DNA from: a virus
Direction: 5' to 3' (one strand)
DNA length: 64,000 bases
IMG/VR virus record: IMGVR_UViG_3300036767_000362
Shown here: piece by piece, positions 1 to 64,000 of the stretch
Numbering within the stretch: position 1 is the stretch's first letter
Layout of the letters: each line of letters opens with the position of its first letter
Notes under the pieces: model-generated
Told to the model about the DNA's origin: nothing
Seen by the model: only the letters and a program-made list of their open reading frames with translations
Database searches by the model: none
Position numbers and translations under genes: made by a program

Positions 1-949
1 TTAATTGTCTTTCTTCAATAGAACCTGATGTGTCTATTGCTACACAAATATCTATTGTTTTTTGATAGTCTGTTGCAGGTAAAATTATACCTGAATGCCA
101 AGCCTTTCTAGAAGGTCTAGCAAAAGTATAGTCGTTTCTTATAACACTTTGTATTTGTTGTTGTAATACTTGTTTCCAATCCATTTTAGGATTAGTAAAC
201 TGTTTAATCATTCTTTTAACTTCTTCAGGTAAATTATCTGGACCAGCCGCCTGTGCAGATTGCATTATACCTTCTTTAATTTCGTTTTTAATTTTTTCTT
301 GTTCGTCTTTGCTTATAATAGGTTGTTTACTTTTACCATTTTTATCTTTGTCTTTTTTACCTGCTCCACTTTCAGGACCTTTTTCCCAATCAATGTGATC
401 ATCTAATAGTTTTCCTAATTTGCTTATATCAATTTTTTTAGCATTTTTAAATAGTTCGTCATATACTTGTTCTGATGACCAACCGTCGTATTTGTGATCT
501 TGAAATATTTGAATGTCTTTAGGTTTTTCTCCTATTCCTTCTCTAACTAAAGTATTATTAACGAGATAGTCTGCCGCAATATTATAGAGCATTCTATTTC
601 TATTTTCGTTTCTTTGTAAGTGATTAAAAACACAATGAAGTATTTCGTGTCCTATTACAAATTCAATTTCTTTAGTGCTTAATTTGTGAAAAAATTCTGT
701 ATTATAATATAAATGTTTACCATCAGTAGCCGCCGTAGGACACCACTCATCACACTCTTGGATTTTTAATCTAGTAGCCATATTACCAAAGAAAGGATGT
801 CTTAATAGTAAACCAACTCTTGCTACAATAATTTTATCTAAAACTTCAGTTTTTATTTGTCTATACTCGTCGTCTGTACGTTTTATAACTGGTGGTTCTT
901 TAATTTTTTTAATTTTAGTTGTTGTTTTTATTTTAGTTTTTAACTGCAT
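1..949 (-). CDS. DUF2201-type metallopeptidase + vWA domain protein (3' end runs off window)
   Basis: Not in ORF track; hand translation from ATG at 949 (SD AAGGA): MQLKTK...HPFFGNMA...PTAATDG...GHEILH (HExxH)...NIAADYLVN...RPSRK...VAIDTSGSI (MIDAS). Directly downstream of a MoxR ATPase, the usual partner. Confidence 0.85.
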   Translation of the reverse strand, partial: MQLKTKIKTTTKIKKIKEPPVIKRTDDEYRQIKTEVLDKIIVARVGLLLRHPFFGNMATRLKIQECDEWCPTAATDGKHLYYNTEFFHKLSTKEIEFVIGHEILHCVFNHLQRNENRNRMLYNIAADYLVNNTLVREGIGEKPKDIQIFQDHKYDGWSSEQVYDELFKNAKKIDISKLGKLLDDHIDWEKGPESGAGKKDKDKNGKSKQPIISKDEQEKIKNEIKEGIMQSAQAAGPDNLPEEVKRMIKQFTNPKMDWKQVLQQQIQSVIRNDYTFARPSRKAWHSGIILPATDYQKTIDICVAIDTSGSIEERQL

Positions 950-963
950 AATTCCTTTTATGT

Positions 964-993
964 GTTATAGGGTACCCGAAAGCACCCTATAAC
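964..993 (-). other. Intergenic stem-loop with UUCG-type loop
   Basis: Minus strand GTTATAGGGT-GC-T(TTCG)G-GT-ACCCTATAAC, a perfect 10-bp stem extendable with G-U pairs. No U-tract follows, so it is more likely a stabilising/processing hairpin than an intrinsic terminator. Confidence 0.7.
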
Positions 994-1000
994 GAAAACA

Positions 1001-2119
1001 CTAGTCGGCGCTTTGAGCGGCGGTTATGTACTTGCCGTATTTTTCATGGAACTCATCGAAAACTTTGATAGCGTCTGGATCAAACGGTAACTGATATTGT
1101 GTAAGAGCTAATTTAATACCCATTACAACTAATTCAGTATCAAAATTGTCCATCATAAATCTAAGAAATTTTCCAACTTTGTCGTTAAACTTCTTATCTT
1201 TTTTATCGCAAGCCTCTTTAAGTTCATAACATAAAGAAACCGTTAGGGAGTACATTGCACTGATTTCTTTACTTTTCAACTTCTCTACTTTACCTTCTAA
1301 AATATCAGAAGGGTTAGGAAGTTGTGATGCCACCTTACGGTGAGCCATAAACTTAACTGCAAGTCCTTCGCCTACTGCACCGCTGACTAAATCAGTCACA
1401 GTGTTTTCATCTAAATCATCTGATAAGAGTTCACTTACAAATGACCAAGATCTCGGAGTAGCAAAAGACCTACTTGAAGATTTCGGTTCAAAGTCGTATA
1501 GGTCTTTTTTGCTAAAAGTCAAATAACCAATTACATCTTTATGGATGTTGTTGTCTACTGCCCATTCAAACCAATCATCAAAAACAGGTTTCATTTCTAA
1601 GTGAATGAATCTATTTGCTAATGGTGCCGGCATTCTATAAGTGATACCTTTATCTGCTTCTCTATTACCCGCCGCCACTATAACAACGTTTTCTGGTAAT
1701 TCGTAAGTACCTACTTTTCTATTCAATATTAATTGGTAAGCCGCCGCTTGAACACTTGGTGCCGCGGAATTCATTTCGTCTAAAAATAGAATAATGTTTT
1801 TATATTTTTTAGACATTTTTTGATCTGGTAATTCTGATGGAGATGCCCATTCCATAGATTTTGAATTACTATTAAAGTATGGTATACCTTTAATATCTGT
1901 TGGTTCCCATAAACTTAATCTTATATCAATAACATGAGCATTGATAGTTTTTGCAATCTGACGAACAACGTCTGATTTACCAATACCCGGACCGCCCCAT
2001 AAAAAGATTGGTCTTTTGATTTTTAAGGCGTGTAATATACTTGCCTTTGCTTTATTTGGTGATAATTGTCTAGTAGCTAAACTACTATCTGCTGATGTGT
2101 CTTTGCCTTTACGTGCCAT
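1001..2119 (-). CDS. MoxR-like AAA+ ATPase
   Basis: Walker A GGPGIGKS, Walker B LFLDE, AAGN, PAPLANRF, TPRSW motifs. Confidence 0.9.
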   Translation of the reverse strand: MARKGKDTSADSSLATRQLSPNKAKASILHALKIKRPIFLWGGPGIGKSDVVRQIAKTINAHVIDIRLSLWEPTDIKGIPYFNSNSKSMEWASPSELPDQKMSKKYKNIILFLDEMNSAAPSVQAAAYQLILNRKVGTYELPENVVIVAAGNREADKGITYRMPAPLANRFIHLEMKPVFDDWFEWAVDNNIHKDVIGYLTFSKKDLYDFEPKSSSRSFATPRSWSFVSELLSDDLDENTVTDLVSGAVGEGLAVKFMAHRKVASQLPNPSDILEGKVEKLKSKEISAMYSLTVSLCYELKEACDKKDKKFNDKVGKFLRFMMDNFDTELVVMGIKLALTQYQLPFDPDAIKVFDEFHEKYGKYITAAQSAD

Positions 2120-2154
2120 TATGTACTCCTTAAGTTACAATTGGTTTATTATTA

Positions 2155-2183
2155 ATAATAGCACCTTTTGGTAATTAAGTCAA
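2155..2183 (-). promoter_or_regulatory. Sigma70-type promoter
   Basis: TTGACT-N17-TATTAT upstream of the MoxR gene. Confidence 0.7.
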
Positions 2184-2213
2184 ATGAAAAGAAGCTTAAA
2201 TGACCCGCATAAA

Positions 2214-2807
2214 TCAATTGTTAATTACGACGTGAGTAACTAAATTACCCTTTTCGTAGGAATCTATAATAAATTTCACTGCATCAAACACTGCGTTGGG
2301 GGATAATATAGTGTTTTGTTCTTTACAAATTTCCCACATCATTGCGGTTTTCTCTACAACAGTAGGTTGTTCAAATAACATATCTATATTTGTGTCAACA
2401 AAACCTGGAGAAATTAAACTAGCTTTACATTTTCCACCACTACCGTTTACTTCTTGTGTTATTTTCTTTAATCTCATTTTTTCAATGTAGTAATTTTCGT
2501 TTGCTAGTTTATAATCAAACATTTCTAATTCAGTTACAATACTGCCAATAGAAATTGCTAGTTTAGGATGGTCTTTACTATATTTGCAAAATTGATATAA
2601 GAGTGCGTGTTGCTTATTAAAGAGATAAGCATTGTTAATTAAAACATCAAAACTAAGACATTTGTCTACAACTCTTTGAGTATCCTCAATACCGTTTCCT
2701 TCGTTTTTGTCTAGACCTATAACTTCATAATAAGGAGAAAATTTATCATATAAACATTTTCCTATTCCTGATAAATGTCCTGTAATTGCTATTCTGCGTA
2801 TTCTCAT
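2214..2807 (-). CDS. Short-chain dehydrogenase/reductase-like protein
   Basis: ITGHLSGIG Rossmann motif, DVLINNA, YxxxK (YYIEK), ISPGFVDT. Confidence 0.7.
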   Translation of the reverse strand: MRIRRIAITGHLSGIGKCLYDKFSPYYEVIGLDKNEGNGIEDTQRVVDKCLSFDVLINNAYLFNKQHALLYQFCKYSKDHPKLAISIGSIVTELEMFDYKLANENYYIEKMRLKKITQEVNGSGGKCKASLISPGFVDTNIDMLFEQPTVVEKTAMMWEICKEQNTILSPNAVFDAVKFIIDSYEKGNLVTHVVINN

Positions 2808-2838
2808 AGTATATGTTAATTTATTGAGAAGTTTTGGT

Positions 2839-3234
2839 TTATTCTTCGTTATTGAATTCTTGTCTAGTCATAGCTTTACTAATACCATATTTTCTTATAT
2901 CTCCAGAAAATAACATTAATTCCATAGCTTTCTTTTCATTAGTAACAATTATACCATCGTCAGCCAAAAAATATGGACAATTAATAAATCTATCTAAAAA
3001 AATTATGGTTTGAGTAGTAACACTAAAGTCTACTGGGAATGGAACTTCATATGTTTTTAAATCAAGTTTTTTTGTAATAAAATCTAAACCTTTATCAGTT
3101 AATCTTAAACCACCTACATCTTTTGATCTACTATTTTTCCACCACATAGGCAAATACTCTTTTAAAGTATTTGGATTAATACTAATATCTGCGTTTTTTA
3201 GGAAAATTTTTGTGTAGGTTTCTTTCCAGTTCAT
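2839..3234 (-). CDS. Hypothetical phage protein
   Basis: 131-aa ORF, ATGA-coupled to the upstream gene. Confidence 0.7.
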   Translation of the reverse strand: MNWKETYTKIFLKNADISINPNTLKEYLPMWWKNSRSKDVGGLRLTDKGLDFITKKLDLKTYEVPFPVDFSVTTQTIIFLDRFINCPYFLADDGIIVTNEKKAMELMLFSGDIRKYGISKAMTRQEFNNEE

Positions 3235-3521
3235 TGTTCGTTGACAGTTTCACCAGCAGTAAGTTTAACTACTGTGAATTCTTCAACGTTGAAAAGAGTA
3301 TTCAATTTTTTCGCCAAGTTAAAGGCGTGACCAGGATTAGAAAAACTAACTTTTTTGTATTTTGGTCCTGGATAGTTGTTAAGCATATTTGCTGATTTAA
3401 GGTTAAAAGGTTTGTTCTTATGAAACACAGCCCAGATGGCTTCCGCTTCAAGAATCTGCTCTGTTTTATAGCTTTTCTTGTCTACGTGTTCCAGTATAAT
3501 AGTAGGCTTCGGTCTACTCAT
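3231..3521 (-). CDS. Hypothetical phage protein
   Basis: 96-aa ORF preceded by a late-type promoter motif. Confidence 0.7.
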   Translation of the reverse strand: MSRPKPTIILEHVDKKSYKTEQILEAEAIWAVFHKNKPFNLKSANMLNNYPGPKYKKVSFSNPGHAFNLAKKLNTLFNVEEFTVVKLTAGETVNEQ

Positions 3522-3562
3522 AATTTTTCAAGGTACCCTCTTTATAGTTACACCCCATACTA

Positions 3563-3570
3563 TATTTATC
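3563..3570 (-). promoter_or_regulatory. T4-like late promoter motif (GATAAATA)
   Basis: NATAAATA in an intergenic gap, abutting the palindrome TCGTGAA-T-TTCACGA (3569-3583). Confidence 0.5.
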
Positions 3571-3641
3571 GTGAATTTCACGAAAGAGTGTTACAAAAGT
3601 ATTAAGTTAATGATTTCGAAACGCCGTTATAGATGCCTATA

Positions 3642-3878
3642 CTAAAGGCTTCCACCGTCAGCTTTTACACTGATAGTTTCTTCGGCTTTCGATTGTTTAG
3701 TTATGAGAGATTCGTAGTCACCGGCAAGTCTAGCCAGTACAATTGCTAAAGAATATGTTAAACTTTTGGCAGTTGCAGTATCAATTTTTACTTCTTTTTG
3801 TTGACCAATGTCCGCGGCTTTTACTCTTTGTATAAATTGTTGTATTGGTGCTGTATTAATAGGTTCATCTGTTCGCAT
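3642..3878 (-). CDS. Hypothetical phage protein
   Basis: 78-aa ORF in the operon. Confidence 0.65.
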   Translation of the reverse strand: MRTDEPINTAPIQQFIQRVKAADIGQQKEVKIDTATAKSLTYSLAIVLARLAGDYESLITKQSKAEETISVKADGGSL

Positions 3879-4350
3879 TTGCTAACTCCTGTTTCATTTC
3901 AAGTGTTGTTTTAAAAGGTCCTTTACTAGGATACCTTTCTAAAGTAATTAGTTTTGGGCAAAAACTTCGTACCCATCCTTTTTCAAATTTAATAATATAA
4001 TATCCAGCACTATATAAAGACTTAGATTTTTTGCTTTTTGTAAACAATGGTAATTTCTTTTTAACATCATATACCATATTACAAGGTTTAAACTTGCATG
4101 GAAAACTGTACACTAGGTGCTCTGTGGGCTCAATGTGTGGGCTTGAAATAGTACTGTTGCCCCACATCCATTCACCATCAAAATTGTTTCTTAATTGCGT
4201 TTCATTATCAAATATTTTAGTTCCTTCATCACAAGTATATAGGTATTTTCTATCCTCTTGTCTACATAATGTACCTACCTTGTGCCCTTGTTTTTCAACT
4301 ATCCAGAACCTGCTTTCTAGTATAGGTTTTGCAAAGAATCTTTCTGTCAT
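3865..4350 (-). CDS. Hypothetical phage protein
   Basis: 161-aa ORF coupled to the RNase H stop. Confidence 0.7.
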   Translation of the reverse strand: MTERFFAKPILESRFWIVEKQGHKVGTLCRQEDRKYLYTCDEGTKIFDNETQLRNNFDGEWMWGNSTISSPHIEPTEHLVYSFPCKFKPCNMVYDVKKKLPLFTKSKKSKSLYSAGYYIIKFEKGWVRSFCPKLITLERYPSKGPFKTTLEMKQELANANR

Positions 4351-5339
4351 GCTACTTCTTTCTCCTTATATTTTGCGTTTAAGGGCTCTGCGTAGCTTTG
4401 TGGGTATTCTGCAATACGTTGCATATCCCATTTAGCACAGAATTTAATAAGTTTTAACCCTACTTGTTCTATTGCTTTTGCTTTAACTGATGCTACAGTT
4501 TCTTTTATTACAGCTTTAATTTTGGGTGGTTGGGCATTTAAATCACATAGTATTACGTTTCTATTGTAATCATCTACAACTCTATGTTCTTTTCCGTCTT
4601 GATCTACCCATCTTTGGAGCATTAAGTTATTCCAATTATATCCTTTAGTTTTTCGATCTTCAAATGCATCAATTAAACCTACTTTCTTTTTAGTTCCTTT
4701 AGCTCTAACGCCAGGGTATGCTGAAAATACATTATCAGTAGGATCTCCTCTTACACATTTTTCAAACAACATTAATTTAGGGTTAGGTGCTTTTTTAGGA
4801 AATCCTGTTTTCTTATCTATTACAGGTTTCTTTTTATTATCAAAGTAACCTTCGTGTGTAATAGTAACTTCTTGTATTCCATTGTATTGTTTTACATTAG
4901 GTTTTATCAATTGTGCAAAGTCGCTGTCAGTTGATATTATAACGTGATTATCGTTTGGGTGTGCATTTACCCAACCTGCAATTAAATCATCTGCTTCTAA
5001 TTGTTCGTGTTGTATTATTGTACAATTTGTTTTTGTATCTATAAAGTCTTTGAAATGCGTAAATGTTTCCCAAAAAACTTCTTCTTCTTCTTTTTCTGAA
5101 ACAGTTAACGCCTCTCGAGCAGTTTTTCTATTCATTTTATATCTAGGATAAACATCTCTTCTCCAAGATTTTCCTTCTAAACAAAATACAACGTGGTCTC
5201 CTTTAAATTCTTGCCATACTCTTCTAATACTATTAAGAGTAATATGTAAAGCCATTCCTATTTTTTCATTTAGAGCTCCTTTAATAACGTGTCTGGCTCT
5301 AAAAAAAGTATTTGCAGTATCTACTATAATGTAATTCAT
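4347..5339 (-). CDS. rnh: T4-type RNase H / 5'-3' flap exonuclease
   Basis: IIVDTANTFFR, SWRRDVYPRYKMNR, EADDLIA, IISTDSDFAQL, GDPTDNV motifs of the PIN/5' nuclease fold. Confidence 0.9.
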   Translation of the reverse strand: MNYIIVDTANTFFRARHVIKGALNEKIGMALHITLNSIRRVWQEFKGDHVVFCLEGKSWRRDVYPRYKMNRKTAREALTVSEKEEEEVFWETFTHFKDFIDTKTNCTIIQHEQLEADDLIAGWVNAHPNDNHVIISTDSDFAQLIKPNVKQYNGIQEVTITHEGYFDNKKKPVIDKKTGFPKKAPNPKLMLFEKCVRGDPTDNVFSAYPGVRAKGTKKKVGLIDAFEDRKTKGYNWNNLMLQRWVDQDGKEHRVVDDYNRNVILCDLNAQPPKIKAVIKETVASVKAKAIEQVGLKLIKFCAKWDMQRIAEYPQSYAEPLNAKYKEKEVA

Positions 5340-5392
5340 GCGTTAAACTCTATTCCGTTAGAACGGGTGCATACTTTTGTGAATTTCTAACA

Positions 5393-5785
5393 TTAACTAA
5401 CCTCTGATTTATCATCATCCATTTTGTTGATATTAATATATCCCATACCAGTATCTGGATTTTGTCCTTGATCTTTTAAAATGTTTCTTGCAATATCTTT
5501 AAACCAAGCATCAACTATTTGTTCATTCTTTTCTCCTCTATAACCTGAATCTATTAATTGTTCAATAAATTCATTATTCCAATCTAATTCAAAAAAACCA
5601 TTTTTAATATTATCTTTATTAACTTGAGTATCTAATACTGCTACCCATGGTTTTCCTTCTTTAGTTGCTTTTGCTTTTTCTTCCATTAATGCTTTTCTTC
5701 TTGGATCTTTTTCAGTATAATCTGATGCAACATCTTTTGCTTTATTTGTTTTAAACATACCTTTCATTTTTTTCATTATATCCAT
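5393..5785 (-). CDS. Hypothetical phage protein
   Basis: 130-aa ORF with strong SD (GGAGG). Confidence 0.7.
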   Translation of the reverse strand: MDIMKKMKGMFKTNKAKDVASDYTEKDPRRKALMEEKAKATKEGKPWVAVLDTQVNKDNIKNGFFELDWNNEFIEQLIDSGYRGEKNEQIVDAWFKDIARNILKDQGQNPDTGMGYININKMDDDKSEVS

Positions 5786-5807
5786 GTGTTATTTTCCTCC
5801 TTCCTTT

Positions 5808-6671
5808 TTAAGTTCCCCATTGATTTCCGAAAATATCGACGTGCAATCTTGGACTATATCTCCATCCTTTTTGCATTGCGAGTTCGGTAACATTTTTTGC
5901 GTTTTGTTGATATTCTTCATAACAACCTCCCACGGCCATACAATAGACCGGAGCATCGATCCCTGCTTTTTTATAAATTCCCACAGCTTTTGAAACTTCG
6001 TCAACATCGATGCTGTCACAAACGACAAATTTGAAATACAAATAACTATTGGGTATATCATAATATCCTTTAGCAACATCGGGTTTAATAGCATCGTCCC
6101 AACTTTCACCGGAAACGGTAAGTTTGGGAGAGCACGAAAACGTAATATGAATTTTAGTTTGATTCGTTGCCCACTCCAATAACCTTTCTCTGATAGGTTG
6201 AGTAGTGTTTGTTTCAAATGTAACATTTTTTAAATCTTGCATTTTAGGGTGTTCAAATAAATCAACATAATGTCTTTGAAAACCTAAAAATGGTTCTCCT
6301 CCTGTTATAACAAGATGTACATCTTGTCCGTTATTGCAAGTCCACTTGCCTTCTGGCGTTAAAGATAACAACTTATCAACTAAATCATCAATAGTATAAT
6401 CTGTTGTGAACTTACTAAATCTTGCGTCCCATGATGCATAACTATCACAACCTTTATGTACCAAAGGCAAATCTTTTAATTCTTTATATCTATCATCCTC
6501 AGCGTCTACTTTTAAATAATCGTCTGCAAGTTCGCCTCTTGGCATACCAAATCCACGACATTTAAAATTACATCCAAACAATCGTAAAAATATACTAGGT
6601 ACACCTACAAATCTTCCTTCGCCTTGTACACTATAAAAAGCTTCAGTAACTCTTAATTTGTCTGCATCCAT
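5808..6671 (-). CDS. queE: 7-carboxy-7-deazaguanine synthase (radical SAM)
   Basis: EAFYSVQGEG, FLRLFGCNFKC with third Cys after an insertion (GCDS), VITGGEP, ETN, SPKL, RYSPRLHV. Confidence 0.92.
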   Translation of the reverse strand: MDADKLRVTEAFYSVQGEGRFVGVPSIFLRLFGCNFKCRGFGMPRGELADDYLKVDAEDDRYKELKDLPLVHKGCDSYASWDARFSKFTTDYTIDDLVDKLLSLTPEGKWTCNNGQDVHLVITGGEPFLGFQRHYVDLFEHPKMQDLKNVTFETNTTQPIRERLLEWATNQTKIHITFSCSPKLTVSGESWDDAIKPDVAKGYYDIPNSYLYFKFVVCDSIDVDEVSKAVGIYKKAGIDAPVYCMAVGGCYEEYQQNAKNVTELAMQKGWRYSPRLHVDIFGNQWGT

Positions 6672-6678
6672 TGTTCAC

Positions 6679-7356
6679 CTAAATGTTATGTCCTTTCATA
6701 CTAAAGCAGATATCATAAAATTCTTTTTTAAGTGGTGCATGAGTATCAAAAGCGCCTAACATAATTGCAGTAGTCATATCATTGTCAGATTCTTTTACAC
6801 CACGTTGTGTTAAACAATGGTGTTTTGCTTTAACTACTACTGCTACATTAGGTGTTTTAGCATATTTTCTTAATGCTTCAGAAATTTGTGTAGTCATTTC
6901 TTCTTGTATCTGTGGTCTTTCTGCAATATGATGTACGATCCTATTAAATTTGCTTAAACCTATAACTTCATCTTCAGGTAATACTCCTACCCAACAATTT
7001 CCTACAATGTTTTGAAAATGGTGAGCACAGGTTGATCTAACACTAATTGGACCACTAGTGTATAAACTTTTATATCCCATATTCGGAAATGATGTAATTT
7101 TAGGTAATGAATTATATCTACCTGAATATATTTCATTAACATACATTTTTGCAACACGTTTTGCAGTTTCTTTTGTGTTATGATCATTTTCAGTATCAAT
7201 TACTAATGCTTCTAAAACTTCTTCAAATGCTTCTTCTACTTCTGTTTCTAATTCTTTTAATTCACCTTTCTCCAAATACTTGGCGATATTGTCGTTTGCA
7301 TTAAAACGTACCTTTTTGTCTATTAATCTTTGTTTGATCTTTTCTGATGTTCTCAT
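6679..7356 (-). CDS. folE: GTP cyclohydrolase I
   Basis: TAKRVAKMY, STCAHH, GLSKFNRIV, RPQIQE, HHCLTQRGV. Confidence 0.95.
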   Translation of the reverse strand: MRTSEKIKQRLIDKKVRFNANDNIAKYLEKGELKELETEVEEAFEEVLEALVIDTENDHNTKETAKRVAKMYVNEIYSGRYNSLPKITSFPNMGYKSLYTSGPISVRSTCAHHFQNIVGNCWVGVLPEDEVIGLSKFNRIVHHIAERPQIQEEMTTQISEALRKYAKTPNVAVVVKAKHHCLTQRGVKESDNDMTTAIMLGAFDTHAPLKKEFYDICFSMKGHNI

Positions 7357-7362
7357 ATTGTT

Positions 7363-7391
7363 ACATTAACAGATTTGTCCAATTTTGTCAA
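7363..7391 (-). promoter_or_regulatory. Sigma70-type promoter, leaderless folE transcript candidate
   Basis: TTGACA-N17-TAATGT-N6-ATG(7356), no SD. Confidence 0.5.
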
Positions 7392-7974
7392 TAATTCTTT
7401 GATAGACAATCTGATTTCCTTCCTCCGTATAATGGTTAACTATTCCTCTATGCTTTATCCAAGTTTGGCAAAGATCTAATTTGTTTTTTTCGGTAGCATA
7501 ATCGGTACTAATACTAAAATGGTCCAAATGTAAAGAAGTAATTGGTATTGATTTTGTTATTTCATTTCGTATTAATTCGTAAATATCCTTTTGGTATTCG
7601 TCGTCATAAAAATGCTTAAACCAATTTTGGGCAGTTTTAAGTCTAGAATTGAAAATCGATGTTTTGTCCATAATGTCATTATAAATTAAATCACAATTTT
7701 TATGTAATCCTTTTTTATGTACTGGGTGTTTAGATGTATGAATTCTACTAGGACTAGTATGTGAAACAATTACTAATCCATATGTTTGAATCCAAAAAGC
7801 ATCTAACATAGATTTTTGTCTTAATTGTTTTAATATTTTGTATTCTCCTACGCCTGCTTCTGCTAAATTATCTACTTGAAATTGTTTACCTAGCAACGTT
7901 GGCCACCCATCATATTTAGGCTTATGCCAAGGGCAGGCAAAACTATTTCCTATTATTAAAATTTTTTTATCCAT
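7366..7974 (-). CDS. SGNH/GDSL-like hydrolase or acyltransferase
   Basis: IIGNSF block I, NLAEAG block II, C-terminal NHYTEEGN. Confidence 0.55.
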   Translation of the reverse strand: MDKKILIIGNSFACPWHKPKYDGWPTLLGKQFQVDNLAEAGVGEYKILKQLRQKSMLDAFWIQTYGLVIVSHTSPSRIHTSKHPVHKKGLHKNCDLIYNDIMDKTSIFNSRLKTAQNWFKHFYDDEYQKDIYELIRNEITKSIPITSLHLDHFSISTDYATEKNKLDLCQTWIKHRGIVNHYTEEGNQIVYQRIIDKIGQIC

Positions 7975-8771
7975 GGAATATAATTCTCCGCTATTGCTTT
8001 ATGGTATTCAGTGTTATAATGTTCTTCGTCATCTAAAAAATGTTTATTTGGATCTATATGTTTGCTTTTCATATAATCTTCTATACTTTGTGAAGCAATT
8101 GTTGTAGCTTTTAAATCTCCATAGTAATTAAAATCAACTGGATGTTTGGATCTTGATCTCATTACTGATAGATATAATTTTGCATTATTATCTGCACAAA
8201 TATTATCCATTGTATAAATGTCTTTATAAAAACTTCTATGTTCTATATGTGTGTTTAAATCATAAAATAATTTGCATTCCATAAACGTTTGCTTTCTTAA
8301 ATCAGGTTTTATTAATCCTTGTTCAGGTGAAAATTCAAAACCTACAAATTTATCATAGTCTTCTTTAATTGGTTTATTAAATAATTGTATAGAATCGTCA
8401 ACTATAATACCATCTGAATATATTTTCACTAATGGTTTTTCTTTTGCAAGTGTTGTAAAATGATCTACCTTTATAGTTTTTTCTAATAATGTTTTATTAA
8501 ATGCAATTACAAATCTATTAAATGCCGCCAAAAGTATGTGTACTTCATCTATGTCATTATGTTTTTTAAACATACTTTTAAGCCAATCAGGATATACCAT
8601 ATTAGCAGTACCCGCCACGCAATATACAATTACTTCTTTATCATTTAACGTAGCATACTGTTCAGCAAAACTATTATCATTATAAAGAGAATAACTTCCT
8701 GGTCCTGTTTTACCTGGGATTGTTTGATAACCAGCTAAATGACTATCTCCCATAAACAATGTTTTAGACAT
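7956..8771 (-). CDS. SGNH/GDSL-like protein
   Basis: FMGDSH block I, C-terminal DEEHYNTEYH; start re-assigned to MSKTLF (8771). Confidence 0.5.
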   Translation of the reverse strand: MSKTLFMGDSHLAGYQTIPGKTGPGSYSLYNDNSFAEQYATLNDKEVIVYCVAGTANMVYPDWLKSMFKKHNDIDEVHILLAAFNRFVIAFNKTLLEKTIKVDHFTTLAKEKPLVKIYSDGIIVDDSIQLFNKPIKEDYDKFVGFEFSPEQGLIKPDLRKQTFMECKLFYDLNTHIEHRSFYKDIYTMDNICADNNAKLYLSVMRSRSKHPVDFNYYGDLKATTIASQSIEDYMKSKHIDPNKHFLDDEEHYNTEYHKAIAENYIPWIKKF

Positions 8772-9150
8772 TTTTCTTTGTGTAATCTCCTTTTCCAACT
8801 ATAACATTTCTTATTCCGCCTTTGGGATTTTTAGTATCTCCTTTTTTACGAGGTATTAAATGTACGTGCGGATACATTACAGTTTGTCCGGCACTTTCTC
8901 CTACATTAATTCCAATATTATAACCGTCAATAACTCCTTTAGCAACATTGTCATTAGCAATTTTTAATGCTAAATCAAAACATTTTATTATATTGTTTTG
9001 TGTTGCTTCTTTAGGCACAATTAAAGAATGACCTTCTGTTACTGGGTACCCGTCATTGTACCATACTATATCTTTAAATTCATGAACGACATCTTTCCAA
9101 GGTGCTCTATCTTCCTCTTGGGCTTTGTCTAATGTGTCTGGTTTAATCAT
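8764..9150 (-). CDS. HIT family nucleotide hydrolase
   Basis: DGYPVTEGHSLIVPK, GYNIGINVGESAGQTVMYPHVHLIPR; start 9150 by ATGA coupling. Confidence 0.9.
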   Translation of the reverse strand: MIKPDTLDKAQEEDRAPWKDVVHEFKDIVWYNDGYPVTEGHSLIVPKEATQNNIIKCFDLALKIANDNVAKGVIDGYNIGINVGESAGQTVMYPHVHLIPRKKGDTKNPKGGIRNVIVGKGDYTKKNV

Positions 9151-9617
9151 TGCCACTCTTCCCAAGGAAACACAATCCATACTGGATTTTTTTCTTTATT
9201 AATTGTATATCCTTTAAAATGTAAACCTTGAAATTTGCTTGGTTCATTTTGTATAACACTTGCAAATTTTACATTATCAGGAGTACCAAAATTATCTTTA
9301 ATATAATTTAATGTTTCTCCTGTATCATTTATATCGTCTATAATTAATATTTTTTTTTGAAAAGCATGAGCTTTTTCTAAAACTGCTAAACTAGGTTTAC
9401 TTTTATGATCTCTGAGTCTAATGTCTAATGCTTCATGAGGTACATCTAAAGCATGACTAAGATAAATGCCTGGTACACAACCACCTCTATTAATTCCTAA
9501 AACAATATTAGGTTTCCAGTTAATACCTGACATTTCAGACAAAATCATATTAAGACTATGTCTTAACTGTATCATAGTAAAGTAACTTTTTTTAGTTTCT
9601 ATAGTTTTAAACATCAT
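9147..9617 (-). CDS. Type I purine phosphoribosyltransferase (Gpt-like)
   Basis: GINRGG, PRPP loop ILIIDDINDTGET, C-terminal WIVFPWE. Confidence 0.9.
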   Translation of the reverse strand: MMFKTIETKKSYFTMIQLRHSLNMILSEMSGINWKPNIVLGINRGGCVPGIYLSHALDVPHEALDIRLRDHKSKPSLAVLEKAHAFQKKILIIDDINDTGETLNYIKDNFGTPDNVKFASVIQNEPSKFQGLHFKGYTINKEKNPVWIVFPWEEWQ

Positions 9618-10119
9618 CTTCTTTTTGTCTCGCCGCCCAATCATCATATACTATTCTATAAACATTTTTGAATTTTTCATATGCAATTTTTAATGAAGGA
9701 TATATTACAGTCATATCCTCTACTTGGGAAAGACTAGGCATAGATTTTTCAAAAGGTTTGGGTTCTGAGAAATCATAATTAAAGTTGGATTGCCCTGATA
9801 CTGCATCTTTTTCAAATTGATCTTGTAAAGGGCCTCCTGGTCCATATAAACCTGGAGAATCTTGTTCTTCACCTGTAGATGCTGATCCTATTCCATAAGA
9901 ATAAGTTATGGGTGGGGTGTTAGACGAATCTATTCCTCCACCATTGTCATCAAAATTAACTGCTATAGTTCCTGTATCTCTAGGAACTCCGCTATCACTT
10001 GGCATCCAAGATGAACTAGGATAAACGGGCCATTCTCCATATGGTCCTTCCCCTTTAGACCATTGGGCTTTACCAGATAAGTCTGGTGTTTTAGTTTGTT
10101 TTTTTGTTTTCTTTGTCAT
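9607..10119 (-). CDS. Hypothetical protein (G/S/P-rich N-half)
   Basis: 170-aa ORF with SD AGGAG. Confidence 0.65.
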   Translation of the reverse strand: MTKKTKKQTKTPDLSGKAQWSKGEGPYGEWPVYPSSSWMPSDSGVPRDTGTIAVNFDDNGGGIDSSNTPPITYSYGIGSASTGEEQDSPGLYGPGGPLQDQFEKDAVSGQSNFNYDFSEPKPFEKSMPSLSQVEDMTVIYPSLKIAYEKFKNVYRIVYDDWAARQKEDDV

Positions 10120-10131
10120 AAAGAATACTCC

Positions 10132-10692
10132 TTAATAAAGTTTTTCTATTTTGTCACAGATTGCTAGTTTTTTAGCCTCTTCAGCCGATAACCAAACGTC
10201 CTGTGGCGGTAATAATACTTCTTTAATTTTTTTCTCAGACATTCCAATACATTTTTTGTAATGTTCTACCATTCTTTTAGTTGATAGCTCAAATTCTTTA
10301 ACACGAGCATATAGTTCGTGTTCTTTGCCATCACTTCCCCAACTGTATTGATGAGATAATATTGAAGTATTAGGTGTAAGTATCCTTTCTCCTTTCTTTC
10401 CTGCAATAAAAATTAAAAATCCGGAAGAGGCAATTAATCCTAATCCTACAGTTTTAATAGGTATTGTACTAGCTTTGATTGTATCTATTAATGCAAATGC
10501 GGCATGAACATCACCGCCAGGTGAATTAATAATTAAAGTTAGTTTAGGCAATCTAGTAGAAGCAAGATTGCAATTCATAATCCATTGAATACAAGCTCTA
10601 CAAGAATCTGTATTAATTTCGTCCATTAACAAATAGAGACCATTTGTTAATAAATTATTTTTTTGTTCTGGTGTTGCTTTGTCTTTAGCCAT
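10132..10692 (-). CDS. clpP: ClpP-like serine protease subunit
   Basis: INSPGGDV, GLIASSG (catalytic Ser), ILSHQ (His), DVWLSAEEA. Confidence 0.88.
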   Translation of the reverse strand: MAKDKATPEQKNNLLTNGLYLLMDEINTDSCRACIQWIMNCNLASTRLPKLTLIINSPGGDVHAAFALIDTIKASTIPIKTVGLGLIASSGFLIFIAGKKGERILTPNTSILSHQYSWGSDGKEHELYARVKEFELSTKRMVEHYKKCIGMSEKKIKEVLLPPQDVWLSAEEAKKLAICDKIEKLY

Positions 10693-11761
10693 ATTTTACT
10701 ACCTCGTATAATGCTTTACCAGAGAAAAATTGATTTTTTAATATTTCTCTTTGTTTCCATATTAATGGAATATATTTTGTATAATTTTCCATATAGTCGT
10801 GTATTTTGTCTATTACTTCTTGTTTGTGTTTACGATAATGTTCTATATCAATTGTCCATTCGCTAGGGTAAGCAAATTCTTTAATTGCCATTTCTTTATA
10901 ACTTAATCTATTTGGCACCATTGGTATAACATCTAATAGTGCACCTTCATACCAACTTATACCTAATGTTTCTTGTAAGTTAGCACTAAAGATTAATTTA
11001 GATTCTCCTAGTAAATTATGATATTCCACTTTACTCAATGTTTTTTCCTGACATACTATAAAATCATATTCGCTTCCAATAGAATCTTTAAGGTCTTGAA
11101 ATATGTCTAGTTGCTTTTCAGGTGCAAGTCTATGTGGAAATAATATTTGTTTTTTCTTTGGCATATTTTTATATTGTTCAAGATTACGTTCCATGTATTC
11201 CATAGGCCATCCTACTCTTTTTATTTTTTTATTCGCTTGAGCATCTAATTTTCTAGTAACTAATTTAATAAATGTATCACTAAACATATCTGTATGAAAT
11301 TGTGTTGCAAAAAAGTTATGATCAAAAGTTTCATACATACTTTCTTCTGCCAATCTTACCCAAGGTTTCTTTCCAATTAATCTACCTAAAAAGTCTGCCG
11401 GATCATAAGAACCGGCGTGCCACATACCACCTATTTTTATTTTAACGCCTAATAGTTCTGCCATATATTTTAATTGTATGACTGTAGGATTCCAAGCGTC
11501 AGTATATAAGAAGTAGTCACCGTCTTTAACTTCTCCTTTACAAAACATTTCTCCAATTTTAGCCAATTGATTACTCTTATAAACATTGGTACCACCAAAG
11601 TTTAAAAAAGCACCGGGTGTAGTTTTTTGTGGTGTATCGCCTCCACTTATATTAACTACTTCATTATTAGTATGTCTTTTTAGTTGTTCTGGGAGATGTT
11701 TTTTCCACTCCTTTGTGTATCGAGTGTCAACAGCCTCCAAATCAACAATGTAAATTGTCAT
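10685..11761 (-). CDS. GT-B fold glycosyltransferase (candidate DNA-base glycosyltransferase)
   Basis: C-terminal FPHRLAPEKQ and LQETLGISWYEG...PNRLSYKEM resemble the GT4-type donor-binding E-x7-E region; lies inside the deazaguanine cluster. Confidence 0.75.
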   Translation of the reverse strand: MTIYIVDLEAVDTRYTKEWKKHLPEQLKRHTNNEVVNISGGDTPQKTTPGAFLNFGGTNVYKSNQLAKIGEMFCKGEVKDGDYFLYTDAWNPTVIQLKYMAELLGVKIKIGGMWHAGSYDPADFLGRLIGKKPWVRLAEESMYETFDHNFFATQFHTDMFSDTFIKLVTRKLDAQANKKIKRVGWPMEYMERNLEQYKNMPKKKQILFPHRLAPEKQLDIFQDLKDSIGSEYDFIVCQEKTLSKVEYHNLLGESKLIFSANLQETLGISWYEGALLDVIPMVPNRLSYKEMAIKEFAYPSEWTIDIEHYRKHKQEVIDKIHDYMENYTKYIPLIWKQREILKNQFFSGKALYEVVKYG

Positions 11762-11763
11762 TC

Positions 11764-12138
11764 TTATTCCTTTTCATATACTGCGTGTGATCCATTTTCA
11801 CCATCTTCAGAAACATCTATTTCAATATTTCTACCAGGATATCTTTTTTTAATTTGTGCATATAAATCATCTGACATCATTTCACAACTTTTAAAGTCGT
11901 TTTGTAATGTACCTTGACTATATAAACTCAAAATCCATCTTTGAAATTGGATGAATTCGATATCTCTGTCATCGTGAAAAACTTCGATCGCCACTTTAAA
12001 ATGAAATGTATGTCTATGTGGATGTCCTAAAAATGACACGTCATATTCATCTCCAGTTGCTAATTTAGGGTCAGTTAGAGCCGCAGGATACTTATGTATT
12101 CCTTCTTTTCTAAATGTTACCCAAATCATTTTTTTCAT
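11764..12138 (-). CDS. dpdL: QueD-like T-fold protein, DpdL-like (predicted CDG decarboxylase)
   Basis: EGIH...LGHPHRHTF (LxxxHRHxF in place of the QueD Cx(n)HG[HY] motif), DRDIEF, SCEM, VSEDGENG; a canonical queD is present separately at 22698. The DpdL signature is recalled from the literature and should be confirmed by HMM. Confidence 0.7.
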   Translation of the reverse strand: MKKMIWVTFRKEGIHKYPAALTDPKLATGDEYDVSFLGHPHRHTFHFKVAIEVFHDDRDIEFIQFQRWILSLYSQGTLQNDFKSCEMMSDDLYAQIKKRYPGRNIEIDVSEDGENGSHAVYEKE

Positions 12139-12165
12139 TGCGTTCCTTTTTTTTATGAGTTGTCC

Positions 12166-12194
12166 ATTATAACAGTTTTATTTTTCATTGTCAA
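12166..12194 (-). promoter_or_regulatory. Consensus sigma70 promoter driving dpdL-glycosyltransferase
   Basis: Perfect TTGACA-N17-TATAAT overlapping the end of the upstream ORF. Confidence 0.8.
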
Positions 12195-12702
12195 TGTCCA
12201 AAACGGTATCGTCTTTATATTCTGACCATTCTGTATATTGCATATAACCTTTTAAAGTGTTGAGGTCTTTGGACCATACTCCTTTGTTTGTTAAACCCCA
12301 CGTAGTATCATCTATTTTTAAAACTGCATTTTTATTCAGTTTTTCAATGTTTGGAATTTTAGCACTTATCATTGGAATAAATTTTTCAAAGGCCATTAAT
12401 CCCGATTCTATTACGTCATTGGAATAACTGACATCAAAATCTAATGTAACCCAATAATTTTTTTCTAATAATATTGTCATCATTACATACCAGTCTTTCC
12501 AATCTGTTTCATTGCTAGGATTAAAACTTTGACTTGTACCAAAGTAAATGTGTTTTATATCCTTTTTATTAGCTAATTCTTCTATTTCTTTTGCAGGTCT
12601 AACGCCAACTACAAATAAAGTATGTTGTCCAGTCATAGGTGTTGCTTCTATTTCTTCACCTGTAAAATATATTGATTCTTTTCTTTTACTCGTGTCTAAC
12701 AT
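12178..12702 (-). CDS. Hypothetical protein of the modification cluster
   Basis: Start re-assigned to MLDTSK (12702); motif-like blocks TLFVVG, HIYFG, WVTLDFD, KIDD...NKGVW; no function recognised. Confidence 0.7.
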   Translation of the reverse strand: MLDTSKRKESIYFTGEEIEATPMTGQHTLFVVGVRPAKEIEELANKKDIKHIYFGTSQSFNPSNETDWKDWYVMMTILLEKNYWVTLDFDVSYSNDVIESGLMAFEKFIPMISAKIPNIEKLNKNAVLKIDDTTWGLTNKGVWSKDLNTLKGYMQYTEWSEYKDDTVLDIDNEK

Positions 12703-12706
12703 TTTT

Positions 12707-13621
12707 TTACCACTTAATATATCCTCTAGTATATCCTTTTGGTCTATTAAGACCTTCGTTAAATGCATCTTTCCATTCAGTATTTCTATCATAACCTTTT
12801 GTCCAAAAAGAAGATACATCAATTTTACCTGAATGTACTAATTCTACTGCTTTACGCATACACTCTATAAATCCACTATCTCTTGGACTAGGAAATTTTA
12901 AAGTCATTGAATTCCATAACATTGTAGAAAATGTTGTTGTAACTTTATTTGGTTTTTCAGCACCCATTATTAGTAATGCTTCTGGATTAAATATTTCTTT
13001 TTCAAATGATTCATTTCTATTATTAAGATCAATTACTACATCATATTTTCCGTCAATTGTATCTGTAAGTTTGTTACCCCATAATTCTTTATTACTATGA
13101 CCATATACAGTAATATTAAAATGAATATTTTTTTCTAGCATAAGAGTTAAAAGATAATGATATACAACCTGTGCTAAAAATCCACTTCCCATAATTAATA
13201 AGTTTGCTCCTTGTTTTCTACCTCTTCTTTCAATTGGCATTTTACTAGAGTTGATTATGTTTATACCACAAGCAACAGGCTCTATAATATATTTAGGATC
13301 ACATTCGGGCACTTTAACATAAGTTCCTATGTCACAATTATAAAAGTCTGCGTATGCAGGTTCACCTCTAGTTGCTACAAAGTCTCCTATATCTACATCA
13401 TATACATTTTTTCCTTTTTCTGTTACTTGTCCTAATCCTTCATGACCTTGCATAGTTAAAGGTAATGGTCCAAAGTTTCCTTGCATCATATCAATATCGC
13501 TTCTACATACTCCTGTATATTTTGCTTTAACTCTAATTTGTTCATTAGATATATCAGGAATATCTATAGTTCCTTCGTTAAATGTACCTTTACCTTCAGT
13601 GTATAATAGTTTCGTCATCAT
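12707..13621 (-). CDS. Zn-dependent medium-chain dehydrogenase/reductase
   Basis: GVCRSD and GHEG catalytic-Zn motifs, IEPVAC, GSGFLA Rossmann; lacks the structural-Zn lobe. Confidence 0.85.
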   Translation of the reverse strand: MMTKLLYTEGKGTFNEGTIDIPDISNEQIRVKAKYTGVCRSDIDMMQGNFGPLPLTMQGHEGLGQVTEKGKNVYDVDIGDFVATRGEPAYADFYNCDIGTYVKVPECDPKYIIEPVACGINIINSSKMPIERRGRKQGANLLIMGSGFLAQVVYHYLLTLMLEKNIHFNITVYGHSNKELWGNKLTDTIDGKYDVVIDLNNRNESFEKEIFNPEALLIMGAEKPNKVTTTFSTMLWNSMTLKFPSPRDSGFIECMRKAVELVHSGKIDVSSFWTKGYDRNTEWKDAFNEGLNRPKGYTRGYIKW

Positions 13622-14594
13622 TTGTTATTGTTTCGTGTATCCATAAATCGTATTCTAATTGTTTTTGCCAAAATGCATTGTCATCTTTATGAGTTATACA
13701 ATCTGCAATCATTCGTTCATATGCACTTTCAGGACAAATACCTATTTGAAATGGATGTTGTTCGTCTTCTTGTTTAGTTTCTCCTGATTTGTTAAAATGT
13801 ACTGCAATATCATCTTCTTGTTCATCATCTTTTCTTCCTGATGCAGAAAAACCTTTACCTGCTTTCCAATCTGCTGTAAGTCTATATGTTTTTTCATTAT
13901 TGTTAAATTCTAATTCTACTAAATCGTCTACATCATATACTCCATTAGGATTCATAGTTCCATAATTTCCTGCTCTATTATCACCTGTTGTTTCATATGT
14001 TTCTTCTATTAACTCTTTTAAAGTATTTTTTTGTTCTTTGTGAAATTTTGTAAGTTTGAAATCTTTATAAGTATTAGGATTTATTGCAATAAAAATACTC
14101 AATAAGTGTGGTAATAAATCTCGAGATACTCCACCATACGCAAGAGCTTTGTTTGTAAACCAACCACCAGGATTAGGTATAAAGTTTATATTACGCCAGT
14201 TTATATCAATTATATCATTATCGTCTACTTTTGTTTTAATACCATCTAACCATATTTTAGTTCTCCACATATTATTTTTTGTCATAATAAATTTTGTATT
14301 TTTATTAGAACTTACTAAAATTTGCCATTGTTGAGCATTTTGTACACCAGGTTTTTCAATAAAAACCATTTTACTATGCGGTGCAATTTTTTGTGCAATA
14401 GTATAATGTGTATTATTAGGTGTACAAATATGAACAGTATCAAATTCTGGATGGGTTTTTAATGCTGTTGTTAATTCTAAAAACATAGGATTGTGTTTTG
14501 AATTAATGTCCACAGTAATTACTTCGTGTCCCATTTTTTCTAAAACACGTTTATATAATTGTCCGAACCCTAATCCTACTATTAAACTTTTCAT
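13596..14594 (-). CDS. Gfo/Idh/MocA family oxidoreductase
   Basis: IVGLGFG, VHICTPNNTH, IEKP, GGVSRDLLPH. Confidence 0.85.
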   Translation of the reverse strand: MKSLIVGLGFGQLYKRVLEKMGHEVITVDINSKHNPMFLELTTALKTHPEFDTVHICTPNNTHYTIAQKIAPHSKMVFIEKPGVQNAQQWQILVSSNKNTKFIMTKNNMWRTKIWLDGIKTKVDDNDIIDINWRNINFIPNPGGWFTNKALAYGGVSRDLLPHLLSIFIAINPNTYKDFKLTKFHKEQKNTLKELIEETYETTGDNRAGNYGTMNPNGVYDVDDLVELEFNNNEKTYRLTADWKAGKGFSASGRKDDEQEDDIAVHFNKSGETKQEDEQHPFQIGICPESAYERMIADCITHKDDNAFWQKQLEYDLWIHETITNDDETIIH

Positions 14595-14595
14595 A

Positions 14596-14787
14596 TTAAT
14601 TAAATCTTTTTGTAAAGTTTTCTATTTCTGTTTTTATTGCAAGTTTAATTTTTTTAAACTTTTTTAATAATGCTTTTCCTTCCCAACTTCTATCTTCGTC
14701 CCTTTCGTTTTCCATTTCTTCGACTTTTCTGTGATAATAATCAAACTCGTACTTTAACTTTTTAAGTTTTTTATCTTTCTTCGCCAT
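14596..14787 (-). CDS. Small coiled-coil protein (DUF465-like)
   Basis: 63 aa, helical hairpin character, KKIKLAIKTEI; TAATG-coupled to dpdA. Confidence 0.5.
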   Translation of the reverse strand: MAKKDKKLKKLKYEFDYYHRKVEEMENERDEDRSWEGKALLKKFKKIKLAIKTEIENFTKRFN

Positions 14788-16250
14788 TATACCTCCTGAA
14801 ATAAATTAGCAAATTGTGTACTTGCGTTAACCGTTTTCTTGCCAGTCGCCCCCCTTGTTCCTATTACTGTCATAAAATATCTATGAAATTCTTCTATGAC
14901 TGCGTTTGCTTCATCTCTGTTGCTTGTTGCAAATATTGCCTCTATAATATCTTTAAAAGCAACTCTATCAAATTGTTCTTGTAATAACATACCTGGATAT
15001 ATTCCTTTATCATATGCTTCATTGGCTTCTTGTACTGCTGTAATGTGCATCCAAACATTGTGAGCCATTTGTAAAGTGTAACTAAATGAATCCCAACTAG
15101 TTTTAGGATCATTTTTCATTTTGTTTAATTCTCCAGGAGAATAACAACATACATCATCAAGCATTAATCTTTTACTAACAGGACTATCTCTAAAACTTTT
15201 AAATATTTTTTCTTGCAATACACCTTCTTTAAATGTTCTTGGATCTGGTTTATATTTTTTATCATCTGCACTTGCCTGCATTCTGTATACCCATTTTTTT
15301 CTATCTTTTATTTCTATATCAATATAAATTTGACCATTGGCACAAGCTAAAAATGGAGAAGCACAATCAAATGTAATCATAAAATTAGGATTGTGATATT
15401 TTCTTATAGCTCTTTGTATATCTGTTAATAATACTGCCCATTCTAATTTAGATGTTCCTAAGAAGTGTACTACATCATGAACACCTTTTTCTAATAATCC
15501 ATCAAAACGTAGTGCTACAAGTCTTTTTAATGCAAGATGTATGTCACACATATTTTGACCACCAAATGACCAACCATTAAAATGTGTACCAGGATATTTT
15601 TTAGGATCACAATAGTCTTTCATTTGTGCATACCAATCGTCTGCTTGTTGGAAATTTTCACCTTGTAATACATTTAAAAATTTACAATCACCTTTTCTAT
15701 TTTTCATAAAATAATCATTGTTTATTTTTGTACCATTTACAGCTTCTTGATAGCTATTAATATTACTAGCTTTAGCACCTTCGGGTGACCTTGAAACCCA
15801 AGCTGGAATATCTAATATCATTCCATAGTCCATATTAGCATCTAACCACGTTAATACTTGTTCACGTTTCTTTTTTGCTTTAGGACAATTAGGATCTTTC
15901 CAATCACCTTCCCATACGCCTTTACCTATTTGGAAACCACCTGAATCTCCAAGCAACCAATTATTAGCTCTATTTCTATTTCTAATAATGTCATCTCTAA
16001 CACTAAACTTTTTCATATTCAAATCGGCGTGACCTGCGGAATATAAATTCCATTTGTAGTTAAAATACGTATTCTTAGGTTCTAAATAATTTAAACCTTG
16101 AATTCCGTGTTCAAACTTTTTAGGAACTCTTTCAGGAAGTACATAATCATCTTCGTGTTTTGCCTTTCCTATATCTCTCGCGAAGAAACTACTCATCGCT
16201 GGCAAGAATACTGCCCAATCCTTCTGAACTTTTGTTAAGTCTGTGTTCAA
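14787..16250 (-). CDS. dpdA: DNA 7-deazaguanine transglycosylase (TGT paralog, DpdA2-like)
   Basis: TGT motifs GDSGGFQI, MILDIP, NVLQG, GWSFGG, HFLG, TFDCASP, HN; TTG start with SD GGAG; sits between the Que genes and clamp/polymerase. Confidence 0.82.
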   Translation of the reverse strand: MNTDLTKVQKDWAVFLPAMSSFFARDIGKAKHEDDYVLPERVPKKFEHGIQGLNYLEPKNTYFNYKWNLYSAGHADLNMKKFSVRDDIIRNRNRANNWLLGDSGGFQIGKGVWEGDWKDPNCPKAKKKREQVLTWLDANMDYGMILDIPAWVSRSPEGAKASNINSYQEAVNGTKINNDYFMKNRKGDCKFLNVLQGENFQQADDWYAQMKDYCDPKKYPGTHFNGWSFGGQNMCDIHLALKRLVALRFDGLLEKGVHDVVHFLGTSKLEWAVLLTDIQRAIRKYHNPNFMITFDCASPFLACANGQIYIDIEIKDRKKWVYRMQASADDKKYKPDPRTFKEGVLQEKIFKSFRDSPVSKRLMLDDVCCYSPGELNKMKNDPKTSWDSFSYTLQMAHNVWMHITAVQEANEAYDKGIYPGMLLQEQFDRVAFKDIIEAIFATSNRDEANAVIEEFHRYFMTVIGTRGATGKKTVNASTQFANLFQEV

Positions 16251-16260
16251 GTATTACTCC

Positions 16261-16986
16261 TTATTTTGTTTGAGCTGGTAAAATGTAATTGTATTCACCA
16301 ACACCACTATCTACAGTTATTTGCATTGCTCCTTGATCAGAAATTTTCATACTCATTCTGCCATCAAGACTTAATATACTAATAACTTGTTGAATAGGCC
16401 AACTCCATGCTTTTTTCAATTCTCCAGCATCGTGTTGGAATATAAAATTACCTGCGTGTGAATTTGCATCACCAAAATAAAATACTAAATTTTTATTTTC
16501 AGTTTTTACAGTGAATACAGTTTCTTCTACGTGTGCCGCCGCTTGTAATTTTAATCTTTGTATAGACGCTACACTTGGTTCAAACTCTATATCCCAAGAT
16601 GTACCTTTAAATTTAACAGATTTTAATTTCTCGTTAATAATTTCAGTACTCATAAATCTATAATCATTTTGAAAATCACCTTTTTCGTTTTCAAAGTGAA
16701 TGTTAGTTGGAACCTTTTTTCCATTTCTGACAGCTGATACAACATTAAGTTTTGCATTTTTATCATACTCTGGACATTTTAAATGAAGTGCTAATTTATC
16801 TAAATTAGGCATACCAAATACACCATCGAATTCATTTACTTTTTCGTTAGTGTTCGCACTTAATATAACTGAACGATCTTCGGCCATACTTTCTATTTTT
16901 GTTTGCTCTTCATTTGTGATTTTTACTAAACTTAAAAACCCTAATGAATGCGTATGAGCAACAATGTCTTGTAAGATACTTTTCAT
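16261..16986 (-). CDS. Probable DNA polymerase sliding clamp (gp45/PCNA-like)
   Basis: 241 aa, alternating beta/alpha pattern ending YNYILPAQ; next to PolB and exonuclease; an RFC-type loader is present at 41352. Inferred from size and context. Confidence 0.55.
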   Translation of the reverse strand: MKSILQDIVAHTHSLGFLSLVKITNEEQTKIESMAEDRSVILSANTNEKVNEFDGVFGMPNLDKLALHLKCPEYDKNAKLNVVSAVRNGKKVPTNIHFENEKGDFQNDYRFMSTEIINEKLKSVKFKGTSWDIEFEPSVASIQRLKLQAAAHVEETVFTVKTENKNLVFYFGDANSHAGNFIFQHDAGELKKAWSWPIQQVISILSLDGRMSMKISDQGAMQITVDSGVGEYNYILPAQTK

Positions 16987-17004
16987 ATATTTCTCCGTTT
17001 CCTT

Positions 17005-17033
17005 ATTATATTTAGGTTTGCAGTCGAAGTCAA
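17005..17033 (-). promoter_or_regulatory. Sigma70-type promoter driving clamp-dpdA operon
   Basis: TTGACT-N17-TATAAT. Confidence 0.8.
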
Positions 17034-17047
17034 GTTAAAATGTTTCA

Positions 17048-17584
17048 TTATCTTTCAACTCCAAAATATCTATATGCCTTTTGAACACCTCTAGCTTGAT
17101 ATTTGCAATCAGCCAAAGCATTATGCAAGTCCGTTCTAGGGCTTACTCTCATGTCTTTTGGCAACATATTTTGCAATGTTCTAGAATCTCTGATCTGCCA
17201 GAAGTTCCATGGTACAGGTTTTCCTAGTTGTGCATATAAATTTTGTAATATTGCATAGTCAAATAATGGACCTTGGCACCAAAGTTCATCTAATCCTACG
17301 CACCATTTGTTAAGAGTTTTTGAAAACTCTTCTAAATTAATTCTTCCTTCGTCTGTAAATGCTTCTTCTTTAACTTCTTTATCTTGTTGCCCCCACCATT
17401 CTAATGTTTTCTCATTTACACTTCTTCCCATTTTTGTTTGTTCATCTACATCTATTCTAAGATATAAATCAGTATGAGGTGTTTGAGTATTATATGGATT
17501 AAACTTAACTGCTCCTAATGTAAGAATCGTAGCACTAGGTGTAGTGTCTAAAGTTTCTAAATCTATCATTCCGTGTGTAGCCAT
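17048..17584 (-). CDS. DEDDh 3'-5' exonuclease (DexA/Rv2179c-like)
   Basis: MIDLETL, WCQGPLFD, RDSRT, HNALADC; start MATHG. Confidence 0.85.
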   Translation of the reverse strand: MATHGMIDLETLDTTPSATILTLGAVKFNPYNTQTPHTDLYLRIDVDEQTKMGRSVNEKTLEWWGQQDKEVKEEAFTDEGRINLEEFSKTLNKWCVGLDELWCQGPLFDYAILQNLYAQLGKPVPWNFWQIRDSRTLQNMLPKDMRVSPRTDLHNALADCKYQARGVQKAYRYFGVER

Positions 17585-17585
17585 A

Positions 17586-20252
17586 TTATTCAAATTCAAA
17601 CATAGAACTAAATGTATTATCTTGTAGTGTAGATTGGATATCCCAGTTTAGTTCTCCTAGTAAGTTTCCTAATTTATTGTCAATTAAAGTAGATTCCATT
17701 GCGCCACCATCAAAAGGTAATTCCTTAAACCATTTTGGAATACGTAGTTGATCCGTAGGATATGCAACAGATGTATATTCTAATGGATTCTTTTTAAGTT
17801 TACATACAATAACTTTCATACCATCTACTATTTCCATGGAATGTTTATCTCCATGCATTCTTTTAAGGTTGTTCCAGTTCATACTTGCTCTAACGTGACC
17901 CGGCATATTAGCTTTTCCTTGTCTATTTTCTTTTCTTACATATTCTACAAGATTGTTAACTCTTTTAGGAGATCCTTTTTCCCAACCTGGACGTTGTTTA
18001 AAACTAATTCTAAATTCAGTAATTCTTTCTAAAACTTCTTTTTCTGTTTTTTTAGTTAATACCATTAATAATAATTCACTTAAAAAGTCTTGGACAAACA
18101 CAGGAGTATCTGATCTTTTTAAATCTAATCCCATTGCTTTTACTTTGCCTGGATTGTCATTATCTAATCTAGTGCCTTCTACTTCATAATTTAATACTGC
18201 ATATCTTTTTTTAGTAATAAAAAGTCCTGTTTCTGCAACAGATTCTTTACCTGCTTCAATAACGTCCCCTCTATTTTTAGGACAATGGAATGCTTCTAAC
18301 ATAAAGTCTTTAAAACTAGTATTGACTTCTTCTGCAACTTTATCATATAATTTTATAACACTTTCTTTATTCCAAGGTATTTTACCTGTTTCTATTTCTT
18401 TTTTTAATATAGGATGTGCAGAAAAATAAGCAGAATCAGTATCTCCATATATTATTGCTTTTCCTAAATGGTCATATGCTCCTGTTGTTACTTCATTAAT
18501 TTTAGCCGCCATATGTTTAGTAATTTGTCTACCTGATAATGTTGTAGATTGTCCTATTCTTTTATCAAAAAATCTACAACCTGGATTTAATATTGCACCA
18601 TATAAACTATTCAAGTTAATTTTTTTCACTAATTGTCTTCTATCCCAGAATCCTATTTCTGCTTCGTTATTAGCATCTACGGCTTTTTGTTTCATTTCTT
18701 GTAAATGTTGTCTTTCAGCATACCATTTTTTTAATAGTCCTGGTATAACGCCTGTAAAATCACTAGTAAAAATTGTACCATTGGCACTTAACATTAAAGA
18801 AGCATTACTATCAAATATCAATTTATAAATTTGTGCTCCACTCATTGTTTCGCTTTTGCCGTCTTCCCAGTCCACAGTAATATTAAAATCTTTTCGTTGA
18901 GACATTACTGCTTCATATTCCAATGATCCAAACTGACCTTCCCATGCTGATGCGAATGATTTTTTTTGTAATGACATTTGTTCGTCTATAAAAGCATCAG
19001 TAGATTCAGGTTTTAATTGTCCGACAATACATTCAGGAGCCATATTCAATGCTCTAATAACAGATGGATATAGTGATTTAATATCCATTGCACCTATCCA
19101 ATTATGTAATCCTTTTTTAGGAAATGCCACATAAGCACCTGCCGCCGATTCAGTAGAGTGAGGTTCACGTTTAATTCTATTAGGTACTTGTACTCCTCTT
19201 TTGTGTGCTTCGTTAATAATGGCTTGTTCTGTTACTGCAACTGCTCCTAATGTTGTTTGTAGTAATACCGTATTTTGATGTGCAAGTTCATTAGTTAAAG
19301 TTATAAATTTAAATTTTTTATCTAACTTATCTAGTAATGCAACGTCTTGTCTATTGTACTCAATAAATTTTGCAAAGTCATCATTATATAATTGATCTAA
19401 CGATCCTTCATATATAGTTTTTGTTTCTCCTAGTTCGTGATCACCAATTGCATCTAGTCTATATGAATGTCGTTCTTCATATGTGTATTTTCTATAAAGT
19501 TCTAAACTATCTAAATGTACTCGTCCGATTAAATCATATGTTTCTTGTGTTCTTCCAAATCTATCAAATTCTCTTTTTTTAGGTAATTGTTTCCATAAAC
19601 AAAAACGTCTTGTATCATCTTTACTCAATATTTTAGATATTCTATTAATTAAATACGGAAGATCATACCCTTCACTATTCCATCCACTTAATACATCTGC
19701 TTCTTCTATAATATCTAAAAATGCAGTTAGTAATTGAGATTCATGTTCATAAATTGTTACGTTTTCAAAATTTTTAACAGATTCTTTTGCTCTAGTCATT
19801 GACATATTTTTAGGTTTAAGAGCAAACGTAACAAGAGTATCTAACCATTTTAAATGTACACTAATTGCAGTTACTGGCATAAAAGGATCACTTGGTAAAG
19901 AAAAACCTTTTTCGGGATCAAAGTCTGCTTCTATATCAAAGAATGCAATTTTTAATTTTGGTGCATCTGAATTAATATAGTTTTCACTTAAACATTGGAA
20001 GATTGGATTAACGTCCGATTCGTATAATTTTTTGTTTCTATTGATTGCAAGTTCTTTATGGAAATCTTTTGTGTTTTTACATACGATTCTAGTTAACGTC
20101 TTACCGTCGACGCTTTTATGTTTACCTCTAGGATCTTCGTAGTAAAATGTATATTTGATTGGATATTCTCTGAAAATTCTTTTTCCGTTATCTCGTTCTA
20201 CCACTCTTATGATATCTTGACTTCTATCGAAATAACCATTTATGTAACTCAT
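17586..20252 (-). CDS. Family B DNA polymerase
   Basis: Exo I FFDIE, Exo II GWNSEGYDLPY, Exo III YNRQDV; motif A DIKSLYPS, B KINLNSLYG, C YGDTDS; KKRYA. Confidence 0.97.
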   Translation of the reverse strand: MSYINGYFDRSQDIIRVVERDNGKRIFREYPIKYTFYYEDPRGKHKSVDGKTLTRIVCKNTKDFHKELAINRNKKLYESDVNPIFQCLSENYINSDAPKLKIAFFDIEADFDPEKGFSLPSDPFMPVTAISVHLKWLDTLVTFALKPKNMSMTRAKESVKNFENVTIYEHESQLLTAFLDIIEEADVLSGWNSEGYDLPYLINRISKILSKDDTRRFCLWKQLPKKREFDRFGRTQETYDLIGRVHLDSLELYRKYTYEERHSYRLDAIGDHELGETKTIYEGSLDQLYNDDFAKFIEYNRQDVALLDKLDKKFKFITLTNELAHQNTVLLQTTLGAVAVTEQAIINEAHKRGVQVPNRIKREPHSTESAAGAYVAFPKKGLHNWIGAMDIKSLYPSVIRALNMAPECIVGQLKPESTDAFIDEQMSLQKKSFASAWEGQFGSLEYEAVMSQRKDFNITVDWEDGKSETMSGAQIYKLIFDSNASLMLSANGTIFTSDFTGVIPGLLKKWYAERQHLQEMKQKAVDANNEAEIGFWDRRQLVKKINLNSLYGAILNPGCRFFDKRIGQSTTLSGRQITKHMAAKINEVTTGAYDHLGKAIIYGDTDSAYFSAHPILKKEIETGKIPWNKESVIKLYDKVAEEVNTSFKDFMLEAFHCPKNRGDVIEAGKESVAETGLFITKKRYAVLNYEVEGTRLDNDNPGKVKAMGLDLKRSDTPVFVQDFLSELLLMVLTKKTEKEVLERITEFRISFKQRPGWEKGSPKRVNNLVEYVRKENRQGKANMPGHVRASMNWNNLKRMHGDKHSMEIVDGMKVIVCKLKKNPLEYTSVAYPTDQLRIPKWFKELPFDGGAMESTLIDNKLGNLLGELNWDIQSTLQDNTFSSMFEFE

Positions 20253-20257
20253 TTATT

Positions 20258-20309
20258 CTCCTAATGTCATTTTTGGCTGACATATTACCAATCGTTGTTT
20301 TTGGCCAAC
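20258..20309 (-). promoter_or_regulatory. Twin-hairpin 5'UTR element of the polymerase gene (candidate translational operator)
   Basis: GTTG-GCCAAAAA-CAAC (20309-20294) and ATGTCA-GCCAAAAA-TGACAT (20283-20264): different stems, identical 8-nt loop; the second lies 1 nt before SD AGGAG. Confidence 0.7.
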
Positions 20310-20323
20310 TAAACCTTTTCTAT

Positions 20324-20352
20324 ACTATAACAAGTTTATTGATCTTTGTCAA
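20324..20352 (-). promoter_or_regulatory. Sigma70-type promoter of the polymerase gene
   Basis: TTGACA-N17-TATAGT. Confidence 0.75.
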
Positions 20353-20443
20353 GAATGCTGTTCATCGCTTCAATAATTTCTTTTATAGTCCAAGTGCCTT
20401 TTATTTTCTTTTCTAGTTCTTTTGCCTTAGTTAGTTTGCTCAT
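20336..20443 (-). CDS. 35-aa microprotein coupled to rplL
   Basis: Not in track; ATGA overlap with the rplL stop; MSKLTKAKELEKKIKGTWTIKEIIEAMNSILDKDQ. Confidence 0.5.
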   Translation of the reverse strand: MSKLTKAKELEKKIKGTWTIKEIIEAMNSILDKDQ

Positions 20444-20814
20444 TTTAATTGAACTGTACCGCCTGCTTCTTCTAAAATCTTTTTAAGTTTTTCTGCTTCT
20501 TCCTTTTCGATATCTTCTTTGATTACTTTAGGTAAATCCTCAACAAAGTTTTTAGCTTCTAGTAATCCTAGATCTAATATAGGTCTAACTGCTTTAATAA
20601 TAGGAATTTTTTGCCCATCAGCAAATCCTGTTAACGTAACTGTTGCAGTATCTTTAACTTCTTCTTGACTTGCCACAGGAACTCTACTTCCACCTGCACC
20701 TAATATTTCTTCATAATTAAGTCCCCAGGCCTTTTCTAATTTTTTAGCAAGTTCTCCTGCTTCAACTACTGTTAATTTTCCTAATTGTTCTACTAAATTA
20801 TCTATCTCTGCCAT
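20440..20814 (-). CDS. rplL: Ribosomal protein bL12 (L7/L12)
   Basis: NTD LGKLTVVEAGELAKKLEKAWG, hinge, CTD KIPIIKAVR...LGLLEAKNFVEDLPKVIKE...KEEAEKLKKILEEAGGTVQLK. Confidence 0.93.
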   Translation of the reverse strand: MAEIDNLVEQLGKLTVVEAGELAKKLEKAWGLNYEEILGAGGSRVPVASQEEVKDTATVTLTGFADGQKIPIIKAVRPILDLGLLEAKNFVEDLPKVIKEDIEKEEAEKLKKILEEAGGTVQLK

Positions 20815-20822
20815 ATTAATAT

Positions 20823-21875
20823 TTAATGATTCTCATAACTTTCATATACCTTATTGAGTTGGTGGTTTACACAAACAAAACTTGCACATTTGGGTATGTC
20901 TTTTAATCTTCTTGCCCCAATATATGTACAAGAGGATCTTACACCACCTAACATATCTTCTATTGCTTCTTTAACAGGTCCTCTATCTGGTAAAAAAATT
21001 CTTTTTCCTTCGTTGCCTCTATATCCATCTTTTCTTTTGCCGTGTATTTCTCTTGCCCGGTCTGAACTCATTCCATAAAATTCTCTTTTTCCGTCTTTTA
21101 CTTCAACTTCTGATTCGTTGAATCCTGCTAACATACCACCTAGCATAACAAAATGTGCTCCACCACCTAATGCTTTTGATACATCACCTGGTTCAATACA
21201 TCCACCGTCAGCCATAATATGTCCACCAACGCCATTCGCCGCATCTGCACATTCTACTACTGCTGAAAATTGAGGTACACCAACACCAGCCATTGTTCTT
21301 GTTGTACATACTGAACCAGGACCAATGCCAATTTTTACTATGTCGGCACCACTAATAATTAATTGTTCAACCATTTCACCAGTAACAACGTTACCTGCAA
21401 TTATAGTTTTATCTGGAAATTCATCTCTTACTTTTTTAACAAAGTCTACATAATTTTCATGATATCCATTTGCAACATCTATTGTAATAAATTTAATGTC
21501 TGGAAAACTCTTTAATACTTCTTGCATTGTCCAATAATCTTCAGCATTATCATCCCATAACTTACCTGTACCAGTACATACTGATACATACTTTAATTTA
21601 ATTCCCCAACCTACTGCTTGTTTCCAGTGTTCTATTGTTGTTGTCTTTGTAATCGTGGTCATCATTTTATATTCTTGTAAAACTTTTGCCATACTAAATG
21701 TACCAACACCATCCATATTAGATGCTACAATTGGACAACAAGTATATGATTCTTTAGAGTTTTTAAATGTAAATGTTCTAGTCATATCTACTTCTTTTCT
21801 AGATGATAACGTAGAACGTTTTGGTTTTAATAAAACATCTGCATAATCTAAATGTATAGTTTGATCTAGTCTCAT
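20823..21875 (-). CDS. guaC: GMP reductase
   Basis: LDYADVLLKPKRSTLSSR, NMDGVGTF, IDVANGY, KIGIGPGSVCTTR (catalytic Cys), ADGG, FYGMSS, GGVRSSCTYIGA. Confidence 0.93.
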   Translation of the reverse strand: MRLDQTIHLDYADVLLKPKRSTLSSRKEVDMTRTFTFKNSKESYTCCPIVASNMDGVGTFSMAKVLQEYKMMTTITKTTTIEHWKQAVGWGIKLKYVSVCTGTGKLWDDNAEDYWTMQEVLKSFPDIKFITIDVANGYHENYVDFVKKVRDEFPDKTIIAGNVVTGEMVEQLIISGADIVKIGIGPGSVCTTRTMAGVGVPQFSAVVECADAANGVGGHIMADGGCIEPGDVSKALGGGAHFVMLGGMLAGFNESEVEVKDGKREFYGMSSDRAREIHGKRKDGYRGNEGKRIFLPDRGPVKEAIEDMLGGVRSSCTYIGARRLKDIPKCASFVCVNHQLNKVYESYENH

Positions 21876-22669
21876 AAATTCTCCATGTCATAATAAAAAT
21901 GTTGTGTTCCTTTTCTAGGAACTTCTACTACTTGTTCTAAAGGAAGAAAAACGCCAGAAGGACTTGCTGTTTCTCCGTCATAATTTTTACCATCTATATG
22001 AATACAATTATCTACTGTTAAAATTGGTATGTTAGATGCATATGCCATAAATGATAAACACCCTGTATGATATTTGTCGTGAACAATTCTTGCTGGCTCG
22101 CCTTTATCTTTTGCACCATTTGAAGAATGGATTATTAATTTTGTTTTTTCATCTACTGCTACTTTTACAAGATTAGGTTTACCGCTCCAATAACCACCCC
22201 AAAGATCATTACATAACATACCAGTAACTTTTATAGTTTTACCGAAATCCTCATCATCTATTGGAAGATGAATTACTCCTGTATCTTCTCCAGCAACACA
22301 TCCTTCGTCATATGAAACAATATAACGTTTATTAACTGCTCCTAAGAAATTTCCTTTTGGATCATAGTAACGTTGTTGATTTCTTACATCAGCCTTTTCT
22401 AATTCTTTATTCTCAACCCATAGAGTTCCTAATATAAGACCTATATGTTTATCACTAGCATATTTTCTTATAACATCTAATGCTTTAGAAACTTTAAAAA
22501 AATTAGTATCTACATTAATAGCATCTACATCATAACCTGACAAAGAAGCTTCGGGTGTTACTAGATAATTACAATTATTCTGTTCAGCCCAATCAATACT
22601 ATTTTTAATAGTTTCAACATTGCTGTCTAGGTTTTGAGTTACTGGAATTTGAGCTCCTGCGATTCTCAT
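21872..22669 (-). CDS. Carbon-nitrogen hydrolase (nitrilase superfamily)
   Basis: IAGAQI, TPEASLSGY (Glu), NKRY (Lys), MLCNDLW (Cys) triad. Confidence 0.85.
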   Translation of the reverse strand: MRIAGAQIPVTQNLDSNVETIKNSIDWAEQNNCNYLVTPEASLSGYDVDAINVDTNFFKVSKALDVIRKYASDKHIGLILGTLWVENKELEKADVRNQQRYYDPKGNFLGAVNKRYIVSYDEGCVAGEDTGVIHLPIDDEDFGKTIKVTGMLCNDLWGGYWSGKPNLVKVAVDEKTKLIIHSSNGAKDKGEPARIVHDKYHTGCLSFMAYASNIPILTVDNCIHIDGKNYDGETASPSGVFLPLEQVVEVPRKGTQHFYYDMENL

Positions 22670-22697
22670 TTTTATTTTTTAAATTTAGCCGCTTCCA

Positions 22698-23192
22698 TTA
22701 TAACCAGCCTTTAAATCCAGCATTTGGATTTTTATAAATTGAACTATTTTTCTCATTTTCTCTTGCTTCTACACTAATGACCCAAGCTCGACCTCTAGAT
22801 TTTTCTCGTAAAAGTTTATCAACCCAATCACAAAGATAATGTGCTGTACCTTCCATACCAGGTCCCATTGGATGAGTTCTAATTCTGCATACACCTGCTT
22901 GTTCTAATTTTCTAAAAGTATCCATGTGAGGATCATCTTCGTCAAGTACTAAAGTATGATCATACATATGATCCAAATGTGCTTTTACATCTTTTAAATC
23001 ACCATAGTCTACTACAAAGCCTTCTTTTGTAAAATTTTTACAAGCAAATACAAAATGAAAACTTCTGCTGTATCCGTGAATTACATGACAGTTGCCATCG
23101 TGTCTATATTGTCTATGAGCACAAGGAAAGTTAAAAAAACTTTTTGTGGAAGTAAATTGTTCTTCTGTTACGTTATCATAATCTTCAGCCAT
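22698..23192 (-). CDS. queD: 6-carboxy-5,6,7,8-tetrahydropterin synthase
   Basis: CAHRQ...CHVIHGYS, VVDYGDLK, DHT, E...A, VEARENEKNS. Confidence 0.88.
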   Translation of the reverse strand: MAEDYDNVTEEQFTSTKSFFNFPCAHRQYRHDGNCHVIHGYSRSFHFVFACKNFTKEGFVVDYGDLKDVKAHLDHMYDHTLVLDEDDPHMDTFRKLEQAGVCRIRTHPMGPGMEGTAHYLCDWVDKLLREKSRGRAWVISVEARENEKNSSIYKNPNAGFKGWL

Positions 23193-23482
23193 TAAAAAAA
23201 ATCCTTTTCGTTTATTGCTTTATCGTCAACCCATTTATCATAAACCGGTTTATCTACGTTAATTGATGTAAATTTACAACCCCATTCATTAAGTTGAGCT
23301 ACTGTATATAGATACCAGTCTTTTCCAGACATTCCTCCTCTGGAAGTCCAATAATGAATTTCATGACCTTTATCATATAATTCATTAACCTGTTTTATTT
23401 TTTCTAAATCAGGTTTACTATTATCATAGTCGCTACCTTCAGTATAACAAATGGTTCCGTCTATGTCAATGTAATATATCAT
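23192..23482 (-). CDS. Minimal HAD-family phosphatase
   Basis: IDIDGTI motif I, WTSRG, KP...WVDDKA. Confidence 0.8.
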   Translation of the reverse strand: MIYYIDIDGTICYTEGSDYDNSKPDLEKIKQVNELYDKGHEIHYWTSRGGMSGKDWYLYTVAQLNEWGCKFTSINVDKPVYDKWVDDKAINEKDFF

Positions 23483-23483
23483 A

Positions 23484-23723
23484 TTAAGTTAACCAGTTTG
23501 TCCAAATTAATCCTGCCGCGGCAACTGTTACCAAAGTAATGTTAGTTACTATTAATGCAGGTTCTTTCCAAATTATACTTACTGCTAACCAAAGGACTCC
23601 TCCTAAAGCTAAAATAATTGGACCTTGTGGGTAATATCCTAATGAATTAATCGCAGTTCCAATAATTAAAGTCGCAGTGGCTAACCATTTAAGGTACCAG
23701 GTTATTTCACTTATCTTTGCCAA
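23484..23723 (-). CDS. Small multi-pass membrane protein
   Basis: Three hydrophobic segments; LKWLAT...YP...W...WKEPALIVTN. Confidence 0.65.
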   Translation of the reverse strand: MAKISEITWYLKWLATATLIIGTAINSLGYYPQGPIILALGGVLWLAVSIIWKEPALIVTNITLVTVAAAGLIWTNWLT

Positions 23724-23967
23724 CTGCTACTATCAAGTTTTCTAAGCTATCAAAAGCTTCTGAATACTTGCTCCAATCACCTTTATGTGCAATTTTGATT
23801 GCCTTATTAATTAGGGCAGGTTTGATTTCTAATTCTTCGGCTACTGCTTTTACGGTGTCTTTTAATCCTGCACTTAAATCTTCTACTTCTGAAAGAACGT
23901 TTGCTCCTTCATCTACTATTCTTTTTAACTTGGCTTGTTCTTCTGGACCATAAGTTCTTTCACTCAT
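23707..23967 (-). CDS. T4 DsbA/GapR-like dsDNA-binding protein
   Basis: Coiled coil then LKDTVKAVAEELEIKPALINKAIKIAHK; start MSERTY with SD GAGGAG. Confidence 0.55.
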   Translation of the reverse strand: MSERTYGPEEQAKLKRIVDEGANVLSEVEDLSAGLKDTVKAVAEELEIKPALINKAIKIAHKGDWSKYSEAFDSLENLIVAVGKDK

Positions 23968-23991
23968 AATTCTCCTCAATAAATTTAACTT

Positions 23992-24020
23992 ATTTTACTT
24001 AATATTAATAGAAAAGTCAA
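23992..24020 (-). promoter_or_regulatory. Sigma70-type promoter
   Basis: TTGACT-N17-TAAAAT heading the dsbA-queD-guaC-rplL operon. Confidence 0.7.
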
Positions 24021-24033
24021 GAATTCTTTTTGA

Positions 24034-24741
24034 TTATTCTTTAGTAGGATTTGGTTTATCAATTTTTGGTTTAAGTTCTTTTATTTCGTATGCCCAAGTA
24101 TCTCCATCGCCATAATTGGCTGACCATTTTGGATTATCTTCAACACTATATTCTCTTGTGCTACATTTAAAATCTCCCATTTTAGTTTCATGAGATACTA
24201 AACTTTGCTCAAACCATCTCATTCTGTTGTTAGGTTGTGCGGCATATTGTCCGTTATCTAATTTCATTACATTAAATGATTTGTGTTCATCAGGTGTTTC
24301 AGCAAAAGTAGTATTAAGTTCATTGTCATTACTGTGACAACTATCTATTGTAAACATATATTCGCCACTATGCATTTTTTTATCTTTACCAAAAAATGCA
24401 CAACGAAGTCCTGATAATGTTGCTTTTTCTAAAACTGTAATGTAATATGAAAAGGAATCCCAAATTTCTAAATGATCTAAAGGTAAAAATTTACTTGTAT
24501 CTGCATCTGTTTTCCAAACGTATGCACTCAGAGGTAGTTTATCGTATAATGCACCATATTCTGGAAGTAAGGATTCTATATATAATGCTTTACCTGATAT
24601 ACTTTTTACAGTAACCCAAATAGCAGGAGTATATTTGCCTTGACCTAATAATTTCCCGTTATCATCTTTTTGCAGGTCATAGAGATATTCCATTCTAACA
24701 TAACAGTCTACTGGCGGTAAGTTTGCTATTAAATAAGCCAT
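24034..24741 (-). CDS. Hypothetical phage protein
   Basis: 235-aa ORF (GALYDKLPLSA, EYMFTID, EHKSFN, GQYAAQPNNR); late motif AATAAATA at 24789-24796. Confidence 0.75.
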   Translation of the reverse strand: MAYLIANLPPVDCYVRMEYLYDLQKDDNGKLLGQGKYTPAIWVTVKSISGKALYIESLLPEYGALYDKLPLSAYVWKTDADTSKFLPLDHLEIWDSFSYYITVLEKATLSGLRCAFFGKDKKMHSGEYMFTIDSCHSNDNELNTTFAETPDEHKSFNVMKLDNGQYAAQPNNRMRWFEQSLVSHETKMGDFKCSTREYSVEDNPKWSANYGDGDTWAYEIKELKPKIDKPNPTKE

Positions 24742-24815
24742 ACCTTGGTACCTCCTCTAATAATTTTTCCATAACGTAATTATAAGAGTATTTATTGTAT
24801 TTTAAGGAATTGACT

Positions 24816-25316
24816 TTATTTTGATAACTTATTTTGAAGTTTTGTAGAAAGGTTTTCTTTGTAAGAATCTTGTGTATTAGTTGTTTCTTTTTTGTCTAAA
24901 TAGTCATGTAAAAACGCATCAACATCTTCTATTGTTTTAAACGTTCCTAAATGTTTTTCACCTTGCCATACTTGGAAGTCACCATCTTTACTTTTTGTAG
25001 TGTATATTCCATATTTGTTCATATCAGGCATAGGATTAGTTTCGCCAACATAATTTATTGAATTGTTAAATTTTTCTTTGTAATCAAAGTGATTGAATAC
25101 AGTAGTTAAGTAATCAGAAGCTTTAGTAATTTTTGCTTGTATCCAGCCTTCTAGTCCTTCTGATTCACTAACACTTTTCATCATGTCATGAAGTTTAATT
25201 GAATACTTTGCGGCTTTGTATAAATCACCTCGTGCCATTTGCACTTCGTGATCCTTTTCAGCTTTTTGAGCCTCATCCGCTAAATTTTCTTTAACTTTAA
25301 TTTCTTTGTGCTTCAT
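24816..25316 (-). CDS. Late protein, putative internal head protein
   Basis: MKHKEI..KE N-terminus; DHEVQMAR...LEGWIQAKITKASDYL; TATAAATA 5 nt upstream of ATG. Confidence 0.6.
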   Translation of the reverse strand: MKHKEIKVKENLADEAQKAEKDHEVQMARGDLYKAAKYSIKLHDMMKSVSESEGLEGWIQAKITKASDYLTTVFNHFDYKEKFNNSINYVGETNPMPDMNKYGIYTTKSKDGDFQVWQGEKHLGTFKTIEDVDAFLHDYLDKKETTNTQDSYKENLSTKLQNKLSK

Positions 25317-25321
25317 AGTAG

Positions 25322-25329
25322 TATTTATA
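25322..25329 (-). promoter_or_regulatory. T4 late promoter consensus TATAAATA
   Basis: TATAAATA-CTACT-ATG. Confidence 0.65.
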
Positions 25330-25597
25330 CTCGTTTAATAGGTTGCCCAAATAAACTTACGTTAGGCATCTCATGGGCACCTTTAACTCTGCCATCTGGA
25401 TGTTTAGGTGTAGCTACTTTAGGTATTTTAGGAGCTTTCCAACCTGACTTTCCTGGATACCCTGTATAAGACTTTTTAAATCTATCAGGACCAATTGCAA
25501 CTTGTGGATTATTTACAGTAGCAATGTTACCAGCCGAAGTTGCTCCTGCTGTTGCATATTCATCTACTCTAGTACTTAAAATTTCTCTAATCTTCAT
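25325..25597 (-). CDS. Late protein, putative internal head protein
   Basis: MKIREIL N-terminus; E-YATAGATSAGNIA; AATAAATA-GTATT-ATG. Confidence 0.65.
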   Translation of the reverse strand: MKIREILSTRVDEYATAGATSAGNIATVNNPQVAIGPDRFKKSYTGYPGKSGWKAPKIPKVATPKHPDGRVKGAHEMPNVSLFGQPIKRV

Positions 25598-25601
25598 AAT
25601 A

Positions 25602-25784
25602 CTATTTATTTTTGCCTTTATAGATTTGTTTGGCTCTTTTACTAATGCTATATTTGGCGTGAGGAACTTTTAAATTCTTTTTACCGTAAACGTTACCAAT
25701 TACGTGTGGGTAGGTTACGGTCTTGGCATTAGGGTCAATGCCATAATGATGATCGTGTCTTCTTTTGATTTCGTTGATTTTCAT
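25602..25784 (-). CDS. Small basic late protein
   Basis: MKINEI N-terminus, 60 aa. Confidence 0.55.
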   Translation of the reverse strand: MKINEIKRRHDHHYGIDPNAKTVTYPHVIGNVYGKKNLKVPHAKYSISKRAKQIYKGKNK

Positions 25785-25817
25785 TGTGAAATGAAAAGAT
25801 AAACCTAGGGGGAACTA

Positions 25818-26063
25818 CTAGTCTACTTTGATTATATTTTTAATAGCTTGATGTAGTTTTTCTGCAGTTGCAACACCTAATTGTCTCTGTGCATACTCTT
25901 TATCTCCATCGATAAGAGCCGCTACTTGATCAATCATTTCAAGTTTAGTAATACTACCGTTCTTGAAATTTGTGTTTATTGTTATTGCACTTTCGGCTAT
26001 AGTTTTAGCCCAGTTATTTTCTGCTACTATTTCTGCTAATGCTGTTTCGTCTGCCGCCGCCAT
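25818..26063 (-). CDS. Hypothetical protein
   Basis: SD AGGAG and TATAAATA at 26091-26098. Confidence 0.7.
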   Translation of the reverse strand: MAAADETALAEIVAENNWAKTIAESAITINTNFKNGSITKLEMIDQVAALIDGDKEYAQRQLGVATAEKLHQAIKNIIKVD

Positions 26064-26098
26064 AGTGTATCTCCTTTAGTGTTATACTTGTATTTATA

Positions 26099-26299
26099 TT
26101 ATCTCAGCTTTTTAATTGTACGTCCTAACCCTAGTTTTTTAACGTTTTTATACTCATCTCCGGGCTTAACGTCGCTTGTAGTGTTTTGTTTAGTAATAAT
26201 ACCCACACTTGAAGCTTCTTCATTTTTATTCTTAATAAGTTGAACAATTTTAGTTCTAGACTCTTCTAAAGGTAATGCTACAATTTCAAGAATTTTCAT
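26099..26299 (-). CDS. Small late protein
   Basis: MKILEI N-terminus; GIITKQNTTSDVKPG. Confidence 0.6.
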   Translation of the reverse strand: MKILEIVALPLEESRTKIVQLIKNKNEEASSVGIITKQNTTSDVKPGDEYKNVKKLGLGRTIKKLR

Positions 26300-26472
26300 T
26301 ATAATTTACCTCTTTTTAATTGATCTTTAGTTACTTTATATGGTACTTTTTCAATTTTACCACCTTTAGCAAGAAACTCTTTCATCATACGATCACGATC
26401 TTCTTGCGTTGTTTTCTTGTCTTCTTCTTTACCTGACGAATATACTCTATTGATCCCTGTGAATTTGGGCAT
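26299..26472 (-). CDS. 57-aa microprotein with SutA-like RNAP-binding motif
   Basis: Not in track; SD AGGAG, ATG 26472, TAATG overlap with next gene; MPKFTGINRVYSSGKEEDKKTTQEDRDRMMKEFLAKGGKIEKVPYKVTKDQLKRGKL. Confidence 0.7.
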   Translation of the reverse strand: MPKFTGINRVYSSGKEEDKKTTQEDRDRMMKEFLAKGGKIEKVPYKVTKDQLKRGKL

Positions 26473-27013
26473 ATTGTTCTAACTCCTGTTTTACTTTACT
26501 TATCGGATTCTTATTAGCCTGATATAAAATTCCATATCCCCCAGACGCTTTCCAACGATCTAAATTTTTTGGTCTATCATCAATTAGTATATTAGACACC
26601 TTTGTTCTTTTGTCTATTGCATATGATTCTTTTCTTCCAGTGATAATAATTTGATTTGGTGCTTCTATATTTTGTTGTAACCAAAACCTTTTGCCATTTG
26701 TTGAATTTTCATGGTCACCTCTTAAAGGGGATGATAATATAGAAAACGTACCGCCTGTAAATTCTTTAACAGTTGCAATTAATTCATCAGCAGTAGGAAA
26801 TTTAGGTAATGTTTTAAAGAAATCTGTACCAGTTATTCTATTAATAACTTCTTGTTTAAGGTCTTTAGTTTTATCGGATACTAATTGTTTCCAATGTTCA
26901 ACACCATATAATTTTTCTACACCACCAAAAAAGTCTGCGATAACTCCGTCCATATCTACATAGACTATTGGTTTGTTTACTGGCTCTTGACCATCTACTT
27001 CAAAAAATTTCAT
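26447..27013 (-). CDS. 5'(3')-deoxyribonucleotidase (NT5C-type HAD)
   Basis: VYVDMDGVIADF, ILSSP, K..W, ILIDDRPKN..W...GGYGI. Confidence 0.85.
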   Translation of the reverse strand: MKFFEVDGQEPVNKPIVYVDMDGVIADFFGGVEKLYGVEHWKQLVSDKTKDLKQEVINRITGTDFFKTLPKFPTADELIATVKEFTGGTFSILSSPLRGDHENSTNGKRFWLQQNIEAPNQIIITGRKESYAIDKRTKVSNILIDDRPKNLDRWKASGGYGILYQANKNPISKVKQELEQYAQIHRDQ

Positions 27014-27018
27014 TGGAA

Positions 27019-28119
27019 TTATGCAATTCCTATGTGTGTTACCTTAGGAAACTTTTGTTTAATATGACGTGCAAATTGATTGAATTGCATTATTAATCTA
27101 TTATCCCAACCTTCTGGTTTACCACCACCTATCATTGTTGCTCCACCTCCGGATTTATCAACTGTTGTAGGAACTTCTCCAGATGGTTTATTAATGTGTT
27201 TCTTTAACCATTGAGTTGTAATATTAATAAATTTATCTATAGGCATAGGTCCTGCGTCTTCAAAATTAGGATCCATACCTAATGAATTTAATATATCTCT
27301 CATTGAAAAGTTTGAAAGATAGGGACTTTCATCTTCATCCCCCATGCCATCTGGGAATTCCCAAACGTCTTGCATTTTACCATCAAATTCTTTTTTAGTT
27401 AAAAAATATGGATTTAAACTTGCTCCTTCTTTCATAGCACTTTCATTGTTAGGCATAAATTTTGCATATTTCTTTTGCATATATTTTACTTGATTTAAAT
27501 CTTTACCTATATCAAGTCTTAATTTTACGCCTTTTATATCTTGTGTAATTTCGTTAGCTTTTTCATCGTCACCTTGTTCTTGTGCAATTTCTAATGCAGA
27601 GTTCATTGCTTTTACAACATCAACACTATTGTTTAATGCGTCATTAATTGAACCAACACCTGCTAAAGTTCCTATAATTATTCCAGCCGCCGCTAATTTT
27701 CTTAGATATTCTTTTACACCTTCATCTAAATTTTCATCTTCATCGGACCAATAAACTGCTGATTCGTTTTGAACATCGTGAGATGCTAATACCATGGCCA
27801 TTGCATCTGCTACTCCAATTTTATTTCTGTTCATGTCTTCTAACTTTGAAGTATCACCGTGGTCATTAAACACTGCCATATACTCATGAATTGCATTTGG
27901 ATCAAATCCTGCTTTTTCTAATACAATTCTGCCTTTTTCTGAAATGTCTTCTTTAGCCATTTTTGTAGCAGTAGCATACATTACAGATTTGTAATCATCG
28001 CCATATCTTGCTTTAAAATCTTTGGCACTTTTCTTCATGCCTTTGACATATTTTTCTTTTTTAGATTTTTGTTTTTTAGATAATTTTTTTTCGGAAGTAT
28101 AAAATTCTTTAGATCGCAT
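27019..28119 (-). CDS. Modular late protein, putative internal head polyprotein
   Basis: Start MRSKEF (28119, TAATG overlap); KEKYVKGMKKSAKDFKARYG...VMYATATKMAKE module followed by unrelated segments joined at Glu-containing linkers. Confidence 0.65.
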   Translation of the reverse strand: MRSKEFYTSEKKLSKKQKSKKEKYVKGMKKSAKDFKARYGDDYKSVMYATATKMAKEDISEKGRIVLEKAGFDPNAIHEYMAVFNDHGDTSKLEDMNRNKIGVADAMAMVLASHDVQNESAVYWSDEDENLDEGVKEYLRKLAAAGIIIGTLAGVGSINDALNNSVDVVKAMNSALEIAQEQGDDEKANEITQDIKGVKLRLDIGKDLNQVKYMQKKYAKFMPNNESAMKEGASLNPYFLTKKEFDGKMQDVWEFPDGMGDEDESPYLSNFSMRDILNSLGMDPNFEDAGPMPIDKFINITTQWLKKHINKPSGEVPTTVDKSGGGATMIGGGKPEGWDNRLIMQFNQFARHIKQKFPKVTHIGIA

Positions 28120-30866
28120 TACTCTGCCCTCAATGTCGACTTTTTCCACCCTTTAGCAAGAAATTCATTATGTTTACTTTTAGGAATTAAAATTGTTTTA
28201 CCATTTTTATGAACATATATTTTAGGTACTGATTGACCTAATCTTTTTAGGTCAGCTGGTTGCATACCATCGCTATCTTGTTCTTTTTTAATAGGTAACT
28301 CTGGTTGTTTCATTCTTACGTTTGTTATACCCATTTTTGCTAACTTCTCTGGCATTTTAGTTACAACAAATCTACCACTTGTATCTTTGTCATCAAAATC
28401 GTATCCGGCTGTACTCATTAAATCTCTAATTGCAAAGTTTCCATCGGATGATCCAAAGCCTTCTCCATCTGGCCAATCTGCATAATGTGGACCATTAGCA
28501 ACTTCTTCGCCTGCCGCTTTTAATTCTTTTGCAAAATTTACATATTCTTCTGCTGATATAAATTTTCTCATCACAGCCATTCTAACTAAATCCATTCCTG
28601 TTCCAAATGGTGCATCTTCTTTTACTGCACTATCTTCTTTTTTTAGTGGTAATCCTAAATGATCTACACTTTCAGTTGTTTCTTGTTTACCAGCCTGAAC
28701 TCTATCCCAATAGTATGAACTCATTTTACCGTAACCATGTCTCCAAGCCATTTGACGTAGTGTTGTTTCATCTTTGTCTTTAAATCTGTCTGCTAATTCT
28801 TTATCAGACATAAACGCAAGTTTTTGTTTATGCTTTATAATTGAGGCTGGCATTCTTTCTTTTAATCCATAATCTTTTTTATCAAAATTTAGTATTTTAG
28901 ATAATTCTTCTTTTGCAGAAGGACTTTGTTCAACATCAATTAGTTGATTAATCATATCAATAGCATTAACACTATTGCCATCTTGTATATTTTCTTTTAT
29001 AGCAGTTAATACATCAATTTTATTTGAAAATCCATTAATATTAAATTCTTTTACTGTAGATTCAGTTTTATATACATTTTGAATTTTATCAATTAAAGGA
29101 GGCCAACTTTCTTTAATAGTAGAAGATATAACTTTTGCCATATTATTATCACCTTTAAGTACAGCATCAGCTAGTTCTAATCCATGACTTAAAGAAGCCT
29201 GTGCGGCACCTAATAAACTTGCTTCAGAATCTTCTTTTACTGATTCATCACTCATTGGACTTGTTATAGGTGTACTTTTTAGAGCTGGGTCTTTTTTAAA
29301 TGCTGGTTTTAATTGTTTTCCTTTATATGCAGTTTGTCCTGTAGGTATTTTTTGTACTTTACCACCTTTAGCAAGAAATTGCTTCATTAATTCGTCGCTG
29401 GCTTTCTTTTTATCATCTTTACTATCTTCAAACTTACTTCTTAAATGATCTAAATCTAATTCAAAGTCATCTGACTTGTAATAATCTTGCCAAGTTTTAA
29501 ATCGTGCTTGTAAGTCTTTAGCTCTACCGTGTTTTTCATCGTAATACCATATTTTTGCCATTTCTTCTGGTGAAACTACATCTGTATAATCTGTTATTTG
29601 TGGTTCATCATCTTCGTTTGCTTTTCTTAATGCATCAGCAACATCTGGATGACTTGATAATCCTTTTGCAATTCTTTCAATATTTTTTACAGCGGTTGTA
29701 TGATTATCTACATATAATTTAGCATATGCTTTTGCTTTTGCTATTTGACCAAAAGAAAAGTTTTCTTTGCCATCTTCTTTAGTTGATTCTCCTTGTGTTG
29801 CATAATCCTCAGCAACCCAGTCAATAAGTTCACCTGTTTTTTCAAATTCTTCTAATTCTTCATCAGTTAAAGGTGTGCCATCTATATATTTTGCTCCAAG
29901 TAATTGAAAAATCATATCACTAAAATCCTGCATTTCATAGTCTATGCTATTATGATCTATTTCTTTACCACGAAACATTATATTGGCATAATCAACTTTT
30001 TGATCTCTTGCTACTTTATATGCCGCCCAAGATTTTTCGTCATCTTCTTTTAATGGTAATCCTAAATGATCTACGCCTTGCATTGTTGCTGTGTCTTTTT
30101 GTAAAAGGGCGTGAACTGTAGATCTTAACTCTGGATCTGTTCTAAACATTTGTGCAATAGAATTTGCGTCAGGTTGTGCTTGTTTTTGTGCTTGTTTTTG
30201 TGCTGGTGCTTGTGCTGGTGCTTGTGCTGGTGCTTGTGCTGGTGCTTGTGCTGGTGCTTGTTTTTGTGCTGGTGCTTGTTTTTTTGCTGGTACAACTTTT
30301 TTGGCTCTAAATTGATCTCGAGCCATATGTTGAAATATTTTATCAACATCTCCTGCTGATGGATTTTTCCCTTTCCATTTTTGAAGGTAGCTTGTATCAG
30401 CTCCTTTTGTTGTCATAAAATCTTTTAATTGTTTTAGTGTAGGATTGTTATAATCTGCACCAACTTGACCCACATACTGTCTCCATTCGTCGTACATTTG
30501 TTTCATTACATCATCTGACTGCATTGCACCTTTCATTCCTGCCGCAGTACCTCTCATTCCAAGTTTTGATGCCGCTTTTTGACCAAGACTTGTAGCCGCT
30601 CTTTTAAGCATACCCATACCCGGTGCTTCTTTAGTAGTAGTGTCTTCCCATTTTAAATTTTTTTCAGCCCAGGCTCTTAATTCTAATTTTCTTTTTTGGA
30701 TTTCTGCCATTAGATCAGCATCGGTTCTATTTACAGGGTCTAATGCCATGTCCTGAAGATGCTTCATTAATTCTCTATAATGTTCTTTATTTCGTGGAGT
30801 TACAACTTGTCTAAATTCGGCAAGTTTACTAAATCTAACTGCTTTGTTAAGGTCATGTAAATTCAT
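28119..30866 (-). CDS. 915-aa mosaic late protein, putative protease-processed internal polyprotein
   Basis: About 11 short dissimilar segments separated by TKE/LKE/VKE/KKE linkers; duplicated VDHLGLPLK linker; SutA-like motif; QAPA repeat. Confidence 0.7.
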   Translation of the reverse strand: MNLHDLNKAVRFSKLAEFRQVVTPRNKEHYRELMKHLQDMALDPVNRTDADLMAEIQKRKLELRAWAEKNLKWEDTTTKEAPGMGMLKRAATSLGQKAASKLGMRGTAAGMKGAMQSDDVMKQMYDEWRQYVGQVGADYNNPTLKQLKDFMTTKGADTSYLQKWKGKNPSAGDVDKIFQHMARDQFRAKKVVPAKKQAPAQKQAPAQAPAQAPAQAPAQAPAQKQAQKQAQPDANSIAQMFRTDPELRSTVHALLQKDTATMQGVDHLGLPLKEDDEKSWAAYKVARDQKVDYANIMFRGKEIDHNSIDYEMQDFSDMIFQLLGAKYIDGTPLTDEELEEFEKTGELIDWVAEDYATQGESTKEDGKENFSFGQIAKAKAYAKLYVDNHTTAVKNIERIAKGLSSHPDVADALRKANEDDEPQITDYTDVVSPEEMAKIWYYDEKHGRAKDLQARFKTWQDYYKSDDFELDLDHLRSKFEDSKDDKKKASDELMKQFLAKGGKVQKIPTGQTAYKGKQLKPAFKKDPALKSTPITSPMSDESVKEDSEASLLGAAQASLSHGLELADAVLKGDNNMAKVISSTIKESWPPLIDKIQNVYKTESTVKEFNINGFSNKIDVLTAIKENIQDGNSVNAIDMINQLIDVEQSPSAKEELSKILNFDKKDYGLKERMPASIIKHKQKLAFMSDKELADRFKDKDETTLRQMAWRHGYGKMSSYYWDRVQAGKQETTESVDHLGLPLKKEDSAVKEDAPFGTGMDLVRMAVMRKFISAEEYVNFAKELKAAGEEVANGPHYADWPDGEGFGSSDGNFAIRDLMSTAGYDFDDKDTSGRFVVTKMPEKLAKMGITNVRMKQPELPIKKEQDSDGMQPADLKRLGQSVPKIYVHKNGKTILIPKSKHNEFLAKGWKKSTLRAE
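28647..30074. repeat. 21-bp direct repeat pair tggtaatcctaaatgatctac (28647-28667, 30054-30074)
   Basis: Identical copies encoding the VDHLGLP linker. Confidence 0.9.
30199..30258. repeat. 12-bp tandem repeat (tgtgctggtgct) x5 plus degenerate flanks
   Basis: Encodes the QAPA repeat linker. Confidence 0.95.
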
Positions 30867-31072
30867 TATATTTTTCTACCTCTAATTCCTTTAGTTTTTT
30901 GCATAAGTGGTCTTCTAAACCATAATTTAAACCATCCTGGATCTCCAGGTCTTAATCCTAATGCTTTCTCCCTGTCTTTAATTGCCTGTGCAGTATGAGT
31001 CATATTATATTCTGACTCACTTGGTTCAGAATCTGTTATGCCTGCTAATTTTTTTAATGTTGCAATTTCCAT
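30866..31072 (-). CDS. Small hypothetical late protein
   Basis: MEIATLKKLAGI...RPGDPGWFKLWF; AATAAATA 8 nt upstream. Confidence 0.6.
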   Translation of the reverse strand: MEIATLKKLAGITDSEPSESEYNMTHTAQAIKDREKALGLRPGDPGWFKLWFRRPLMQKTKGIRGRKI

Positions 31073-31089
31073 ATATAACATATTTATTA

Positions 31090-31656
31090 TTATGCCGGCA
31101 TATTTAATTTAGATCTCAATTTATTATACAGCATTTTAGCCAGCTTTTTATCGCCCGGAATTGCCCTTAAAAAGTTAATTTCGTCCCCTCTAGAAGCCAT
31201 ATCACGTACTCTACTACCGCTTACACCTTCTACACCATCTGAATCAGGGTCTCTTGTTCCTGCATTTACAGTATTAATGTTATCAAATTGATATTCTGAT
31301 CCATTATATTTGTTTAATAGTTCATTAAACTGTTTAACTCTGTCACTTCCTGCAACATAGGTAATATGTGTATAACCCATTGACTCTAATTTTTGCATGG
31401 CTTGAATAATTGTTCTAACATTTGGATCACCTATTTTAATACCTTTAAACATTTGTTGAGCAAAAAACAGTTTTTCAGCAAATCCTAAAGGATCTGTGTT
31501 TGCTTTTTGAGTATGTGTTAAAAATAAAAAATGATCGCCAGGTTGTGCTTGGATTGTGTTTATTAATTTTTGATGACCAATAGTAGGAGGATTAAATCGA
31601 CCGAAGGCGAAAGATGCAGGTTTAGTTATAGCTTCGGTAAACTCCTTTGATCTCAT
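31090..31656 (-). CDS. Cytidylyltransferase-like (HIGH-family nucleotidyltransferase)
   Basis: FAFGRFNPPTIGHQKL, VAGSDRV, AGTRDPD...SGSRVR; N-terminus MRSKEFTE. Confidence 0.85.
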   Translation of the reverse strand: MRSKEFTEAITKPASFAFGRFNPPTIGHQKLINTIQAQPGDHFLFLTHTQKANTDPLGFAEKLFFAQQMFKGIKIGDPNVRTIIQAMQKLESMGYTHITYVAGSDRVKQFNELLNKYNGSEYQFDNINTVNAGTRDPDSDGVEGVSGSRVRDMASRGDEINFLRAIPGDKKLAKMLYNKLRSKLNMPA

Positions 31657-31982
31657 TATGCATTCTCATTCTCTTTATCGATCTCGTCTTGTTCTGCTTC
31701 AGTATCAATAATTTTTTGTTGTAAAGATTCTTTGTCTTCATCTTTAATAACTCTTTCGGGTCTAGCCTTTACATCAAATTGTTTAAAGTATAAATTGATT
31801 GCTGTATCTATTAAAGGTTTTATAGTTGAGTTATTGCCTTCTTTTTTAGCTTTATCTATAGTTGGAAAATAATGTTTTCTATAAAAGTTAGGGTCATTAA
31901 TCATAAAATAATGAATATCATCCATTATATTATAGTCCAACTCTGTTGGCATTTGATAATCTGTAAATTCGTTAATTTTCAT
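31656..31982 (-). CDS. Hypothetical late protein
   Basis: MKINEF N-terminus; SD AGGAG. Confidence 0.7.
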   Translation of the reverse strand: MKINEFTDYQMPTELDYNIMDDIHYFMINDPNFYRKHYFPTIDKAKKEGNNSTIKPLIDTAINLYFKQFDVKARPERVIKDEDKESLQQKIIDTEAEQDEIDKENENA

Positions 31983-31990
31983 AATTCTCC

Positions 31991-32353
31991 TTAATGGTTT
32001 AACTTCACGGAATTAATTGATCCGTCAGTATATACCAAGTGTGCTCTTACCCAAACAAAATTTCCTGTAAAATTAAAAACTTTTGAACCATCTGCTTCTG
32101 CATCAGTTGTTGCAGTACTAGTATGTGTAACATCACTAATATCAAACCAATCAGTAGCTGTAGGCGTAGTTGTTAACGTGGCTTGTAATTTAATAGTACC
32201 TATAAAGCCTGCAACTGTTATTTGAGCAGTATGAAACCCATCTGCTCTACTGTAATACCCATCACCTTTATAGGCAGTACCTTCTACAGTCTCGACTGTA
32301 CTATCTCCCGGGTGGGTAGTTGCTGACATTATTGTTTCGCTAATAGCTGACAT
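31991..32353 (-). CDS. Hypothetical beta-rich (virion-type) protein
   Basis: KGDGYY...NFTGNFVWVRA; GATAAATA-TCAGT-ATG. Confidence 0.7.
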   Translation of the reverse strand: MSAISETIMSATTHPGDSTVETVEGTAYKGDGYYSRADGFHTAQITVAGFIGTIKLQATLTTTPTATDWFDISDVTHTSTATTDAEADGSKVFNFTGNFVWVRAHLVYTDGSINSVKLNH

Positions 32354-32392
32354 ACTGATATTTATCCTATATGCCTGTCCTAAGGTGCAAGG

Positions 32393-34639
32393 CTAACTCT
32401 TGATGAGTTTAACAGCTTCTTCGTAGATTATTGTAATTTCTTTGTCTTTGGCGTCTATTTTAGCTTTACCACCATTTTTTAACTTACCAAATAGCAATTC
32501 TTTGGACAGGGGCTTCTTAATTCTCTCATCTATGAGTCTTTGCATAGGTCTAGCACCCATTTTATCGTCATGTCCTTTTTCTACTAACCAGTCTATGGCT
32601 TCATCGCTTAATTCTAATACTGTATTTTTGTCTTTTAGTAACATTTTAAGTTCTAGCATAAATTTACCAACAATTTTTATCAGTATTTCTTTAGATAGTT
32701 TTTTGAATACAATAGTACCATCTAATCTGTTTCTAAATTCTGGTGGAAAGAATTTTTTCATCTCTTTATCATCATATTCGCTAGTAGATTGGGAGTCATT
32801 GAATCCCATAACATTTTTATCTAGTTGATCTGCACCTAAATTAGTAGTTAAAATTAATGTAATATTTTTACAGTCTGCTTCTTTACCATTGTTACCCATA
32901 ATTGTTCCTTCATCCATTATTTGAAGTAATATTTGACTTACGTCTGGGTGTGCTTTTTCTATTTCATCTAATAATAATACACAATTAGGATGTTCTTGTA
33001 ATTTTGTAATAAGCAATCCTGTATTTTCTTCAAATCCAACATATCCTGGAGGTGATCCAATTAATTTTGCAACTGCGTGTTTTTCTTGATATTCTGACAT
33101 ATCAAATCTAACTAATTTTACACCTAAATGAGTTGAAAGTTGTTTTGCTGTTTCTGTTTTACCACAACCAGTTGGGCCCATAAACACAAATGATCCAATT
33201 GGTTTATTATCTCTTTTTAATCCTGCGTGTGCTACCATAATTTTATCAATAATTGCTTCTATGGCTTTGTCTTGTCCGAATACACCGCTTTTCATATTTC
33301 TATCTAAGTTATTAAGAGCTGAAGATTCTTTTTGTTGAATGTTTTCAACTGGCATTTTAACAGCTTTTGCTATTTCAAATTGAATTTCTTCTGCTCCAAT
33401 TACTTTTTCGGTATTAGGATCTTTAAGATTAAATCTACTACAAGCTAAATCTATTAGATCAATTGCCTTATCAGGTAATTTTTTATCGCTTTGATACTTA
33501 ACACTGGTTTTAACTGCTTCATTAATTGCTTGATCCGTTATTGCAATACTGTGAAAGTCTTCATAATACTTTCTAAGTCCGTGTAATATTTTAACTGTAG
33601 TTGGTTTATCAGGTTCATCTACAGATATTCTTTGAAATCTTCTCATTAATGCTCTATCTTTTTCAAAATACTTTCTATATTCTTCCCAAGTAGTTGATGC
33701 AACAACTTTAAGGTCACCTTTAGTTAATACTGGTTTTAATAAATTAGCTAAATCATTACTATTTGTAGTCCCACCAGCACCTGCTCCACTAATATTGTGT
33801 GCTTCATCTATAAAACAAATAGTTTTACCTTTCTTTTTTAATGCAGATAATACAAGTTTAAATCTTTCTTCAAAATCTCCTCTATATTTAGAACCAGCTA
33901 ACATTCCACCAATATCTAAATTATATATTTTGTAATCTTTTAAAAAATCAGGGCAAGTTCCTTTTTCTATATTAAATGCTAGTCCTTCTGCAATAGCAGT
34001 TTTACCCACTCCAGGATCTCCTACTAGGATTACATTATTTTTAGTTCTTCTTCCTAATGCTAATGCTATAGAATTCAACTCTTCTACTCTACCTATTACA
34101 GGATCTATTCTTTTCTTTTTAACTTCGCTGTTTAAATTTGTAGTATAAAGACCTAATGCTCTTTTTGCCGCGGATTGATCAACTTCATCTTCATATAAAG
34201 ATTCCATTTCTGCAGAAACATACTCTTGAAACTTGTCTTTGCTTATTTCAGTCTTCATAATGAAGTAATAAGCCCAACTTTTCTTTTCACTCATCATACT
34301 TAGAAATACATCTGTAATATCTATATGACTTCTACCACTAAACAACACCTGTGTAAATGCTCTGTTTAGTATTCTTTCTACACTTGTTGTTTTTTTAGGT
34401 TTATATTTTGAAATATTTTCAAGTGTTATAGTTTTTAATTTATTTTTAAGGTATTGTTCTACTTCTGTTCTTAAATCTTCAACATCTGCACCAAACCCTT
34501 TAATCATATTTACAAATTTGTCAGTGCATAGCATTGCATATAGTAAATGCTCTACAGTTACGTATTCATGCTTTAACTTTTTAGCATCAACAACTGCTTT
34601 ATCAAAAACTAATTGTAACTCTTGACTAGGCTCTACCAT
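32393..34639 (-). CDS. clpA: ATP-dependent Clp protease ATPase subunit ClpA
   Basis: Clp-N HEYVTVEHLL, NBD1 GDPGVGKT/FIDEAH, pore loop KYRG, NBD2 GPTGCGKTE, PPGYVG, LLDEIEKAH, MGF ClpP-docking loop, GARPM. Confidence 0.95.
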   Translation of the reverse strand: MVEPSQELQLVFDKAVVDAKKLKHEYVTVEHLLYAMLCTDKFVNMIKGFGADVEDLRTEVEQYLKNKLKTITLENISKYKPKKTTSVERILNRAFTQVLFSGRSHIDITDVFLSMMSEKKSWAYYFIMKTEISKDKFQEYVSAEMESLYEDEVDQSAAKRALGLYTTNLNSEVKKKRIDPVIGRVEELNSIALALGRRTKNNVILVGDPGVGKTAIAEGLAFNIEKGTCPDFLKDYKIYNLDIGGMLAGSKYRGDFEERFKLVLSALKKKGKTICFIDEAHNISGAGAGGTTNSNDLANLLKPVLTKGDLKVVASTTWEEYRKYFEKDRALMRRFQRISVDEPDKPTTVKILHGLRKYYEDFHSIAITDQAINEAVKTSVKYQSDKKLPDKAIDLIDLACSRFNLKDPNTEKVIGAEEIQFEIAKAVKMPVENIQQKESSALNNLDRNMKSGVFGQDKAIEAIIDKIMVAHAGLKRDNKPIGSFVFMGPTGCGKTETAKQLSTHLGVKLVRFDMSEYQEKHAVAKLIGSPPGYVGFEENTGLLITKLQEHPNCVLLLDEIEKAHPDVSQILLQIMDEGTIMGNNGKEADCKNITLILTTNLGADQLDKNVMGFNDSQSTSEYDDKEMKKFFPPEFRNRLDGTIVFKKLSKEILIKIVGKFMLELKMLLKDKNTVLELSDEAIDWLVEKGHDDKMGARPMQRLIDERIKKPLSKELLFGKLKNGGKAKIDAKDKEITIIYEEAVKLIKS

Positions 34640-35147
34640 GTTCTAATTCCTTTATTGCTTTTTTTTGCTTCTTTAAAGCCATATCTAATCTTAATTTACT
34701 GACTCTTGCAGGATTAACGAACGTTATACCCTCCAAATGGTCGTATTCATGCAAAAAACATCTTGCATCATAACCACTAAACTCCATTATACACTCTTTT
34801 TGTTTGCTGTCAAGGAATTTAACGGTAACCTTTTCTGGTCTTCTAACTTTAATCCATAATTTTGGAAAACTAAGACAACCTTCTACATCTTCAATTTTAT
34901 TAAGACTTATTTGCTCAATTGTAGGGTCAATTATAGCAAGAGGTTTAGTAATTCCTTTAGTTCTTTTTGGAAATATTGTAAAAACTCTTGCATCTAAGCT
35001 AACTTGATTTGCCGCCAGGCCGATACCATCATTATTCATCATAATAGATATCATTTCTTGTTCAATTTTTTCAGAATCCAAATTTTCCCAGTCAAAAGGT
35101 TTAACTTTTTTGTCTAAAAATTCATTTGGATATCTAATTAGTTCCAT
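34626..35147 (-). CDS. def: Peptide deformylase
   Basis: GIGLAANQV, EGCLS, HEYDHLEG. Confidence 0.95.
   Translation of the reverse strand: MELIRYPNEFLDKKVKPFDWENLDSEKIEQEMISIMMNNDGIGLAANQVSLDARVFTIFPKRTKGITKPLAIIDPTIEQISLNKIEDVEGCLSFPKLWIKVRRPEKVTVKFLDSKQKECIMEFSGYDARCFLHEYDHLEGITFVNPARVSKLRLDMALKKQKKAIKELEHGRA
34786..34813 (-). promoter_or_regulatory. Possible internal sigma70 promoter for clpA inside def
   Basis: TTGACA-N16-TATAAT about 150 nt upstream of clpA. Confidence 0.45.
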
Positions 35148-35982
35148 ATTTTATTCTCTGTAAAAGTTTTAACATTTCCGGGTCGTTTATGTTAGGTATT
35201 TCAGCTTGTACTGTCATATAGATATTACCTCTGCTTCTTCCGTGCAATTTAGGTAATCCTTGCTCATTAATACTTAATACTGTACCTGGTTGACACCCTT
35301 TAGGAATTGTAATAGCTAAATTTTTGTTATCTATTGTTCTTATTTCTTTTTTAGTTCCTAATAATAAATCAAATACACTTACTTTTTCTATACAATGTAA
35401 ATTTGCTCCGTCTCTATGCCATTTTCTATGAGGAGCTACTCTAATTCTAACCATTAAATCTCCTCTATGTACTCCTGCTATTGAATTATCACCAAGAGCG
35501 GCAAATTTTATTGTAGTATTGGATTCTATTCCAGCAGGTAATTCAAGATTTACACTTTGTTGTCTTCCATTAGACAATCTATAAGTTGCAATTAAAGATT
35601 TACCACTCATTACATCTTCTAAATCTATTGTAGTTTGAATTGATATATCTTTATTTCGCATTCTTTGTCTTCGTCCAAAAGGACTAGGCCCTCCTCCAAA
35701 GAAATCATTTATTACATCACCTATATCGTGAGGGAATCCACCAAAGTCGCCACTAGTATAGGTTCTCGTATAACCTTGTTGTCCAGTTTCGCCGAACTGG
35801 TCATACGTAGTTCTTTTTTGAGGATCTTTAAGGGTGTCGTATGCTTCGTTAATTTTCTGAAACTGTTGTTCGTCTCCACCTCTGTCTGGGTGGTGTTTCA
35901 TAGCTTTCTTTTTGTATGCTTTTTTTAAATCGTCTACAGAAGCCCCTCGTTTAACACCTAATATATCATAGTAATCTGCCAT
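35134..35982 (-). CDS. dnaJ: DnaJ class B co-chaperone (CbpA-like)
   Basis: DYYDILGV, HPD motif, G/F region, C-terminal domain, no Zn fingers; start MADYY at 35982. Confidence 0.92.
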   Translation of the reverse strand: MADYYDILGVKRGASVDDLKKAYKKKAMKHHPDRGGDEQQFQKINEAYDTLKDPQKRTTYDQFGETGQQGYTRTYTSGDFGGFPHDIGDVINDFFGGGPSPFGRRQRMRNKDISIQTTIDLEDVMSGKSLIATYRLSNGRQQSVNLELPAGIESNTTIKFAALGDNSIAGVHRGDLMVRIRVAPHRKWHRDGANLHCIEKVSVFDLLLGTKKEIRTIDNKNLAITIPKGCQPGTVLSINEQGLPKLHGRSRGNIYMTVQAEIPNINDPEMLKLLQRIKYGTN

Positions 35983-35988
35983 AATAGT

Positions 35989-36017
35989 AATATAACAACT
36001 TTTTACCAAAAAGTCAA
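35989..36017 (-). promoter_or_regulatory. Sigma70-type promoter, leaderless dnaJ
   Basis: TTGACT-N17-TATATT-N6-ATG. Confidence 0.65.
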
Positions 36018-36058
36018 GTTGTAAATGTATTTAAGTGGATTTTGATATTGTTTTTTGA

Positions 36059-36409
36059 TTATTTTTTGTTTTTAGGAAGAGAAGCGCCGGGTTTTCCAAC
36101 GTATAAACCAAAGAATGCCGCGCCGGCACCAACAATAGTTGATATAAACATTGCCTGAGCATTTGTTGGATCTACTAAACCCATAAACCAGGTTACTGAT
36201 TTATAAAAAGCATAGATGTATGCCAACATTACTAATCGAGGTATAAATCTAAACTTGTCAATAAGACCTGCTGTTTTGTTGTACCAAGTAGGTGCTTCGT
36301 CGCCTTGGTCGGGTACAAGATCAGTTTTAGCAAGTTCATATTCTTCTGTGGTTCTTTTAACTTTAACTTTATCTTTAGAAACTAACATATCTTCTTTTAA
36401 TTCAGCCAT
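36059..36409 (-). CDS. Holin-like two-TM membrane protein
   Basis: Two TM segments (RFIPRLVML...; AMFISTIVGAGAAFFGLY), basic C-tail, last gene of the lysis cassette. Confidence 0.5.
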   Translation of the reverse strand: MAELKEDMLVSKDKVKVKRTTEEYELAKTDLVPDQGDEAPTWYNKTAGLIDKFRFIPRLVMLAYIYAFYKSVTWFMGLVDPTNAQAMFISTIVGAGAAFFGLYVGKPGASLPKNKK

Positions 36410-36411
36410 AA

Positions 36412-37002
36412 TTATTTTATACCCTCAATCTTAGAATCTCTTTTTCTATGTCCGTTCCATGCAAACCAACCGCCTAGTCTTAATGACCAGTATGCTAGGT
36501 AGTTCATAGTATAGAAGCCATTGACTTCAATGTTAATGTTTCTGAATAATTCATCCATCCATTTTTGGTCTTTAATACCAATAGTTTCTTTTTTATTTTT
36601 CTTTAATAGTGTTGCGTACTTGTAACCGTAGTCGTGTACAAGTCCACCAACTAATAATACCCCAACTGGAGAGAAAAAAGTTCTTAAGAACTTTGGAATA
36701 CTTGCACCATCAAATTGGAAACCTTTAGGGATCACATAATCTTCACCATTTATGTTGTAGTGCCAGTCTTTTGTAGTAACCCAGTTTCTTGTTGATAGTA
36801 TCCACATTAATATACCTTTAAAAAAGCCTATTCCTTTTGTAGATATTTTAAGTGCTTGTAAGTGAGGTAGTTCAGTGTATGTAAATTTAAGTTTATTAGG
36901 TTTTCTTTTGTCTAATACGTTTATAAGAAAGCCGATAATGATGAAAGCAATAACTAAAGTCCATTGCCAAAATTTCATTGCAAGTGCTATTATAAATTCC
37001 AT
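36412..37002 (-). CDS. DUF1353 family protein with N-terminal TM
   Basis: IPKGFQFDGASIP, GLVHDYGY, AYWSLRLGGW. Confidence 0.8.
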   Translation of the reverse strand: MEFIIALAMKFWQWTLVIAFIIIGFLINVLDKRKPNKLKFTYTELPHLQALKISTKGIGFFKGILMWILSTRNWVTTKDWHYNINGEDYVIPKGFQFDGASIPKFLRTFFSPVGVLLVGGLVHDYGYKYATLLKKNKKETIGIKDQKWMDELFRNINIEVNGFYTMNYLAYWSLRLGGWFAWNGHRKRDSKIEGIK

Positions 37003-37030
37003 GTTTTTCCTTTGTTAATTAACTATGTAG

Positions 37031-37396
37031 TTATTTATCTGACTTCTTCTTGTCTTCAGGCTCGTAATATTTCTTATATTCTTTTAGTAAGTTATTTGTT
37101 TCTTGTAATTTTTGTCTTATTTGTGCAAAGTTTTTCGCTAATAATTCAAAGTCTTTGTCTGTTAAACCAAACAGTACAGGATCTATTCCTGCCGCTTCTA
37201 GTTTAGCAAATACTTCTTCTGCGTTTGCACTTGTAATGACTATCCATTTAAGTTGTTCTAACTCTAATGCTGTTGGCATTGGATAATCAAGTTTTTCTCT
37301 TGGTTTTTCAATTGAGAATATTTTTATTTTTTTCTCACCACCTATTGAACAACCGGTTAAAAACACTATTAATACTAATGCAATAATTTTACTCAT
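37031..37396 (-). CDS. Outer-membrane lipoprotein spanin (o-spanin/Rz1-like)
   Basis: Lipobox FLTG-C, Pro-containing segment, overlaps the i-spanin end. Confidence 0.7.
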   Translation of the reverse strand: MSKIIALVLIVFLTGCSIGGEKKIKIFSIEKPREKLDYPMPTALELEQLKWIVITSANAEEVFAKLEAAGIDPVLFGLTDKDFELLAKNFAQIRQKLQETNNLLKEYKKYYEPEDKKKSDK

Positions 37397-37862
37397 AATG
37401 TACGTAACTCGGGTTTGCTAAACTTGGGCATTCCGGATTAATCTCCGATCTTTTTGTTGCTTTTAATTCTTCTTCTGTGTGTTCGGCACCTGATGCCAAC
37501 TCAACACATCTTTGGGCATTCTCGGCACCTTTGTTTATAATTCTTTCAATTGCTTTTGTTCTTGCTATTGCTAGTTTGCCAACATCTCTTTTTTTCTTAT
37601 TAAATCTTTTATCTAATTCATTTAAATCTTTTTTGAAAGTTTGTATTAGTACGTTTAATTTTTTATTACTTTCCATTATTGCTTCAAAGTCTTCTTTTTG
37701 TTGTACTAAAACTTTGTTTTGTTCTGTAATAGCAGTTTCTAATTGTATTTGATTTGCCTTAAGGATAGCGTTATCTGATCGTAGTTTCATTACGTACATT
37801 CCTGCACCCGCAATACCACTGATTATTAGAACTGTAAAAATTAATCTTATACTTCCAAACAT
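37389..37862 (-). CDS. Inner-membrane spanin (i-spanin/Rz-like)
   Basis: N-terminal TM then long coiled coil, C-terminal Cys; start MFGSIR at 37862. Confidence 0.7.
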   Translation of the reverse strand: MFGSIRLIFTVLIISGIAGAGMYVMKLRSDNAILKANQIQLETAITEQNKVLVQQKEDFEAIMESNKKLNVLIQTFKKDLNELDKRFNKKKRDVGKLAIARTKAIERIINKGAENAQRCVELASGAEHTEEELKATKRSEINPECPSLANPSYVHYE

Positions 37863-37863
37863 T

Positions 37864-37995
37864 TTATTCGCACCTACAATGAACACATACTATAATTTCA
37901 TATGTTCTGCCATCATAGTCGGTCTGAGTTTCTTTTAAGACCTCACCACAATGTGCTTTTCGACCACAATTATTACAATATTGCTCTTCCTTCAT
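37864..37995 (-). CDS. 43-aa Cys/His-rich microprotein
   Basis: Not in track; MKEEQYCNNCGRKAHCGEVLKETQTDYDGRTYEIIVCVHCRCE; AATAAATA 8 nt upstream; fills the gap exactly. Confidence 0.65.
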   Translation of the reverse strand: MKEEQYCNNCGRKAHCGEVLKETQTDYDGRTYEIIVCVHCRCE

Positions 37996-38013
37996 TATGT
38001 ATGTATTTATTGA

Positions 38014-38475
38014 TTATTCTGTGAGCCCGTTTTTATAAACAGTTTTGCCGTCTTCTTTTAAAGCTCGTAGACGTTGCATTCGATTAGATCCACGATTATA
38101 ACTAACATGAACCCATCCTGAATCGGGTATTTCGGGGTTATTATATTCTAAAATTACTTGGTCGAAAGTACAATTATCTGAAATCCATTGAGCTACATAA
38201 CGATTAGATGTACCAGGGCATTCAATATCAGCCGCTTGGCCTAGACAATGTTGTGATTTCCATGATCCACCAATGGCTTTGTTTAATACAGTTCCTCTAT
38301 ATCCTGAATTAATTGCTATTGGACCAAAATGTTCTCTAACTGGTTGAAGAACCATTTCACATAGAAGTTGCATATTTTCAATATGTTCTTCCGTAGGGGT
38401 ATTATCAATATTTTGACGTATTGCTGTTTGACTTCTTGTAAATTCTTCTGTTGTAAAATTAGTTGATAGTTTCAT
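38014..38475 (-). CDS. Peptidase M15 endolysin
   Basis: LSTNFTTEEF, NSGYR, SQHCLGQAAD, WVHVSY. Confidence 0.9.
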   Translation of the reverse strand: MKLSTNFTTEEFTRSQTAIRQNIDNTPTEEHIENMQLLCEMVLQPVREHFGPIAINSGYRGTVLNKAIGGSWKSQHCLGQAADIECPGTSNRYVAQWISDNCTFDQVILEYNNPEIPDSGWVHVSYNRGSNRMQRLRALKEDGKTVYKNGLTE

Positions 38476-39187
38476 ATTTTTTCTTAAGCACTATACAGAA
38501 GTTCTTGTTTTCAAGAACATACTTGTTTCCATATATAGATATATTATAGTCCCCTATATACTTACTTAAGAAAATTATTTCAGGAAATTTATTGAATTCA
38601 TAGGATTCTTTAATTGATTTTAGTACTTCTTTGGTCTTACCATAATCCAAAAATTCAAAAAATAATGGATCATGTCGTCTTTTTTTAAGGATTAATGTTG
38701 TATCTTCTAAAATTATATCATCAACATAACTATCTTTAAAGAAATTTTTATAATTTTCCATAGGTGCTTCACCTATTGATGTTTCATATGCAGTAGGATC
38801 AAAAGGAATAACTTCATCTAATGTTTTTGCGTCTGCAGAAAGACTTTTGAAGTTTTTATAGTATCTAAATTTAAATTCGTTTAAGTTTGTTAATTTTCCT
38901 ATACCGTCTAATAGTTCTGACACTTGTTTTGCAACTTTATTGTTTCTTTCTAGCTCTACAAATACTCTATATTTGCCATCAGCTTGTTCTCCACTGCTTT
39001 TGTCAGCATCTAATACAAAAGGATATCCTTTTTCTATAAAATTTACTAAATCTAATGCTGGTTGTTCTCCAAGAACAGAGAAACTAAGAACTACTATATC
39101 TTTATCGTCTCCCATTTTTGATTTAAAAGAGTCAATTTCAAATATACTATCAGTAGTAAATTCTAAATCGTTTTTTTGAAGTCCCAT
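38459..39187 (-). CDS. Hypothetical phage protein
   Basis: 242-aa ORF, TAATG-coupled. Confidence 0.75.
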   Translation of the reverse strand: MGLQKNDLEFTTDSIFEIDSFKSKMGDDKDIVVLSFSVLGEQPALDLVNFIEKGYPFVLDADKSSGEQADGKYRVFVELERNNKVAKQVSELLDGIGKLTNLNEFKFRYYKNFKSLSADAKTLDEVIPFDPTAYETSIGEAPMENYKNFFKDSYVDDIILEDTTLILKKRRHDPLFFEFLDYGKTKEVLKSIKESYEFNKFPEIIFLSKYIGDYNISIYGNKYVLENKNFCIVLKKKYETIN

Positions 39188-39732
39188 TAAAACTCTCCAC
39201 CAGGTTCTGCAGTAGGTTCTGGTGCTGGTACTGGGTCTGTTGCATCAGCAGGTTCTACTTGTTGTTCTGCAGGTATTTCTTCTGAAGTTGCAGGTTCTTT
39301 TGCATATATTTCTTCTTGTTCGTAACCACTATGTATGCTTCGAATTAATTCTTTCGGCATTAAAATTTCTACTAACCAAATAGGTGCTTTGTCTAGCTTA
39401 CCTTTTTTAGTTCCTGCTCTCATATCCCCTGGTTCTAAAATTTGTCTTGGAACCATAAGTTCATCTTTTTTGAAATATACTTTGCACTCGTAGTCTGTAA
39501 GTCTTTTACCACCCATTGGATCGGGCATTTGTTTTCTAGGCCACATAAAAGTACATGATACAAAGTGTCTTTTAATTATTGGACCCGCGGCTAACTCGCC
39601 ATCCTGCCAATTATCATAAACATATAAGTCTAATTCATCAAGTACTCGTTCAAAGTCCTTGAGCACCGTGAAAGCGGTGTCACTATCAAATACGTTTTGT
39701 ACTGCTTTAACTACATCTATTGTATCGTGCAT
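39187..39732 (-). CDS. Hypothetical phage protein
   Basis: 181-aa ORF, late motif GATAAATA at 39750-39757, P/E/A-rich tail. Confidence 0.75.
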   Translation of the reverse strand: MHDTIDVVKAVQNVFDSDTAFTVLKDFERVLDELDLYVYDNWQDGELAAGPIIKRHFVSCTFMWPRKQMPDPMGGKRLTDYECKVYFKKDELMVPRQILEPGDMRAGTKKGKLDKAPIWLVEILMPKELIRSIHSGYEQEEIYAKEPATSEEIPAEQQVEPADATDPVPAPEPTAEPGGEF

Positions 39733-39763
39733 ATTAGGTCCCTTTTTTATATTTATCTAATGA

Positions 39764-40096
39764 CTAGTTTCTCCTAATAAGGTGAAAACCGTAAACAGTG
39801 GGGCAAGGACCACTGATTTCGCCTGGTTTTAAGTTGTCTACATATGTAATAAAATCAGGATCCATTTTATTTGCTGGAAATGTTCCTAAATTTCCGCTAT
39901 TTGCTTTGCCACTAGGACAATCACTATAGATTTTTGCGGCTTGATCAAAGGTATACTTGCCTGTTCTTATTTCTTCACTAATTGCTCCAGCTAAAAATAG
40001 TGCTTCTTCTCTACACATTGTTCTAGTAGAACGTTCTGCTTCTATATGGCTTACTAATATATGACTTGCTCTATATACTCGACCTGGAACTTCCAT
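39764..40096 (-). CDS. ppiC: Parvulin-type peptidyl-prolyl isomerase
   Basis: RASHILV, YSDCPS...GNLG.F, GEISGP..T.YGFHLI. Confidence 0.9.
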   Translation of the reverse strand: MEVPGRVYRASHILVSHIEAERSTRTMCREEALFLAGAISEEIRTGKYTFDQAAKIYSDCPSGKANSGNLGTFPANKMDPDFITYVDNLKPGEISGPCPTVYGFHLIRRN

Positions 40097-40416
40097 TAGT
40101 CTCCTTTTTCATCAAAATTATTGTATAATGTATATTTTGCTGTTAATTCTTCACCAGCTTTAATGTCTTTAATTGTTATAAGGTATTTTACAGGTAATTG
40201 ATGCCAATAACCTTTAGTATTTTTACAGTTAGGGTCATCTGAATGATTATAAAAGGCACCTAAGGCTGTTCTAATGTAACCATGAGGAAAATTTTTATTT
40301 TCTATATGAACTATTCCTAAGACTGTGTCTGCTTCAAAGTCTTTTGTAGCATATAGTCCTAGTCCTTGAACATTAGATGGTTTAATAGTAAGCCCATCTG
40401 GCAATGGCTTGTACAT
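40096..40416 (-). CDS. SET-domain protein (lysine methyltransferase fold)
   Basis: GLGLYATKD, NHSDDPNC, KDIKAGEELTAKY. Confidence 0.88.
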   Translation of the reverse strand: MYKPLPDGLTIKPSNVQGLGLYATKDFEADTVLGIVHIENKNFPHGYIRTALGAFYNHSDDPNCKNTKGYWHQLPVKYLITIKDIKAGEELTAKYTLYNNFDEKGD

Positions 40417-40432
40417 TTATATTAATCCTTAA

Positions 40433-40519
40433 TTAAAATATTATCAGTATACCGTATACCACAATTCCAAGTACTACTGCAATCGCGATCCATCCGGCAA
40501 CCGTATAAATTCTATTCAT
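40433..40519 (-). CDS. 28-aa single-TM microprotein
   Basis: Not in track; MNRIYTVAGWIAIAVVLGIVVYGILIIF, overlaps the thyX stop. Confidence 0.5.
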   Translation of the reverse strand: MNRIYTVAGWIAIAVVLGIVVYGILIIF

Positions 40520-41147
40520 CATTTTCTTTTAAGTATTTCCAACTTATAGGAAAGTATTTACTACACTCGTTAGAGATTTGATTGCAAATGTCTCTTGTTT
40601 CTTTTTGCACATCGGGTTTACACCTAAGGTTGCATACTCTAGCAAACGCATACAAGCTACCAGACCAAAACCATTCAGTCATCATACTTTGAGGTAAAAC
40701 CATTCGTGCTTGTTCGGGTGCAACACCCTTATCAATTAATGTATTGTAAAGTATTAAACAACTTTGCATTGTTGTTTCTAAGTTATGGTCAACAGTTGCT
40801 CCTAAATCAACTGTACCATCAGAACCTTGTTTAGAATTTATAGGTCGTCCTCTCCAAGTGTCCGGTTTGAATAATTCGGGTGGATAATCTACATAACGTC
40901 TACTAACTTCATTCCATATTAATCCAACTTGATGTTTTACAAGTTGTCTTGCAACAAATATAGGTGCTTTAATTCTAAATTGTAATGATGCGTGTCCGAA
41001 AGGTGACCAATGATTATGTTTAGCCAAGAATGCAATTAGTTTTTCGTCTTTATCTTCAAATTGTTCTTTTGTTTTTGCGTAAGATACTCTAGCGGCATTT
41101 ACGACCGACAAATCAGTACCCATTTTATCTATTAATTCTACGTTCAT
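40512..41147 (-). CDS. thyX: Flavin-dependent thymidylate synthase
   Basis: VVNAARVSY, HWSPF, APIFVARQLVKH...NEVSRRY, EQARMVLPQ. Confidence 0.95.
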   Translation of the reverse strand: MNVELIDKMGTDLSVVNAARVSYAKTKEQFEDKDEKLIAFLAKHNHWSPFGHASLQFRIKAPIFVARQLVKHQVGLIWNEVSRRYVDYPPELFKPDTWRGRPINSKQGSDGTVDLGATVDHNLETTMQSCLILYNTLIDKGVAPEQARMVLPQSMMTEWFWSGSLYAFARVCNLRCKPDVQKETRDICNQISNECSKYFPISWKYLKENDE

Positions 41148-41344
41148 TCTACTTTCCTTAATTCTTCATATCTTTCTTGAGCTTCTTTAGGTCCTGCATA
41201 AGCTTCTTGCTTATCAACATTCCAATATAAAAGTTCATCTAAAGGAATATGTTTACCCGAAACAGCACAAACGACATAGTTGCCATCTTTTACTACTTCA
41301 AACATCATAGGTTTATATTTTAATTCAGCTAAAACCCATTTCAT
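41144..41344 (-). CDS. DUF2093 family protein
   Basis: G.YVVCAVSGK.IPLDEL.YWNV.KQEAY. Confidence 0.8.
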   Translation of the reverse strand: MKWVLAELKYKPMMFEVVKDGNYVVCAVSGKHIPLDELLYWNVDKQEAYAGPKEAQERYEELRKVE

Positions 41345-41351
41345 AAGAATA

Positions 41352-42266
41352 TTATAGATTTTGTAATTTAATCATTGTTGCAGATAAGTTAATTTCGGGA
41401 TCTGCAACAAATGAATGATCCACTAATCCTTGTTTAATAATTAATATTGCTTTCTCTTGTTTTTGTTCGTCACCAAATAAACTAATATTGTCATATAACC
41501 ACTTATAAATGTCTTCTATTTCGTCTGGCCTTGCTTGACTACATACTAATTTTCTTGCTTCGCTTATTTTTCCTGCTTTAAACAGTTCAACCATTTGTAA
41601 TTTGTAATCTAAATCACCTGTATCTGCTTTTTGTGGCTCAATTAACTTTCCTTCTTGTGTATTCATTTGTACAGTATTAATACATTTTCTTAAATCAGGA
41701 TAAGTTGCTTTTACATAAGTGTCTAATGTGTTAAGATCGGGTGTAACACCTTCTTGCATTAATATTTCTGCCACTCTTGCTGTGAATTCTGTTTGATCAA
41801 TTCTTTCTATATGAAAACCTTGACATCTTGAATGAAGTGCTGGTATAACTCTATTAGGATAGTTACAAGTTAATATAAATCTTGATGTTGTATGGTATTC
41901 TTCCATTACACCACGTAACGCCGCCTGTGCATTTGGACTTAAATAGTCTGCTTCGTCTAGTAATACTACTTTAAACTCACCAAACGGAATCATTTGTACA
42001 AAATTAATGATGTTTGTTCTTACTTCGTCTACGGAATTTGTTCTACTTGCATTTATTTCTAATACGTCAAGGTCATTAACTTGTAATTCGTTTAAAAGAA
42101 TTTTTGCAAGTGTTGTTTTACCGATACCAGCAGTACCTGAAAACAAAAGATGTGGAATAGTCTTTTCTTTTAACCATTGTTGGACCTGTTTTCTTTGATG
42201 ATCATCTCTAAATACATATTCATCAATTTTTTTAGGTCTATATTTTTCTACCCATAGTTCTTGCAT
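41352..42266 (-). CDS. Clamp loader ATPase subunit (gp44/RFC small subunit-like)
   Basis: LWVEKYRP, GTAGIGKTT, EINAS, LDEADYL, SRC motif. Confidence 0.93.
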   Translation of the reverse strand: MQELWVEKYRPKKIDEYVFRDDHQRKQVQQWLKEKTIPHLLFSGTAGIGKTTLAKILLNELQVNDLDVLEINASRTNSVDEVRTNIINFVQMIPFGEFKVVLLDEADYLSPNAQAALRGVMEEYHTTSRFILTCNYPNRVIPALHSRCQGFHIERIDQTEFTARVAEILMQEGVTPDLNTLDTYVKATYPDLRKCINTVQMNTQEGKLIEPQKADTGDLDYKLQMVELFKAGKISEARKLVCSQARPDEIEDIYKWLYDNISLFGDEQKQEKAILIIKQGLVDHSFVADPEINLSATMIKLQNL

Positions 42267-42440
42267 TTAATCAATATTTAAATTTCTATATTCTTGGCCT
42301 ATACCTGATAAAATTAGTATAACATATAACACCACCCAATACCAACCAGTAATTATACCAGTTAAATGGAGTACCATTAATGTTATTCCTGTTAGACCTG
42401 TTGTGTTAATTCCGGATTTTTTGGCTTCTGGTAATCTCAT
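42267..42440 (-). CDS. 57-aa two-TM membrane microprotein
   Basis: Not in track; MRLPEAKKSGINTTGLTGITLMVLHLTGIITGWYWVVLYVILILSGIGQEYRNLNID; stop abuts the clamp-loader ATG. Confidence 0.65.
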   Translation of the reverse strand: MRLPEAKKSGINTTGLTGITLMVLHLTGIITGWYWVVLYVILILSGIGQEYRNLNID

Positions 42441-42446
42441 ATACGT

Positions 42447-42475
42447 AGTATATGATAAAGAACGATTTTAGTCAA
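42447..42475 (-). promoter_or_regulatory. Sigma70-type promoter, leaderless
   Basis: TTGACT-N17-TATACT-N6-ATG(42440). Confidence 0.7.
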
Positions 42476-42483
42476 GTGATTTG

Positions 42484-42879
42484 TTATTCTAATAGGTCGC
42501 CGCCGGGGCTATATTTTAATCTGGCTTGATACCAATCTTTTGGTTTGTAATTTCCAGTCATCATTACTGCTTTGGCTTCTACAATTCGGAGTACCGTTTC
42601 TTTTTCGTTTTCATCTGCAAAACTGAAACCTCTTGACCATCGTCCGTGTTCGACTAAGATCCAGTCTCCTTTTTTGTATGTGTCTTTATTTTTGTGACCT
42701 TTAGAAACTACTTTACACCATCTAGGTTTAATACCTCTAGTGTGTCCATCGTCACTTCCGATAATAAGTCCACCTTTGGTTTTTGATTCGCCAAATTCCA
42801 TGTCAGAGACTAAAACTCTGTCATGGATAGGTGTTATATTGCCTTTAATGAAATATTTTAATTTTGGAGGGTCGAACAT
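42484..42879 (-). CDS. groES: GroES-like co-chaperonin
   Basis: PIHDRVLV, KTKGGLII mobile loop, KGDWILV; no GroEL in window. Confidence 0.8.
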   Translation of the reverse strand: MFDPPKLKYFIKGNITPIHDRVLVSDMEFGESKTKGGLIIGSDDGHTRGIKPRWCKVVSKGHKNKDTYKKGDWILVEHGRWSRGFSFADENEKETVLRIVEAKAVMMTGNYKPKDWYQARLKYSPGGDLLE

Positions 42880-42894
42880 TAGTATTAGTTAATG

Positions 42895-43233
42895 TTATTT
42901 TTTTACAAAATTGCCGTCTGCGTCTTCTACCCACTCGTCTTCTTTTTGTGCGACTGGTTCTTCTGCTTTTTTAACTTCTTTTTTTGGCTCTTCTGCAGGT
43001 GGTTTTACTTTAATATCAGCAACCTTTTGAGGATGATCTCTGTAGTAATCTTCTAATACTTCTTCTCTTTTTTTAGCAATCTTTCCACCTGGGCCTAATT
43101 CATCACCACGTGCATTTACACGAGCATTGCCTACCGCAGGAGTAAGTTCGTTTCTTTTTCTCAAAAGATCCATATCAACCTGTTTACCTTGCATTGTTTT
43201 GTAAACTTTTTGTCCTGTTTGTCTTACTGCCAT
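42895..43233 (-). CDS. Hypothetical phage protein
   Basis: TMQGKQVDM...AVGNARVNARGDELGPGG; SD AGGAG. Confidence 0.75.
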   Translation of the reverse strand: MAVRQTGQKVYKTMQGKQVDMDLLRKRNELTPAVGNARVNARGDELGPGGKIAKKREEVLEDYYRDHPQKVADIKVKPPAEEPKKEVKKAEEPVAQKEDEWVEDADGNFVKK

Positions 43234-43262
43234 TTTATTCTCCTAGTATATTATATATGTAT

Positions 43263-43784
43263 TTAGCGAAGGAACTCTCGCCAGTTTAGATTATATTGTA
43301 ATGAGTCTATTTTATGGACACCTAATAAGAACAATACGTAACTAGCAACCGAACTTCCACGTCCTACACCCCATATAATATTGTTTTCCTTCATAAAATT
43401 GACAAGATAATGTAAAAATCTTAATAGGTTTGTAAAACCCATTTCTTTAAATGCTTCTAATTCTTCATTTACTCTATTAATGCTATTTTGGTCACCTGGA
43501 CATATGCTACGAACATATGTTTCTATATCGAAACTCTTGTAACTGTTTGGCATAAACCATTCATTTTGTAAAAGTTTATCAAAAGATTTTAAATCAATGT
43601 CTAATGATTTATAAAATTTAAGTTGTTGACCTGTACCAGTTAATTCAACGGATTTATTAAATTTTTTTGTTTCTTCGTTGTCATCTGCTAATACATTAAA
43701 CAACAAATCTTCCTTACCTTTATAGATAAGGTCCATTAAGTCATCGGTACCATATTTTGGTAACCCTAATTTATCAATTTGCAT
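43263..43784 (-). CDS. DNA polymerase III alpha (DnaE) N-proximal fragment
   Basis: RVNEEL...GVGRGSSVASYVLFLLGVHKID...L...FLR, stopping just before the PDIDxD catalytic motif. Confidence 0.8.
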   Translation of the reverse strand: MQIDKLGLPKYGTDDLMDLIYKGKEDLLFNVLADDNEETKKFNKSVELTGTGQQLKFYKSLDIDLKSFDKLLQNEWFMPNSYKSFDIETYVRSICPGDQNSINRVNEELEAFKEMGFTNLLRFLHYLVNFMKENNIIWGVGRGSSVASYVLFLLGVHKIDSLQYNLNWREFLR

Positions 43785-43792
43785 TTATTACT

Positions 43793-43821
43793 ATTTTAAT
43801 CTATATTGATAAGATTGTCAA
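43793..43821 (-). promoter_or_regulatory. Sigma70-type promoter of the DnaE fragment
   Basis: TTGACA-N17-TAAAAT-N8-ATG. Confidence 0.65.
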
Positions 43822-44044
43822 GATCTTTTCCTTGGTCTTTAGCCAATTTATTAGCTTCTTTGGCTAATCTTGCTCTCAATTCTTCTTGATAATCTGTTAT
43901 AAAGAAATTAAGTTGATTTCTTAGGTGAGGATTTCTTGCTTTGAAAAATTTACTTCTAAGTTCGTTTAATTTTTGTTCTAATTGTGCTGTAGAAAATTGT
44001 GAAAGGTCGTCATTCAACGGATGTAAATTGTTTATTTGTGTCAT
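43796..44044 (-). CDS. Hypothetical helical protein
   Basis: 82-aa ORF, TAATG-coupled. Confidence 0.65.
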   Translation of the reverse strand: MTQINNLHPLNDDLSQFSTAQLEQKLNELRSKFFKARNPHLRNQLNFFITDYQEELRARLAKEANKLAKDQGKDLDNLINID

Positions 44045-44601
44045 TACGTAAATGTTCCAAGATATCTAGCAAATACTGTGACACCTTGGTCATACGTCCA
44101 AAATTCAACAACCATCATATTAGAATTACTTGTAACATTAAAAGGTGAAGGCATATTACCATCCGCTTTTATAGATCCACCACTTGCCGCCCAAGTTAAC
44201 GCACGAGTTGAACCATCACTTACTACTGATACTACAAGGCTTTGTAATACATTTGCTTGAGTGGCCCAATCTGCTAAAGTTAATGTAAGATCAGCTCCTA
44301 TATTAAATGTTTGAAAATTACCGTTAGTTAAGCTAACATTTTGTCCGCTTGTTATAGCACCACCGTCAAAATGCTTTATGTAATTACCTTTAAATGTTGC
44401 ACCAGTAACTACATTACCTGAAAAGTTATTTTCTGCATTTAATTTTGCAGTATTAGTTTGCAAAGTTTCAATTTCTGATTTAGCCGCAGTAAAATTATTC
44501 TTACTTACATTGAAATTGTCTCTAAATCCTTGGCTGTTATTGTCTTGTCCAGCTACTGGAAACGTTGCATCTATGCTAGTTGTGTCTATATTACTTGCCA
44601 T
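44044..44601 (-). CDS. Virion/baseplate-associated protein
   Basis: FPVAGQDNNSQGFRDNF...NF N-terminus related to the neighbouring baseplate-type N-termini; late motif 44619-44626. Confidence 0.6.
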   Translation of the reverse strand: MASNIDTTSIDATFPVAGQDNNSQGFRDNFNVSKNNFTAAKSEIETLQTNTAKLNAENNFSGNVVTGATFKGNYIKHFDGGAITSGQNVSLTNGNFQTFNIGADLTLTLADWATQANVLQSLVVSVVSDGSTRALTWAASGGSIKADGNMPSPFNVTSNSNMMVVEFWTYDQGVTVFARYLGTFT

Positions 44602-44626
44602 ATCTTATATCCTACAATTATTTATC

Positions 44627-47600
44627 TTATATGTTGTACTCATAATCAGGAAAGAGTACATATTGTTCCTGTGCTACTCCTGTTGTACTATCTATTATAT
44701 ACCTATCTATTTCAAAGTCAATAGTTTTGAAATCAAAACCACTATTTTTAATAGCCAAAGCTATTGTGGCACCAGATCTGGGCGTACAATAACATAATGG
44801 TATAGCAGTTACAAAGCCTAATTGCTGAACTGTACCTGCTTGAGCAGTTCTCATCCAAAGAGGCAAAAATCCGGGTGCTGAAGATCCTATTCCAGCAATA
44901 TTATCTCTCATATTTGTTGTATTAGCAATAAATCTATTCTCATCAGAAGAGTCTGTGTTTAGAATGCTAGTATCTACTTTTATAACACCACCTTTAGGTC
45001 TAAATCTAAAAGGATCTGATTTATTGTAAACTACTGATCCAACATTTGCCACAGTACTACCATCTACTAACGTAACTGTAAGTGTACCAGCAGTTAAATC
45101 TAAGAAAAGTCGACCTTCTCTTGCATAAATTTGTAAATCTTCCCCTATAGCTTGAGTAGATACTTTTGAATTATTTTGTAGAAATATTGTATATGTAGAA
45201 CCCCCTACATTTAATTTTGTAGTGTCATCTGTAACTTCAATTTGTGTTTGATTCACTTTAAATGTTTGAGTATTTGCCATTTTGAAACTTTTTGCTACTT
45301 TAGTTCCTTTATTATCTTGAGGATCTACAACATCTACATATACAACTTCATATGCTATAGTATTTGTTCCTTCATATTTTGCTTCAGCAATTTTTACATC
45401 ACCTAATTTGTATTTTTTTCTTTTATGATTTGATGCAGTTGCAGAAACGTAATGAGCAATTGATTTTTGTTCTATTCCTGCATACATTAACATTTTTAGT
45501 TTCTTTTGTACACCAAATGTCGGGTCAGTTTCTCTATAAATGTATTGCGGATCAAATATATTAGGATCTGATATAAATGTTCTAAATGAATCTCTTGATG
45601 TTAAATTAAGTAATGGTTGAACATACAAATTACTGTATAATGTAGTTCCTTGAACTTTAACTGATATTGAAAATGTTTTAGGCACTGCACTAAATCCATA
45701 TCTGTCTCTAGCAGTTACCGTAAATGTAAATTTTCTATCTATTGAAGTTAATTCACCATCAAAAGTTAAACCATTTTCAAAGAAAGTTAAACCGGCAATA
45801 GTTCCATCACCATATTGATTAACTTTACCTATGATTTCACCATTAATTGTTAATGTAAGTCCTGGTGGCAATGTGCCATCTGTTAAAAAATATTTCATTT
45901 TAGCATCAGGAACAGTACTTGTGGCTTCTATTTTAAATGTACTAGTGTAACTTGCGTTAATAGATCCTAAATCAGTATCAGTTTTCCAAGATATTGTACT
46001 ATCAACTTCTCCTAAAATTTTAACTGTAAATGTTTTAGTTGCTTTAGGTAATGTAACAACACTTTGAGAAGGAGTTACAATAAATTGTTTAAATGTAGTA
46101 GCTCCTTTAAATGCACCAACACTAATATTTTCACTATCTACAAAACTTCTAGTAAGATTTACATTAAGAACTAATTTATCTATTGCAGTAGCATTTGTAA
46201 TTCCTTGATCTGCAGGTTCTCCTTCATTTAATACTGTTTGAACATTTTCAATTTTATATTCTTCAGTTGCACTAAATTTTAAAATTTTTCCAATGTATCT
46301 ATTTTTATCTGCTCTATTATAAATGAAAATTTCATTAGCCGCTCTATTAATTAATGTAGGATTTGTTTTAAATGTTGATGCTTGATAAACTGCACCTGTA
46401 AAAACTTTTAAATCTGTTCCAATTAAACTTTTATCAAGTTGTAATACATCATATTTGTCATTATTATCATCATATCCTAATATTTTATAATTATTATCAT
46501 TAACAACTATTTCTTGATTTTTTAATTCTTCTAAATCTGATATACCATCTGCTGTTCCTAATGGTAATTTTGCTACTTTTAAATTTGCAGTTCCTTGCAT
46601 TTGATCTTCATAAGGATTTATTGAAACTGCTACTAATGAAGATTGTAAATCATATCTAGTTGCTGATACTGTAAATTTGTATTCTTTAGTAATTGCAGGT
46701 TGATAAGGTACTCGACCTGTTATTTCTCCTGTTAAAGCATCTATAGACATTCCTGTTGGTAATGTACTAAGACTACCATCATCATTTTTAGATTCTAATA
46801 TATAAGATACTGTACCTGGTACTGTATTTGGGTCATATAATTCTAAGAAAATAGTTACGTAATTATTTGCTCTTTTAAAACCGAGATCTGATGGTGTTAA
46901 CCATTGTGGTTCTCTTAAATATGTTCCATCTGAAGTAAAAACTCCGGAGCCAACTTGCATAATAGTATTATCTGCTCTAAGGAAGTCATCACCTACTACA
47001 AAAATTTGAAATGTTCTACTTTGAATAGTATCACCGTCAGTCGCATTTACTTTAAATTCATAATATCTATTAAGTTTTCTTGCTGATCTTATTTTATTAT
47101 TTTCATTAAAGAATGCGTAATTTTGTTGAATATCAAAATAATAACTGCTTGACGGATATGCTCCTACGCTACCAAAGTCAAATGGGTAAGATGCATAATT
47201 GTTTGAATCATAAAAACCTGTTCCTGACTGAATATCTAAAGCTAGTATAGGATCAATTATTCCAGTTAATTTTCCACTGTCACTTAATGTAACTCCTGGT
47301 GGTAAATTTCCTCCATCACTAGGAATATAATATTTTAATGTGTCGCCTGCACTTAAATCAGAGTCAGTAACTGATAATTGATAACTTATATAAGAACTAT
47401 CTAATATAAAAAGTTGATCATTTGCTCCAACTTTTAAAGTTCCTTCAGGTGTAATCCAAACAGGTGCATCTGGACCTTGTACGTTAACTATAAAAGTTCT
47501 ATCTTCTATGATTGGATCAGGTGGAGCAGTATCTATCGCTCTTAAAACAAATTTATATTCTGTATTTCTAGGTACTTCAAAAAATGTACCTGTAAGTGTA

Positions 47601-47746
47601 TTGTTAGTTAATCTTGTTCCTGCTGGTAAAGTTCCTGCAATTAGCATAGTGGAAGGAGAACCTACTACTGGTAGGTTTATAGTTGTAGGAACCTTTTCTT
47701 GATAAGTTCCTAAATTATGACCGGTTGTGACGCTCCATAATGACAT
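44627..47746 (-). CDS. Baseplate wedge-like protein with Ig-like (He_PIG) repeats
   Basis: Repeated G.LP.G..L...G.I.G motifs; C-terminal LPLWMRT.Q...LGFV.AIPLCY...FDFK.IDFEIDRYII; late motif 47768-47775. Confidence 0.65.
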   Translation of the reverse strand: MSLWSVTTGHNLGTYQEKVPTTINLPVVGSPSTMLIAGTLPAGTRLTNNTLTGTFFEVPRNTEYKFVLRAIDTAPPDPIIEDRTFIVNVQGPDAPVWITPEGTLKVGANDQLFILDSSYISYQLSVTDSDLSAGDTLKYYIPSDGGNLPPGVTLSDSGKLTGIIDPILALDIQSGTGFYDSNNYASYPFDFGSVGAYPSSSYYFDIQQNYAFFNENNKIRSARKLNRYYEFKVNATDGDTIQSRTFQIFVVGDDFLRADNTIMQVGSGVFTSDGTYLREPQWLTPSDLGFKRANNYVTIFLELYDPNTVPGTVSYILESKNDDGSLSTLPTGMSIDALTGEITGRVPYQPAITKEYKFTVSATRYDLQSSLVAVSINPYEDQMQGTANLKVAKLPLGTADGISDLEELKNQEIVVNDNNYKILGYDDNNDKYDVLQLDKSLIGTDLKVFTGAVYQASTFKTNPTLINRAANEIFIYNRADKNRYIGKILKFSATEEYKIENVQTVLNEGEPADQGITNATAIDKLVLNVNLTRSFVDSENISVGAFKGATTFKQFIVTPSQSVVTLPKATKTFTVKILGEVDSTISWKTDTDLGSINASYTSTFKIEATSTVPDAKMKYFLTDGTLPPGLTLTINGEIIGKVNQYGDGTIAGLTFFENGLTFDGELTSIDRKFTFTVTARDRYGFSAVPKTFSISVKVQGTTLYSNLYVQPLLNLTSRDSFRTFISDPNIFDPQYIYRETDPTFGVQKKLKMLMYAGIEQKSIAHYVSATASNHKRKKYKLGDVKIAEAKYEGTNTIAYEVVYVDVVDPQDNKGTKVAKSFKMANTQTFKVNQTQIEVTDDTTKLNVGGSTYTIFLQNNSKVSTQAIGEDLQIYAREGRLFLDLTAGTLTVTLVDGSTVANVGSVVYNKSDPFRFRPKGGVIKVDTSILNTDSSDENRFIANTTNMRDNIAGIGSSAPGFLPLWMRTAQAGTVQQLGFVTAIPLCYCTPRSGATIALAIKNSGFDFKTIDFEIDRYIIDSTTGVAQEQYVLFPDYEYNI

Positions 47747-47785
47747 ACGATTATTATCCTTTTTTAATATTTATCGTAAGAACAA

Positions 47786-48469
47786 TTATGCTATACTGCC
47801 TAAATCTACGTTTGTTGCGTGTGGTGAAGCTGTAGAACCCATATCAAGTGGTTTTAAACTTTCAAACCATTGCATTAAGTTACTAACAGCAGTAGGAAGA
47901 ATTCCACCTAGATCAAAACCTACAACAGAGTCAATATTACCAACATCTATACCTTTTACAAGTCCATCTACGTTTTGAGCTGTTAAAGTACCTAGATTAG
48001 TAATATTATTTCCTGCCGCGTCTAAGTTTCCACCTAAAGATGGTGCTATTTCTCTAATTAATTTTGAATCTATTGTTACGTCAGTGCCAACACCAGATGT
48101 TTGTGTTGCTCCAGTACCTAAAAATCTAGCTAATCCAGTACTTCCTATTGGGTTAAGACTTCCTGAATCAGTTACAACTTGAATACTAACAATTCCTGAT
48201 GAAGTTATAGTAATTTGATTGGCATCAGAACTAAAACTAACGTTTGGTCCTGCTTTAAGACTTTTAAATTTTAAATCAAAGTCTGTTACTGTAGAAAATA
48301 AACCTTTAGTAGTGGCATCATCAGCTAATAAATTAGAAGCTGTTGTTTTTTCAGGATTTCTAGCATCTAAATCAGTAAAATTATTATTAACTTTAATAAA
48401 TGCTTCTCTTAAATCGTCACCTGTACCGTCATTTGCTAAAGTACCTACGTTTATTGATGTTACTGCCAT
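47786..48469 (-). CDS. Tail/baseplate protein with T4 gp9/gp10-like N-terminus
   Basis: INVGTLANDGTGDDLREAFIKVNNNF; late motif 48486-48493. Confidence 0.7.
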   Translation of the reverse strand: MAVTSINVGTLANDGTGDDLREAFIKVNNNFTDLDARNPEKTTASNLLADDATTKGLFSTVTDFDLKFKSLKAGPNVSFSSDANQITITSSGIVSIQVVTDSGSLNPIGSTGLARFLGTGATQTSGVGTDVTIDSKLIREIAPSLGGNLDAAGNNITNLGTLTAQNVDGLVKGIDVGNIDSVVGFDLGGILPTAVSNLMQWFESLKPLDMGSTASPHATNVDLGSIA

Positions 48470-48503
48470 TTTTATCTCCTACTCATATTTATCATTATTA
48501 ACT

Positions 48504-50270
48504 TTAACCATAATTCCAAGGTTTACGATTAGACATCGGTATATAAGCAACATTACCTTTACTACCAAATAGAGACCATTGATTAGTATAATCATTATCT
48601 AATCCACTATTAGCATCTGAAGAATAAAAGCTATCTTGAATAGCATTTTCGGTCATAAAACTTACAACTTGTTTAGGCGTCCAATCGGGGTGCATTTGGT
48701 ATACTAAAGCCGCCATTCCTGCCGCCTGAGGACTAGCCATAGATGTTCCTTGCTTTCTCTCTTGCCAATAATTGTTATTATGGTAGTATGGTCCGCCTGC
48801 ACTGCCGTCAGAACAACTTATAATCATTTCACCTGCCGTCCAAATATTAACTCCCGGACCTTGAGAACTAAAAGGACTTTTTCTGTCCCTAGTAGAACTA
48901 TGAGGATTGTAATTAATTGACCCAACTACAAAAGCCTGACCTGCCTTATTAAAATTCGGATTAGGACTGCCTCCTCTATTATAATAATACTTATTTCCAG
49001 AGACAGGGCTTCCTCCCCAAGCTGACCAATTGTATTGGTCGGGAAGATAGCCGTTACTATCTGCTCCAAGAGTAATGTAATTGTCCCAATCTGCTCCACT
49101 AGGAAGATCCCATTTTTGACCGTCATTTCCTGAAGCAATACATAAAACAATACCATCATCAATCATTTCTTCGACCTCGGCATTGTTAGCCACAGTATTA
49201 ATACCTGCATAAGGTTCAGAGTTCATTGCGTCAGACCAACCATAAAAACTTAAACCTTTATTTCTCATATCACTGTTGCTATTAATAGAATATGAATTTC
49301 CACGATAACTTCCACCGGTTATTGGGAAACCCAAAAGGTTAAAGCCAACATCATAACCATAAAATTTGACGCCAGAACCCCAACTCATATTAACTACAGT
49401 TGGTCTATGTGTACCGGTCCATAGAGCATGATTTGGATCATTTTTATTATTATGCCAACCTCTCATTATGTCCATACCATCATAACCGCCAATAGAACCA
49501 GATCCAAACATCCTCATACTGTAAATTTTAGAATTTTTTGCCCAACCAAAGTTTTTGCCTGCAATTGTTCCCATAACATGAGATCCATGAGAACCATCGG
49601 TTAATGAATAAAAGTCATTAGCTTGAGTTCCAGATATTCCAGATACCGCATACCAATCATGCATATCATATCTACTAACTCCATTTGAATCTTCCCATTC
49701 AGGATGTCCCATTATAACTCCAGAATCTTGAGCCACAACATCAACACCTGTACCATCTAAAACATAATCATATGAACCACCAGGATCTGAAGTACTTGAT
49801 CCATAATTATTAGTTTTAGAACAATGTCTTAATAATCCCCAATTATCTCTTCTATAATTGCTATTATGGCTTGAACTTTTTTCAAATCCTCCATCATGAT
49901 ATTTTCGTTGTATTATAAACATTGGATCTACCGGTGCTTCAACGTCTTCGATTCTTGGATCATTTTTTAATTTTTTTATTTCGTTAGAACTTAAATTATA
50001 ATGAGTATTTCTTTTATTAGTAGATTTTAACTTAATAACATCAACAGTTCTATCTGGTATAATATTTGAATCTACACTTGGATCGGCAGTAGTATCTCTA
50101 GTAAGTTCATTATGAAGTACTTCCCAGTTAACACCTTTTTTTACTGTAACAATAACTTCAAAATTATCATCTGGACTTGATGATCGCATTTTTGCTTTCA
50201 TCTCTTCTATTTTATCTTCGTACTCTTTACTAGGTTGTTTAGGCGGAGCACCTGGATCGGGCATTGACAT
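48504..50270 (-). CDS. Subtilisin-like serine protease (S8)
   Basis: Triad GVDVVAQDSG, HGSHVMG, GTSMASPQAAG; oxyanion ASGN. Confidence 0.9.
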   Translation of the reverse strand: MSMPDPGAPPKQPSKEYEDKIEEMKAKMRSSSPDDNFEVIVTVKKGVNWEVLHNELTRDTTADPSVDSNIIPDRTVDVIKLKSTNKRNTHYNLSSNEIKKLKNDPRIEDVEAPVDPMFIIQRKYHDGGFEKSSSHNSNYRRDNWGLLRHCSKTNNYGSSTSDPGGSYDYVLDGTGVDVVAQDSGVIMGHPEWEDSNGVSRYDMHDWYAVSGISGTQANDFYSLTDGSHGSHVMGTIAGKNFGWAKNSKIYSMRMFGSGSIGGYDGMDIMRGWHNNKNDPNHALWTGTHRPTVVNMSWGSGVKFYGYDVGFNLLGFPITGGSYRGNSYSINSNSDMRNKGLSFYGWSDAMNSEPYAGINTVANNAEVEEMIDDGIVLCIASGNDGQKWDLPSGADWDNYITLGADSNGYLPDQYNWSAWGGSPVSGNKYYYNRGGSPNPNFNKAGQAFVVGSINYNPHSSTRDRKSPFSSQGPGVNIWTAGEMIISCSDGSAGGPYYHNNNYWQERKQGTSMASPQAAGMAALVYQMHPDWTPKQVVSFMTENAIQDSFYSSDANSGLDNDYTNQWSLFGSKGNVAYIPMSNRKPWNYG

Positions 50271-52852
50271 TATACAGCTCCATCAGTTGCAACATATCTC
50301 CAATTTGATCCATCGTAATATGCTGGTTTGGAACTATTATCCGATACAGCAACCATTGTTCCAGCACTTGCAGTGAAAGTCGCTAATTGAGTCGCAGTTT
50401 TTCCAAGTAATTTTATTGGAGCATCTAGTATGACTTCACTAACTGGATCTAATGTGATAGTTGTTGGAGATGAAATTGTATATGTTCCTGCTAAACCGGA
50501 AGGTGCTGAAATAGTAGCTGTTTCTATGCTATCAGCAATAATATTTGTAGCGGATAATGTATTAGTTCCTGAAGCCCATGTTAAATCACTATCTCCAGCA
50601 AAAGCACCACCATTATTATATTGAAGTTCTGTTGTACTACCACCTGGAGTACCTCCACCACTAGCTGTTGAAGTAATTGTAATTTCATCTGAACCTGAAT
50701 CAGTTGTAATAGATATATTTGAACCTGCAACAAGAGTTAATGTGTCTGTTGATGAATCAGATACTACATTTGATTGTCCTGATACTGCAATAGTTGTAAA
50801 AGCATTTTGAACTACATTAGGAGATGTGTTTGTAATAGTTAAAGTGTCTCCTGCTATTGTTGTACCTACACCAGTACCACCTGATACTGTTAAAGTATCT
50901 GTTGCAGTATTTGCCGCTGTCGTTCCAGTATCAGCTGAAAAATTTTCCCATAAATTTTGAGTTACATTAGGTGAACTATTTGTAATAGTTAAAACATCTC
51001 CTGATACAGCCGTTGTAATACCCGTACCTCCTGCAATTGATATACTATCTGTTGTAGTGTTTGCAGTTGTAGTTCCTGTATCACCTGTTATAGTTGCCCA
51101 TATATTTTGATCAACGTTAGGAGCTGTATTAGTCCACGTTACTGCATCAATACCGGCATTGGTAGTTATTTCTATACCAGTTCCAGCTCCAAAACCTACA
51201 GAGTCAGCATTAGAATCAGCAACTACACTAGTTTGTCCTGAAACTACTATTGTTGTAAATGTGTCTTGTACTATGTTTGGTGCAGAGTTTGTAACAGTTA
51301 AAGTGTCAGTAGCTGAATCAGTTGTTAATATTACTCCTGTGCCTGCTACTACGGTTAAAGTATCAGCTGTAGAATCTGCTGTTATTGTATTTTGTCCATT
51401 TACTACAATTGATTGGAATAGATTTTGTGAACCTGATCCTGTGTAATTAATAGTTAAAAGATCATTTGCAATAGATGTACTAATATCTGTTCCACCAACA
51501 ATTCCTAAAATATCAGTTGGAGAGTCTGCAGTAGTAGATCCTGTGTCACCAGCTACCGTTTCCCATAAGTTTGGAGATGTAGCACTATTTGAAATAGTTA
51601 CTGAATCAGTAGGAGCATCTGTTGTTATTGCTATTCCTGTACCTGCAACTAAAGTTAATGTATCGCTTAATTGATCAGCAGTAACAGTAGTTTGTCCTGT
51701 AACTGCAAACGCACCAAAGTCATTTTGTGCACCTGCTTGTCCACCTGTGTATTCAACTGTTAAAGTATTACCACTCATTGACGTAGAAATAGATGTACCA
51801 CCTTCTATAGCTAAAACATCAGTAGCAAGAGTGGCTATATAAGAACCTGTATCTCCTGTAACTTGTTGAAATAAATTTTGAGGAGTAGGTTGAGAAGAAT
51901 TAATTGTAATACTATCTCCTACTGCATCAGTTGTTAAAGTAACATTTGATCCTGCTACAAAAGTTAAAGTATCTGAATTAGCATCTGCTTCAACATCTGT
52001 TTGTCCTGATACTGCAATAGTTTTAAACACATTAGGTATTGTTGCAGTATTTGAAATAGTTATTGTATCTGAGTCAGGTTGAGTTATACCAATACCTGAT
52101 CCTGCTGAAAATTTAACGTCTTCTGTGTAAGCACTAGAATTTGTTAATCTTAAAACAACATTACTGCTACCATCTGTTGTCGCTCCAACAGAATAAGTTG
52201 TATCTGTATCAGTTCCTGTAAATGTTAATTCATTTGAAGTTCTAGTTATAGCAATATTACTTCCTTCTTTAAGTGTAATATCTTGAATAGCTTGTCCTGA
52301 ACCTGTTAACCGAAGTAATTTTTCAGTTGCATTAGAACCATCACCTGCTGAAAATGTATATGTAGTATCTGTAAGTGGTACCCAGTTGGTACCATCATTT
52401 AATTCAAATTGGTTATTATTATATCTAATTGATTCTGTTCCTGTTATAGTAACTGTAGTAGTACCCGATACGTCAGCAGTTGCAGTAGTAATATTACCTG
52501 CTCCAGCAATTTTTAATGTATTGTCTGGTAACATAGTAGTTGTTGCACTATCGTCACCTGTTATAAACCAAGCGCCACCACCAGTACTAACAAAAGTTGT
52601 ACCACCCCCACCTTGTCCAAGTAAAGTTTGTGTATCTGTTAAATCACTAATATCTGTAGGTATAGTAGGTTTGTTTGAAAGATCCGTATATGATCCAGTA
52701 AAAATATTTGAGCCTAAACTTACACTCGTGGCTGTTATATTATTAACACCAATTAATGAAGAATTAGCTAAATCTAAATTATCGCCTATTGGCAATTCTT
52801 TTATTTTATTGCCATCCGATGTATCTACTACTAGTGGTATCCTATTTGCCAT
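50270..52852 (-). CDS. Tail fibre-like protein with about 50-aa repeats
   Basis: T/S/G/D-rich; nine QN.F..I.V.GQ / QN.W....DTG repeats. Confidence 0.75.
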   Translation of the reverse strand: MANRIPLVVDTSDGNKIKELPIGDNLDLANSSLIGVNNITATSVSLGSNIFTGSYTDLSNKPTIPTDISDLTDTQTLLGQGGGGTTFVSTGGGAWFITGDDSATTTMLPDNTLKIAGAGNITTATADVSGTTTVTITGTESIRYNNNQFELNDGTNWVPLTDTTYTFSAGDGSNATEKLLRLTGSGQAIQDITLKEGSNIAITRTSNELTFTGTDTDTTYSVGATTDGSSNVVLRLTNSSAYTEDVKFSAGSGIGITQPDSDTITISNTATIPNVFKTIAVSGQTDVEADANSDTLTFVAGSNVTLTTDAVGDSITINSSQPTPQNLFQQVTGDTGSYIATLATDVLAIEGGTSISTSMSGNTLTVEYTGGQAGAQNDFGAFAVTGQTTVTADQLSDTLTLVAGTGIAITTDAPTDSVTISNSATSPNLWETVAGDTGSTTADSPTDILGIVGGTDISTSIANDLLTINYTGSGSQNLFQSIVVNGQNTITADSTADTLTVVAGTGVILTTDSATDTLTVTNSAPNIVQDTFTTIVVSGQTSVVADSNADSVGFGAGTGIEITTNAGIDAVTWTNTAPNVDQNIWATITGDTGTTTANTTTDSISIAGGTGITTAVSGDVLTITNSSPNVTQNLWENFSADTGTTAANTATDTLTVSGGTGVGTTIAGDTLTITNTSPNVVQNAFTTIAVSGQSNVVSDSSTDTLTLVAGSNISITTDSGSDEITITSTASGGGTPGGSTTELQYNNGGAFAGDSDLTWASGTNTLSATNIIADSIETATISAPSGLAGTYTISSPTTITLDPVSEVILDAPIKLLGKTATQLATFTASAGTMVAVSDNSSKPAYYDGSNWRYVATDGAV

Positions 52853-52853
52853 A

Positions 52854-53195
52854 TTACTGTTTCACCTTTAATGTTCCGCTATCGTTCCATAATTGTCCAA
52901 CTGCCAATCCTGCATCTGATGTAGGTAAATTTGACAATGTAACTGTTGAAGATGTTTTTAATGTAGTAGTTTCTACGGGACCAACAACTTTTCCATTAAC
53001 TGCATCAATCATAACTGATGAATCATCAGCAAATACAGAACCTTTAAAGTCTGTAATTAATGAGCCACCTTCTAATGCAATTATTCTAGTGTATGCGTCA
53101 GTAAAATTGTCGTTTACTTTTGTAAACGCCGTTCTTAACGGATCGCCATCACCTTTGTTTGCACTTGTACCTACATTTATAATTTGTTGTGCCAT
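52854..53195 (-). CDS. Short tail/baseplate protein
   Basis: INVGTSANKGDGDPLRTAFTKVNDNF N-terminus; LPTSD..L.VGQLWNDSGTLKV C-terminus. Confidence 0.7.
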   Translation of the reverse strand: MAQQIINVGTSANKGDGDPLRTAFTKVNDNFTDAYTRIIALEGGSLITDFKGSVFADDSSVMIDAVNGKVVGPVETTTLKTSSTVTLSNLPTSDAGLAVGQLWNDSGTLKVKQ

Positions 53196-56100
53196 TATAC
53201 TCTACCTACCACCATTTCTATTACACCAACACTTGGGTTCATATGATCTTCTAATGCTTTACCTAATACTGTTCCAACTCTAGGATCAGGACTAGATGAA
53301 GCGTGTCCTCTAACACTACTTGTTACTAACATATCACCTTTTCTACACATTCCAGTAACTTTAACTTTAACTCTACCTTGTAAAGCAATTGGTGTTCCAC
53401 CTTCTTGTGCTGAATTCATTAAGTATGCTGGTTTGTCTGAAACAACTCCAGCTACTCTTGTATCTTCAGATAATTGAGTAGTTGTAACTTCTTTATCTCC
53501 GCCGAATATAACAACTGTACCTATTTCATAATTGTCATCTGCTGTATAATTTTCCGCCAAGTCAGCATATAGAGATCTTGTTGCTGTTCCATCAAATATA
53601 TTTGCGTACATTGTATTATATCTTCTACTGGAATCACCAATATTAAATGTCATATTGGCATCACCAGGAACAATACCTTGTGTTGTAACTAATAATGGAA
53701 CTGATCCATCAGCTACAATTGCCACTCTTCCTTCAGCACTATCATCAGTGTCTGACACGTATGCACTACTTTGACCTATAGCTATTCCTGTTGGATTGTT
53801 TGCTTTTCCTGTAGATTCAATAAATTTAGTGTATATATGATCCACTGCAAGAGCGCCATCACTAGCACCTTGAGTATTACTTGCTGATGCATCTGCACCA
53901 CCTATATCTAATCTTCTACCAGGAAGTGAAGTAACTGTATTAGCCTGTGTACTTCCTATACCAGTAGCAAAATCTATTCCACCAGGAGTTGTTATATTAA
54001 GTGTAGATGCGGAACTATCTAATGCAAGATTACCATCTATTTTTAATCCTGCTAAATCCGTTACACCAGTTGTATCTGTTTTAACTATACTATTAACTTC
54101 TCCTGTTTTTGTAACGTTAGTAACTTTGTAAACACCAGCACTTTCTTTTATAAGTGTTTCACCGGGATCACTAGCGGCATCTAATTCTGTAGTAAAGTCA
54201 GCATCAACTACTGCTCCACCTTGAGAAATTATATCTGAAAATGTAACTGCATTTACGTCACCAGTACCTGAATCAGTTCGTCCATATGCTTGGTATTGAT
54301 CTAATTGAGGTAAATCAGCAAAGTCTATACCAGAAGAAGATAATTCAACCCAACCATTAGTAACTGTAAAGTCACCTGAATCAAAACTTGCAAGTCCTAA
54401 ATCTGCTTGACTAATTCCTGAAGCATTTGCTCTTGAAGTTGCGGCATTCATATTCAACTTACTTTGAGCTATTGCGGCATCTGATTTAACATCTGCATTA
54501 ATAATTACATTTGATGCAATATTAAATGTAAGTTCAGTTTGTGTTGCAGTTCTATTTGCAGTCATTTCTACATCTGAAGCTGTAACAACTGCATTACCCA
54601 TTTCATTTATTGCAGTATCTATAACTTGAGCAGTAACTCCACCACCAGTATCAATTGTATCTGCTGTAGTAAATTGTGTAGGACTAGATGTCCATGTGTA
54701 AGTAATTCTTGTGGCATTAACCGCTCCAGGTAATACAAGAACTTCTACATCTACAATTGTTCCTGTTGCACCAGTTACTGATCCTGTAAAAGTATCACTA
54801 ACTGCAAAATTTCCACCAACTGCAGGTACAGTATACATTCTGTATTTGCCATTGAATATTAAAAGTTGTGCTTCAGCTAAATTTCCAATATTAACGTTTC
54901 TAATATTTTCTATTTGATCTGTTTCGTATATAATATTATCTACATAACTTTTTGTAGTTGCATCTTGATCCGAAGACGGATCTGATAAACCTGTTAATTT
55001 AAATCCACCAACTGCCATGTGATTTGTAAATGGAATAGAACCGTCTCTAGCAATAGTACCTGCTCCAATTGGATTTCCTACTAAAGTAGTTGCATGGTCA
55101 AAACCTAATCTTCTATTAACATATTCTCTAACAGCTGATTCTGTTGGTACACTATCAGTAGAATTGTCTACCATTGAACCATCTGTACTAAATTCTGCTA
55201 CAACAACACCTCTTTTAAATCCTATACCATCTAAATTACTAATTGCAATTGCCGCCGCAAATGAAACTGTTCCTGTTGCTTGATCAACTGTGAAATATTT
55301 TCCTACTCTAAAGAAACCATCTTGGTCAGTACTAACATAGTAAACTCTACCTTTTAATTTTTCAACAGTTTCATTAGTTTGAGATGATGCCGTTGTTGCA
55401 TCACCATAAATTACATTAGGGAAGTTTGTAGTATTAAAACCACCTGTTCCAATATCTAAGAAATCATGATTTGATGCTCTTGCTGTTGAAACAAATACAG
55501 TAATTGAAGCTGGTTCTGTAGCAGACAATCCAACTCTAAATGTAGGAGAACCTCCATTTGTTGCCACATATCCAGTCATTGCACTGTGAATTCCTGCGCC
55601 TATTGGAGTAGGATTAATATTTGATACATCTGTAATTTCTACTGTAGCATATGTTGTTCTATCTACGTAATTTGCAACTTTGTGAGTTTTACCATCCCAA
55701 CCAAATGTCATATCGCCATTGTTTAATCTTGCAATATCTGCCGCTTCTGGAATTGTGTTAATTGCAATTACAACGTCACCAATTGTGTGACCCATTGTTG
55801 TTCCTGAACCAGCATGAGTATTATTTTGTGCTTCAGTTTCATTAAGAGACATCTTAACATAATCGTAAACGTCATCAAAAGCAATTAAGGCAGTATTAGC
55901 CGGTAAAGCCACACCAACTGGATTTGATGTTGAATAAGAAATACTTCTGTAAGTTATAGTACTTGTTTCATCAAATACTACAGCAGTTGTTGGTTTAGAA
56001 GGTGCTGTATTATTAACATCACTAAAGACGAATTGAGAATTTGCTCTAATTGTTACTGTTTGATCATCTGCAAGAGCGGCTTTTAATCCTGTTGTAGATG

Positions 56101-59100
56101 TTTCGTTTTTACCACTTGTTCCTAAATTAATTTTGTAAATTGTTGAATCTCTAGTACTTGCTGGAGCAACTTCGGCAGATGCTTCCACAGTTGTAACTTC
56201 ATATCTTGTAACACCTATTACGCCACCGTGATCTATTTCTACTTCTGAATTATTAGTAACAACAGTATCTAAATCATAAACATAAATTGATAATGCTCCA
56301 CTAGGATGAGTTAAATTTACTCCGTCATCGCGAACTAATGCCGCTTGAACCATATCTTTTGTTAATGTTATAGGATCAATTGCTTCGTTTGGATCACTAC
56401 CTGCTGAAACAATTCCGTATGTTCCGTGACAACAAGAACCGTTTAATGATCTAATTTTTCCACCGCTGTTGGCAAAGTATGCCGTTTCGCAAAAATAAGT
56501 GAAACAGGATACTAATTCTGTTAATGCACTATTATTAACAACAAAGCCATAACCTAAATCATTTACTTGAGTAAATGCGTGTGCTAAAGCTGATCTATTA
56601 CCTGCTGTTTGTATATCAATACTAAAAGGTGTTGCTTCAGAAAATCCATTACCGTCATTAGAAGAACTATCAAGAAGTAATTGAGCTGTTCCATTTGGTC
56701 CATCATAACTTTTTATTGCATTAATTTGATATCTATTACCTGCAATATAAAAAGGACAAGGTGTTTGAGGTTTTCTAATTCTTAAACCTGTTCCTGCATC
56801 ACTTGTTACGTCTAATATAAAAGGACTAACCACGTTAGTTACTTTTGTAGGTAAATTACCTGCGAATGCATCAATATACATTCCACCGCTAAATGTTTTA
56901 GCATTTTTAGATGCAGAATAACAAGCCGCGTCAAATGTATAAGGTGATTTAGTATAAACTGCTCCTTCAGGATCTAATACTTCAGAAAAGCCTCCATGAT
57001 TTTGAAATGTTATATTTTTTATAATACTAGAATTGTTTACTAAAAGTACATCTAAATCTTTATTGTTTTTAGGAGTACTAGCAGAATTATTTGCATCTGA
57101 CAAATAATGATAACCATAATTTTGTGTTGCAATTGTTAAACCATCAAATGTTGTATCTCTGTAAAAATACATTCGTACCCAAGGAGATTCTGATACTCTG
57201 TCTTTTGGTCTAATAATAACTCTTCTAAATTCATCTCCTTGTAAGGAAACGTTTTCAGGTAATTTGATTGGATAATCTTCGTAATATACACCTGATTCAA
57301 CTTTAATTGCTATGTGCTTATCTCTAATTGGTTGAGCAAATACCATTTCTTCACTAATGGAGAACATTTTAGGTTCTAATAAATCAACTTCAATTGTATC
57401 TGCTGATGCACCTGCAGTTACAGAAACCACTCTACCTATTGCTTTAGAAGTTTTACCTCTAACAATTTTTCCAGCAATTAAATCTGGTTGACTTAATTGA
57501 TTGGCATCTAATCTTCCTGTGCTACCATTATTAAGTGTAAGACTAATTGTACTACCATCAACAAGAGCTGGAGCCGTGCTTAATCCATTAGTAATAATAC
57601 CTTCTATAATTGTAAATTTTGCTTGAGCAGATGCTAATCCATTTGCATCTACTGTTTGTCCATTATTAATTGTTTGTCCGTAATTTGTTTGATATAAAGT
57701 TCCTGGTGCTGTATTTGTTAAAACATTGTTTGTTATTGTTTTAGCATAACCAATCGCCGCCAATGTATGAGCTTTTTGTGTAGTGATTGCATATAATCCA
57801 CTATTACTATTATAAAATCTTTCACCACATTGTACAGATTGATAATTTGCATTTAAACCGTTTAGTATATCTATAACTAAACCATCAAGCATATAACCTA
57901 AATCTCTAATACATAAATTTCTAAAGTTTGTGTGAGTTGGATATTGACTTTCTGTATAAGCAGTTGCTTCTTGAATTATAAATTGTCTATTAGCTTCAAC
58001 TAATATTTTTACTGCTGTATAACCACTACTGTTTGTTACACCTTGAGTTAATACTGTAGAATTATTTGCTCCACTATTATATGTAAGAGTTTGTACCCAA
58101 GGACCTGGTTCAAACGGAGCAGTTTTCATTATTTCTTCTGCTCTCTTACAAGCCGCACCTACAGTAGCATAAGCATAACTAGAAGACCTTCCCCATCTGT
58201 CTTGAGGTATTCCAGTCATTGAATCATCACCGCTAGTGTTTACATATATGTTACTTTTAGAATGTTCTGCCGCTTCGTCTACATAAAATTTTGTTGCCGC
58301 TTGTAAATCACCATCTCTAACAGCGTCTTGAATTTTAGGTACTACATCTAAACCATTTGTAGTAATATCAACAATAGTTGCAACTAGTGAAGTTATTTTT
58401 GCAGTAGCACCTGCTTCTGTAGTTTTAGTTTTATAAATTTGAGTTGTAACAACTGGACTTTGATTTGTTGAAAGTGCAACTTGTGGTAAAATATTTGTAT
58501 TAATAAAATCTCTTAATTTATTATTAACTGCTGTTGCGTATGCAATTTCTCCACTACCTAATTGAGATGAAGCACCTTCCCAATAATATTTTGAAGTTCT
58601 TATACTTTCTGAATTACCACCATATCTTATATCATGTGCTAACGCATCAATATTAAATTTTGTATCTCTTTCGCATTTTTCATGACGTGTTGTATTATGA
58701 ATTCCTGGATTGTTAGCATCAAACCAAGACATTACTTCATCTGCTAAAAATTCTTTATTTGCTTCTATTAAAGTTGCCGCGTTTGGATATAATGCTCCTA
58801 GACCTGCCATTGCTCCTGGGTGGTCGTGCAAATTAAGAGCACCATCCATACTGTCACCTTGTCTACGGACAACAGATTTTCTAGGAAGTGCTTCTGAACT
58901 TAACCAATTTCCATATAAAGCAGTATCTAATTCAGCATCAGTTATAGTTTGAGTTCCTGTACCTCCACTAGCTACAATTTTAACTCTTGTACCATCATTA
59001 TCATTTGTTGCTTCTGCTTGGCTGGCGTGTAATGAAAGAGTACTTCCATCTACATATCTAATATAATAAATTGTTGCTGATGTTAAATTTACTGCATCAT

Positions 59101-59758
59101 TTCCTGTTGAATTATAAATGAAAGCTAATCCATTAGATCCTGCGTCAAAACCATGACTAGCTATTGTAAGGTCACCACTATTGTAAGCAGTAATTGTTAA
59201 TGTATATTCTGTAGTATCTGCGGGTTCTGATCTAACTCTTAATTGGCCTGATGCTCCACTAGGGCCTCCTGAAACTTTTAAATATCTTTGGTCAGCATAT
59301 TGTTTTGTAATTACAAGATCATCTATAGTAATATTTGAACCATGTGTTGAATTATAATCTGTTACTGCTGTATCTGTTACTTTTACATTACCTATTGCGA
59401 AATTATTTCCATTTAAAGGTCCACCTAATGATGGTTGAGTGTCTGAGGCAACTGTTGCACCTGTACTGTTTAAAATAATTTTAGATGCATCACTGGCTGT
59501 ATCAATAGCCATTCCTATACCACCAGTAAGCTGTCTCATTTCGATAGCATTACCGGCATCGTTTGTTATTGGAATGTTTTTGGAACCTCCAAGTGTATCA
59601 GGAGTATCACTTAATGATGCAAATGTTACTTGACCGCCTTGCCCGAATACTGCATATAGTTCTGTAAAGTTTTCATTCGATTTACGAAATGCGTCTCTTA
59701 TCGCATCACCCGTGCCATCGTTACCTTCTATACCTATATTAATAATCTGTTTAGCCAT
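53195..59758 (-). CDS. 2187-aa tail structural protein with C-terminal autocleaving chaperone-like domain
   Basis: gp9/gp10-like N-terminus (GNDGTGDAIRDAFRKSNENFTELY); beta-helix-like core (GVYYE.YPI.LP.NVSL.GDEFRR); C-terminal ADLAENY...GVVSDKPAYLMN...ALQGRV. Confidence 0.75.
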   Translation of the reverse strand: MAKQIINIGIEGNDGTGDAIRDAFRKSNENFTELYAVFGQGGQVTFASLSDTPDTLGGSKNIPITNDAGNAIEMRQLTGGIGMAIDTASDASKIILNSTGATVASDTQPSLGGPLNGNNFAIGNVKVTDTAVTDYNSTHGSNITIDDLVITKQYADQRYLKVSGGPSGASGQLRVRSEPADTTEYTLTITAYNSGDLTIASHGFDAGSNGLAFIYNSTGNDAVNLTSATIYYIRYVDGSTLSLHASQAEATNDNDGTRVKIVASGGTGTQTITDAELDTALYGNWLSSEALPRKSVVRRQGDSMDGALNLHDHPGAMAGLGALYPNAATLIEANKEFLADEVMSWFDANNPGIHNTTRHEKCERDTKFNIDALAHDIRYGGNSESIRTSKYYWEGASSQLGSGEIAYATAVNNKLRDFINTNILPQVALSTNQSPVVTTQIYKTKTTEAGATAKITSLVATIVDITTNGLDVVPKIQDAVRDGDLQAATKFYVDEAAEHSKSNIYVNTSGDDSMTGIPQDRWGRSSSYAYATVGAACKRAEEIMKTAPFEPGPWVQTLTYNSGANNSTVLTQGVTNSSGYTAVKILVEANRQFIIQEATAYTESQYPTHTNFRNLCIRDLGYMLDGLVIDILNGLNANYQSVQCGERFYNSNSGLYAITTQKAHTLAAIGYAKTITNNVLTNTAPGTLYQTNYGQTINNGQTVDANGLASAQAKFTIIEGIITNGLSTAPALVDGSTISLTLNNGSTGRLDANQLSQPDLIAGKIVRGKTSKAIGRVVSVTAGASADTIEVDLLEPKMFSISEEMVFAQPIRDKHIAIKVESGVYYEDYPIKLPENVSLQGDEFRRVIIRPKDRVSESPWVRMYFYRDTTFDGLTIATQNYGYHYLSDANNSASTPKNNKDLDVLLVNNSSIIKNITFQNHGGFSEVLDPEGAVYTKSPYTFDAACYSASKNAKTFSGGMYIDAFAGNLPTKVTNVVSPFILDVTSDAGTGLRIRKPQTPCPFYIAGNRYQINAIKSYDGPNGTAQLLLDSSSNDGNGFSEATPFSIDIQTAGNRSALAHAFTQVNDLGYGFVVNNSALTELVSCFTYFCETAYFANSGGKIRSLNGSCCHGTYGIVSAGSDPNEAIDPITLTKDMVQAALVRDDGVNLTHPSGALSIYVYDLDTVVTNNSEVEIDHGGVIGVTRYEVTTVEASAEVAPASTRDSTIYKINLGTSGKNETSTTGLKAALADDQTVTIRANSQFVFSDVNNTAPSKPTTAVVFDETSTITYRSISYSTSNPVGVALPANTALIAFDDVYDYVKMSLNETEAQNNTHAGSGTTMGHTIGDVVIAINTIPEAADIARLNNGDMTFGWDGKTHKVANYVDRTTYATVEITDVSNINPTPIGAGIHSAMTGYVATNGGSPTFRVGLSATEPASITVFVSTARASNHDFLDIGTGGFNTTNFPNVIYGDATTASSQTNETVEKLKGRVYYVSTDQDGFFRVGKYFTVDQATGTVSFAAAIAISNLDGIGFKRGVVVAEFSTDGSMVDNSTDSVPTESAVREYVNRRLGFDHATTLVGNPIGAGTIARDGSIPFTNHMAVGGFKLTGLSDPSSDQDATTKSYVDNIIYETDQIENIRNVNIGNLAEAQLLIFNGKYRMYTVPAVGGNFAVSDTFTGSVTGATGTIVDVEVLVLPGAVNATRITYTWTSSPTQFTTADTIDTGGGVTAQVIDTAINEMGNAVVTASDVEMTANRTATQTELTFNIASNVIINADVKSDAAIAQSKLNMNAATSRANASGISQADLGLASFDSGDFTVTNGWVELSSSGIDFADLPQLDQYQAYGRTDSGTGDVNAVTFSDIISQGGAVVDADFTTELDAASDPGETLIKESAGVYKVTNVTKTGEVNSIVKTDTTGVTDLAGLKIDGNLALDSSASTLNITTPGGIDFATGIGSTQANTVTSLPGRRLDIGGADASASNTQGASDGALAVDHIYTKFIESTGKANNPTGIAIGQSSAYVSDTDDSAEGRVAIVADGSVPLLVTTQGIVPGDANMTFNIGDSSRRYNTMYANIFDGTATRSLYADLAENYTADDNYEIGTVVIFGGDKEVTTTQLSEDTRVAGVVSDKPAYLMNSAQEGGTPIALQGRVKVKVTGMCRKGDMLVTSSVRGHASSSPDPRVGTVLGKALEDHMNPSVGVIEMVVGRV

Positions 59759-60101
59759 TTACCTTATCCATATCAAAAGTTATAGATTCTCCACAACCAC
59801 ATGACGATTTAACTTTTGGACTTGTAATATCAAAATATGAACCCCATACTTCTGATACAAAATTTAATTCTGATCCAAGTAAAAACATTATACTTGTTGA
59901 ATCTACTAATAATTTTCCACCAGTAAATTCAATTAATTCGTCACGTTTGTCAATTTCATTTTTTTCTGCAAAACCCCAGTCATAGGAAAAACCAGCACAT
60001 CCTCCGCCTTTAATTCCTAGTTTTACTGCATATTTGTTGTTTTGTGAACAAAGATCTTTAATCTTCTGCTCTGCAGAATCAGTAAGTGTTAATATCGCCA
60101 T
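59751..60101 (-). CDS. iscA: A-type Fe-S carrier (IscA/ErpA/HesB)
   Basis: LTDSA, GGGCAGFSY, SSCGCGES. Confidence 0.92.
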   Translation of the reverse strand: MAILTLTDSAEQKIKDLCSQNNKYAVKLGIKGGGCAGFSYDWGFAEKNEIDKRDELIEFTGGKLLVDSTSIMFLLGSELNFVSEVWGSYFDITSPKVKSSCGCGESITFDMDKVNG

Positions 60102-60164
60102 TTTTATGTTTCCTGTTAATGTTATTTATGGTAAATTTATTAATCCTAATGTAAATAATAACGT

Positions 60165-60452
60165 ATGTTTATTAGTGCAGAAAAAATAGTAACTTGGGCA
60201 GAAAGAACAAGTAAATTAGGTAAAAAACACAAATGTAAAAGAACAAAAACAGTATATTCTTTTAAGTGTGATTCTTGTTCAAAAATGTTCTCTAGACTTA
60301 AAGGTAGTATAGAGGTGAAACGATTGTCTAATTTTTATAAACACGTATGCAATGAATGTAATCCTAAGAAATTTGCTCAAGAGCAAGGTGTCAAGCAAAG
60401 AAAAATACTAGATATGCCTGTATCTAGTAAAAAGCGTATAAGCGATTTTTAA
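60165..60452 (+). CDS. Zn-ribbon protein
   Basis: CDSC...CNEC; divergent gene with GTAAATA 7 nt upstream of ATG. Confidence 0.65.
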   Translation: MFISAEKIVTWAERTSKLGKKHKCKRTKTVYSFKCDSCSKMFSRLKGSIEVKRLSNFYKHVCNECNPKKFAQEQGVKQRKILDMPVSSKKRISDF

Positions 60453-60455
60453 TTA

Positions 60456-60572
60456 TTATTTTTTCTTTTTAAACCAGTTAAAAGGATTAAGTAAACCAGC
60501 TAAATCTTCAACTTTTTCGTTTACCCACCATCCTACAACAAATCCAACTATAAATGCTATTGTTAAAAACAT
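60456..60572 (-). CDS. 38-aa single-TM microprotein
   Basis: Not in track; SD AGGAG; MFLTIAFIVGFVVGWWVNEKVEDLAGLLNPFNWFKKKK; late motif 60591-60598. Confidence 0.65.
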   Translation of the reverse strand: MFLTIAFIVGFVVGWWVNEKVEDLAGLLNPFNWFKKKK

Positions 60573-60593
60573 ATTTGTCTCCTTGTACTATAT

Positions 60594-61304
60594 TTATTTC
60601 CAATTCTCTTTACACCACGGGTCACAACATACTTTAGGATTAGGATCTCCATGAAATATAGCTATGCTTGTTTCTTTCTGTATTGTGGGGTGACCGGGTG
60701 ATTTAAAATCTCTAATACCGTCTTGTCGTCTAATTAATGGGGGCCTATTTCTCATTTCCCATTTATAACTCATTATCCATTCGTCCGGCCAAAACTCAAA
60801 ATTATTTTTTACATTGGCAAATAACCAATCTTGGTCGCCGTGAAATCGTCTTGCTGTATGTCCTGCGTCTTTTATAAATTCATTATAAACTTGTGGATGT
60901 TGTCCTGTTTGCCATCTAACAACACTTGAATTAAATCTGTTCCATTCTTTATTAGTAGATCTATTAAAATCTCTTACTACACAAAAAGAACCAGGTTTGT
61001 AATGAAAAAGGTTGTCTATATTTTTAAATATTATTACATCTAAATCAATATAAAGAACTGTACTATGTTGTAGTTGAGGTAATAAAGGATTCATTAATAA
61101 AGGCTTATACCACCATCCTGATATTTTAGGATATCCAGTTGGTAGTTCTACAGTTTTTATATCATTTACTAAACCTGCTCTGTCTTCAGTAAAACAAAGA
61201 AATTCATGTTCAACTGTACAAAATCTTTTAATCATACTATGTAGAGTATTAACATAGTCTGGTCCGTATTTGGTTCCTTGTTTAAGACAAATAATTTTAT
61301 TCAT
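60594..61304 (-). CDS. GT-A fold glycosyltransferase-like (GT8-like)
   Basis: G.KY...YVN.L, YIDLDV (DxD), FNSSV, GDQDW, FHGDPNP. Confidence 0.75.
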   Translation of the reverse strand: MNKIICLKQGTKYGPDYVNTLHSMIKRFCTVEHEFLCFTEDRAGLVNDIKTVELPTGYPKISGWWYKPLLMNPLLPQLQHSTVLYIDLDVIIFKNIDNLFHYKPGSFCVVRDFNRSTNKEWNRFNSSVVRWQTGQHPQVYNEFIKDAGHTARRFHGDQDWLFANVKNNFEFWPDEWIMSYKWEMRNRPPLIRRQDGIRDFKSPGHPTIQKETSIAIFHGDPNPKVCCDPWCKENWK

Positions 61305-61310
61305 TAAATT

Positions 61311-61889
61311 CTACCATTTTTTAATATTTTTAATTTTAAGGTTTTTAATACCTTTCCAACTTGGGGGTAATATAAAATGTTCATTTACCCAATAATTAAA
61401 TTTTATATTTGAAAAATTTTCAAATATTTTTTTATTTTGATATATCCAATAACGCGGATCTACAGGATCAGTATCGGGATCATTATAACTTAAGGTGCCT
61501 TTATAAACATTATTTACTTTACTATCTTTGCCATAGAGATCAAATCCTATAATATCTAATTTTCCATCATTACAATTTTCAATACCTATTAAAAGTGCAA
61601 ATTGTCCTGCTCCCCAATGCATAGGTTGGTCAGGTCTATCTTTCCCTTCATAAAATAGGGTTGGTACTTCAAAAATGCCTGTATACATATCAAGCCAATC
61701 GGGCCTAGTATATATCATGGCGTGTTTAGTGTTTTCGTGACCTACTGCTTCTCTGAGCATTCTTCTGTCGACGCATACCAAATGGTCCACTATACAATCT
61801 CTAAAGACAGCATTACAGCCAACTATTTCAGATTGGATGCTATTTAATTTGATTGATTTTCTGCTTTCGCCGTTACCTATTATTACCAT
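61311..61889 (-). CDS. Rossmann-like protein (MptE/DUF115-like)
   Basis: IIGNGESR, GCNA, LVCVD, IIGFD. Confidence 0.55.
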   Translation of the reverse strand: MVIIGNGESRKSIKLNSIQSEIVGCNAVFRDCIVDHLVCVDRRMLREAVGHENTKHAMIYTRPDWLDMYTGIFEVPTLFYEGKDRPDQPMHWGAGQFALLIGIENCNDGKLDIIGFDLYGKDSKVNNVYKGTLSYNDPDTDPVDPRYWIYQNKKIFENFSNIKFNYWVNEHFILPPSWKGIKNLKIKNIKKW

Positions 61890-61906
61890 GCTTAAATACT
61901 GTTACT

Positions 61907-62359
61907 ATGTGTATTTACAACCATATTCAGAATTGGATACAAGCAATTGGAACTCCTACTAAAAAATTAGATGGTCATTCTGTTTGCCCATATGCTAAAA
62001 AGGCAGATTTTAATTTGGTTATTTGTAAAGAAGATGTTTTAGCAAATTGTTTTGATTTTGTTCGTAATAAACACTTAAAAAAAGAAGTAACAGTTTTTAT
62101 ATTTAATGATGAGCTTTCTATATTTCAATTAAAATTTTTATGCGGATTGCTTAATACAGAATTTCCAAAATATGTGTTTTATCCTGACCATCGTAAAAGA
62201 AAAACGTATGTGGGAGAAGCAATATCAAGTAATGGAAAATATAATGTTGTATTAGCACAAAAAAGAAAAGAATTAGAAAAAGCAAGAACTAAATTAAAAG
62301 AAACAAATTACTATTCATTTTGGAGTAAAAAATACCTTAAAGAAATTTTAAATACATAA
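61907..62359 (+). CDS. Hypothetical protein
   Basis: Start re-assigned to MCIYNH; VCPYAKK, LAQ...L..AR..L....YY..W. Confidence 0.6.
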   Translation: MCIYNHIQNWIQAIGTPTKKLDGHSVCPYAKKADFNLVICKEDVLANCFDFVRNKHLKKEVTVFIFNDELSIFQLKFLCGLLNTEFPKYVFYPDHRKRKTYVGEAISSNGKYNVVLAQKRKELEKARTKLKETNYYSFWSKKYLKEILNT

Positions 62360-62360
62360 C

Positions 62361-62705
62361 TTATTTTTTAAGTTTTTTATGCTCTTTTCTTCTTTCTTTT
62401 CTAGCTTTTATTAAATCAACTTTAATATTTTTTAATTCTTTTGTAATTTCAGCAAATTTAACACTAGCATATTTTTTTAATTTTACAAAGTTGCGTATAG
62501 TTCCTACAACCCACCACCACCATATTCCGGCAATTATAGCAAATAAAATGCATATTAGCCCTAGGGTATATTCTAATAATGATTGAAAGTCGAATGCGAC
62601 TACTAGCAAAACAATAACAAGAGCAATTAGTGGACCTATTTTGGCCAACCAACTCCAAAGGTTAATTTGATTTTCTAGTCTCCGATAGTGCCGAAAGATT
62701 TCCAT
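62361..62705 (-). CDS. Two-TM membrane protein with basic C-tail
   Basis: Two hydrophobic segments, WWWW; probable start MEIFRH. Confidence 0.6.
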   Translation of the reverse strand: MEIFRHYRRLENQINLWSWLAKIGPLIALVIVLLVVAFDFQSLLEYTLGLICILFAIIAGIWWWWVVGTIRNFVKLKKYASVKFAEITKELKNIKVDLIKARKERRKEHKKLKK

Positions 62706-63553
62706 AAACCAGGTGTTCCTGTTTTTGTACATACCCAACCGATAACGTTACCTGGAGTAGGATTACTATTCCATGTAATATCTCCTTGAGAATGTGCGCC
62801 TTCTGATGGTGCTTCAGTACCTGTGTGGAATCGTTTGCCTTGAAATCTTATTGGTCCGTCTACATCTAATGATATGTTTTCTGCAATTTGATTAACGCCT
62901 ATACCAACTTTGCCGTAGACATTCATTTTCATTTGGCCACCTAGTGTTCCAATTTGAACATCACCATGTGCACCAATTGTTATTCTGTCTGTATTATCTG
63001 TTTGAATTTTTAATGAGGCTGTTGTATAAGTTCCTATTTCTGCGTTGTCTTCGTTAGGTTGTACTCTAAATTCTACTTCATTAGATGAAACTGATAATTG
63101 ACCATTAGGAATATCAGTTCCTACACCAAGTCTCATAAAGCCTGCATCGTAGAAAATAAATGAGTCTAAGTTAATATTACCATTAACTGCTAAACCTTCA
63201 AGAACGCCTACTTTTTTAAGATTAGAACTTTTAATTGTTGGTCCTAAACTAGTTGCATTTATTACTTCTGTATTATCTATAGAATAACTAGCGTCTTTGT
63301 GTAGGTCAATACTATTGCTACTCCAAATTCTGTCAGGGTTTCCTTGGAAACTAAATGTTTTAGTATTTCCATATCCACTCCATTGTAGCCCTTTGCCGTA
63401 TATGGCATTGGATTCAGTACCTTTAAAATTGATTGATTTATCCACATTTGTTACAGTAGGGGCTTCATCTACAGAGGCAGTTATATTCTCTATAGCATTA
63501 CCCAATGTAACTAGTCCAGCTTTAACGGAAATTATGTCTTCTCGTATACTCAT
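62675..63553 (-). CDS. Virion/fibre-like protein
   Basis: Beta-rich, ends GDITWNSNPTPGNVIGWVC...GTPGLWKSFG; GATAAATA 7 nt upstream of MSIRE. Confidence 0.6.
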   Translation of the reverse strand: MSIREDIISVKAGLVTLGNAIENITASVDEAPTVTNVDKSINFKGTESNAIYGKGLQWSGYGNTKTFSFQGNPDRIWSSNSIDLHKDASYSIDNTEVINATSLGPTIKSSNLKKVGVLEGLAVNGNINLDSFIFYDAGFMRLGVGTDIPNGQLSVSSNEVEFRVQPNEDNAEIGTYTTASLKIQTDNTDRITIGAHGDVQIGTLGGQMKMNVYGKVGIGVNQIAENISLDVDGPIRFQGKRFHTGTEAPSEGAHSQGDITWNSNPTPGNVIGWVCTKTGTPGLWKSFGTIGD

Positions 63554-63563
63554 ATGCAATTAT

Positions 63564-64000
63564 TTATCTAATAGTCCGAAGTAATATAACGTCTGGATTA
63601 ATACGTCCATTTAATTTTAGGCCCATAGCTTTAATATCATCAAGGTCTTCTTTTAGTTTAGTCTTAGGGCCATTTATAAAGTGTGGTAGCTGTTCTGGGG
63701 GTTTTCTGAGTGTTTTTTGTACACTAATTTCTTGATTAAACCTAATTATCGACGTACCTTTTACACCTAATCCAGTACCATCTCTTTCTTGACCTTGTGG
63801 ATCATATACAGATGTTACGTAGTATCCTATCTTTCTAGTTTTAGTATTATAAACCCATAGTTCTTCACAGCCTATTATTTCTTCTGGATTTATACTAATC
63901 AATTTAAGCCTATCGTCTTCACGTTTATATTTTAATTTTGAAATTGCTTTTGCTTTATTAACAGGTTTTCTTTTCCTTGATTTTCTATTAGCATTAGCTA
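63564..64000 (-). CDS. Hypothetical phage protein (5' end outside window)
   Basis: Frame is open to the window edge (...ANANRKSRKRKPVNKAKAISKLKYKREDDRLKLISINP...). Confidence 0.75.
   Translation of the reverse strand, partial: ANANRKSRKRKPVNKAKAISKLKYKREDDRLKLISINPEEIIGCEELWVYNTKTRKIGYYVTSVYDPQGQERDGTGLGVKGTSIIRFNQEISVQKTLRKPPEQLPHFINGPKTKLKEDLDDIKAMGLKLNGRINPDVILLRTIR

Follow-up and report, generated by a model that had tools for sequence, protein, structure and literature searches.

A classical case of restriction-site avoidance is Staphylococcus phage K, whose genome is free of GATC, and the studies by Sharp in 1986 and by Rocha in 2001 reportedly belong to the classical work on this subject. 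Chloroviruses encode restriction-modification systems, such as CviAII acting at CATG and CviJI acting at RGCY, and protect themselves by methylation, the sites being kept. In non-temperate dsDNA phages, complete loss is typical of sites read by orthodox Type II enzymes (Rusinov et al. 2018, PMC6286503). The sequence GCWGC is cut by TseI (bioRxiv 10.1101/380360), and methylases for it are known from aquatic bacteria, where the reports of GCWGC methylation to date concern Chloroflexi (bioRxiv 10.1101/380360; PMC8919816). In phage CAjan, modified with dPreQ0, DpdA acts at GA and GGC, and the DNA is still cut where the G sits in a GC, GT or GGT context (Kot et al. 2020, PMC7544227).

The window, i.e., the whole stretch of 64 kb analyzed here, originates from an uncultured marine jumbo phage with a genome of about 350 kb and a G+C content of 32%, whose family-B DNA polymerase (PolB) resembles those of Atu_ph07 and Phosso. 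PolB was used as the marker for gathering and grouping 80 relatives, and the tree was built on it. The window and the sister records G001 and G002 add up to about 135 kb read of this lineage, out of an estimated 350 kb. The features discussed below are collected in Table 1.

Table 1. Location of the site-free stretch, of the recoded alanine runs and of the genes considered in the window
Feature	Position	Strand	Evidence
GCWGC-free stretch	1..64000	both	0 sites vs 44-58 expected
Recoded Ala-Ala and Ala-Ala-Ala (GCG GCG GCT; GCG GCA), MoxR-like AAA+ ATPase gene	1739..1768	-	exact string match
QueE-like radical SAM enzyme and GTP cyclohydrolase I (FolE)	5808..7356	-	PHROG QueE-like; Pfam GTP_cyclohydroI
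Putative DpdA-like TGT-fold transglycosylase	14787..16250	-	AlphaFold2 pLDDT 87; Foldseek; DSGGFQ motif
Recoded Ala-Ala-Ala, CAA GCG GCG GCA	16534..16545	-	exact string match
PolB (family-B DNA polymerase)	17586..20252	-	Pfam DNA_pol_B; 48% identity to Sinorhizobium phage Phosso polymerase
QueD-like 6-pyruvoyl-tetrahydropterin synthase	22698..23192	-	Pfam PTPS
Recoded Ala-Ala-Ala at gene start, ATG GCG GCG GCA	26052..26063	-	exact string match
Recoded Ala-Ala-Ala, TTT GCG GCG GCA, 2187-aa tail fibre-like gene	55250..55261	-	exact string match

Absence of GCWGC from the Window and Its Sister Records

The initial annotation proposed, from reading alone, that GCWGC is completely avoided in this DNA, and exact counting on both strands bore this out: neither GCAGC nor GCTGC occurred once. 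The expected number was 43.8 under a first-order and 58.1 under a maximal-order Markov model, 44.4 ± 5.6 in dinucleotide shuffles, and 50.6 ± 3.3 (minimum 40) in 300 runs of synonymous-codon shuffling of the 78 called genes. The "roughly 20" sites first thought to be expected were thus too few, which makes the effect stronger than originally stated. GCAGC was the most under-represented of all 5-mers (maximal-order z = -7.6). The words around it were not purged, the 4-mers GCAG, CTGC, GCTG and CAGC all being common, and the sites named as present in the annotation were indeed found at observed/expected ratios of 1.02 (GATC), 0.91 (GANTC), 0.74 (GGCC), 1.16 (CCGG) and 0.93 (CCWGG). GCSGC was 4.3-fold over-represented, as a by-product of the Ala-Ala recoding described below. 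The same absence was found in G001 (48.6 kb, 96% nucleotide identity; 0 vs 49 expected) and in G002 (71.7 kb; 0 vs 47 expected), about 50 kb of the latter lying beyond the region of the window.

Recoding of Ala-Ala Pairs and Its Cost

The first codon of the 61 Ala-Ala pairs in the window was GCG in 46 cases and GCC in 15, never GCA or GCT, while the alanine codons without a following alanine were GCA (756), GCT (380), GCC (91) and GCG (48), i.e., 89% GCA/GCT and 11% GCG/GCC. The earlier reading that every such pair begins with GCG or GCC therefore held for 61/61, and on exact counting there was no GCA-GCN or GCT-GCN pair to set against it, nor a site ratio near 1. The five strings quoted in its support were all located on the minus strand, two of them (1757-1768 and 1739-1750) within the ATPase gene and the other three at the remaining recoded positions of Table 1. 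In the conserved Ala-Ala columns of PolB only GCG and GCC were used in the purged groups, while GCA and GCT were also used in the others.

The recoding was accompanied by a loss of the dipeptide itself. The observed/expected ratio of Ala-Ala was 0.62-0.71 in the window, G001 and G002 (about 40% lost), 0.80 in the strongly purged 335-kb contig C57, 0.87 in G004 and 1.09-1.18 in the unpurged records G003 and G005, so that the cost at the protein level scales with the purge.

Distribution among Relatives and Other Purged Palindromes

GCWGC was absent from groups A, B and C and from L035, which are placed apart on the PolB tree (at least four groups), while groups E, G and I carried it in the expected numbers; in the complete relative G003 (357.6 kb) the observed/expected ratio was 0.89. 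The share of GCG/GCC at the first alanine of Ala-Ala pairs followed the same division: it was 1.00 in the purged groups and at a background of 0.09-0.19 in groups E, G and I, with a graded relic of 0.45-0.63 in groups D, F, H and K. The site-free state was found again in dozens of independent metagenome assemblies. The GCWGC state is lineage-specific, inherited within groups, and gained and decaying across the family.

In the window's lineage, 72 of the about 75 expected sites (about 95%) sit in the Ala-Ala frame, leaving 3.5 expected out of frame, a small expectation against which none was seen; the separation of site avoidance from an effect on Ala-Ala codon pairs rests for this reason on the relatives. 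There, the other site-free groups pooled had no out-of-frame site against about 36 expected, the other purged groups pooled had none in non-coding DNA, and the control groups E and I matched the shuffle expectation in every frame. The avoidance targets the site and not one reading frame, which is clear for the family and weak for the window alone.

Near-total purges of other palindromes were found elsewhere in the family (AGCT, 2/329; CTAG, 3/396; CATG, 4/152; GTGCAC, 0/33; AGCGCT, 0/26). The window has erased GCWGC alone; its relatives have erased GCWGC with AGCT or with both AGCT and CTAG, and further relatives CATG with GTGCAC or AGCGCT with GTGCAC, five or more different palindromes being purged in some groups. 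Such a mosaic is the signature of Type II restriction-site avoidance, and its many purged palindromes favor a diverse set of Type II systems in the hosts.

The Selecting Agent

The absence of GCWGC is neither a matter of composition nor a general codon-pair effect, since GCA/GCT-GCN is used without restraint by relatives with the same proteins, and sister groups purge other palindromes. The view of the initial annotation that there is strong selection against one short palindrome of TseI/ApeKI-type specificity agrees with both the control relatives at expectation and the other palindromes purged in the sister groups. As the source of this selection the annotation had named host restriction, a methyl-directed system or a phage nuclease. 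We infer that restriction was the selecting agent and that its enzyme was encoded by the host; a long and strong selection by a restriction endonuclease in the host population is the probable cause. Suitable candidates would be an orthodox Type II endonuclease with the specificity of TseI/ApeKI, or else a Type IIS enzyme like BbvI, reading GCAGC. Phage genomes bearing the site would be cut on entry, and site-free variants would win. Nearly all potential sites of this AT-rich genome lie on GCW GCN pairs encoding Ala-Ala, and for this reason the purge was for the most part brought about by synonymous exchange of the site's middle base (GCA/GCT to GCG/GCC), and in part by outright loss of the dipeptide. 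A point against this explanation is that Chloroflexi, the aquatic bacteria in which GCWGC methylation has been described, are unlikely as hosts of a phage with 32% G+C. The only matches of a phage gene in bacterial genomes proved to be mis-binned phage contigs.

The same total purge is predicted if the phage itself encodes a lone GCWGC endonuclease without a methylase, which destroys host or competitor DNA and to which a site-free genome is immune ("restriction without modification"). This would fit the lack of any DNA methylase of PF00145 or PF01555 in five family records, including the complete G003, and about 60% of the genome of the window phage lies outside the sequence read. However, no nuclease or restriction family was recognized by Pfam, PHROGs or PADLOC in the window ORFs of at least 150 aa, none in those ORFs of G001 and G002 for which the unpurged G003 has no homologue, and none among the families listed for the 86 ORFs of C57 without a G003 homologue, these searches covering known families and passing over novel nuclease folds. 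In addition, the groups with five or more purged palindromes would need as many phage nucleases. We therefore regard a phage-borne nuclease as unlikely. A single gene near PolB, for an Rv2179c-like exonuclease (17048-17599), seemed to follow the purge, and was rejected on being found in the unpurged G003 as well.

Clearly less probable still is a methyl-directed selector (Type IIM or Type IV, BisI-like), in which GCWGC would be marked by a methylase while the phage DNA replicates and then be cut by a modification-dependent nuclease. BisI-family enzymes cut methylated GCNGC-type sites (PMC4926085, PMC11347163), and the GCWGC methylases of aquatic bacteria could supply the mark. Such a selector needs two components acting on the phage DNA, though, and GCSGC, which BisI-type enzymes also read, was enriched and not avoided; modification-dependent enzymes, moreover, leave only weak avoidance (Rusinov et al. 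2018, PMC6286503). The five family records lacking PF00145 and PF01555 speak against it too, and no DNA methylase family was recognized in the about 135 kb of the window's lineage or among the families listed for the genes special to C57.

Causes other than restriction are very improbable and already largely refuted: an Ala-Ala codon-pair constraint, which the high share of expected sites in that frame would suit, leaves unexplained the out-of-frame sites equally missing from the other purged groups, the expected rate of GCW-GCN in close relatives whose proteins are the same and whose codon usage is similar, and the loss of unrelated palindromes from sister groups; a mutational bias such as methyl-C deamination within GCWGC would yield GTWGC or GCWAC and alter the amino acid, whereas the change seen is synonymous and at the middle base; and an assembly or sequencing artefact is at odds with the recurrence of the same state in dozens of independent assemblies.

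The 7-Deazaguanine Gene Set and GGC-Flanked Sites

The DpdA-like protein had no Pfam, PHROG or PDB match by sequence; the top Foldseek matches of its model were bacterial tRNA-guanine transglycosylases (probability 1.0, TM 0.42-0.53), and its DSGGFQ motif (D102) was invariant in 12 homologues. It is accompanied in the window by predicted enzymes of 7-deazaguanine precursor synthesis, namely FolE and QueD-like and QueE-like proteins, no QueC being recognized within the window. Homologues of the DpdA-like protein were present in every group, purged and unpurged alike, so that the presence of the gene does not go along with the purge; on these gene contents the gene appears to be context and not itself the cause.

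GGC-flanked GCWGC sites were purged from the window as well (0 vs 11.6 expected), and there is thus no sign there of protection by modification. Since palindromes with GA or GGC in them, GGATCC for example (2/17), were also depleted, a shield of the CAjan type is not evident in the window's lineage. An enzyme that the deazaguanine modification cannot block, as the initial annotation suggested, is plausible for this lineage. The dpdA neighborhood in the window's lineage carries extra redox genes, and no GGCWGC exemption occurs there.

One group (contig C57 and loci L065, L067 and L068) has GCWGC erased except in the form GGCWGC. The survivors in group K all read GGCWGC (35/35 in C57 and 5/5 in L067), as if a CAjan-like DpdA modifying GGC shielded those sites. 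It is conceivable, although we put this forward tentatively, that maps of the purge reveal which sequences the phages' own 7-deazaguanine modification targets. If true, the missing exemption in the window would mean a modification that differs in chemistry or specificity, or else an enzyme not blocked by the modification, and the target motif of hypermodification in uncultured phages could be deduced from sequence alone.

Comparison with Known Systems

The combination of erased words would be a fingerprint of the restriction enzymes met by each lineage, and such fingerprints could be matched to the restriction-modification genes or methylomes of marine metagenome-assembled genomes for host assignment. 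The purge has its price in protein sequence, its relic decays measurably once selection stops, and possession of a DpdA-type gene set for guanine replacement does not spare the phage from erasing G-containing sites.

The window resembles CAjan in encoding a DpdA-like protein with FolE, QueD and QueE, and the Gs of GCWGC stand in the GC context that the CAjan enzyme leaves unmodified; the relatives of group K, moreover, keep GGC-flanked sites only. It differs from CAjan in the purge of GGC-flanked sites and the depletion of GGATCC, and the modification is predicted here from genes. As in the large family of the chloroviruses, short palindromes, CATG and AGCT among them, have a role in how viral and host DNA is handled; unlike in chloroviruses, the sites are erased, and the five records are devoid of PF00145/PF01555 methylases.

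The purged word is exactly the recognition sequence of TseI/ApeKI (GCWGC, Type IIP) and includes that of BbvI (GCAGC, Type IIS), types that are indistinguishable from avoidance alone; in contrast to those systems, neither such an enzyme nor a methylase gene was found in the sequences examined. Fnu4HI/Bsp6I-type enzymes reading GCNGC were ruled out, as GCSGC is not avoided.

The window shares with the phages surveyed for site avoidance (Rusinov et al. 2018, PMC6286503) the total elimination of a palindromic Type II target of 4-6 bp, largely through synonymous codons, and the lineage-specific nature of this elimination, with relatives purging other palindromes. Unlike the surveyed cases, this is an uncultured marine jumbo phage with a DpdA-like gene set aboard, and its family displays total purge, flank-exempt purge, decaying relic and no purge side by side. 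The window is a very clean new case of a long-known counter-defence in an abundant family of marine jumbo phages.

Complete absence of GCWGC from the window

An exact count found neither GCAGC nor GCTGC in the window, while 43.8 and 58.1 copies of GCWGC were expected under first-order and maximal-order Markov models, respectively, 44.4 ± 5.6 in dinucleotide shuffles and 50.6 ± 3.3 (minimum 40 in 300 trials) after shuffling of synonymous codons within each of the 78 genes. The absence suspected in the initial annotation on simple reading was thus borne out against both Markov and codon-shuffled expectations. The 4-mers GCAG, CTGC, GCTG and CAGC were all common (106–272 copies), and GCSGC was present in 63 copies against 14.6 expected. 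The first codon of the 61 Ala-Ala pairs was GCG (46) or GCC (15) and never GCA or GCT, while 89% of the remaining 1275 Ala codons were GCA or GCT; by our own arithmetic, the probability of 61 out of 61 such first codons is approximately 0.11^61. The Ala-Ala strings quoted in the initial annotation were all recovered on the minus strand where it had placed them, and GATC, GANTC, GGCC, CCGG and CCWGG, which it had described as present, occurred at observed/expected ratios of 0.74–1.16. The sister records G001 and G002, nearly identical to the window, were also GCWGC-free, and the 50 kb by which G002 extends beyond the window's region had no copies against 36 expected. The GCWGC purge is real and very clean, and it is ordinary in kind, being a probable case of known restriction-site avoidance.

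Coding frame of the avoided sites and cost to the proteins

Because the window's genome is AT-rich, the Ala-Ala frame holds approximately 95% of the potential sites (72 of 75.5 expected when the window and the G002 extension are taken together), and the lack of out-of-frame GCWGC in the same DNA, against 3.5 expected, is little proof alone. The question of codon pair versus DNA word appears to be decided by the relatives and not by the window alone. In the other site-free groups pooled, out-of-frame GCWGC was never seen against approximately 36 expected, and none was seen in non-coding DNA either, while in the control groups E and I the three frames contained 113, 13 and 11 sites compared to 110.8, 10.1 and 8.4 expected from shuffles. 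The conserved Ala-Ala columns of the family-B DNA polymerase (PolB) were encoded exclusively by GCG or GCC in the purged groups and also by GCA or GCT in the other groups. Together with the frame counts, this indicates that the same proteins use GCW-GCN once the constraint is absent.

The Ala-Ala dipeptides had observed/expected ratios of 0.62–0.71 in the window (0.63), G001 and G002, 0.80 in C57 (a 335-kb contig of a strongly purged relative from group K), 0.87 in the partly depleted relative G004 and 1.09–1.18 in the unpurged relatives G003 and G005. No comparable trend was seen for Gly-Gly, Ser-Ser, Val-Val, Leu-Leu or Thr-Thr. The Ala-Ala deficit of the purged genomes indicates that the purge was partly paid for by amino-acid changes.

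Identity and gene content of the phage

The window has a G+C content of 32.5% and carries 76 of its 78 called genes on the minus strand. They include genes for replication (PolB, clamp loader, 5'-3' exonuclease), nucleotide metabolism (ThyX), protein handling (ClpA/B-like protein, ClpP, DnaJ, peptide deformylase), deazaguanine precursors (FolE, QueD-like, QueE-like) and the virion (baseplate and tail-fibre proteins, with one protein of the tail-fibre/baseplate class reaching 2187 aa). The PolB was at most 48% identical to those of cultured phages, with Sinorhizobium phage Phosso and Agrobacterium phage Atu_ph07 on top, followed by jumbo phages of the Rak2/PBECO4 type, and no cultured phage was matched in nucleotide searches that used 36 kb of the window. 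The phage family is known from metagenomes only. PolB relatives were found in 381 IMG/VR stretches, the best 80 of which were retrieved for comparison. The G003 genome (357,559 bp, 100% complete by CheckV) is syntenic with the window at its own positions 200,960–273,395, indicating that the window covers about one fifth of the genome of an uncultured marine jumbo phage, with a total length of around 350 kb.

Features of the window discussed in the text
Feature	Position	Strand	Remark
Extra ORF(s) of the dpdA neighbourhood	7366-8798	-	
Extra ORF(s) of the dpdA neighbourhood	10132-10692	-	
Extra ORF(s) of the dpdA neighbourhood	12707-14787	-	
DpdA-like gene (dpdA)	14787-16250		487 aa
Rv2179c-like exonuclease gene	17048-17599		
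Ribosomal protein L7/L12 gene	20440-20814	-	Pfam Ribosomal_L12, Ribosomal_L12_N; just upstream of the PolB gene
GMP-reductase-like gene	20823-21875		
97-aa ORF	23192-23482		
TATAAATA	~25322	-	gene strand
TATAAATA	~26091	-	gene strand

The ribosomal protein gene had no homologue in G003. The word TAAATA was seen 51 times in the window against 128–164 expected, and the full T4-late-promoter-like word TATAAATA was found in two copies, 13 and 35 nt ahead of gene starts, which suggests, as judged from word counts and positions, a selection against stray promoter-like words.

Distribution of the purge and of other erased palindromes

On the PolB tree (with the window in group A), the GCWGC-free lineages were group A (19 rows: the window, L001–L017 and L034), group B (14 rows), the pair of loci L061 and L066, nested within site-rich relatives, and L035, the sister of the site-rich G003. 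The share of GCG/GCC among the first codons of Ala-Ala pairs took three states: it was 1.00 in the purged groups, 0.45–0.63 in D, F, H and K, compared to 0.08–0.30 elsewhere in the same genomes, and at background level (0.09–0.19) in E, G and I. The intermediate values of D, F, H and K resemble a purge relic in decay. In G004, GCWGC had an observed/expected ratio of 0.46 with ordinary flanks on the survivors. An enrichment of G flanks on the survivors of D, F, H and G004 was rejected (9–33% against a background of 28–32%), and these sites look like neutral re-accumulation. The distribution over the tree and the graded relic indicate that the purge was gained or lost several times.

Various other palindromes were nearly completely erased in the relatives (observed/expected): AGCT (2/329) and ACATGT (1/42) in group A1, CTAG (3/396) and AGCT (11/372) in group B, CATG (4/152) in group D, GTGCAC in groups H (0/33) and E (1/30), and AGCGCT (0/26) and GTGCAC (2/55) in G003. 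Several further 6-mers were almost wholly erased in the family (PolB relatives L002–L080, G003 and C57). The sole total purge in the window's lineage was that of GCWGC, with milder deficits of GGATCC (2/17), GCGC (9/33) and CATG (97/260). Few sites of CATG, CTAG and AGCT survived to be read for a GA or G flank rule; in group B, identical flanks were shared by six of the nine surviving AGCT sites, which probably represent one conserved locus. This group-to-group mosaic of erased Type II-type palindromes has the appearance of restriction avoidance. In the survey of Rusinov et al., complete elimination was chiefly a feature of orthodox Type II sites in non-temperate dsDNA phages (PMC6286503). The per-lineage fingerprint of erased sites is the most useful by-product of the analysis and could serve for host assignment.

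Possible sources of a proposed selecting enzyme

A host enzyme is favoured as the selecting agent, mainly because many different palindromes were erased across the family. Alternatively, a lone nuclease encoded by the phage is possible, since most of the phage genome lies outside the DNA read and novel nuclease folds would escape family searches; against it, such searches recognised no phage-borne nuclease in the ORF sets covered. Specifically, no restriction enzyme or methylase was found in the window ORFs of at least 150 aa (Pfam, PHROGs, PADLOC) or by a PDB profile search, and no nuclease or methylase was found by Pfam in the G001 and G002 ORFs without G003 homologues, nor among the families listed for the 86 such ORFs of C57 (25 of 28 families in one batch). 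The methylase families PF00145 and PF01555 were not found in five family records. Among the groups, the Rv2179c-like exonuclease gene and the 97-aa ORF occurred beside PolB only in the purged groups A and B, the former also in L035; both were rejected as purge-linked, since purged group C lacked them and the exonuclease is carried away from PolB by the unpurged G003 and also by C57. Their link to the purge is phylogenetic co-inheritance.

To look for a host, the GMP-reductase-like gene, which is clade-specific and probably acquired, was searched against genomes of 185,579 species. All eight matches (L093–L100; GTDB contigs NYWG01000276.1, PALK01000009.1, PAAN01000001.1, PBPT01000016.1 and others) were on contigs from ocean metagenome-assembled genomes, whose bins bore seven unrelated labels: Verrucomicrobiales, Rickettsiales, Coraliomargarita, Woesebacteria, Neomarinimicrobiota, Rhodobacteraceae and Pseudomonadales. 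Beside the gene, PALK01000009.1, PAAN01000001.1 and PBPT01000016.1 (L094, L096 and L098, the most readable flanks) also matched phage G003. PBPT01000016.1, of 335,231 bp, is a near-complete phage genome inside a "Neomarinimicrobiota" bin and bears the PolB of the family. The labels were therefore rejected as a host signal, the contigs being mis-binned phage DNA. The literature on pcyX/alaS phages hints loosely at an alphaproteobacterial host. In the papers found on GCWGC in marine settings, the word was mostly part of a 16S primer, and Chloroflexi were the sole group with true methylation at this site.

The C57 ORFs without G003 homologues included auxiliary metabolic genes for PEP carboxykinase, alternative oxidase, a copper protein of the plastocyanin/azurin family, a PstS-like protein with ABC transporter parts, PRPP synthetase, a class II tRNA-synthetase-like protein and QueC. 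Some of these genes are characteristic of cyanophages, and by this analogy a cyanobacterial host would be possible.

Putative deazaguanine system and G-flanked survivors

The DpdA-like protein had no family match at the sequence level, while its model (pLDDT 87) matched bacterial tRNA-guanine transglycosylases with a probability of 1.0 and the DSGGFQ motif was invariant. Together with FolE and the QueD-like and QueE-like proteins, the modelled fold supports a putative guanine-replacement system of the DpdA type. The dpdA neighbourhood also includes a Zn-dehydrogenase, a Gfo/Idh/MocA oxidoreductase, a small ORF, two unknown ORFs and ClpP. Its extra ORFs were confined to group A; neither the remaining PolB loci nor G003 nor C57 had homologues of them at this place, although G003 has a distant ClpP homologue (32%) elsewhere in its genome.

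Homologues of dpdA were present in every group, purged and unpurged, so its presence was rejected as the cause of the purge, which is independent of having or lacking the gene. No lineage has been spared the erasure of G-containing sites by carrying dpdA. In the window, G-flanked GCWGC was absent against 11.6 ± 2.4 expected, leaving no flank exemption; GGATCC, which contains GA, was depleted in its lineage, and GGCGCC, which contains GGC, was absent from group B. For the window, this is consistent with the proposal of the initial annotation that the deazaguanine modification cannot block cutting at GCWGC; no test of TseI, ApeKI or BbvI on deazaguanine DNA was found in the literature.

The G-flank effect is limited to C57 and its close relatives. 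C57 retained 35 GCWGC sites against 413 expected, all 35 within GGCWGC or GCWGCC, while such flanks made up 28–32% in relaxed or unpurged genomes; the same flanks were found on 5/5 survivors in L067, 2/2 in L065, 1/1 in L068 and 5/6 in L095. The DpdA of phage CAjan acts on G within GA and GGC, while sites with G in the GC context are still cut (PMC7544227). The GGC flank of the survivors in the C57 kin is the same motif as this DpdA target and, by analogy with CAjan, a GGC-directed modification shielding the flanked sites would explain the C57 pattern.

Follow-up and report, generated by a model that had tools for sequence, protein, structure and literature searches.

A chain of small exchangeable modules in a T4-like marine jumbo phage is a predicted capsid-cargo polyprotein

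We found that a 915-aa protein encoded by an uncultured giant (jumbo) marine phage, which is T4-like, is, as judged from its sequence, a chain of about 11 small and freely exchangeable modules. We propose that it is probably a capsid-cargo polyprotein, predicted to be cut into separate small proteins. Its ORF was confirmed on the minus strand at 28119-30866 of the window (the whole 64,000-nucleotide stretch that was analyzed), where the original prediction had placed it. The gene shares one base with each flanking gene (TAATG junctions) and belongs to a hyperplastic locus spanning about 24.8-32.4 kb. It is surrounded by nucleotide-metabolism and proteostasis genes and is far from head genes, none of which is present within the 64-kb window. 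A ClpA-like phage gene lies upstream of the locus.

About 450 metagenome proteins, ranging from 60 to 1537 aa, have single modules in common with the 915-aa protein, and in this network the modules are reordered, stand alone or are fused to enzymes. Against about 250 non-collinear relatives, the edges of the BLAST matches fall in clusters near residues 80, 274, 364, 418, 480, 545, 607, 670, 744/750 and 862. These clusters coincide with the junctions read earlier in the protein and substantiate the claimed mosaic of about 11 segments, which are unrelated domains with independent sets of homologues. In the collinear relatives, whole modules are inserted, deleted or moved exactly at the junction points. 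When searched separately, the pieces matched stand-alone small ORFs and differently ordered polyproteins; homologues aligned collinearly as one fold were looked for and not seen. The VDHLGLP linker is encoded, as had been claimed, by an exact 21-bp repeat (28647-28667 = 30054-30074), and a second exact 21-bp repeat (26356-26376 = 29358-29378) connects the FLAKGGK module with a stand-alone 57-aa gene, also as claimed. A third, weaker FLAKG copy is found at the C-terminus of the protein. Gain and loss of modules sit on linkers repeated at the DNA level, in agreement with the postulated shuffling at linker microhomologies. The adjacent gene is of the same design, as suspected, and has modules in common with the same network: pieces of its product P0002 recur behind hydrophobic-x-E in other proteins, and in the relative G011 the C-terminal domain of P0002 is joined to modules I, D2 and D.

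Table 1. Features of the 915-aa gene and its surroundings (window coordinates)
Feature	Position	Strand	Remark
Stand-alone module E copy, 57 aa	26299..26472	-	21 bp identical to 29358-29378
Neighboring polyprotein P0002, 366 aa, MRSKEF leader	27022..28119	-	translationally coupled to the 915-aa gene
Module J, residues 863-915: beta-hairpin + helix, FLAKGWKK	28122..28280	-	pLDDT 74-85
Module I, residues 751-862 (DAPFGTGM...)	28281..28616	-	most widespread module, ~140 matches
Spacer DSAVKE, residues 745-750 (6 residues), between two Glu joints	28617..28634	-	read from sequence
Module H, residues 671-744 (RMPASIIK...), with second VDHLGLPLKKE linker	28635..28856	-	
Module G, residues 608-670	28857..29045	-	inserted after TVKE; only in P0001, P0003, P0005
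Module F, residues 546-607	29046..29231	-	swapped for module G in P0005
Module E, residues 481-545, FLAKGGK module, SutA-RBD-like	29232..29426	-	
Module D2, residues 419-480	29427..29612	-	match ends/starts cluster at 418 and 481
Module D, residues 365-418, ends RANE	29613..29774	-	
Module C, residues 275-364	29775..30044	-	relocated between H and I in P0013, P0014
Module B, residues 81-274: helical domain + (PAQ)n low-complexity tract + first VDHLGLPLKE linker	30045..30626	-	
Module A, residues 18-80, helical	30627..30815	-	pLDDT 66-80
Leader, residues 1-17 (MNLHDL...KLAE then F)	30816..30866	-	candidate capsid-targeting propeptide ending L-A-E
Late-promoter-like motif AATAAATA	31081..31088	-	215 nt upstream of polyprotein start
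Late-promoter-like motif GATAAATA	32359..32366	-	head of gene run containing the polyprotein

Module A occurs alone as the 71-aa P0203 and follows module H in P0016 and P0139. Module B, whose region contains a tandem 12-nt repeat (30174-30291), is missing from the closest relatives, where A is joined straight to C; the leaders of its stand-alone forms P0234 and P0264 end in VNE/AP and LDE/AP, respectively. Many relatives cover module C in part. Module D, which has a weak relative in phage C48C1 (Kyanoviridae), is followed after its terminal ANE by different modules in P0126, a 594-aa protein of G011 and others, and D2 is joined to other partners in G011. Module E stands alone in the 71-aa P0187 as well as in the 57-aa gene of the window, and module F occurs without G in most relatives. 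Module H is widespread (about 110 matches), is nearly always preceded by hydrophobic-x-E, and has nine different N-terminal leaders in its stand-alone or first-position copies. The DSAVKE spacer is kept as S(A/K)VKE in orthologues.

Structure prediction gave independent mini-domains with floppy joints, as had been anticipated. The AlphaFold model of the whole protein contained small separate domains and low-confidence joints (pTM 0.23); this model was poor (pLDDT 45.9, shallow alignment) and was used solely for the pattern of domains and linkers. Modules I and J fold independently in the prediction, with linker pLDDT below 50, and module I alone reached pLDDT 80-90. Fold searches with the I+J model yielded no convincing match: the best E was 1.5 against PDB (Foldseek), E was at least 0.09 in BFVD, where just short 34-48-column matches of module J to small homing-endonuclease domains were obtained, and the best Z was 3.6 in VIA-align wide; the ESM Atlas gave no usable match. 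A PDB sequence search gave nothing meaningful, and among PHROG families for head or scaffold proteins none was matched by the 915-aa protein. When 50,697 phage records were searched with megablast and tblastn, nothing was found for the locus or module H except a weak match to phage C48C1. We found no published description of such a polyprotein in the literature.

The single hit of the 915-aa protein in Pfam and PHROGs was a sub-threshold match of module E to PF20661, the RNA-polymerase-binding domain of SutA, with 22.8 bits against a curated gathering cut-off of 29.3. The stand-alone 57-aa gene scored 21.9 bits, and eight diverged homologues scored 17-26.5 bits, all below 29.3. These sequences resemble SutA-RBD in matching the core of the profile but differ from it in that all scores are sub-threshold and just about 20 residues align; RNA-polymerase binding is putative.

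The junctions had originally been read as xKE sites. The Glu at the end of the joints stood, but the Lys at P2 proved to be a habit of the 915-aa protein only; the family-wide joint is hydrophobic-x-Glu, at times hydrophobic-x-x-Glu. Upstream of module I, compared over 31 unrelated contexts, P1 is E in 28 and P3 is V, L, F, I or M in 24, and E makes up no more than 29% at the positions adjoining P1. The same joint pattern holds for modules H and E. At well-supported breakpoints across the network, the last aligned residue is E at a frequency of 0.31-0.32 versus a background of 0.087. Unfiltered HSP edges, BLAST ends being fuzzy, gave only about 2-fold enrichment of Glu, which became sharper after filtering for well-supported breakpoints. 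Some network proteins terminate exactly at the joint Glu; the 915-aa protein itself has its stop codon directly after the LRAE that ends module J, and in other proteins either the tail TSYESKL..NQRLK or module H comes after LRAE.

T4 gp21 cleaves after L/I-x-E (PMC9026906), and the proteases of phiKZ and SPN3US likewise cleave after Glu (PMC9026906, PMC5694885). In sequence terms, the joints fit the cleavage specificity published for T4-type prohead proteases (PMC9026906). A Glu that is conserved where domains meet may belong to the mobile unit for non-proteolytic reasons. Over-representation of hydrophobic-x-E in the 915-aa protein was considered and rejected (12 seen vs. 14.2 +/- 3.1 in shuffles), and six such motifs fall inside modules. 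What is non-random is the placement and conservation of the motif at module borders, not its total number.

We regard it as rather unlikely that the protein remains uncleaved, or is at most trimmed at its N-terminus, and that it resembles beads on a string, with modules that work jointly along a single flexible chain and with the acidic, Glu-ending linkers as flexible spacers and recombination microhomologies. In favor of such a protein are the charge and predicted disorder of the linkers, their identical 21-bp DNA, which favors recombination, a motif count that is not above chance, and the joints of the 915-aa protein that have no hydrophobic P3 (TKE twice, ANE, KFE and KKE twice). However, it does not account for Glu rather than Asp at P1 in about 90% of unrelated contexts, together with a hydrophobic P3, or for proteins that end exactly after a joint Glu. 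Nor does it explain why the capsid peptide YLxE-ATAGATSAGN, described below, is reused as joint and module.

The leaders of stand-alone modules are also left unexplained by an uncleaved chain. These leaders, of the MKxxE(I/F)... type, are 5-24 aa long and end in the same hydrophobic-x-E motif, and either module A or module H can come after one of them, M[KR]L[KE][EQ]INKPI[KQ]E. The same leader ahead of different modules parallels the T-even internal proteins, in which the leader is the sole common feature (PMC12373910). Residues 1-17 of the 915-aa protein are conserved in orthologues, end in L-A-E, and align with the 12-aa leader M(K/R)LKEINKPIKE/Y of other module-A proteins. By this pattern match, they are a candidate short N-terminal propeptide ending in hydrophobic-x-Glu, like the T4 capsid targeting sequence (CTS). 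The leader pattern M[KRN]xx[DE][FILV] is present in 9 of 12 ORFs of the locus and in 0 of 67 others (Fisher p = 1e-9).

Peptidase_S77 (PF03420) scored above cut-off in the relatives G006, G007, G008 and G011, and G011 carries both the S77 protease and module-bearing genes. No module of the 915-aa protein was detectable in G006 (complete, 357 kb) despite its protease, and the whole protein had no match in G006 and four other long relatives. From these relatives, linked by 70% DNA polymerase identity or by common modules, we infer that the phage of the 915-aa gene has such a protease and the capsid gene. About 55 capsid proteins of the lineage retain YLxE followed by ATAGATSAGNVATL in an N-terminal stretch that aligns (BLASTP) to residues 74-132 of T4 gp23, a few residues downstream of the gp23 FLTE65/A site. 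The capsid peptide ATAGATSAGNVATL recurs as a module right after hydrophobic-x-E in window ORF 25325-25597 and is also found inside polyproteins P0118 and P0171.

Proteolysis in the prohead could also be that of a core or scaffold filler like T4 gp22, gp67 and gp68, which would be loaded, cut at many Glu sites and expelled as fragments, leaving space for the DNA, instead of being retained as cargo. T4 core proteins are cut to multiple fragments by gp21 (PMC9026906), the 915-aa protein has many joints, and several of its modules are acidic (pI 4.2-5.0). We nevertheless consider this role very unlikely, because the modules occur as independent conserved genes and as enzyme fusions (P0209, with cytidylyltransferase-like and 5'-nucleotidase domains), and the extreme presence/absence variation among close relatives suits accessory cargo rather than scaffold. 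Moreover, the lineage has its own separate scaffold-like genes, which adjoin the protease in relatives.

Virion mass spectrometry of the cultured cyanophage S-CREM2 detected gp154 and gp160 (PMC10665884). The former, whose N-terminus reads MKNFSSFLTE then A, is homologous to the product of window gene 31090-31656 (E = 8e-22), and the latter has modules in common with network protein P0190. This suggests an indirect link of the 915-aa protein to virions, two steps removed.

Late-promoter-like motifs are found at the head of the gene run and upstream of the polyprotein start (Table 1). Only 2 sites of the strict T4 late promoter TATAAATA occur in the window, and the looser DATAAATA is the informative motif. 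All of its 15 sites in the window, versus 44 +/- 7 expected from shuffles, are found on the coding strand and closely precede gene starts, including those of tail genes. The locus could also be transcribed by read-through from a perfect sigma-70 consensus promoter at 34786-34813. This upstream promoter, the ClpA-like gene and the position of the locus among metabolic and proteostasis genes would be in line with a cytoplasmic polyprotein, cut by another host or phage protease into equimolar host-takeover factors that never enter a capsid. Clp proteases, though, degrade processively and do not cut at defined sites, and S77 is the sole site-specific Glu-directed protease found in the lineage. The late-type motifs, T4-like leaders and reused capsid N-terminal site point to the prohead, and homologues of locus members are present in S-CREM2 virions. 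We consider the cytoplasmic polyprotein very unlikely.

All computable predictions of a cargo polyprotein made by a late gene were borne out, with the motif restated as hydrophobic-x-E. We infer, with moderate confidence, that the 915-aa protein is cleaved, packaged and injected. The gene would be expressed late, and the chain would be drawn into the assembling prohead, probably by its N-terminal MxLxDL...LAE leader, in the manner of the T4 capsid targeting sequence. A gp21-type (S77) prohead protease would then cut after the Glu of every hydrophobic-x-E joint, releasing about 11 independent products of 6-21 kDa, one of them SutA-like and possibly an RNA-polymerase-binding peptide. The products would remain in the head and be delivered along with the DNA. 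Because each module has its own joint, modules could be recombined without altering the mature products; recombination in the short conserved linkers would add, drop, reorder, fuse or split them.

A broader proposal, for which we judge the chances to be evenly balanced, is that the injected effectors of marine T4-related phages, both jumbo and cyanophage-like, form a plug-in cassette system. Every cargo, be it a small protein or even an enzyme, would have a head-protease joint and could be placed alone behind a capsid-targeting leader or chained in any order. Within the capsid, the prohead protease would restore the same mature set, including a SutA-like peptide aimed at host RNA polymerase, for delivery along with the DNA. 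Recombination at joints would then diversify the cargo in a natural population of very large size. If the cargo reading of the 915-aa protein is correct, the protease motif would be the unit of both processing and recombination. This reading would also account for many mosaic proteins of ocean viromes, a large class that lacks annotation and includes the approximately 450 relatives here, and, for abundant marine phages, it would provide candidates for first-minute host-takeover or anti-defense factors. Foreign proteins could be loaded into capsids by means of the leaders and joints, a use to which the T4 capsid targeting sequence has already been put.

The closest known counterparts in design are the T4 internal proteins IPI, IPII, IPIII and Alt, which have a similar short MK...hydrophobic-x-E N-terminal leader (PMC9026906, PMC12373910, PMC3012670). 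In both systems, the lineage has a T4-type prohead protease specific for Glu, the leader is the only common part of a variable accessory locus, and the small products are expected to accompany the DNA. In T4, a separate gene encodes each cargo, which is cut once at the N-terminus (Alt is cut C-terminally as well), whereas here about 11 cargo modules lie in one chain with a predicted joint before each, and modules move between genes. The 915-aa protein has no sequence similarity to any T4 internal protein. If our reading is correct, the T4 idea of one leader for one cargo becomes combinatorial, with a single late gene loading about a dozen small proteins per capsid.

Giant phages pack many proteins cut by prohead protease (PMC9026906, PMC5694885, PMC10052503). 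Like T4 gp22, gp67 and gp68 and the inner-body or ejection proteins of phiKZ and SPN3US, the 915-aa protein has several x-x-Glu prohead-protease sites, here predicted (PMC9026906, PMC5694885). No homology to T4 core or phiKZ/SPN3US inner-body proteins was found, and those are single proteins with propeptides or degraded scaffolds, not chains of modules that evolve independently and are encoded separately. The polyvalent proteins, which occur in phages and in conjugative elements (Iyer et al. 2017, PMC5512222), also combine many unrelated domains in one polypeptide, for which delivery together with the DNA and proteolytic separation of the domains have been proposed. Their hallmarks (zincin-like MPTase, assemblin-like, ART, MuF, ParB and others) were not found in the 915-aa protein with Pfam and PHROGs. 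Polyvalent proteins usually embed a peptidase (zincin-like or assemblin-like) and large enzymatic domains, whereas the modules of the 915-aa protein are tiny (53-194 aa) and its predicted cuts would depend on a separately encoded head protease.

The 915-aa ORF predicted at this locus is real; it lies on the minus strand, encodes a 103-kDa protein, and has a TAATG overlap with each adjacent gene, which couples its translation to theirs. We consider it fairly probable, from sequence comparison and analysis of its relatives, that this protein is a capsid-targeted cargo chain cut by the prohead protease. The original observation is confirmed, and the earlier cargo-polyprotein interpretation is supported in part, namely by the mosaic, by hydrophobic-x-Glu joints and by the leaders. 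In the literature searched, no paper was found on polyproteins of this kind, or on capsid targeting sequences, in any marine phage. The window has a G+C content of 32%, carries every gene on the minus strand, and encodes a T4-type DNA polymerase, a clamp loader, and baseplate and tail-fibre proteins. Its polymerase is nearest to jumbo-phage polymerases, for example those of Atu_ph07 and the RaK2 group. Completeness ratings of 8-14% for IMG/VR relatives that are 32-48 kb long imply a genome of about 350 kb.

Relatives of the polyprotein were sought by a word-indexed search (152 found) and by an exhaustive HMMER search (446 found). About a dozen are roughly collinear with it. In the others, whose lengths range from 60 to 1537 aa, the resemblance is limited to between one and four segments (40-86% identity), and the order of these varies. 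Match starts and ends cluster at the junctions originally proposed (residues ~80, 274, 364, 418, 480, 545, 607, 670, 744/750 and 862); the mosaic is genuine, with shuffled segments in the relatives. The two DNA repeats in the original prediction are each an exact 21-mer. Alignment of close relatives revealed whole-module events at the junction points. Module B (81-274) is found only in the window polyprotein and P0013; three proteins carry module G as an insertion behind TVKE, and in one it takes the place of F; an additional 115-aa module precedes J in three; and module C is relocated between H and I in two. The majority of modules also occur alone or at the start of a chain (Table). Within module B, (AP/AQ)n is encoded by 9.8 tandem copies of a 12-nt unit, a tract whose length likely varies among strains.

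The neighbouring polyprotein, P0002, belongs to the same module network, and in the related genome G011 its C-terminal domain is fused with modules I, D2 and D. The metagenome protein P0209 joins homologues of the window's cytidylyltransferase-like and 5'-nucleotidase genes via module E, with the joints ITVQE/Y and ESIKE/A (the slash marks the joint or cut); the enzymes belong to the same module system. A 373-aa hypothetical protein of C48C1 (OQ984149.1), a 156-kb Kyanoviridae phage, has a module-D-like segment and ESVQE and ESVELE linkers, with a cytidyltransferase gene nearby. Therefore, the design reaches ordinary-sized T4-like marine phages.

The joint motif had been given as xKE. The Glu holds, and the rest is too narrow, the wider form being hydrophobic-x-Glu. 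To define it, we took the stretch just ahead of module H, I or E from every relative and limited the set to unrelated upstream contexts. For module I, E occupies P1 in 28 of 31 such contexts, and V, L, F, I or M occupies P3 in 24 of 31; at the positions flanking P1, E does not exceed 29%. Ahead of module H stands (V/L/I)-x-E, or else E-G or E-A. In several joints of the polyprotein P3 is T, A or K, and P4 is then often hydrophobic. An analysis free of the polyprotein as anchor, covering every well-supported breakpoint in homology across the 267 proteins of the network, gave E as the last aligned residue in 0.31-0.32 of breakpoints vs. a background of 0.087. The number of hydrophobic-x-E motifs in the polyprotein is not above chance (12 vs. 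14.2 +/- 3.1); the signal is one of placement and conservation, not of number. The main alternative, a multi-module protein that stays uncleaved and whose linkers are merely recombination joints, seems to us rather unlikely. Network proteins frequently terminate directly at the joint Glu. The polyprotein itself ends in ...LRAE, where in others a 16-residue tail or module H comes next. For the preferred reading as a cleaved chain, the predicted products are 6-21 kDa, some basic and some acidic.

A 14-residue terminal tail, YESKLxxxLNQ(R/Q)LK, is shared by 105 of 269 network proteins (e.g. P0008, P0125-P0127, P0145 and one in the Table), with a Glu joint before it, and it is found behind at least four different modules; it may be a C-terminal targeting propeptide. 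The window protein has no such tail and stops at the joint. The residues after its joints, which would be new N-termini, are mainly D, also R and F, with Y in relatives. D, R, F and Y are N-degron residues for ClpS/ClpAP in some bacteria. A ClpA-like ATPase gene lies upstream of the locus, and a link to timed turnover of released modules is speculative.

T4 gp21 cleaves after Glu in L/I-x-E, strips internal proteins of their 10-residue capsid targeting sequence and fragments core proteins; Glu is also the cut point for the phiKZ and SPN3US proteases (PMC9026906, PMC5694885). Four related phage genomes (G006, 357 kb and rated complete, G007, G008 and G011) encode a Peptidase_S77 adjoining portal, scaffold-like and major capsid genes, and G011 also has module genes next to its polymerase. 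YLxE followed by ATAGATSAGNVATL is kept in about 55 capsid proteins of the lineage, and by BLASTP this stretch aligns with residues 74-132 of T4 gp23. The FLTE65/A site of gp23 lies a few residues upstream of that alignment; the cut after YLxE in the lineage capsid protein is therefore a predicted one. The capsid peptide recurs as a module straight after hydrophobic-x-E in three places (Table). This reuse ties the polyprotein joints to the presumed maturation site of the capsid protein.

One of the three is a 90-aa window ORF, MKIREILSTRVDE/YATAGATSAGNIATV..., in which about 13 residues are copied from the predicted mature N-terminus of the lineage major capsid protein (YLxE/xATAGATSAGNVATL), right after a V-D-E site. 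G011 has homologues of it, and others form C-terminal or internal modules of P0118 and P0171; the peptide may mimic a protease substrate or bind the capsid lattice. A 71-aa ORF just upstream of the polyprotein opens with E-x-x-(R/K)-(I/L)-(K/R)-K-L-A-G-(I/L) (...EIATLKKLAGI). In relatives, the gene between those for protease and capsid encodes a scaffold-like protein that has the same KLAG-type motif at its extreme C-terminus (...NIRKLAGI, ...IKRLAGLN); a polyprotein of G011 has the motif internally. The motif may be a tag that binds capsid or scaffold.

AlphaFold modelled the full-length protein poorly (pLDDT 45.9, pTM 0.23), with folded islands and confidence dropping at the joints. When the alignment was deepened, two separate mini-domains emerged for modules I and J (pLDDT about 80-90 and 74-85), and the linker with PIKKE/Q between them remained below 50. 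Fold searches with these two predicted modules returned no convincing match. Module J is a beta-hairpin plus a helix containing FLAKGWKK; in BFVD, its Foldseek matches were short (34-48 columns) and fell on small domains of homing endonucleases from phages, with a probability of 0.95-1.0 but E >= 0.09. The SutA RNA-polymerase-binding domain was matched below threshold by module E and by its stand-alone copy, consistently in eight homologues. The FLAKG motif is common to module J and the SutA-like module E.

DATAAATA occurs 15 times in the window, always on the coding strand and within a few tens of bases upstream of gene starts, those of tail genes included; it is threefold depleted (15 observed vs. 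44 +/- 7 in shuffles). Six of these sites fall within the 24.8-32.4 kb locus. The form GATAAATA is more frequent than T4's TATAAATA. The motif is likely the late promoter of the lineage, and its placement supports late expression of the locus. A perfect sigma-70 consensus promoter (TTGACA, 16 nt, TATAAT), within the ORF that precedes the ClpA-like gene and about 150 nt ahead of the latter, could also read through the locus.

Features of the module system, by window position or by the protein or locus that carries them
Feature	Position or carrier	Strand	Remark
Polyprotein	28119-30866	-	915 aa
Post-joint residues	28122-30866	-	would-be N-termini
Module J	28122-28280	-	
Tandem repeat	30174-30291		module B
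Neighbour polyprotein P0002	27022-28119	-	366 aa
Cytidylyltransferase-like gene	31090-31656		
5'-Nucleotidase gene	26447-27013		
KLAG-motif ORF	30866-31081	-	71 aa
ClpA-like ATPase gene	32393-34639	-	
Sigma-70 consensus	34786-34813	-	
DATAAATA	32359-32366	-	head of gene run
DATAAATA	31081	-	215 nt before polyprotein
DATAAATA	44619-44626, 47768-47775, 48486-48493	-	further example sites
Capsid-peptide module	window ORF 25325-25597	-	...RVDE/YATAGATSAGNIATV
Capsid-peptide module	P0118		GIKE/T...
Capsid-peptide module	P0171		AME/T...
Scaffold-like protein, KLAG-type C-terminus	L112:5526-6590	-	
Scaffold-like protein, KLAG-type C-terminus	L093:8537-9631	-	
Protein with 14-residue tail	L113:7171-8850	-	
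C48C1 protein	L114:3500-4621	+	373 aa
Module A alone or first	P0203		
Module B alone or first	P0234, P0264		
Module E alone or first	P0187, window gene 26299-26472		
Module H alone or first	P0181, P0201, P0238		
Module J alone or first	P0262		

Experiment provides an indirect anchor: virion mass spectrometry of S-CREM2, a cultured T4-like cyanophage, lists gp154, gp155, gp156 and gp160 (PMC10665884), and the annotation in the phage record is "virion protein". A homologue of the window's cytidylyltransferase-like gene is gp154 (32% identity, E = 8e-22), whose N-terminus reads MKNFSSFLTE/A. The protein gp160 has modules in common with P0190, a member of the network in which module I is also present, and with small G011 ORFs that begin with an MKINE leader.

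Stand-alone modules have leaders of 5-24 residues immediately ahead of the module start, e.g. MKLQELITLSE, MRLEQINKPIQE and MKINEIEQTLIAE, and a single leader type can stand ahead of either module A or module H, depending on the protein. A start of the form M[KRN]xx[DE][FILV] is present in 9 of 12 ORFs in 24816-31982 (-) vs. 0 of the 67 other ORFs of the window (p = 1e-9); both enzyme genes are among the nine. The T-even internal proteins have only their leader in common and are located in a variable hotspot (PMC12373910). Likewise, the leader here is common to different modules.
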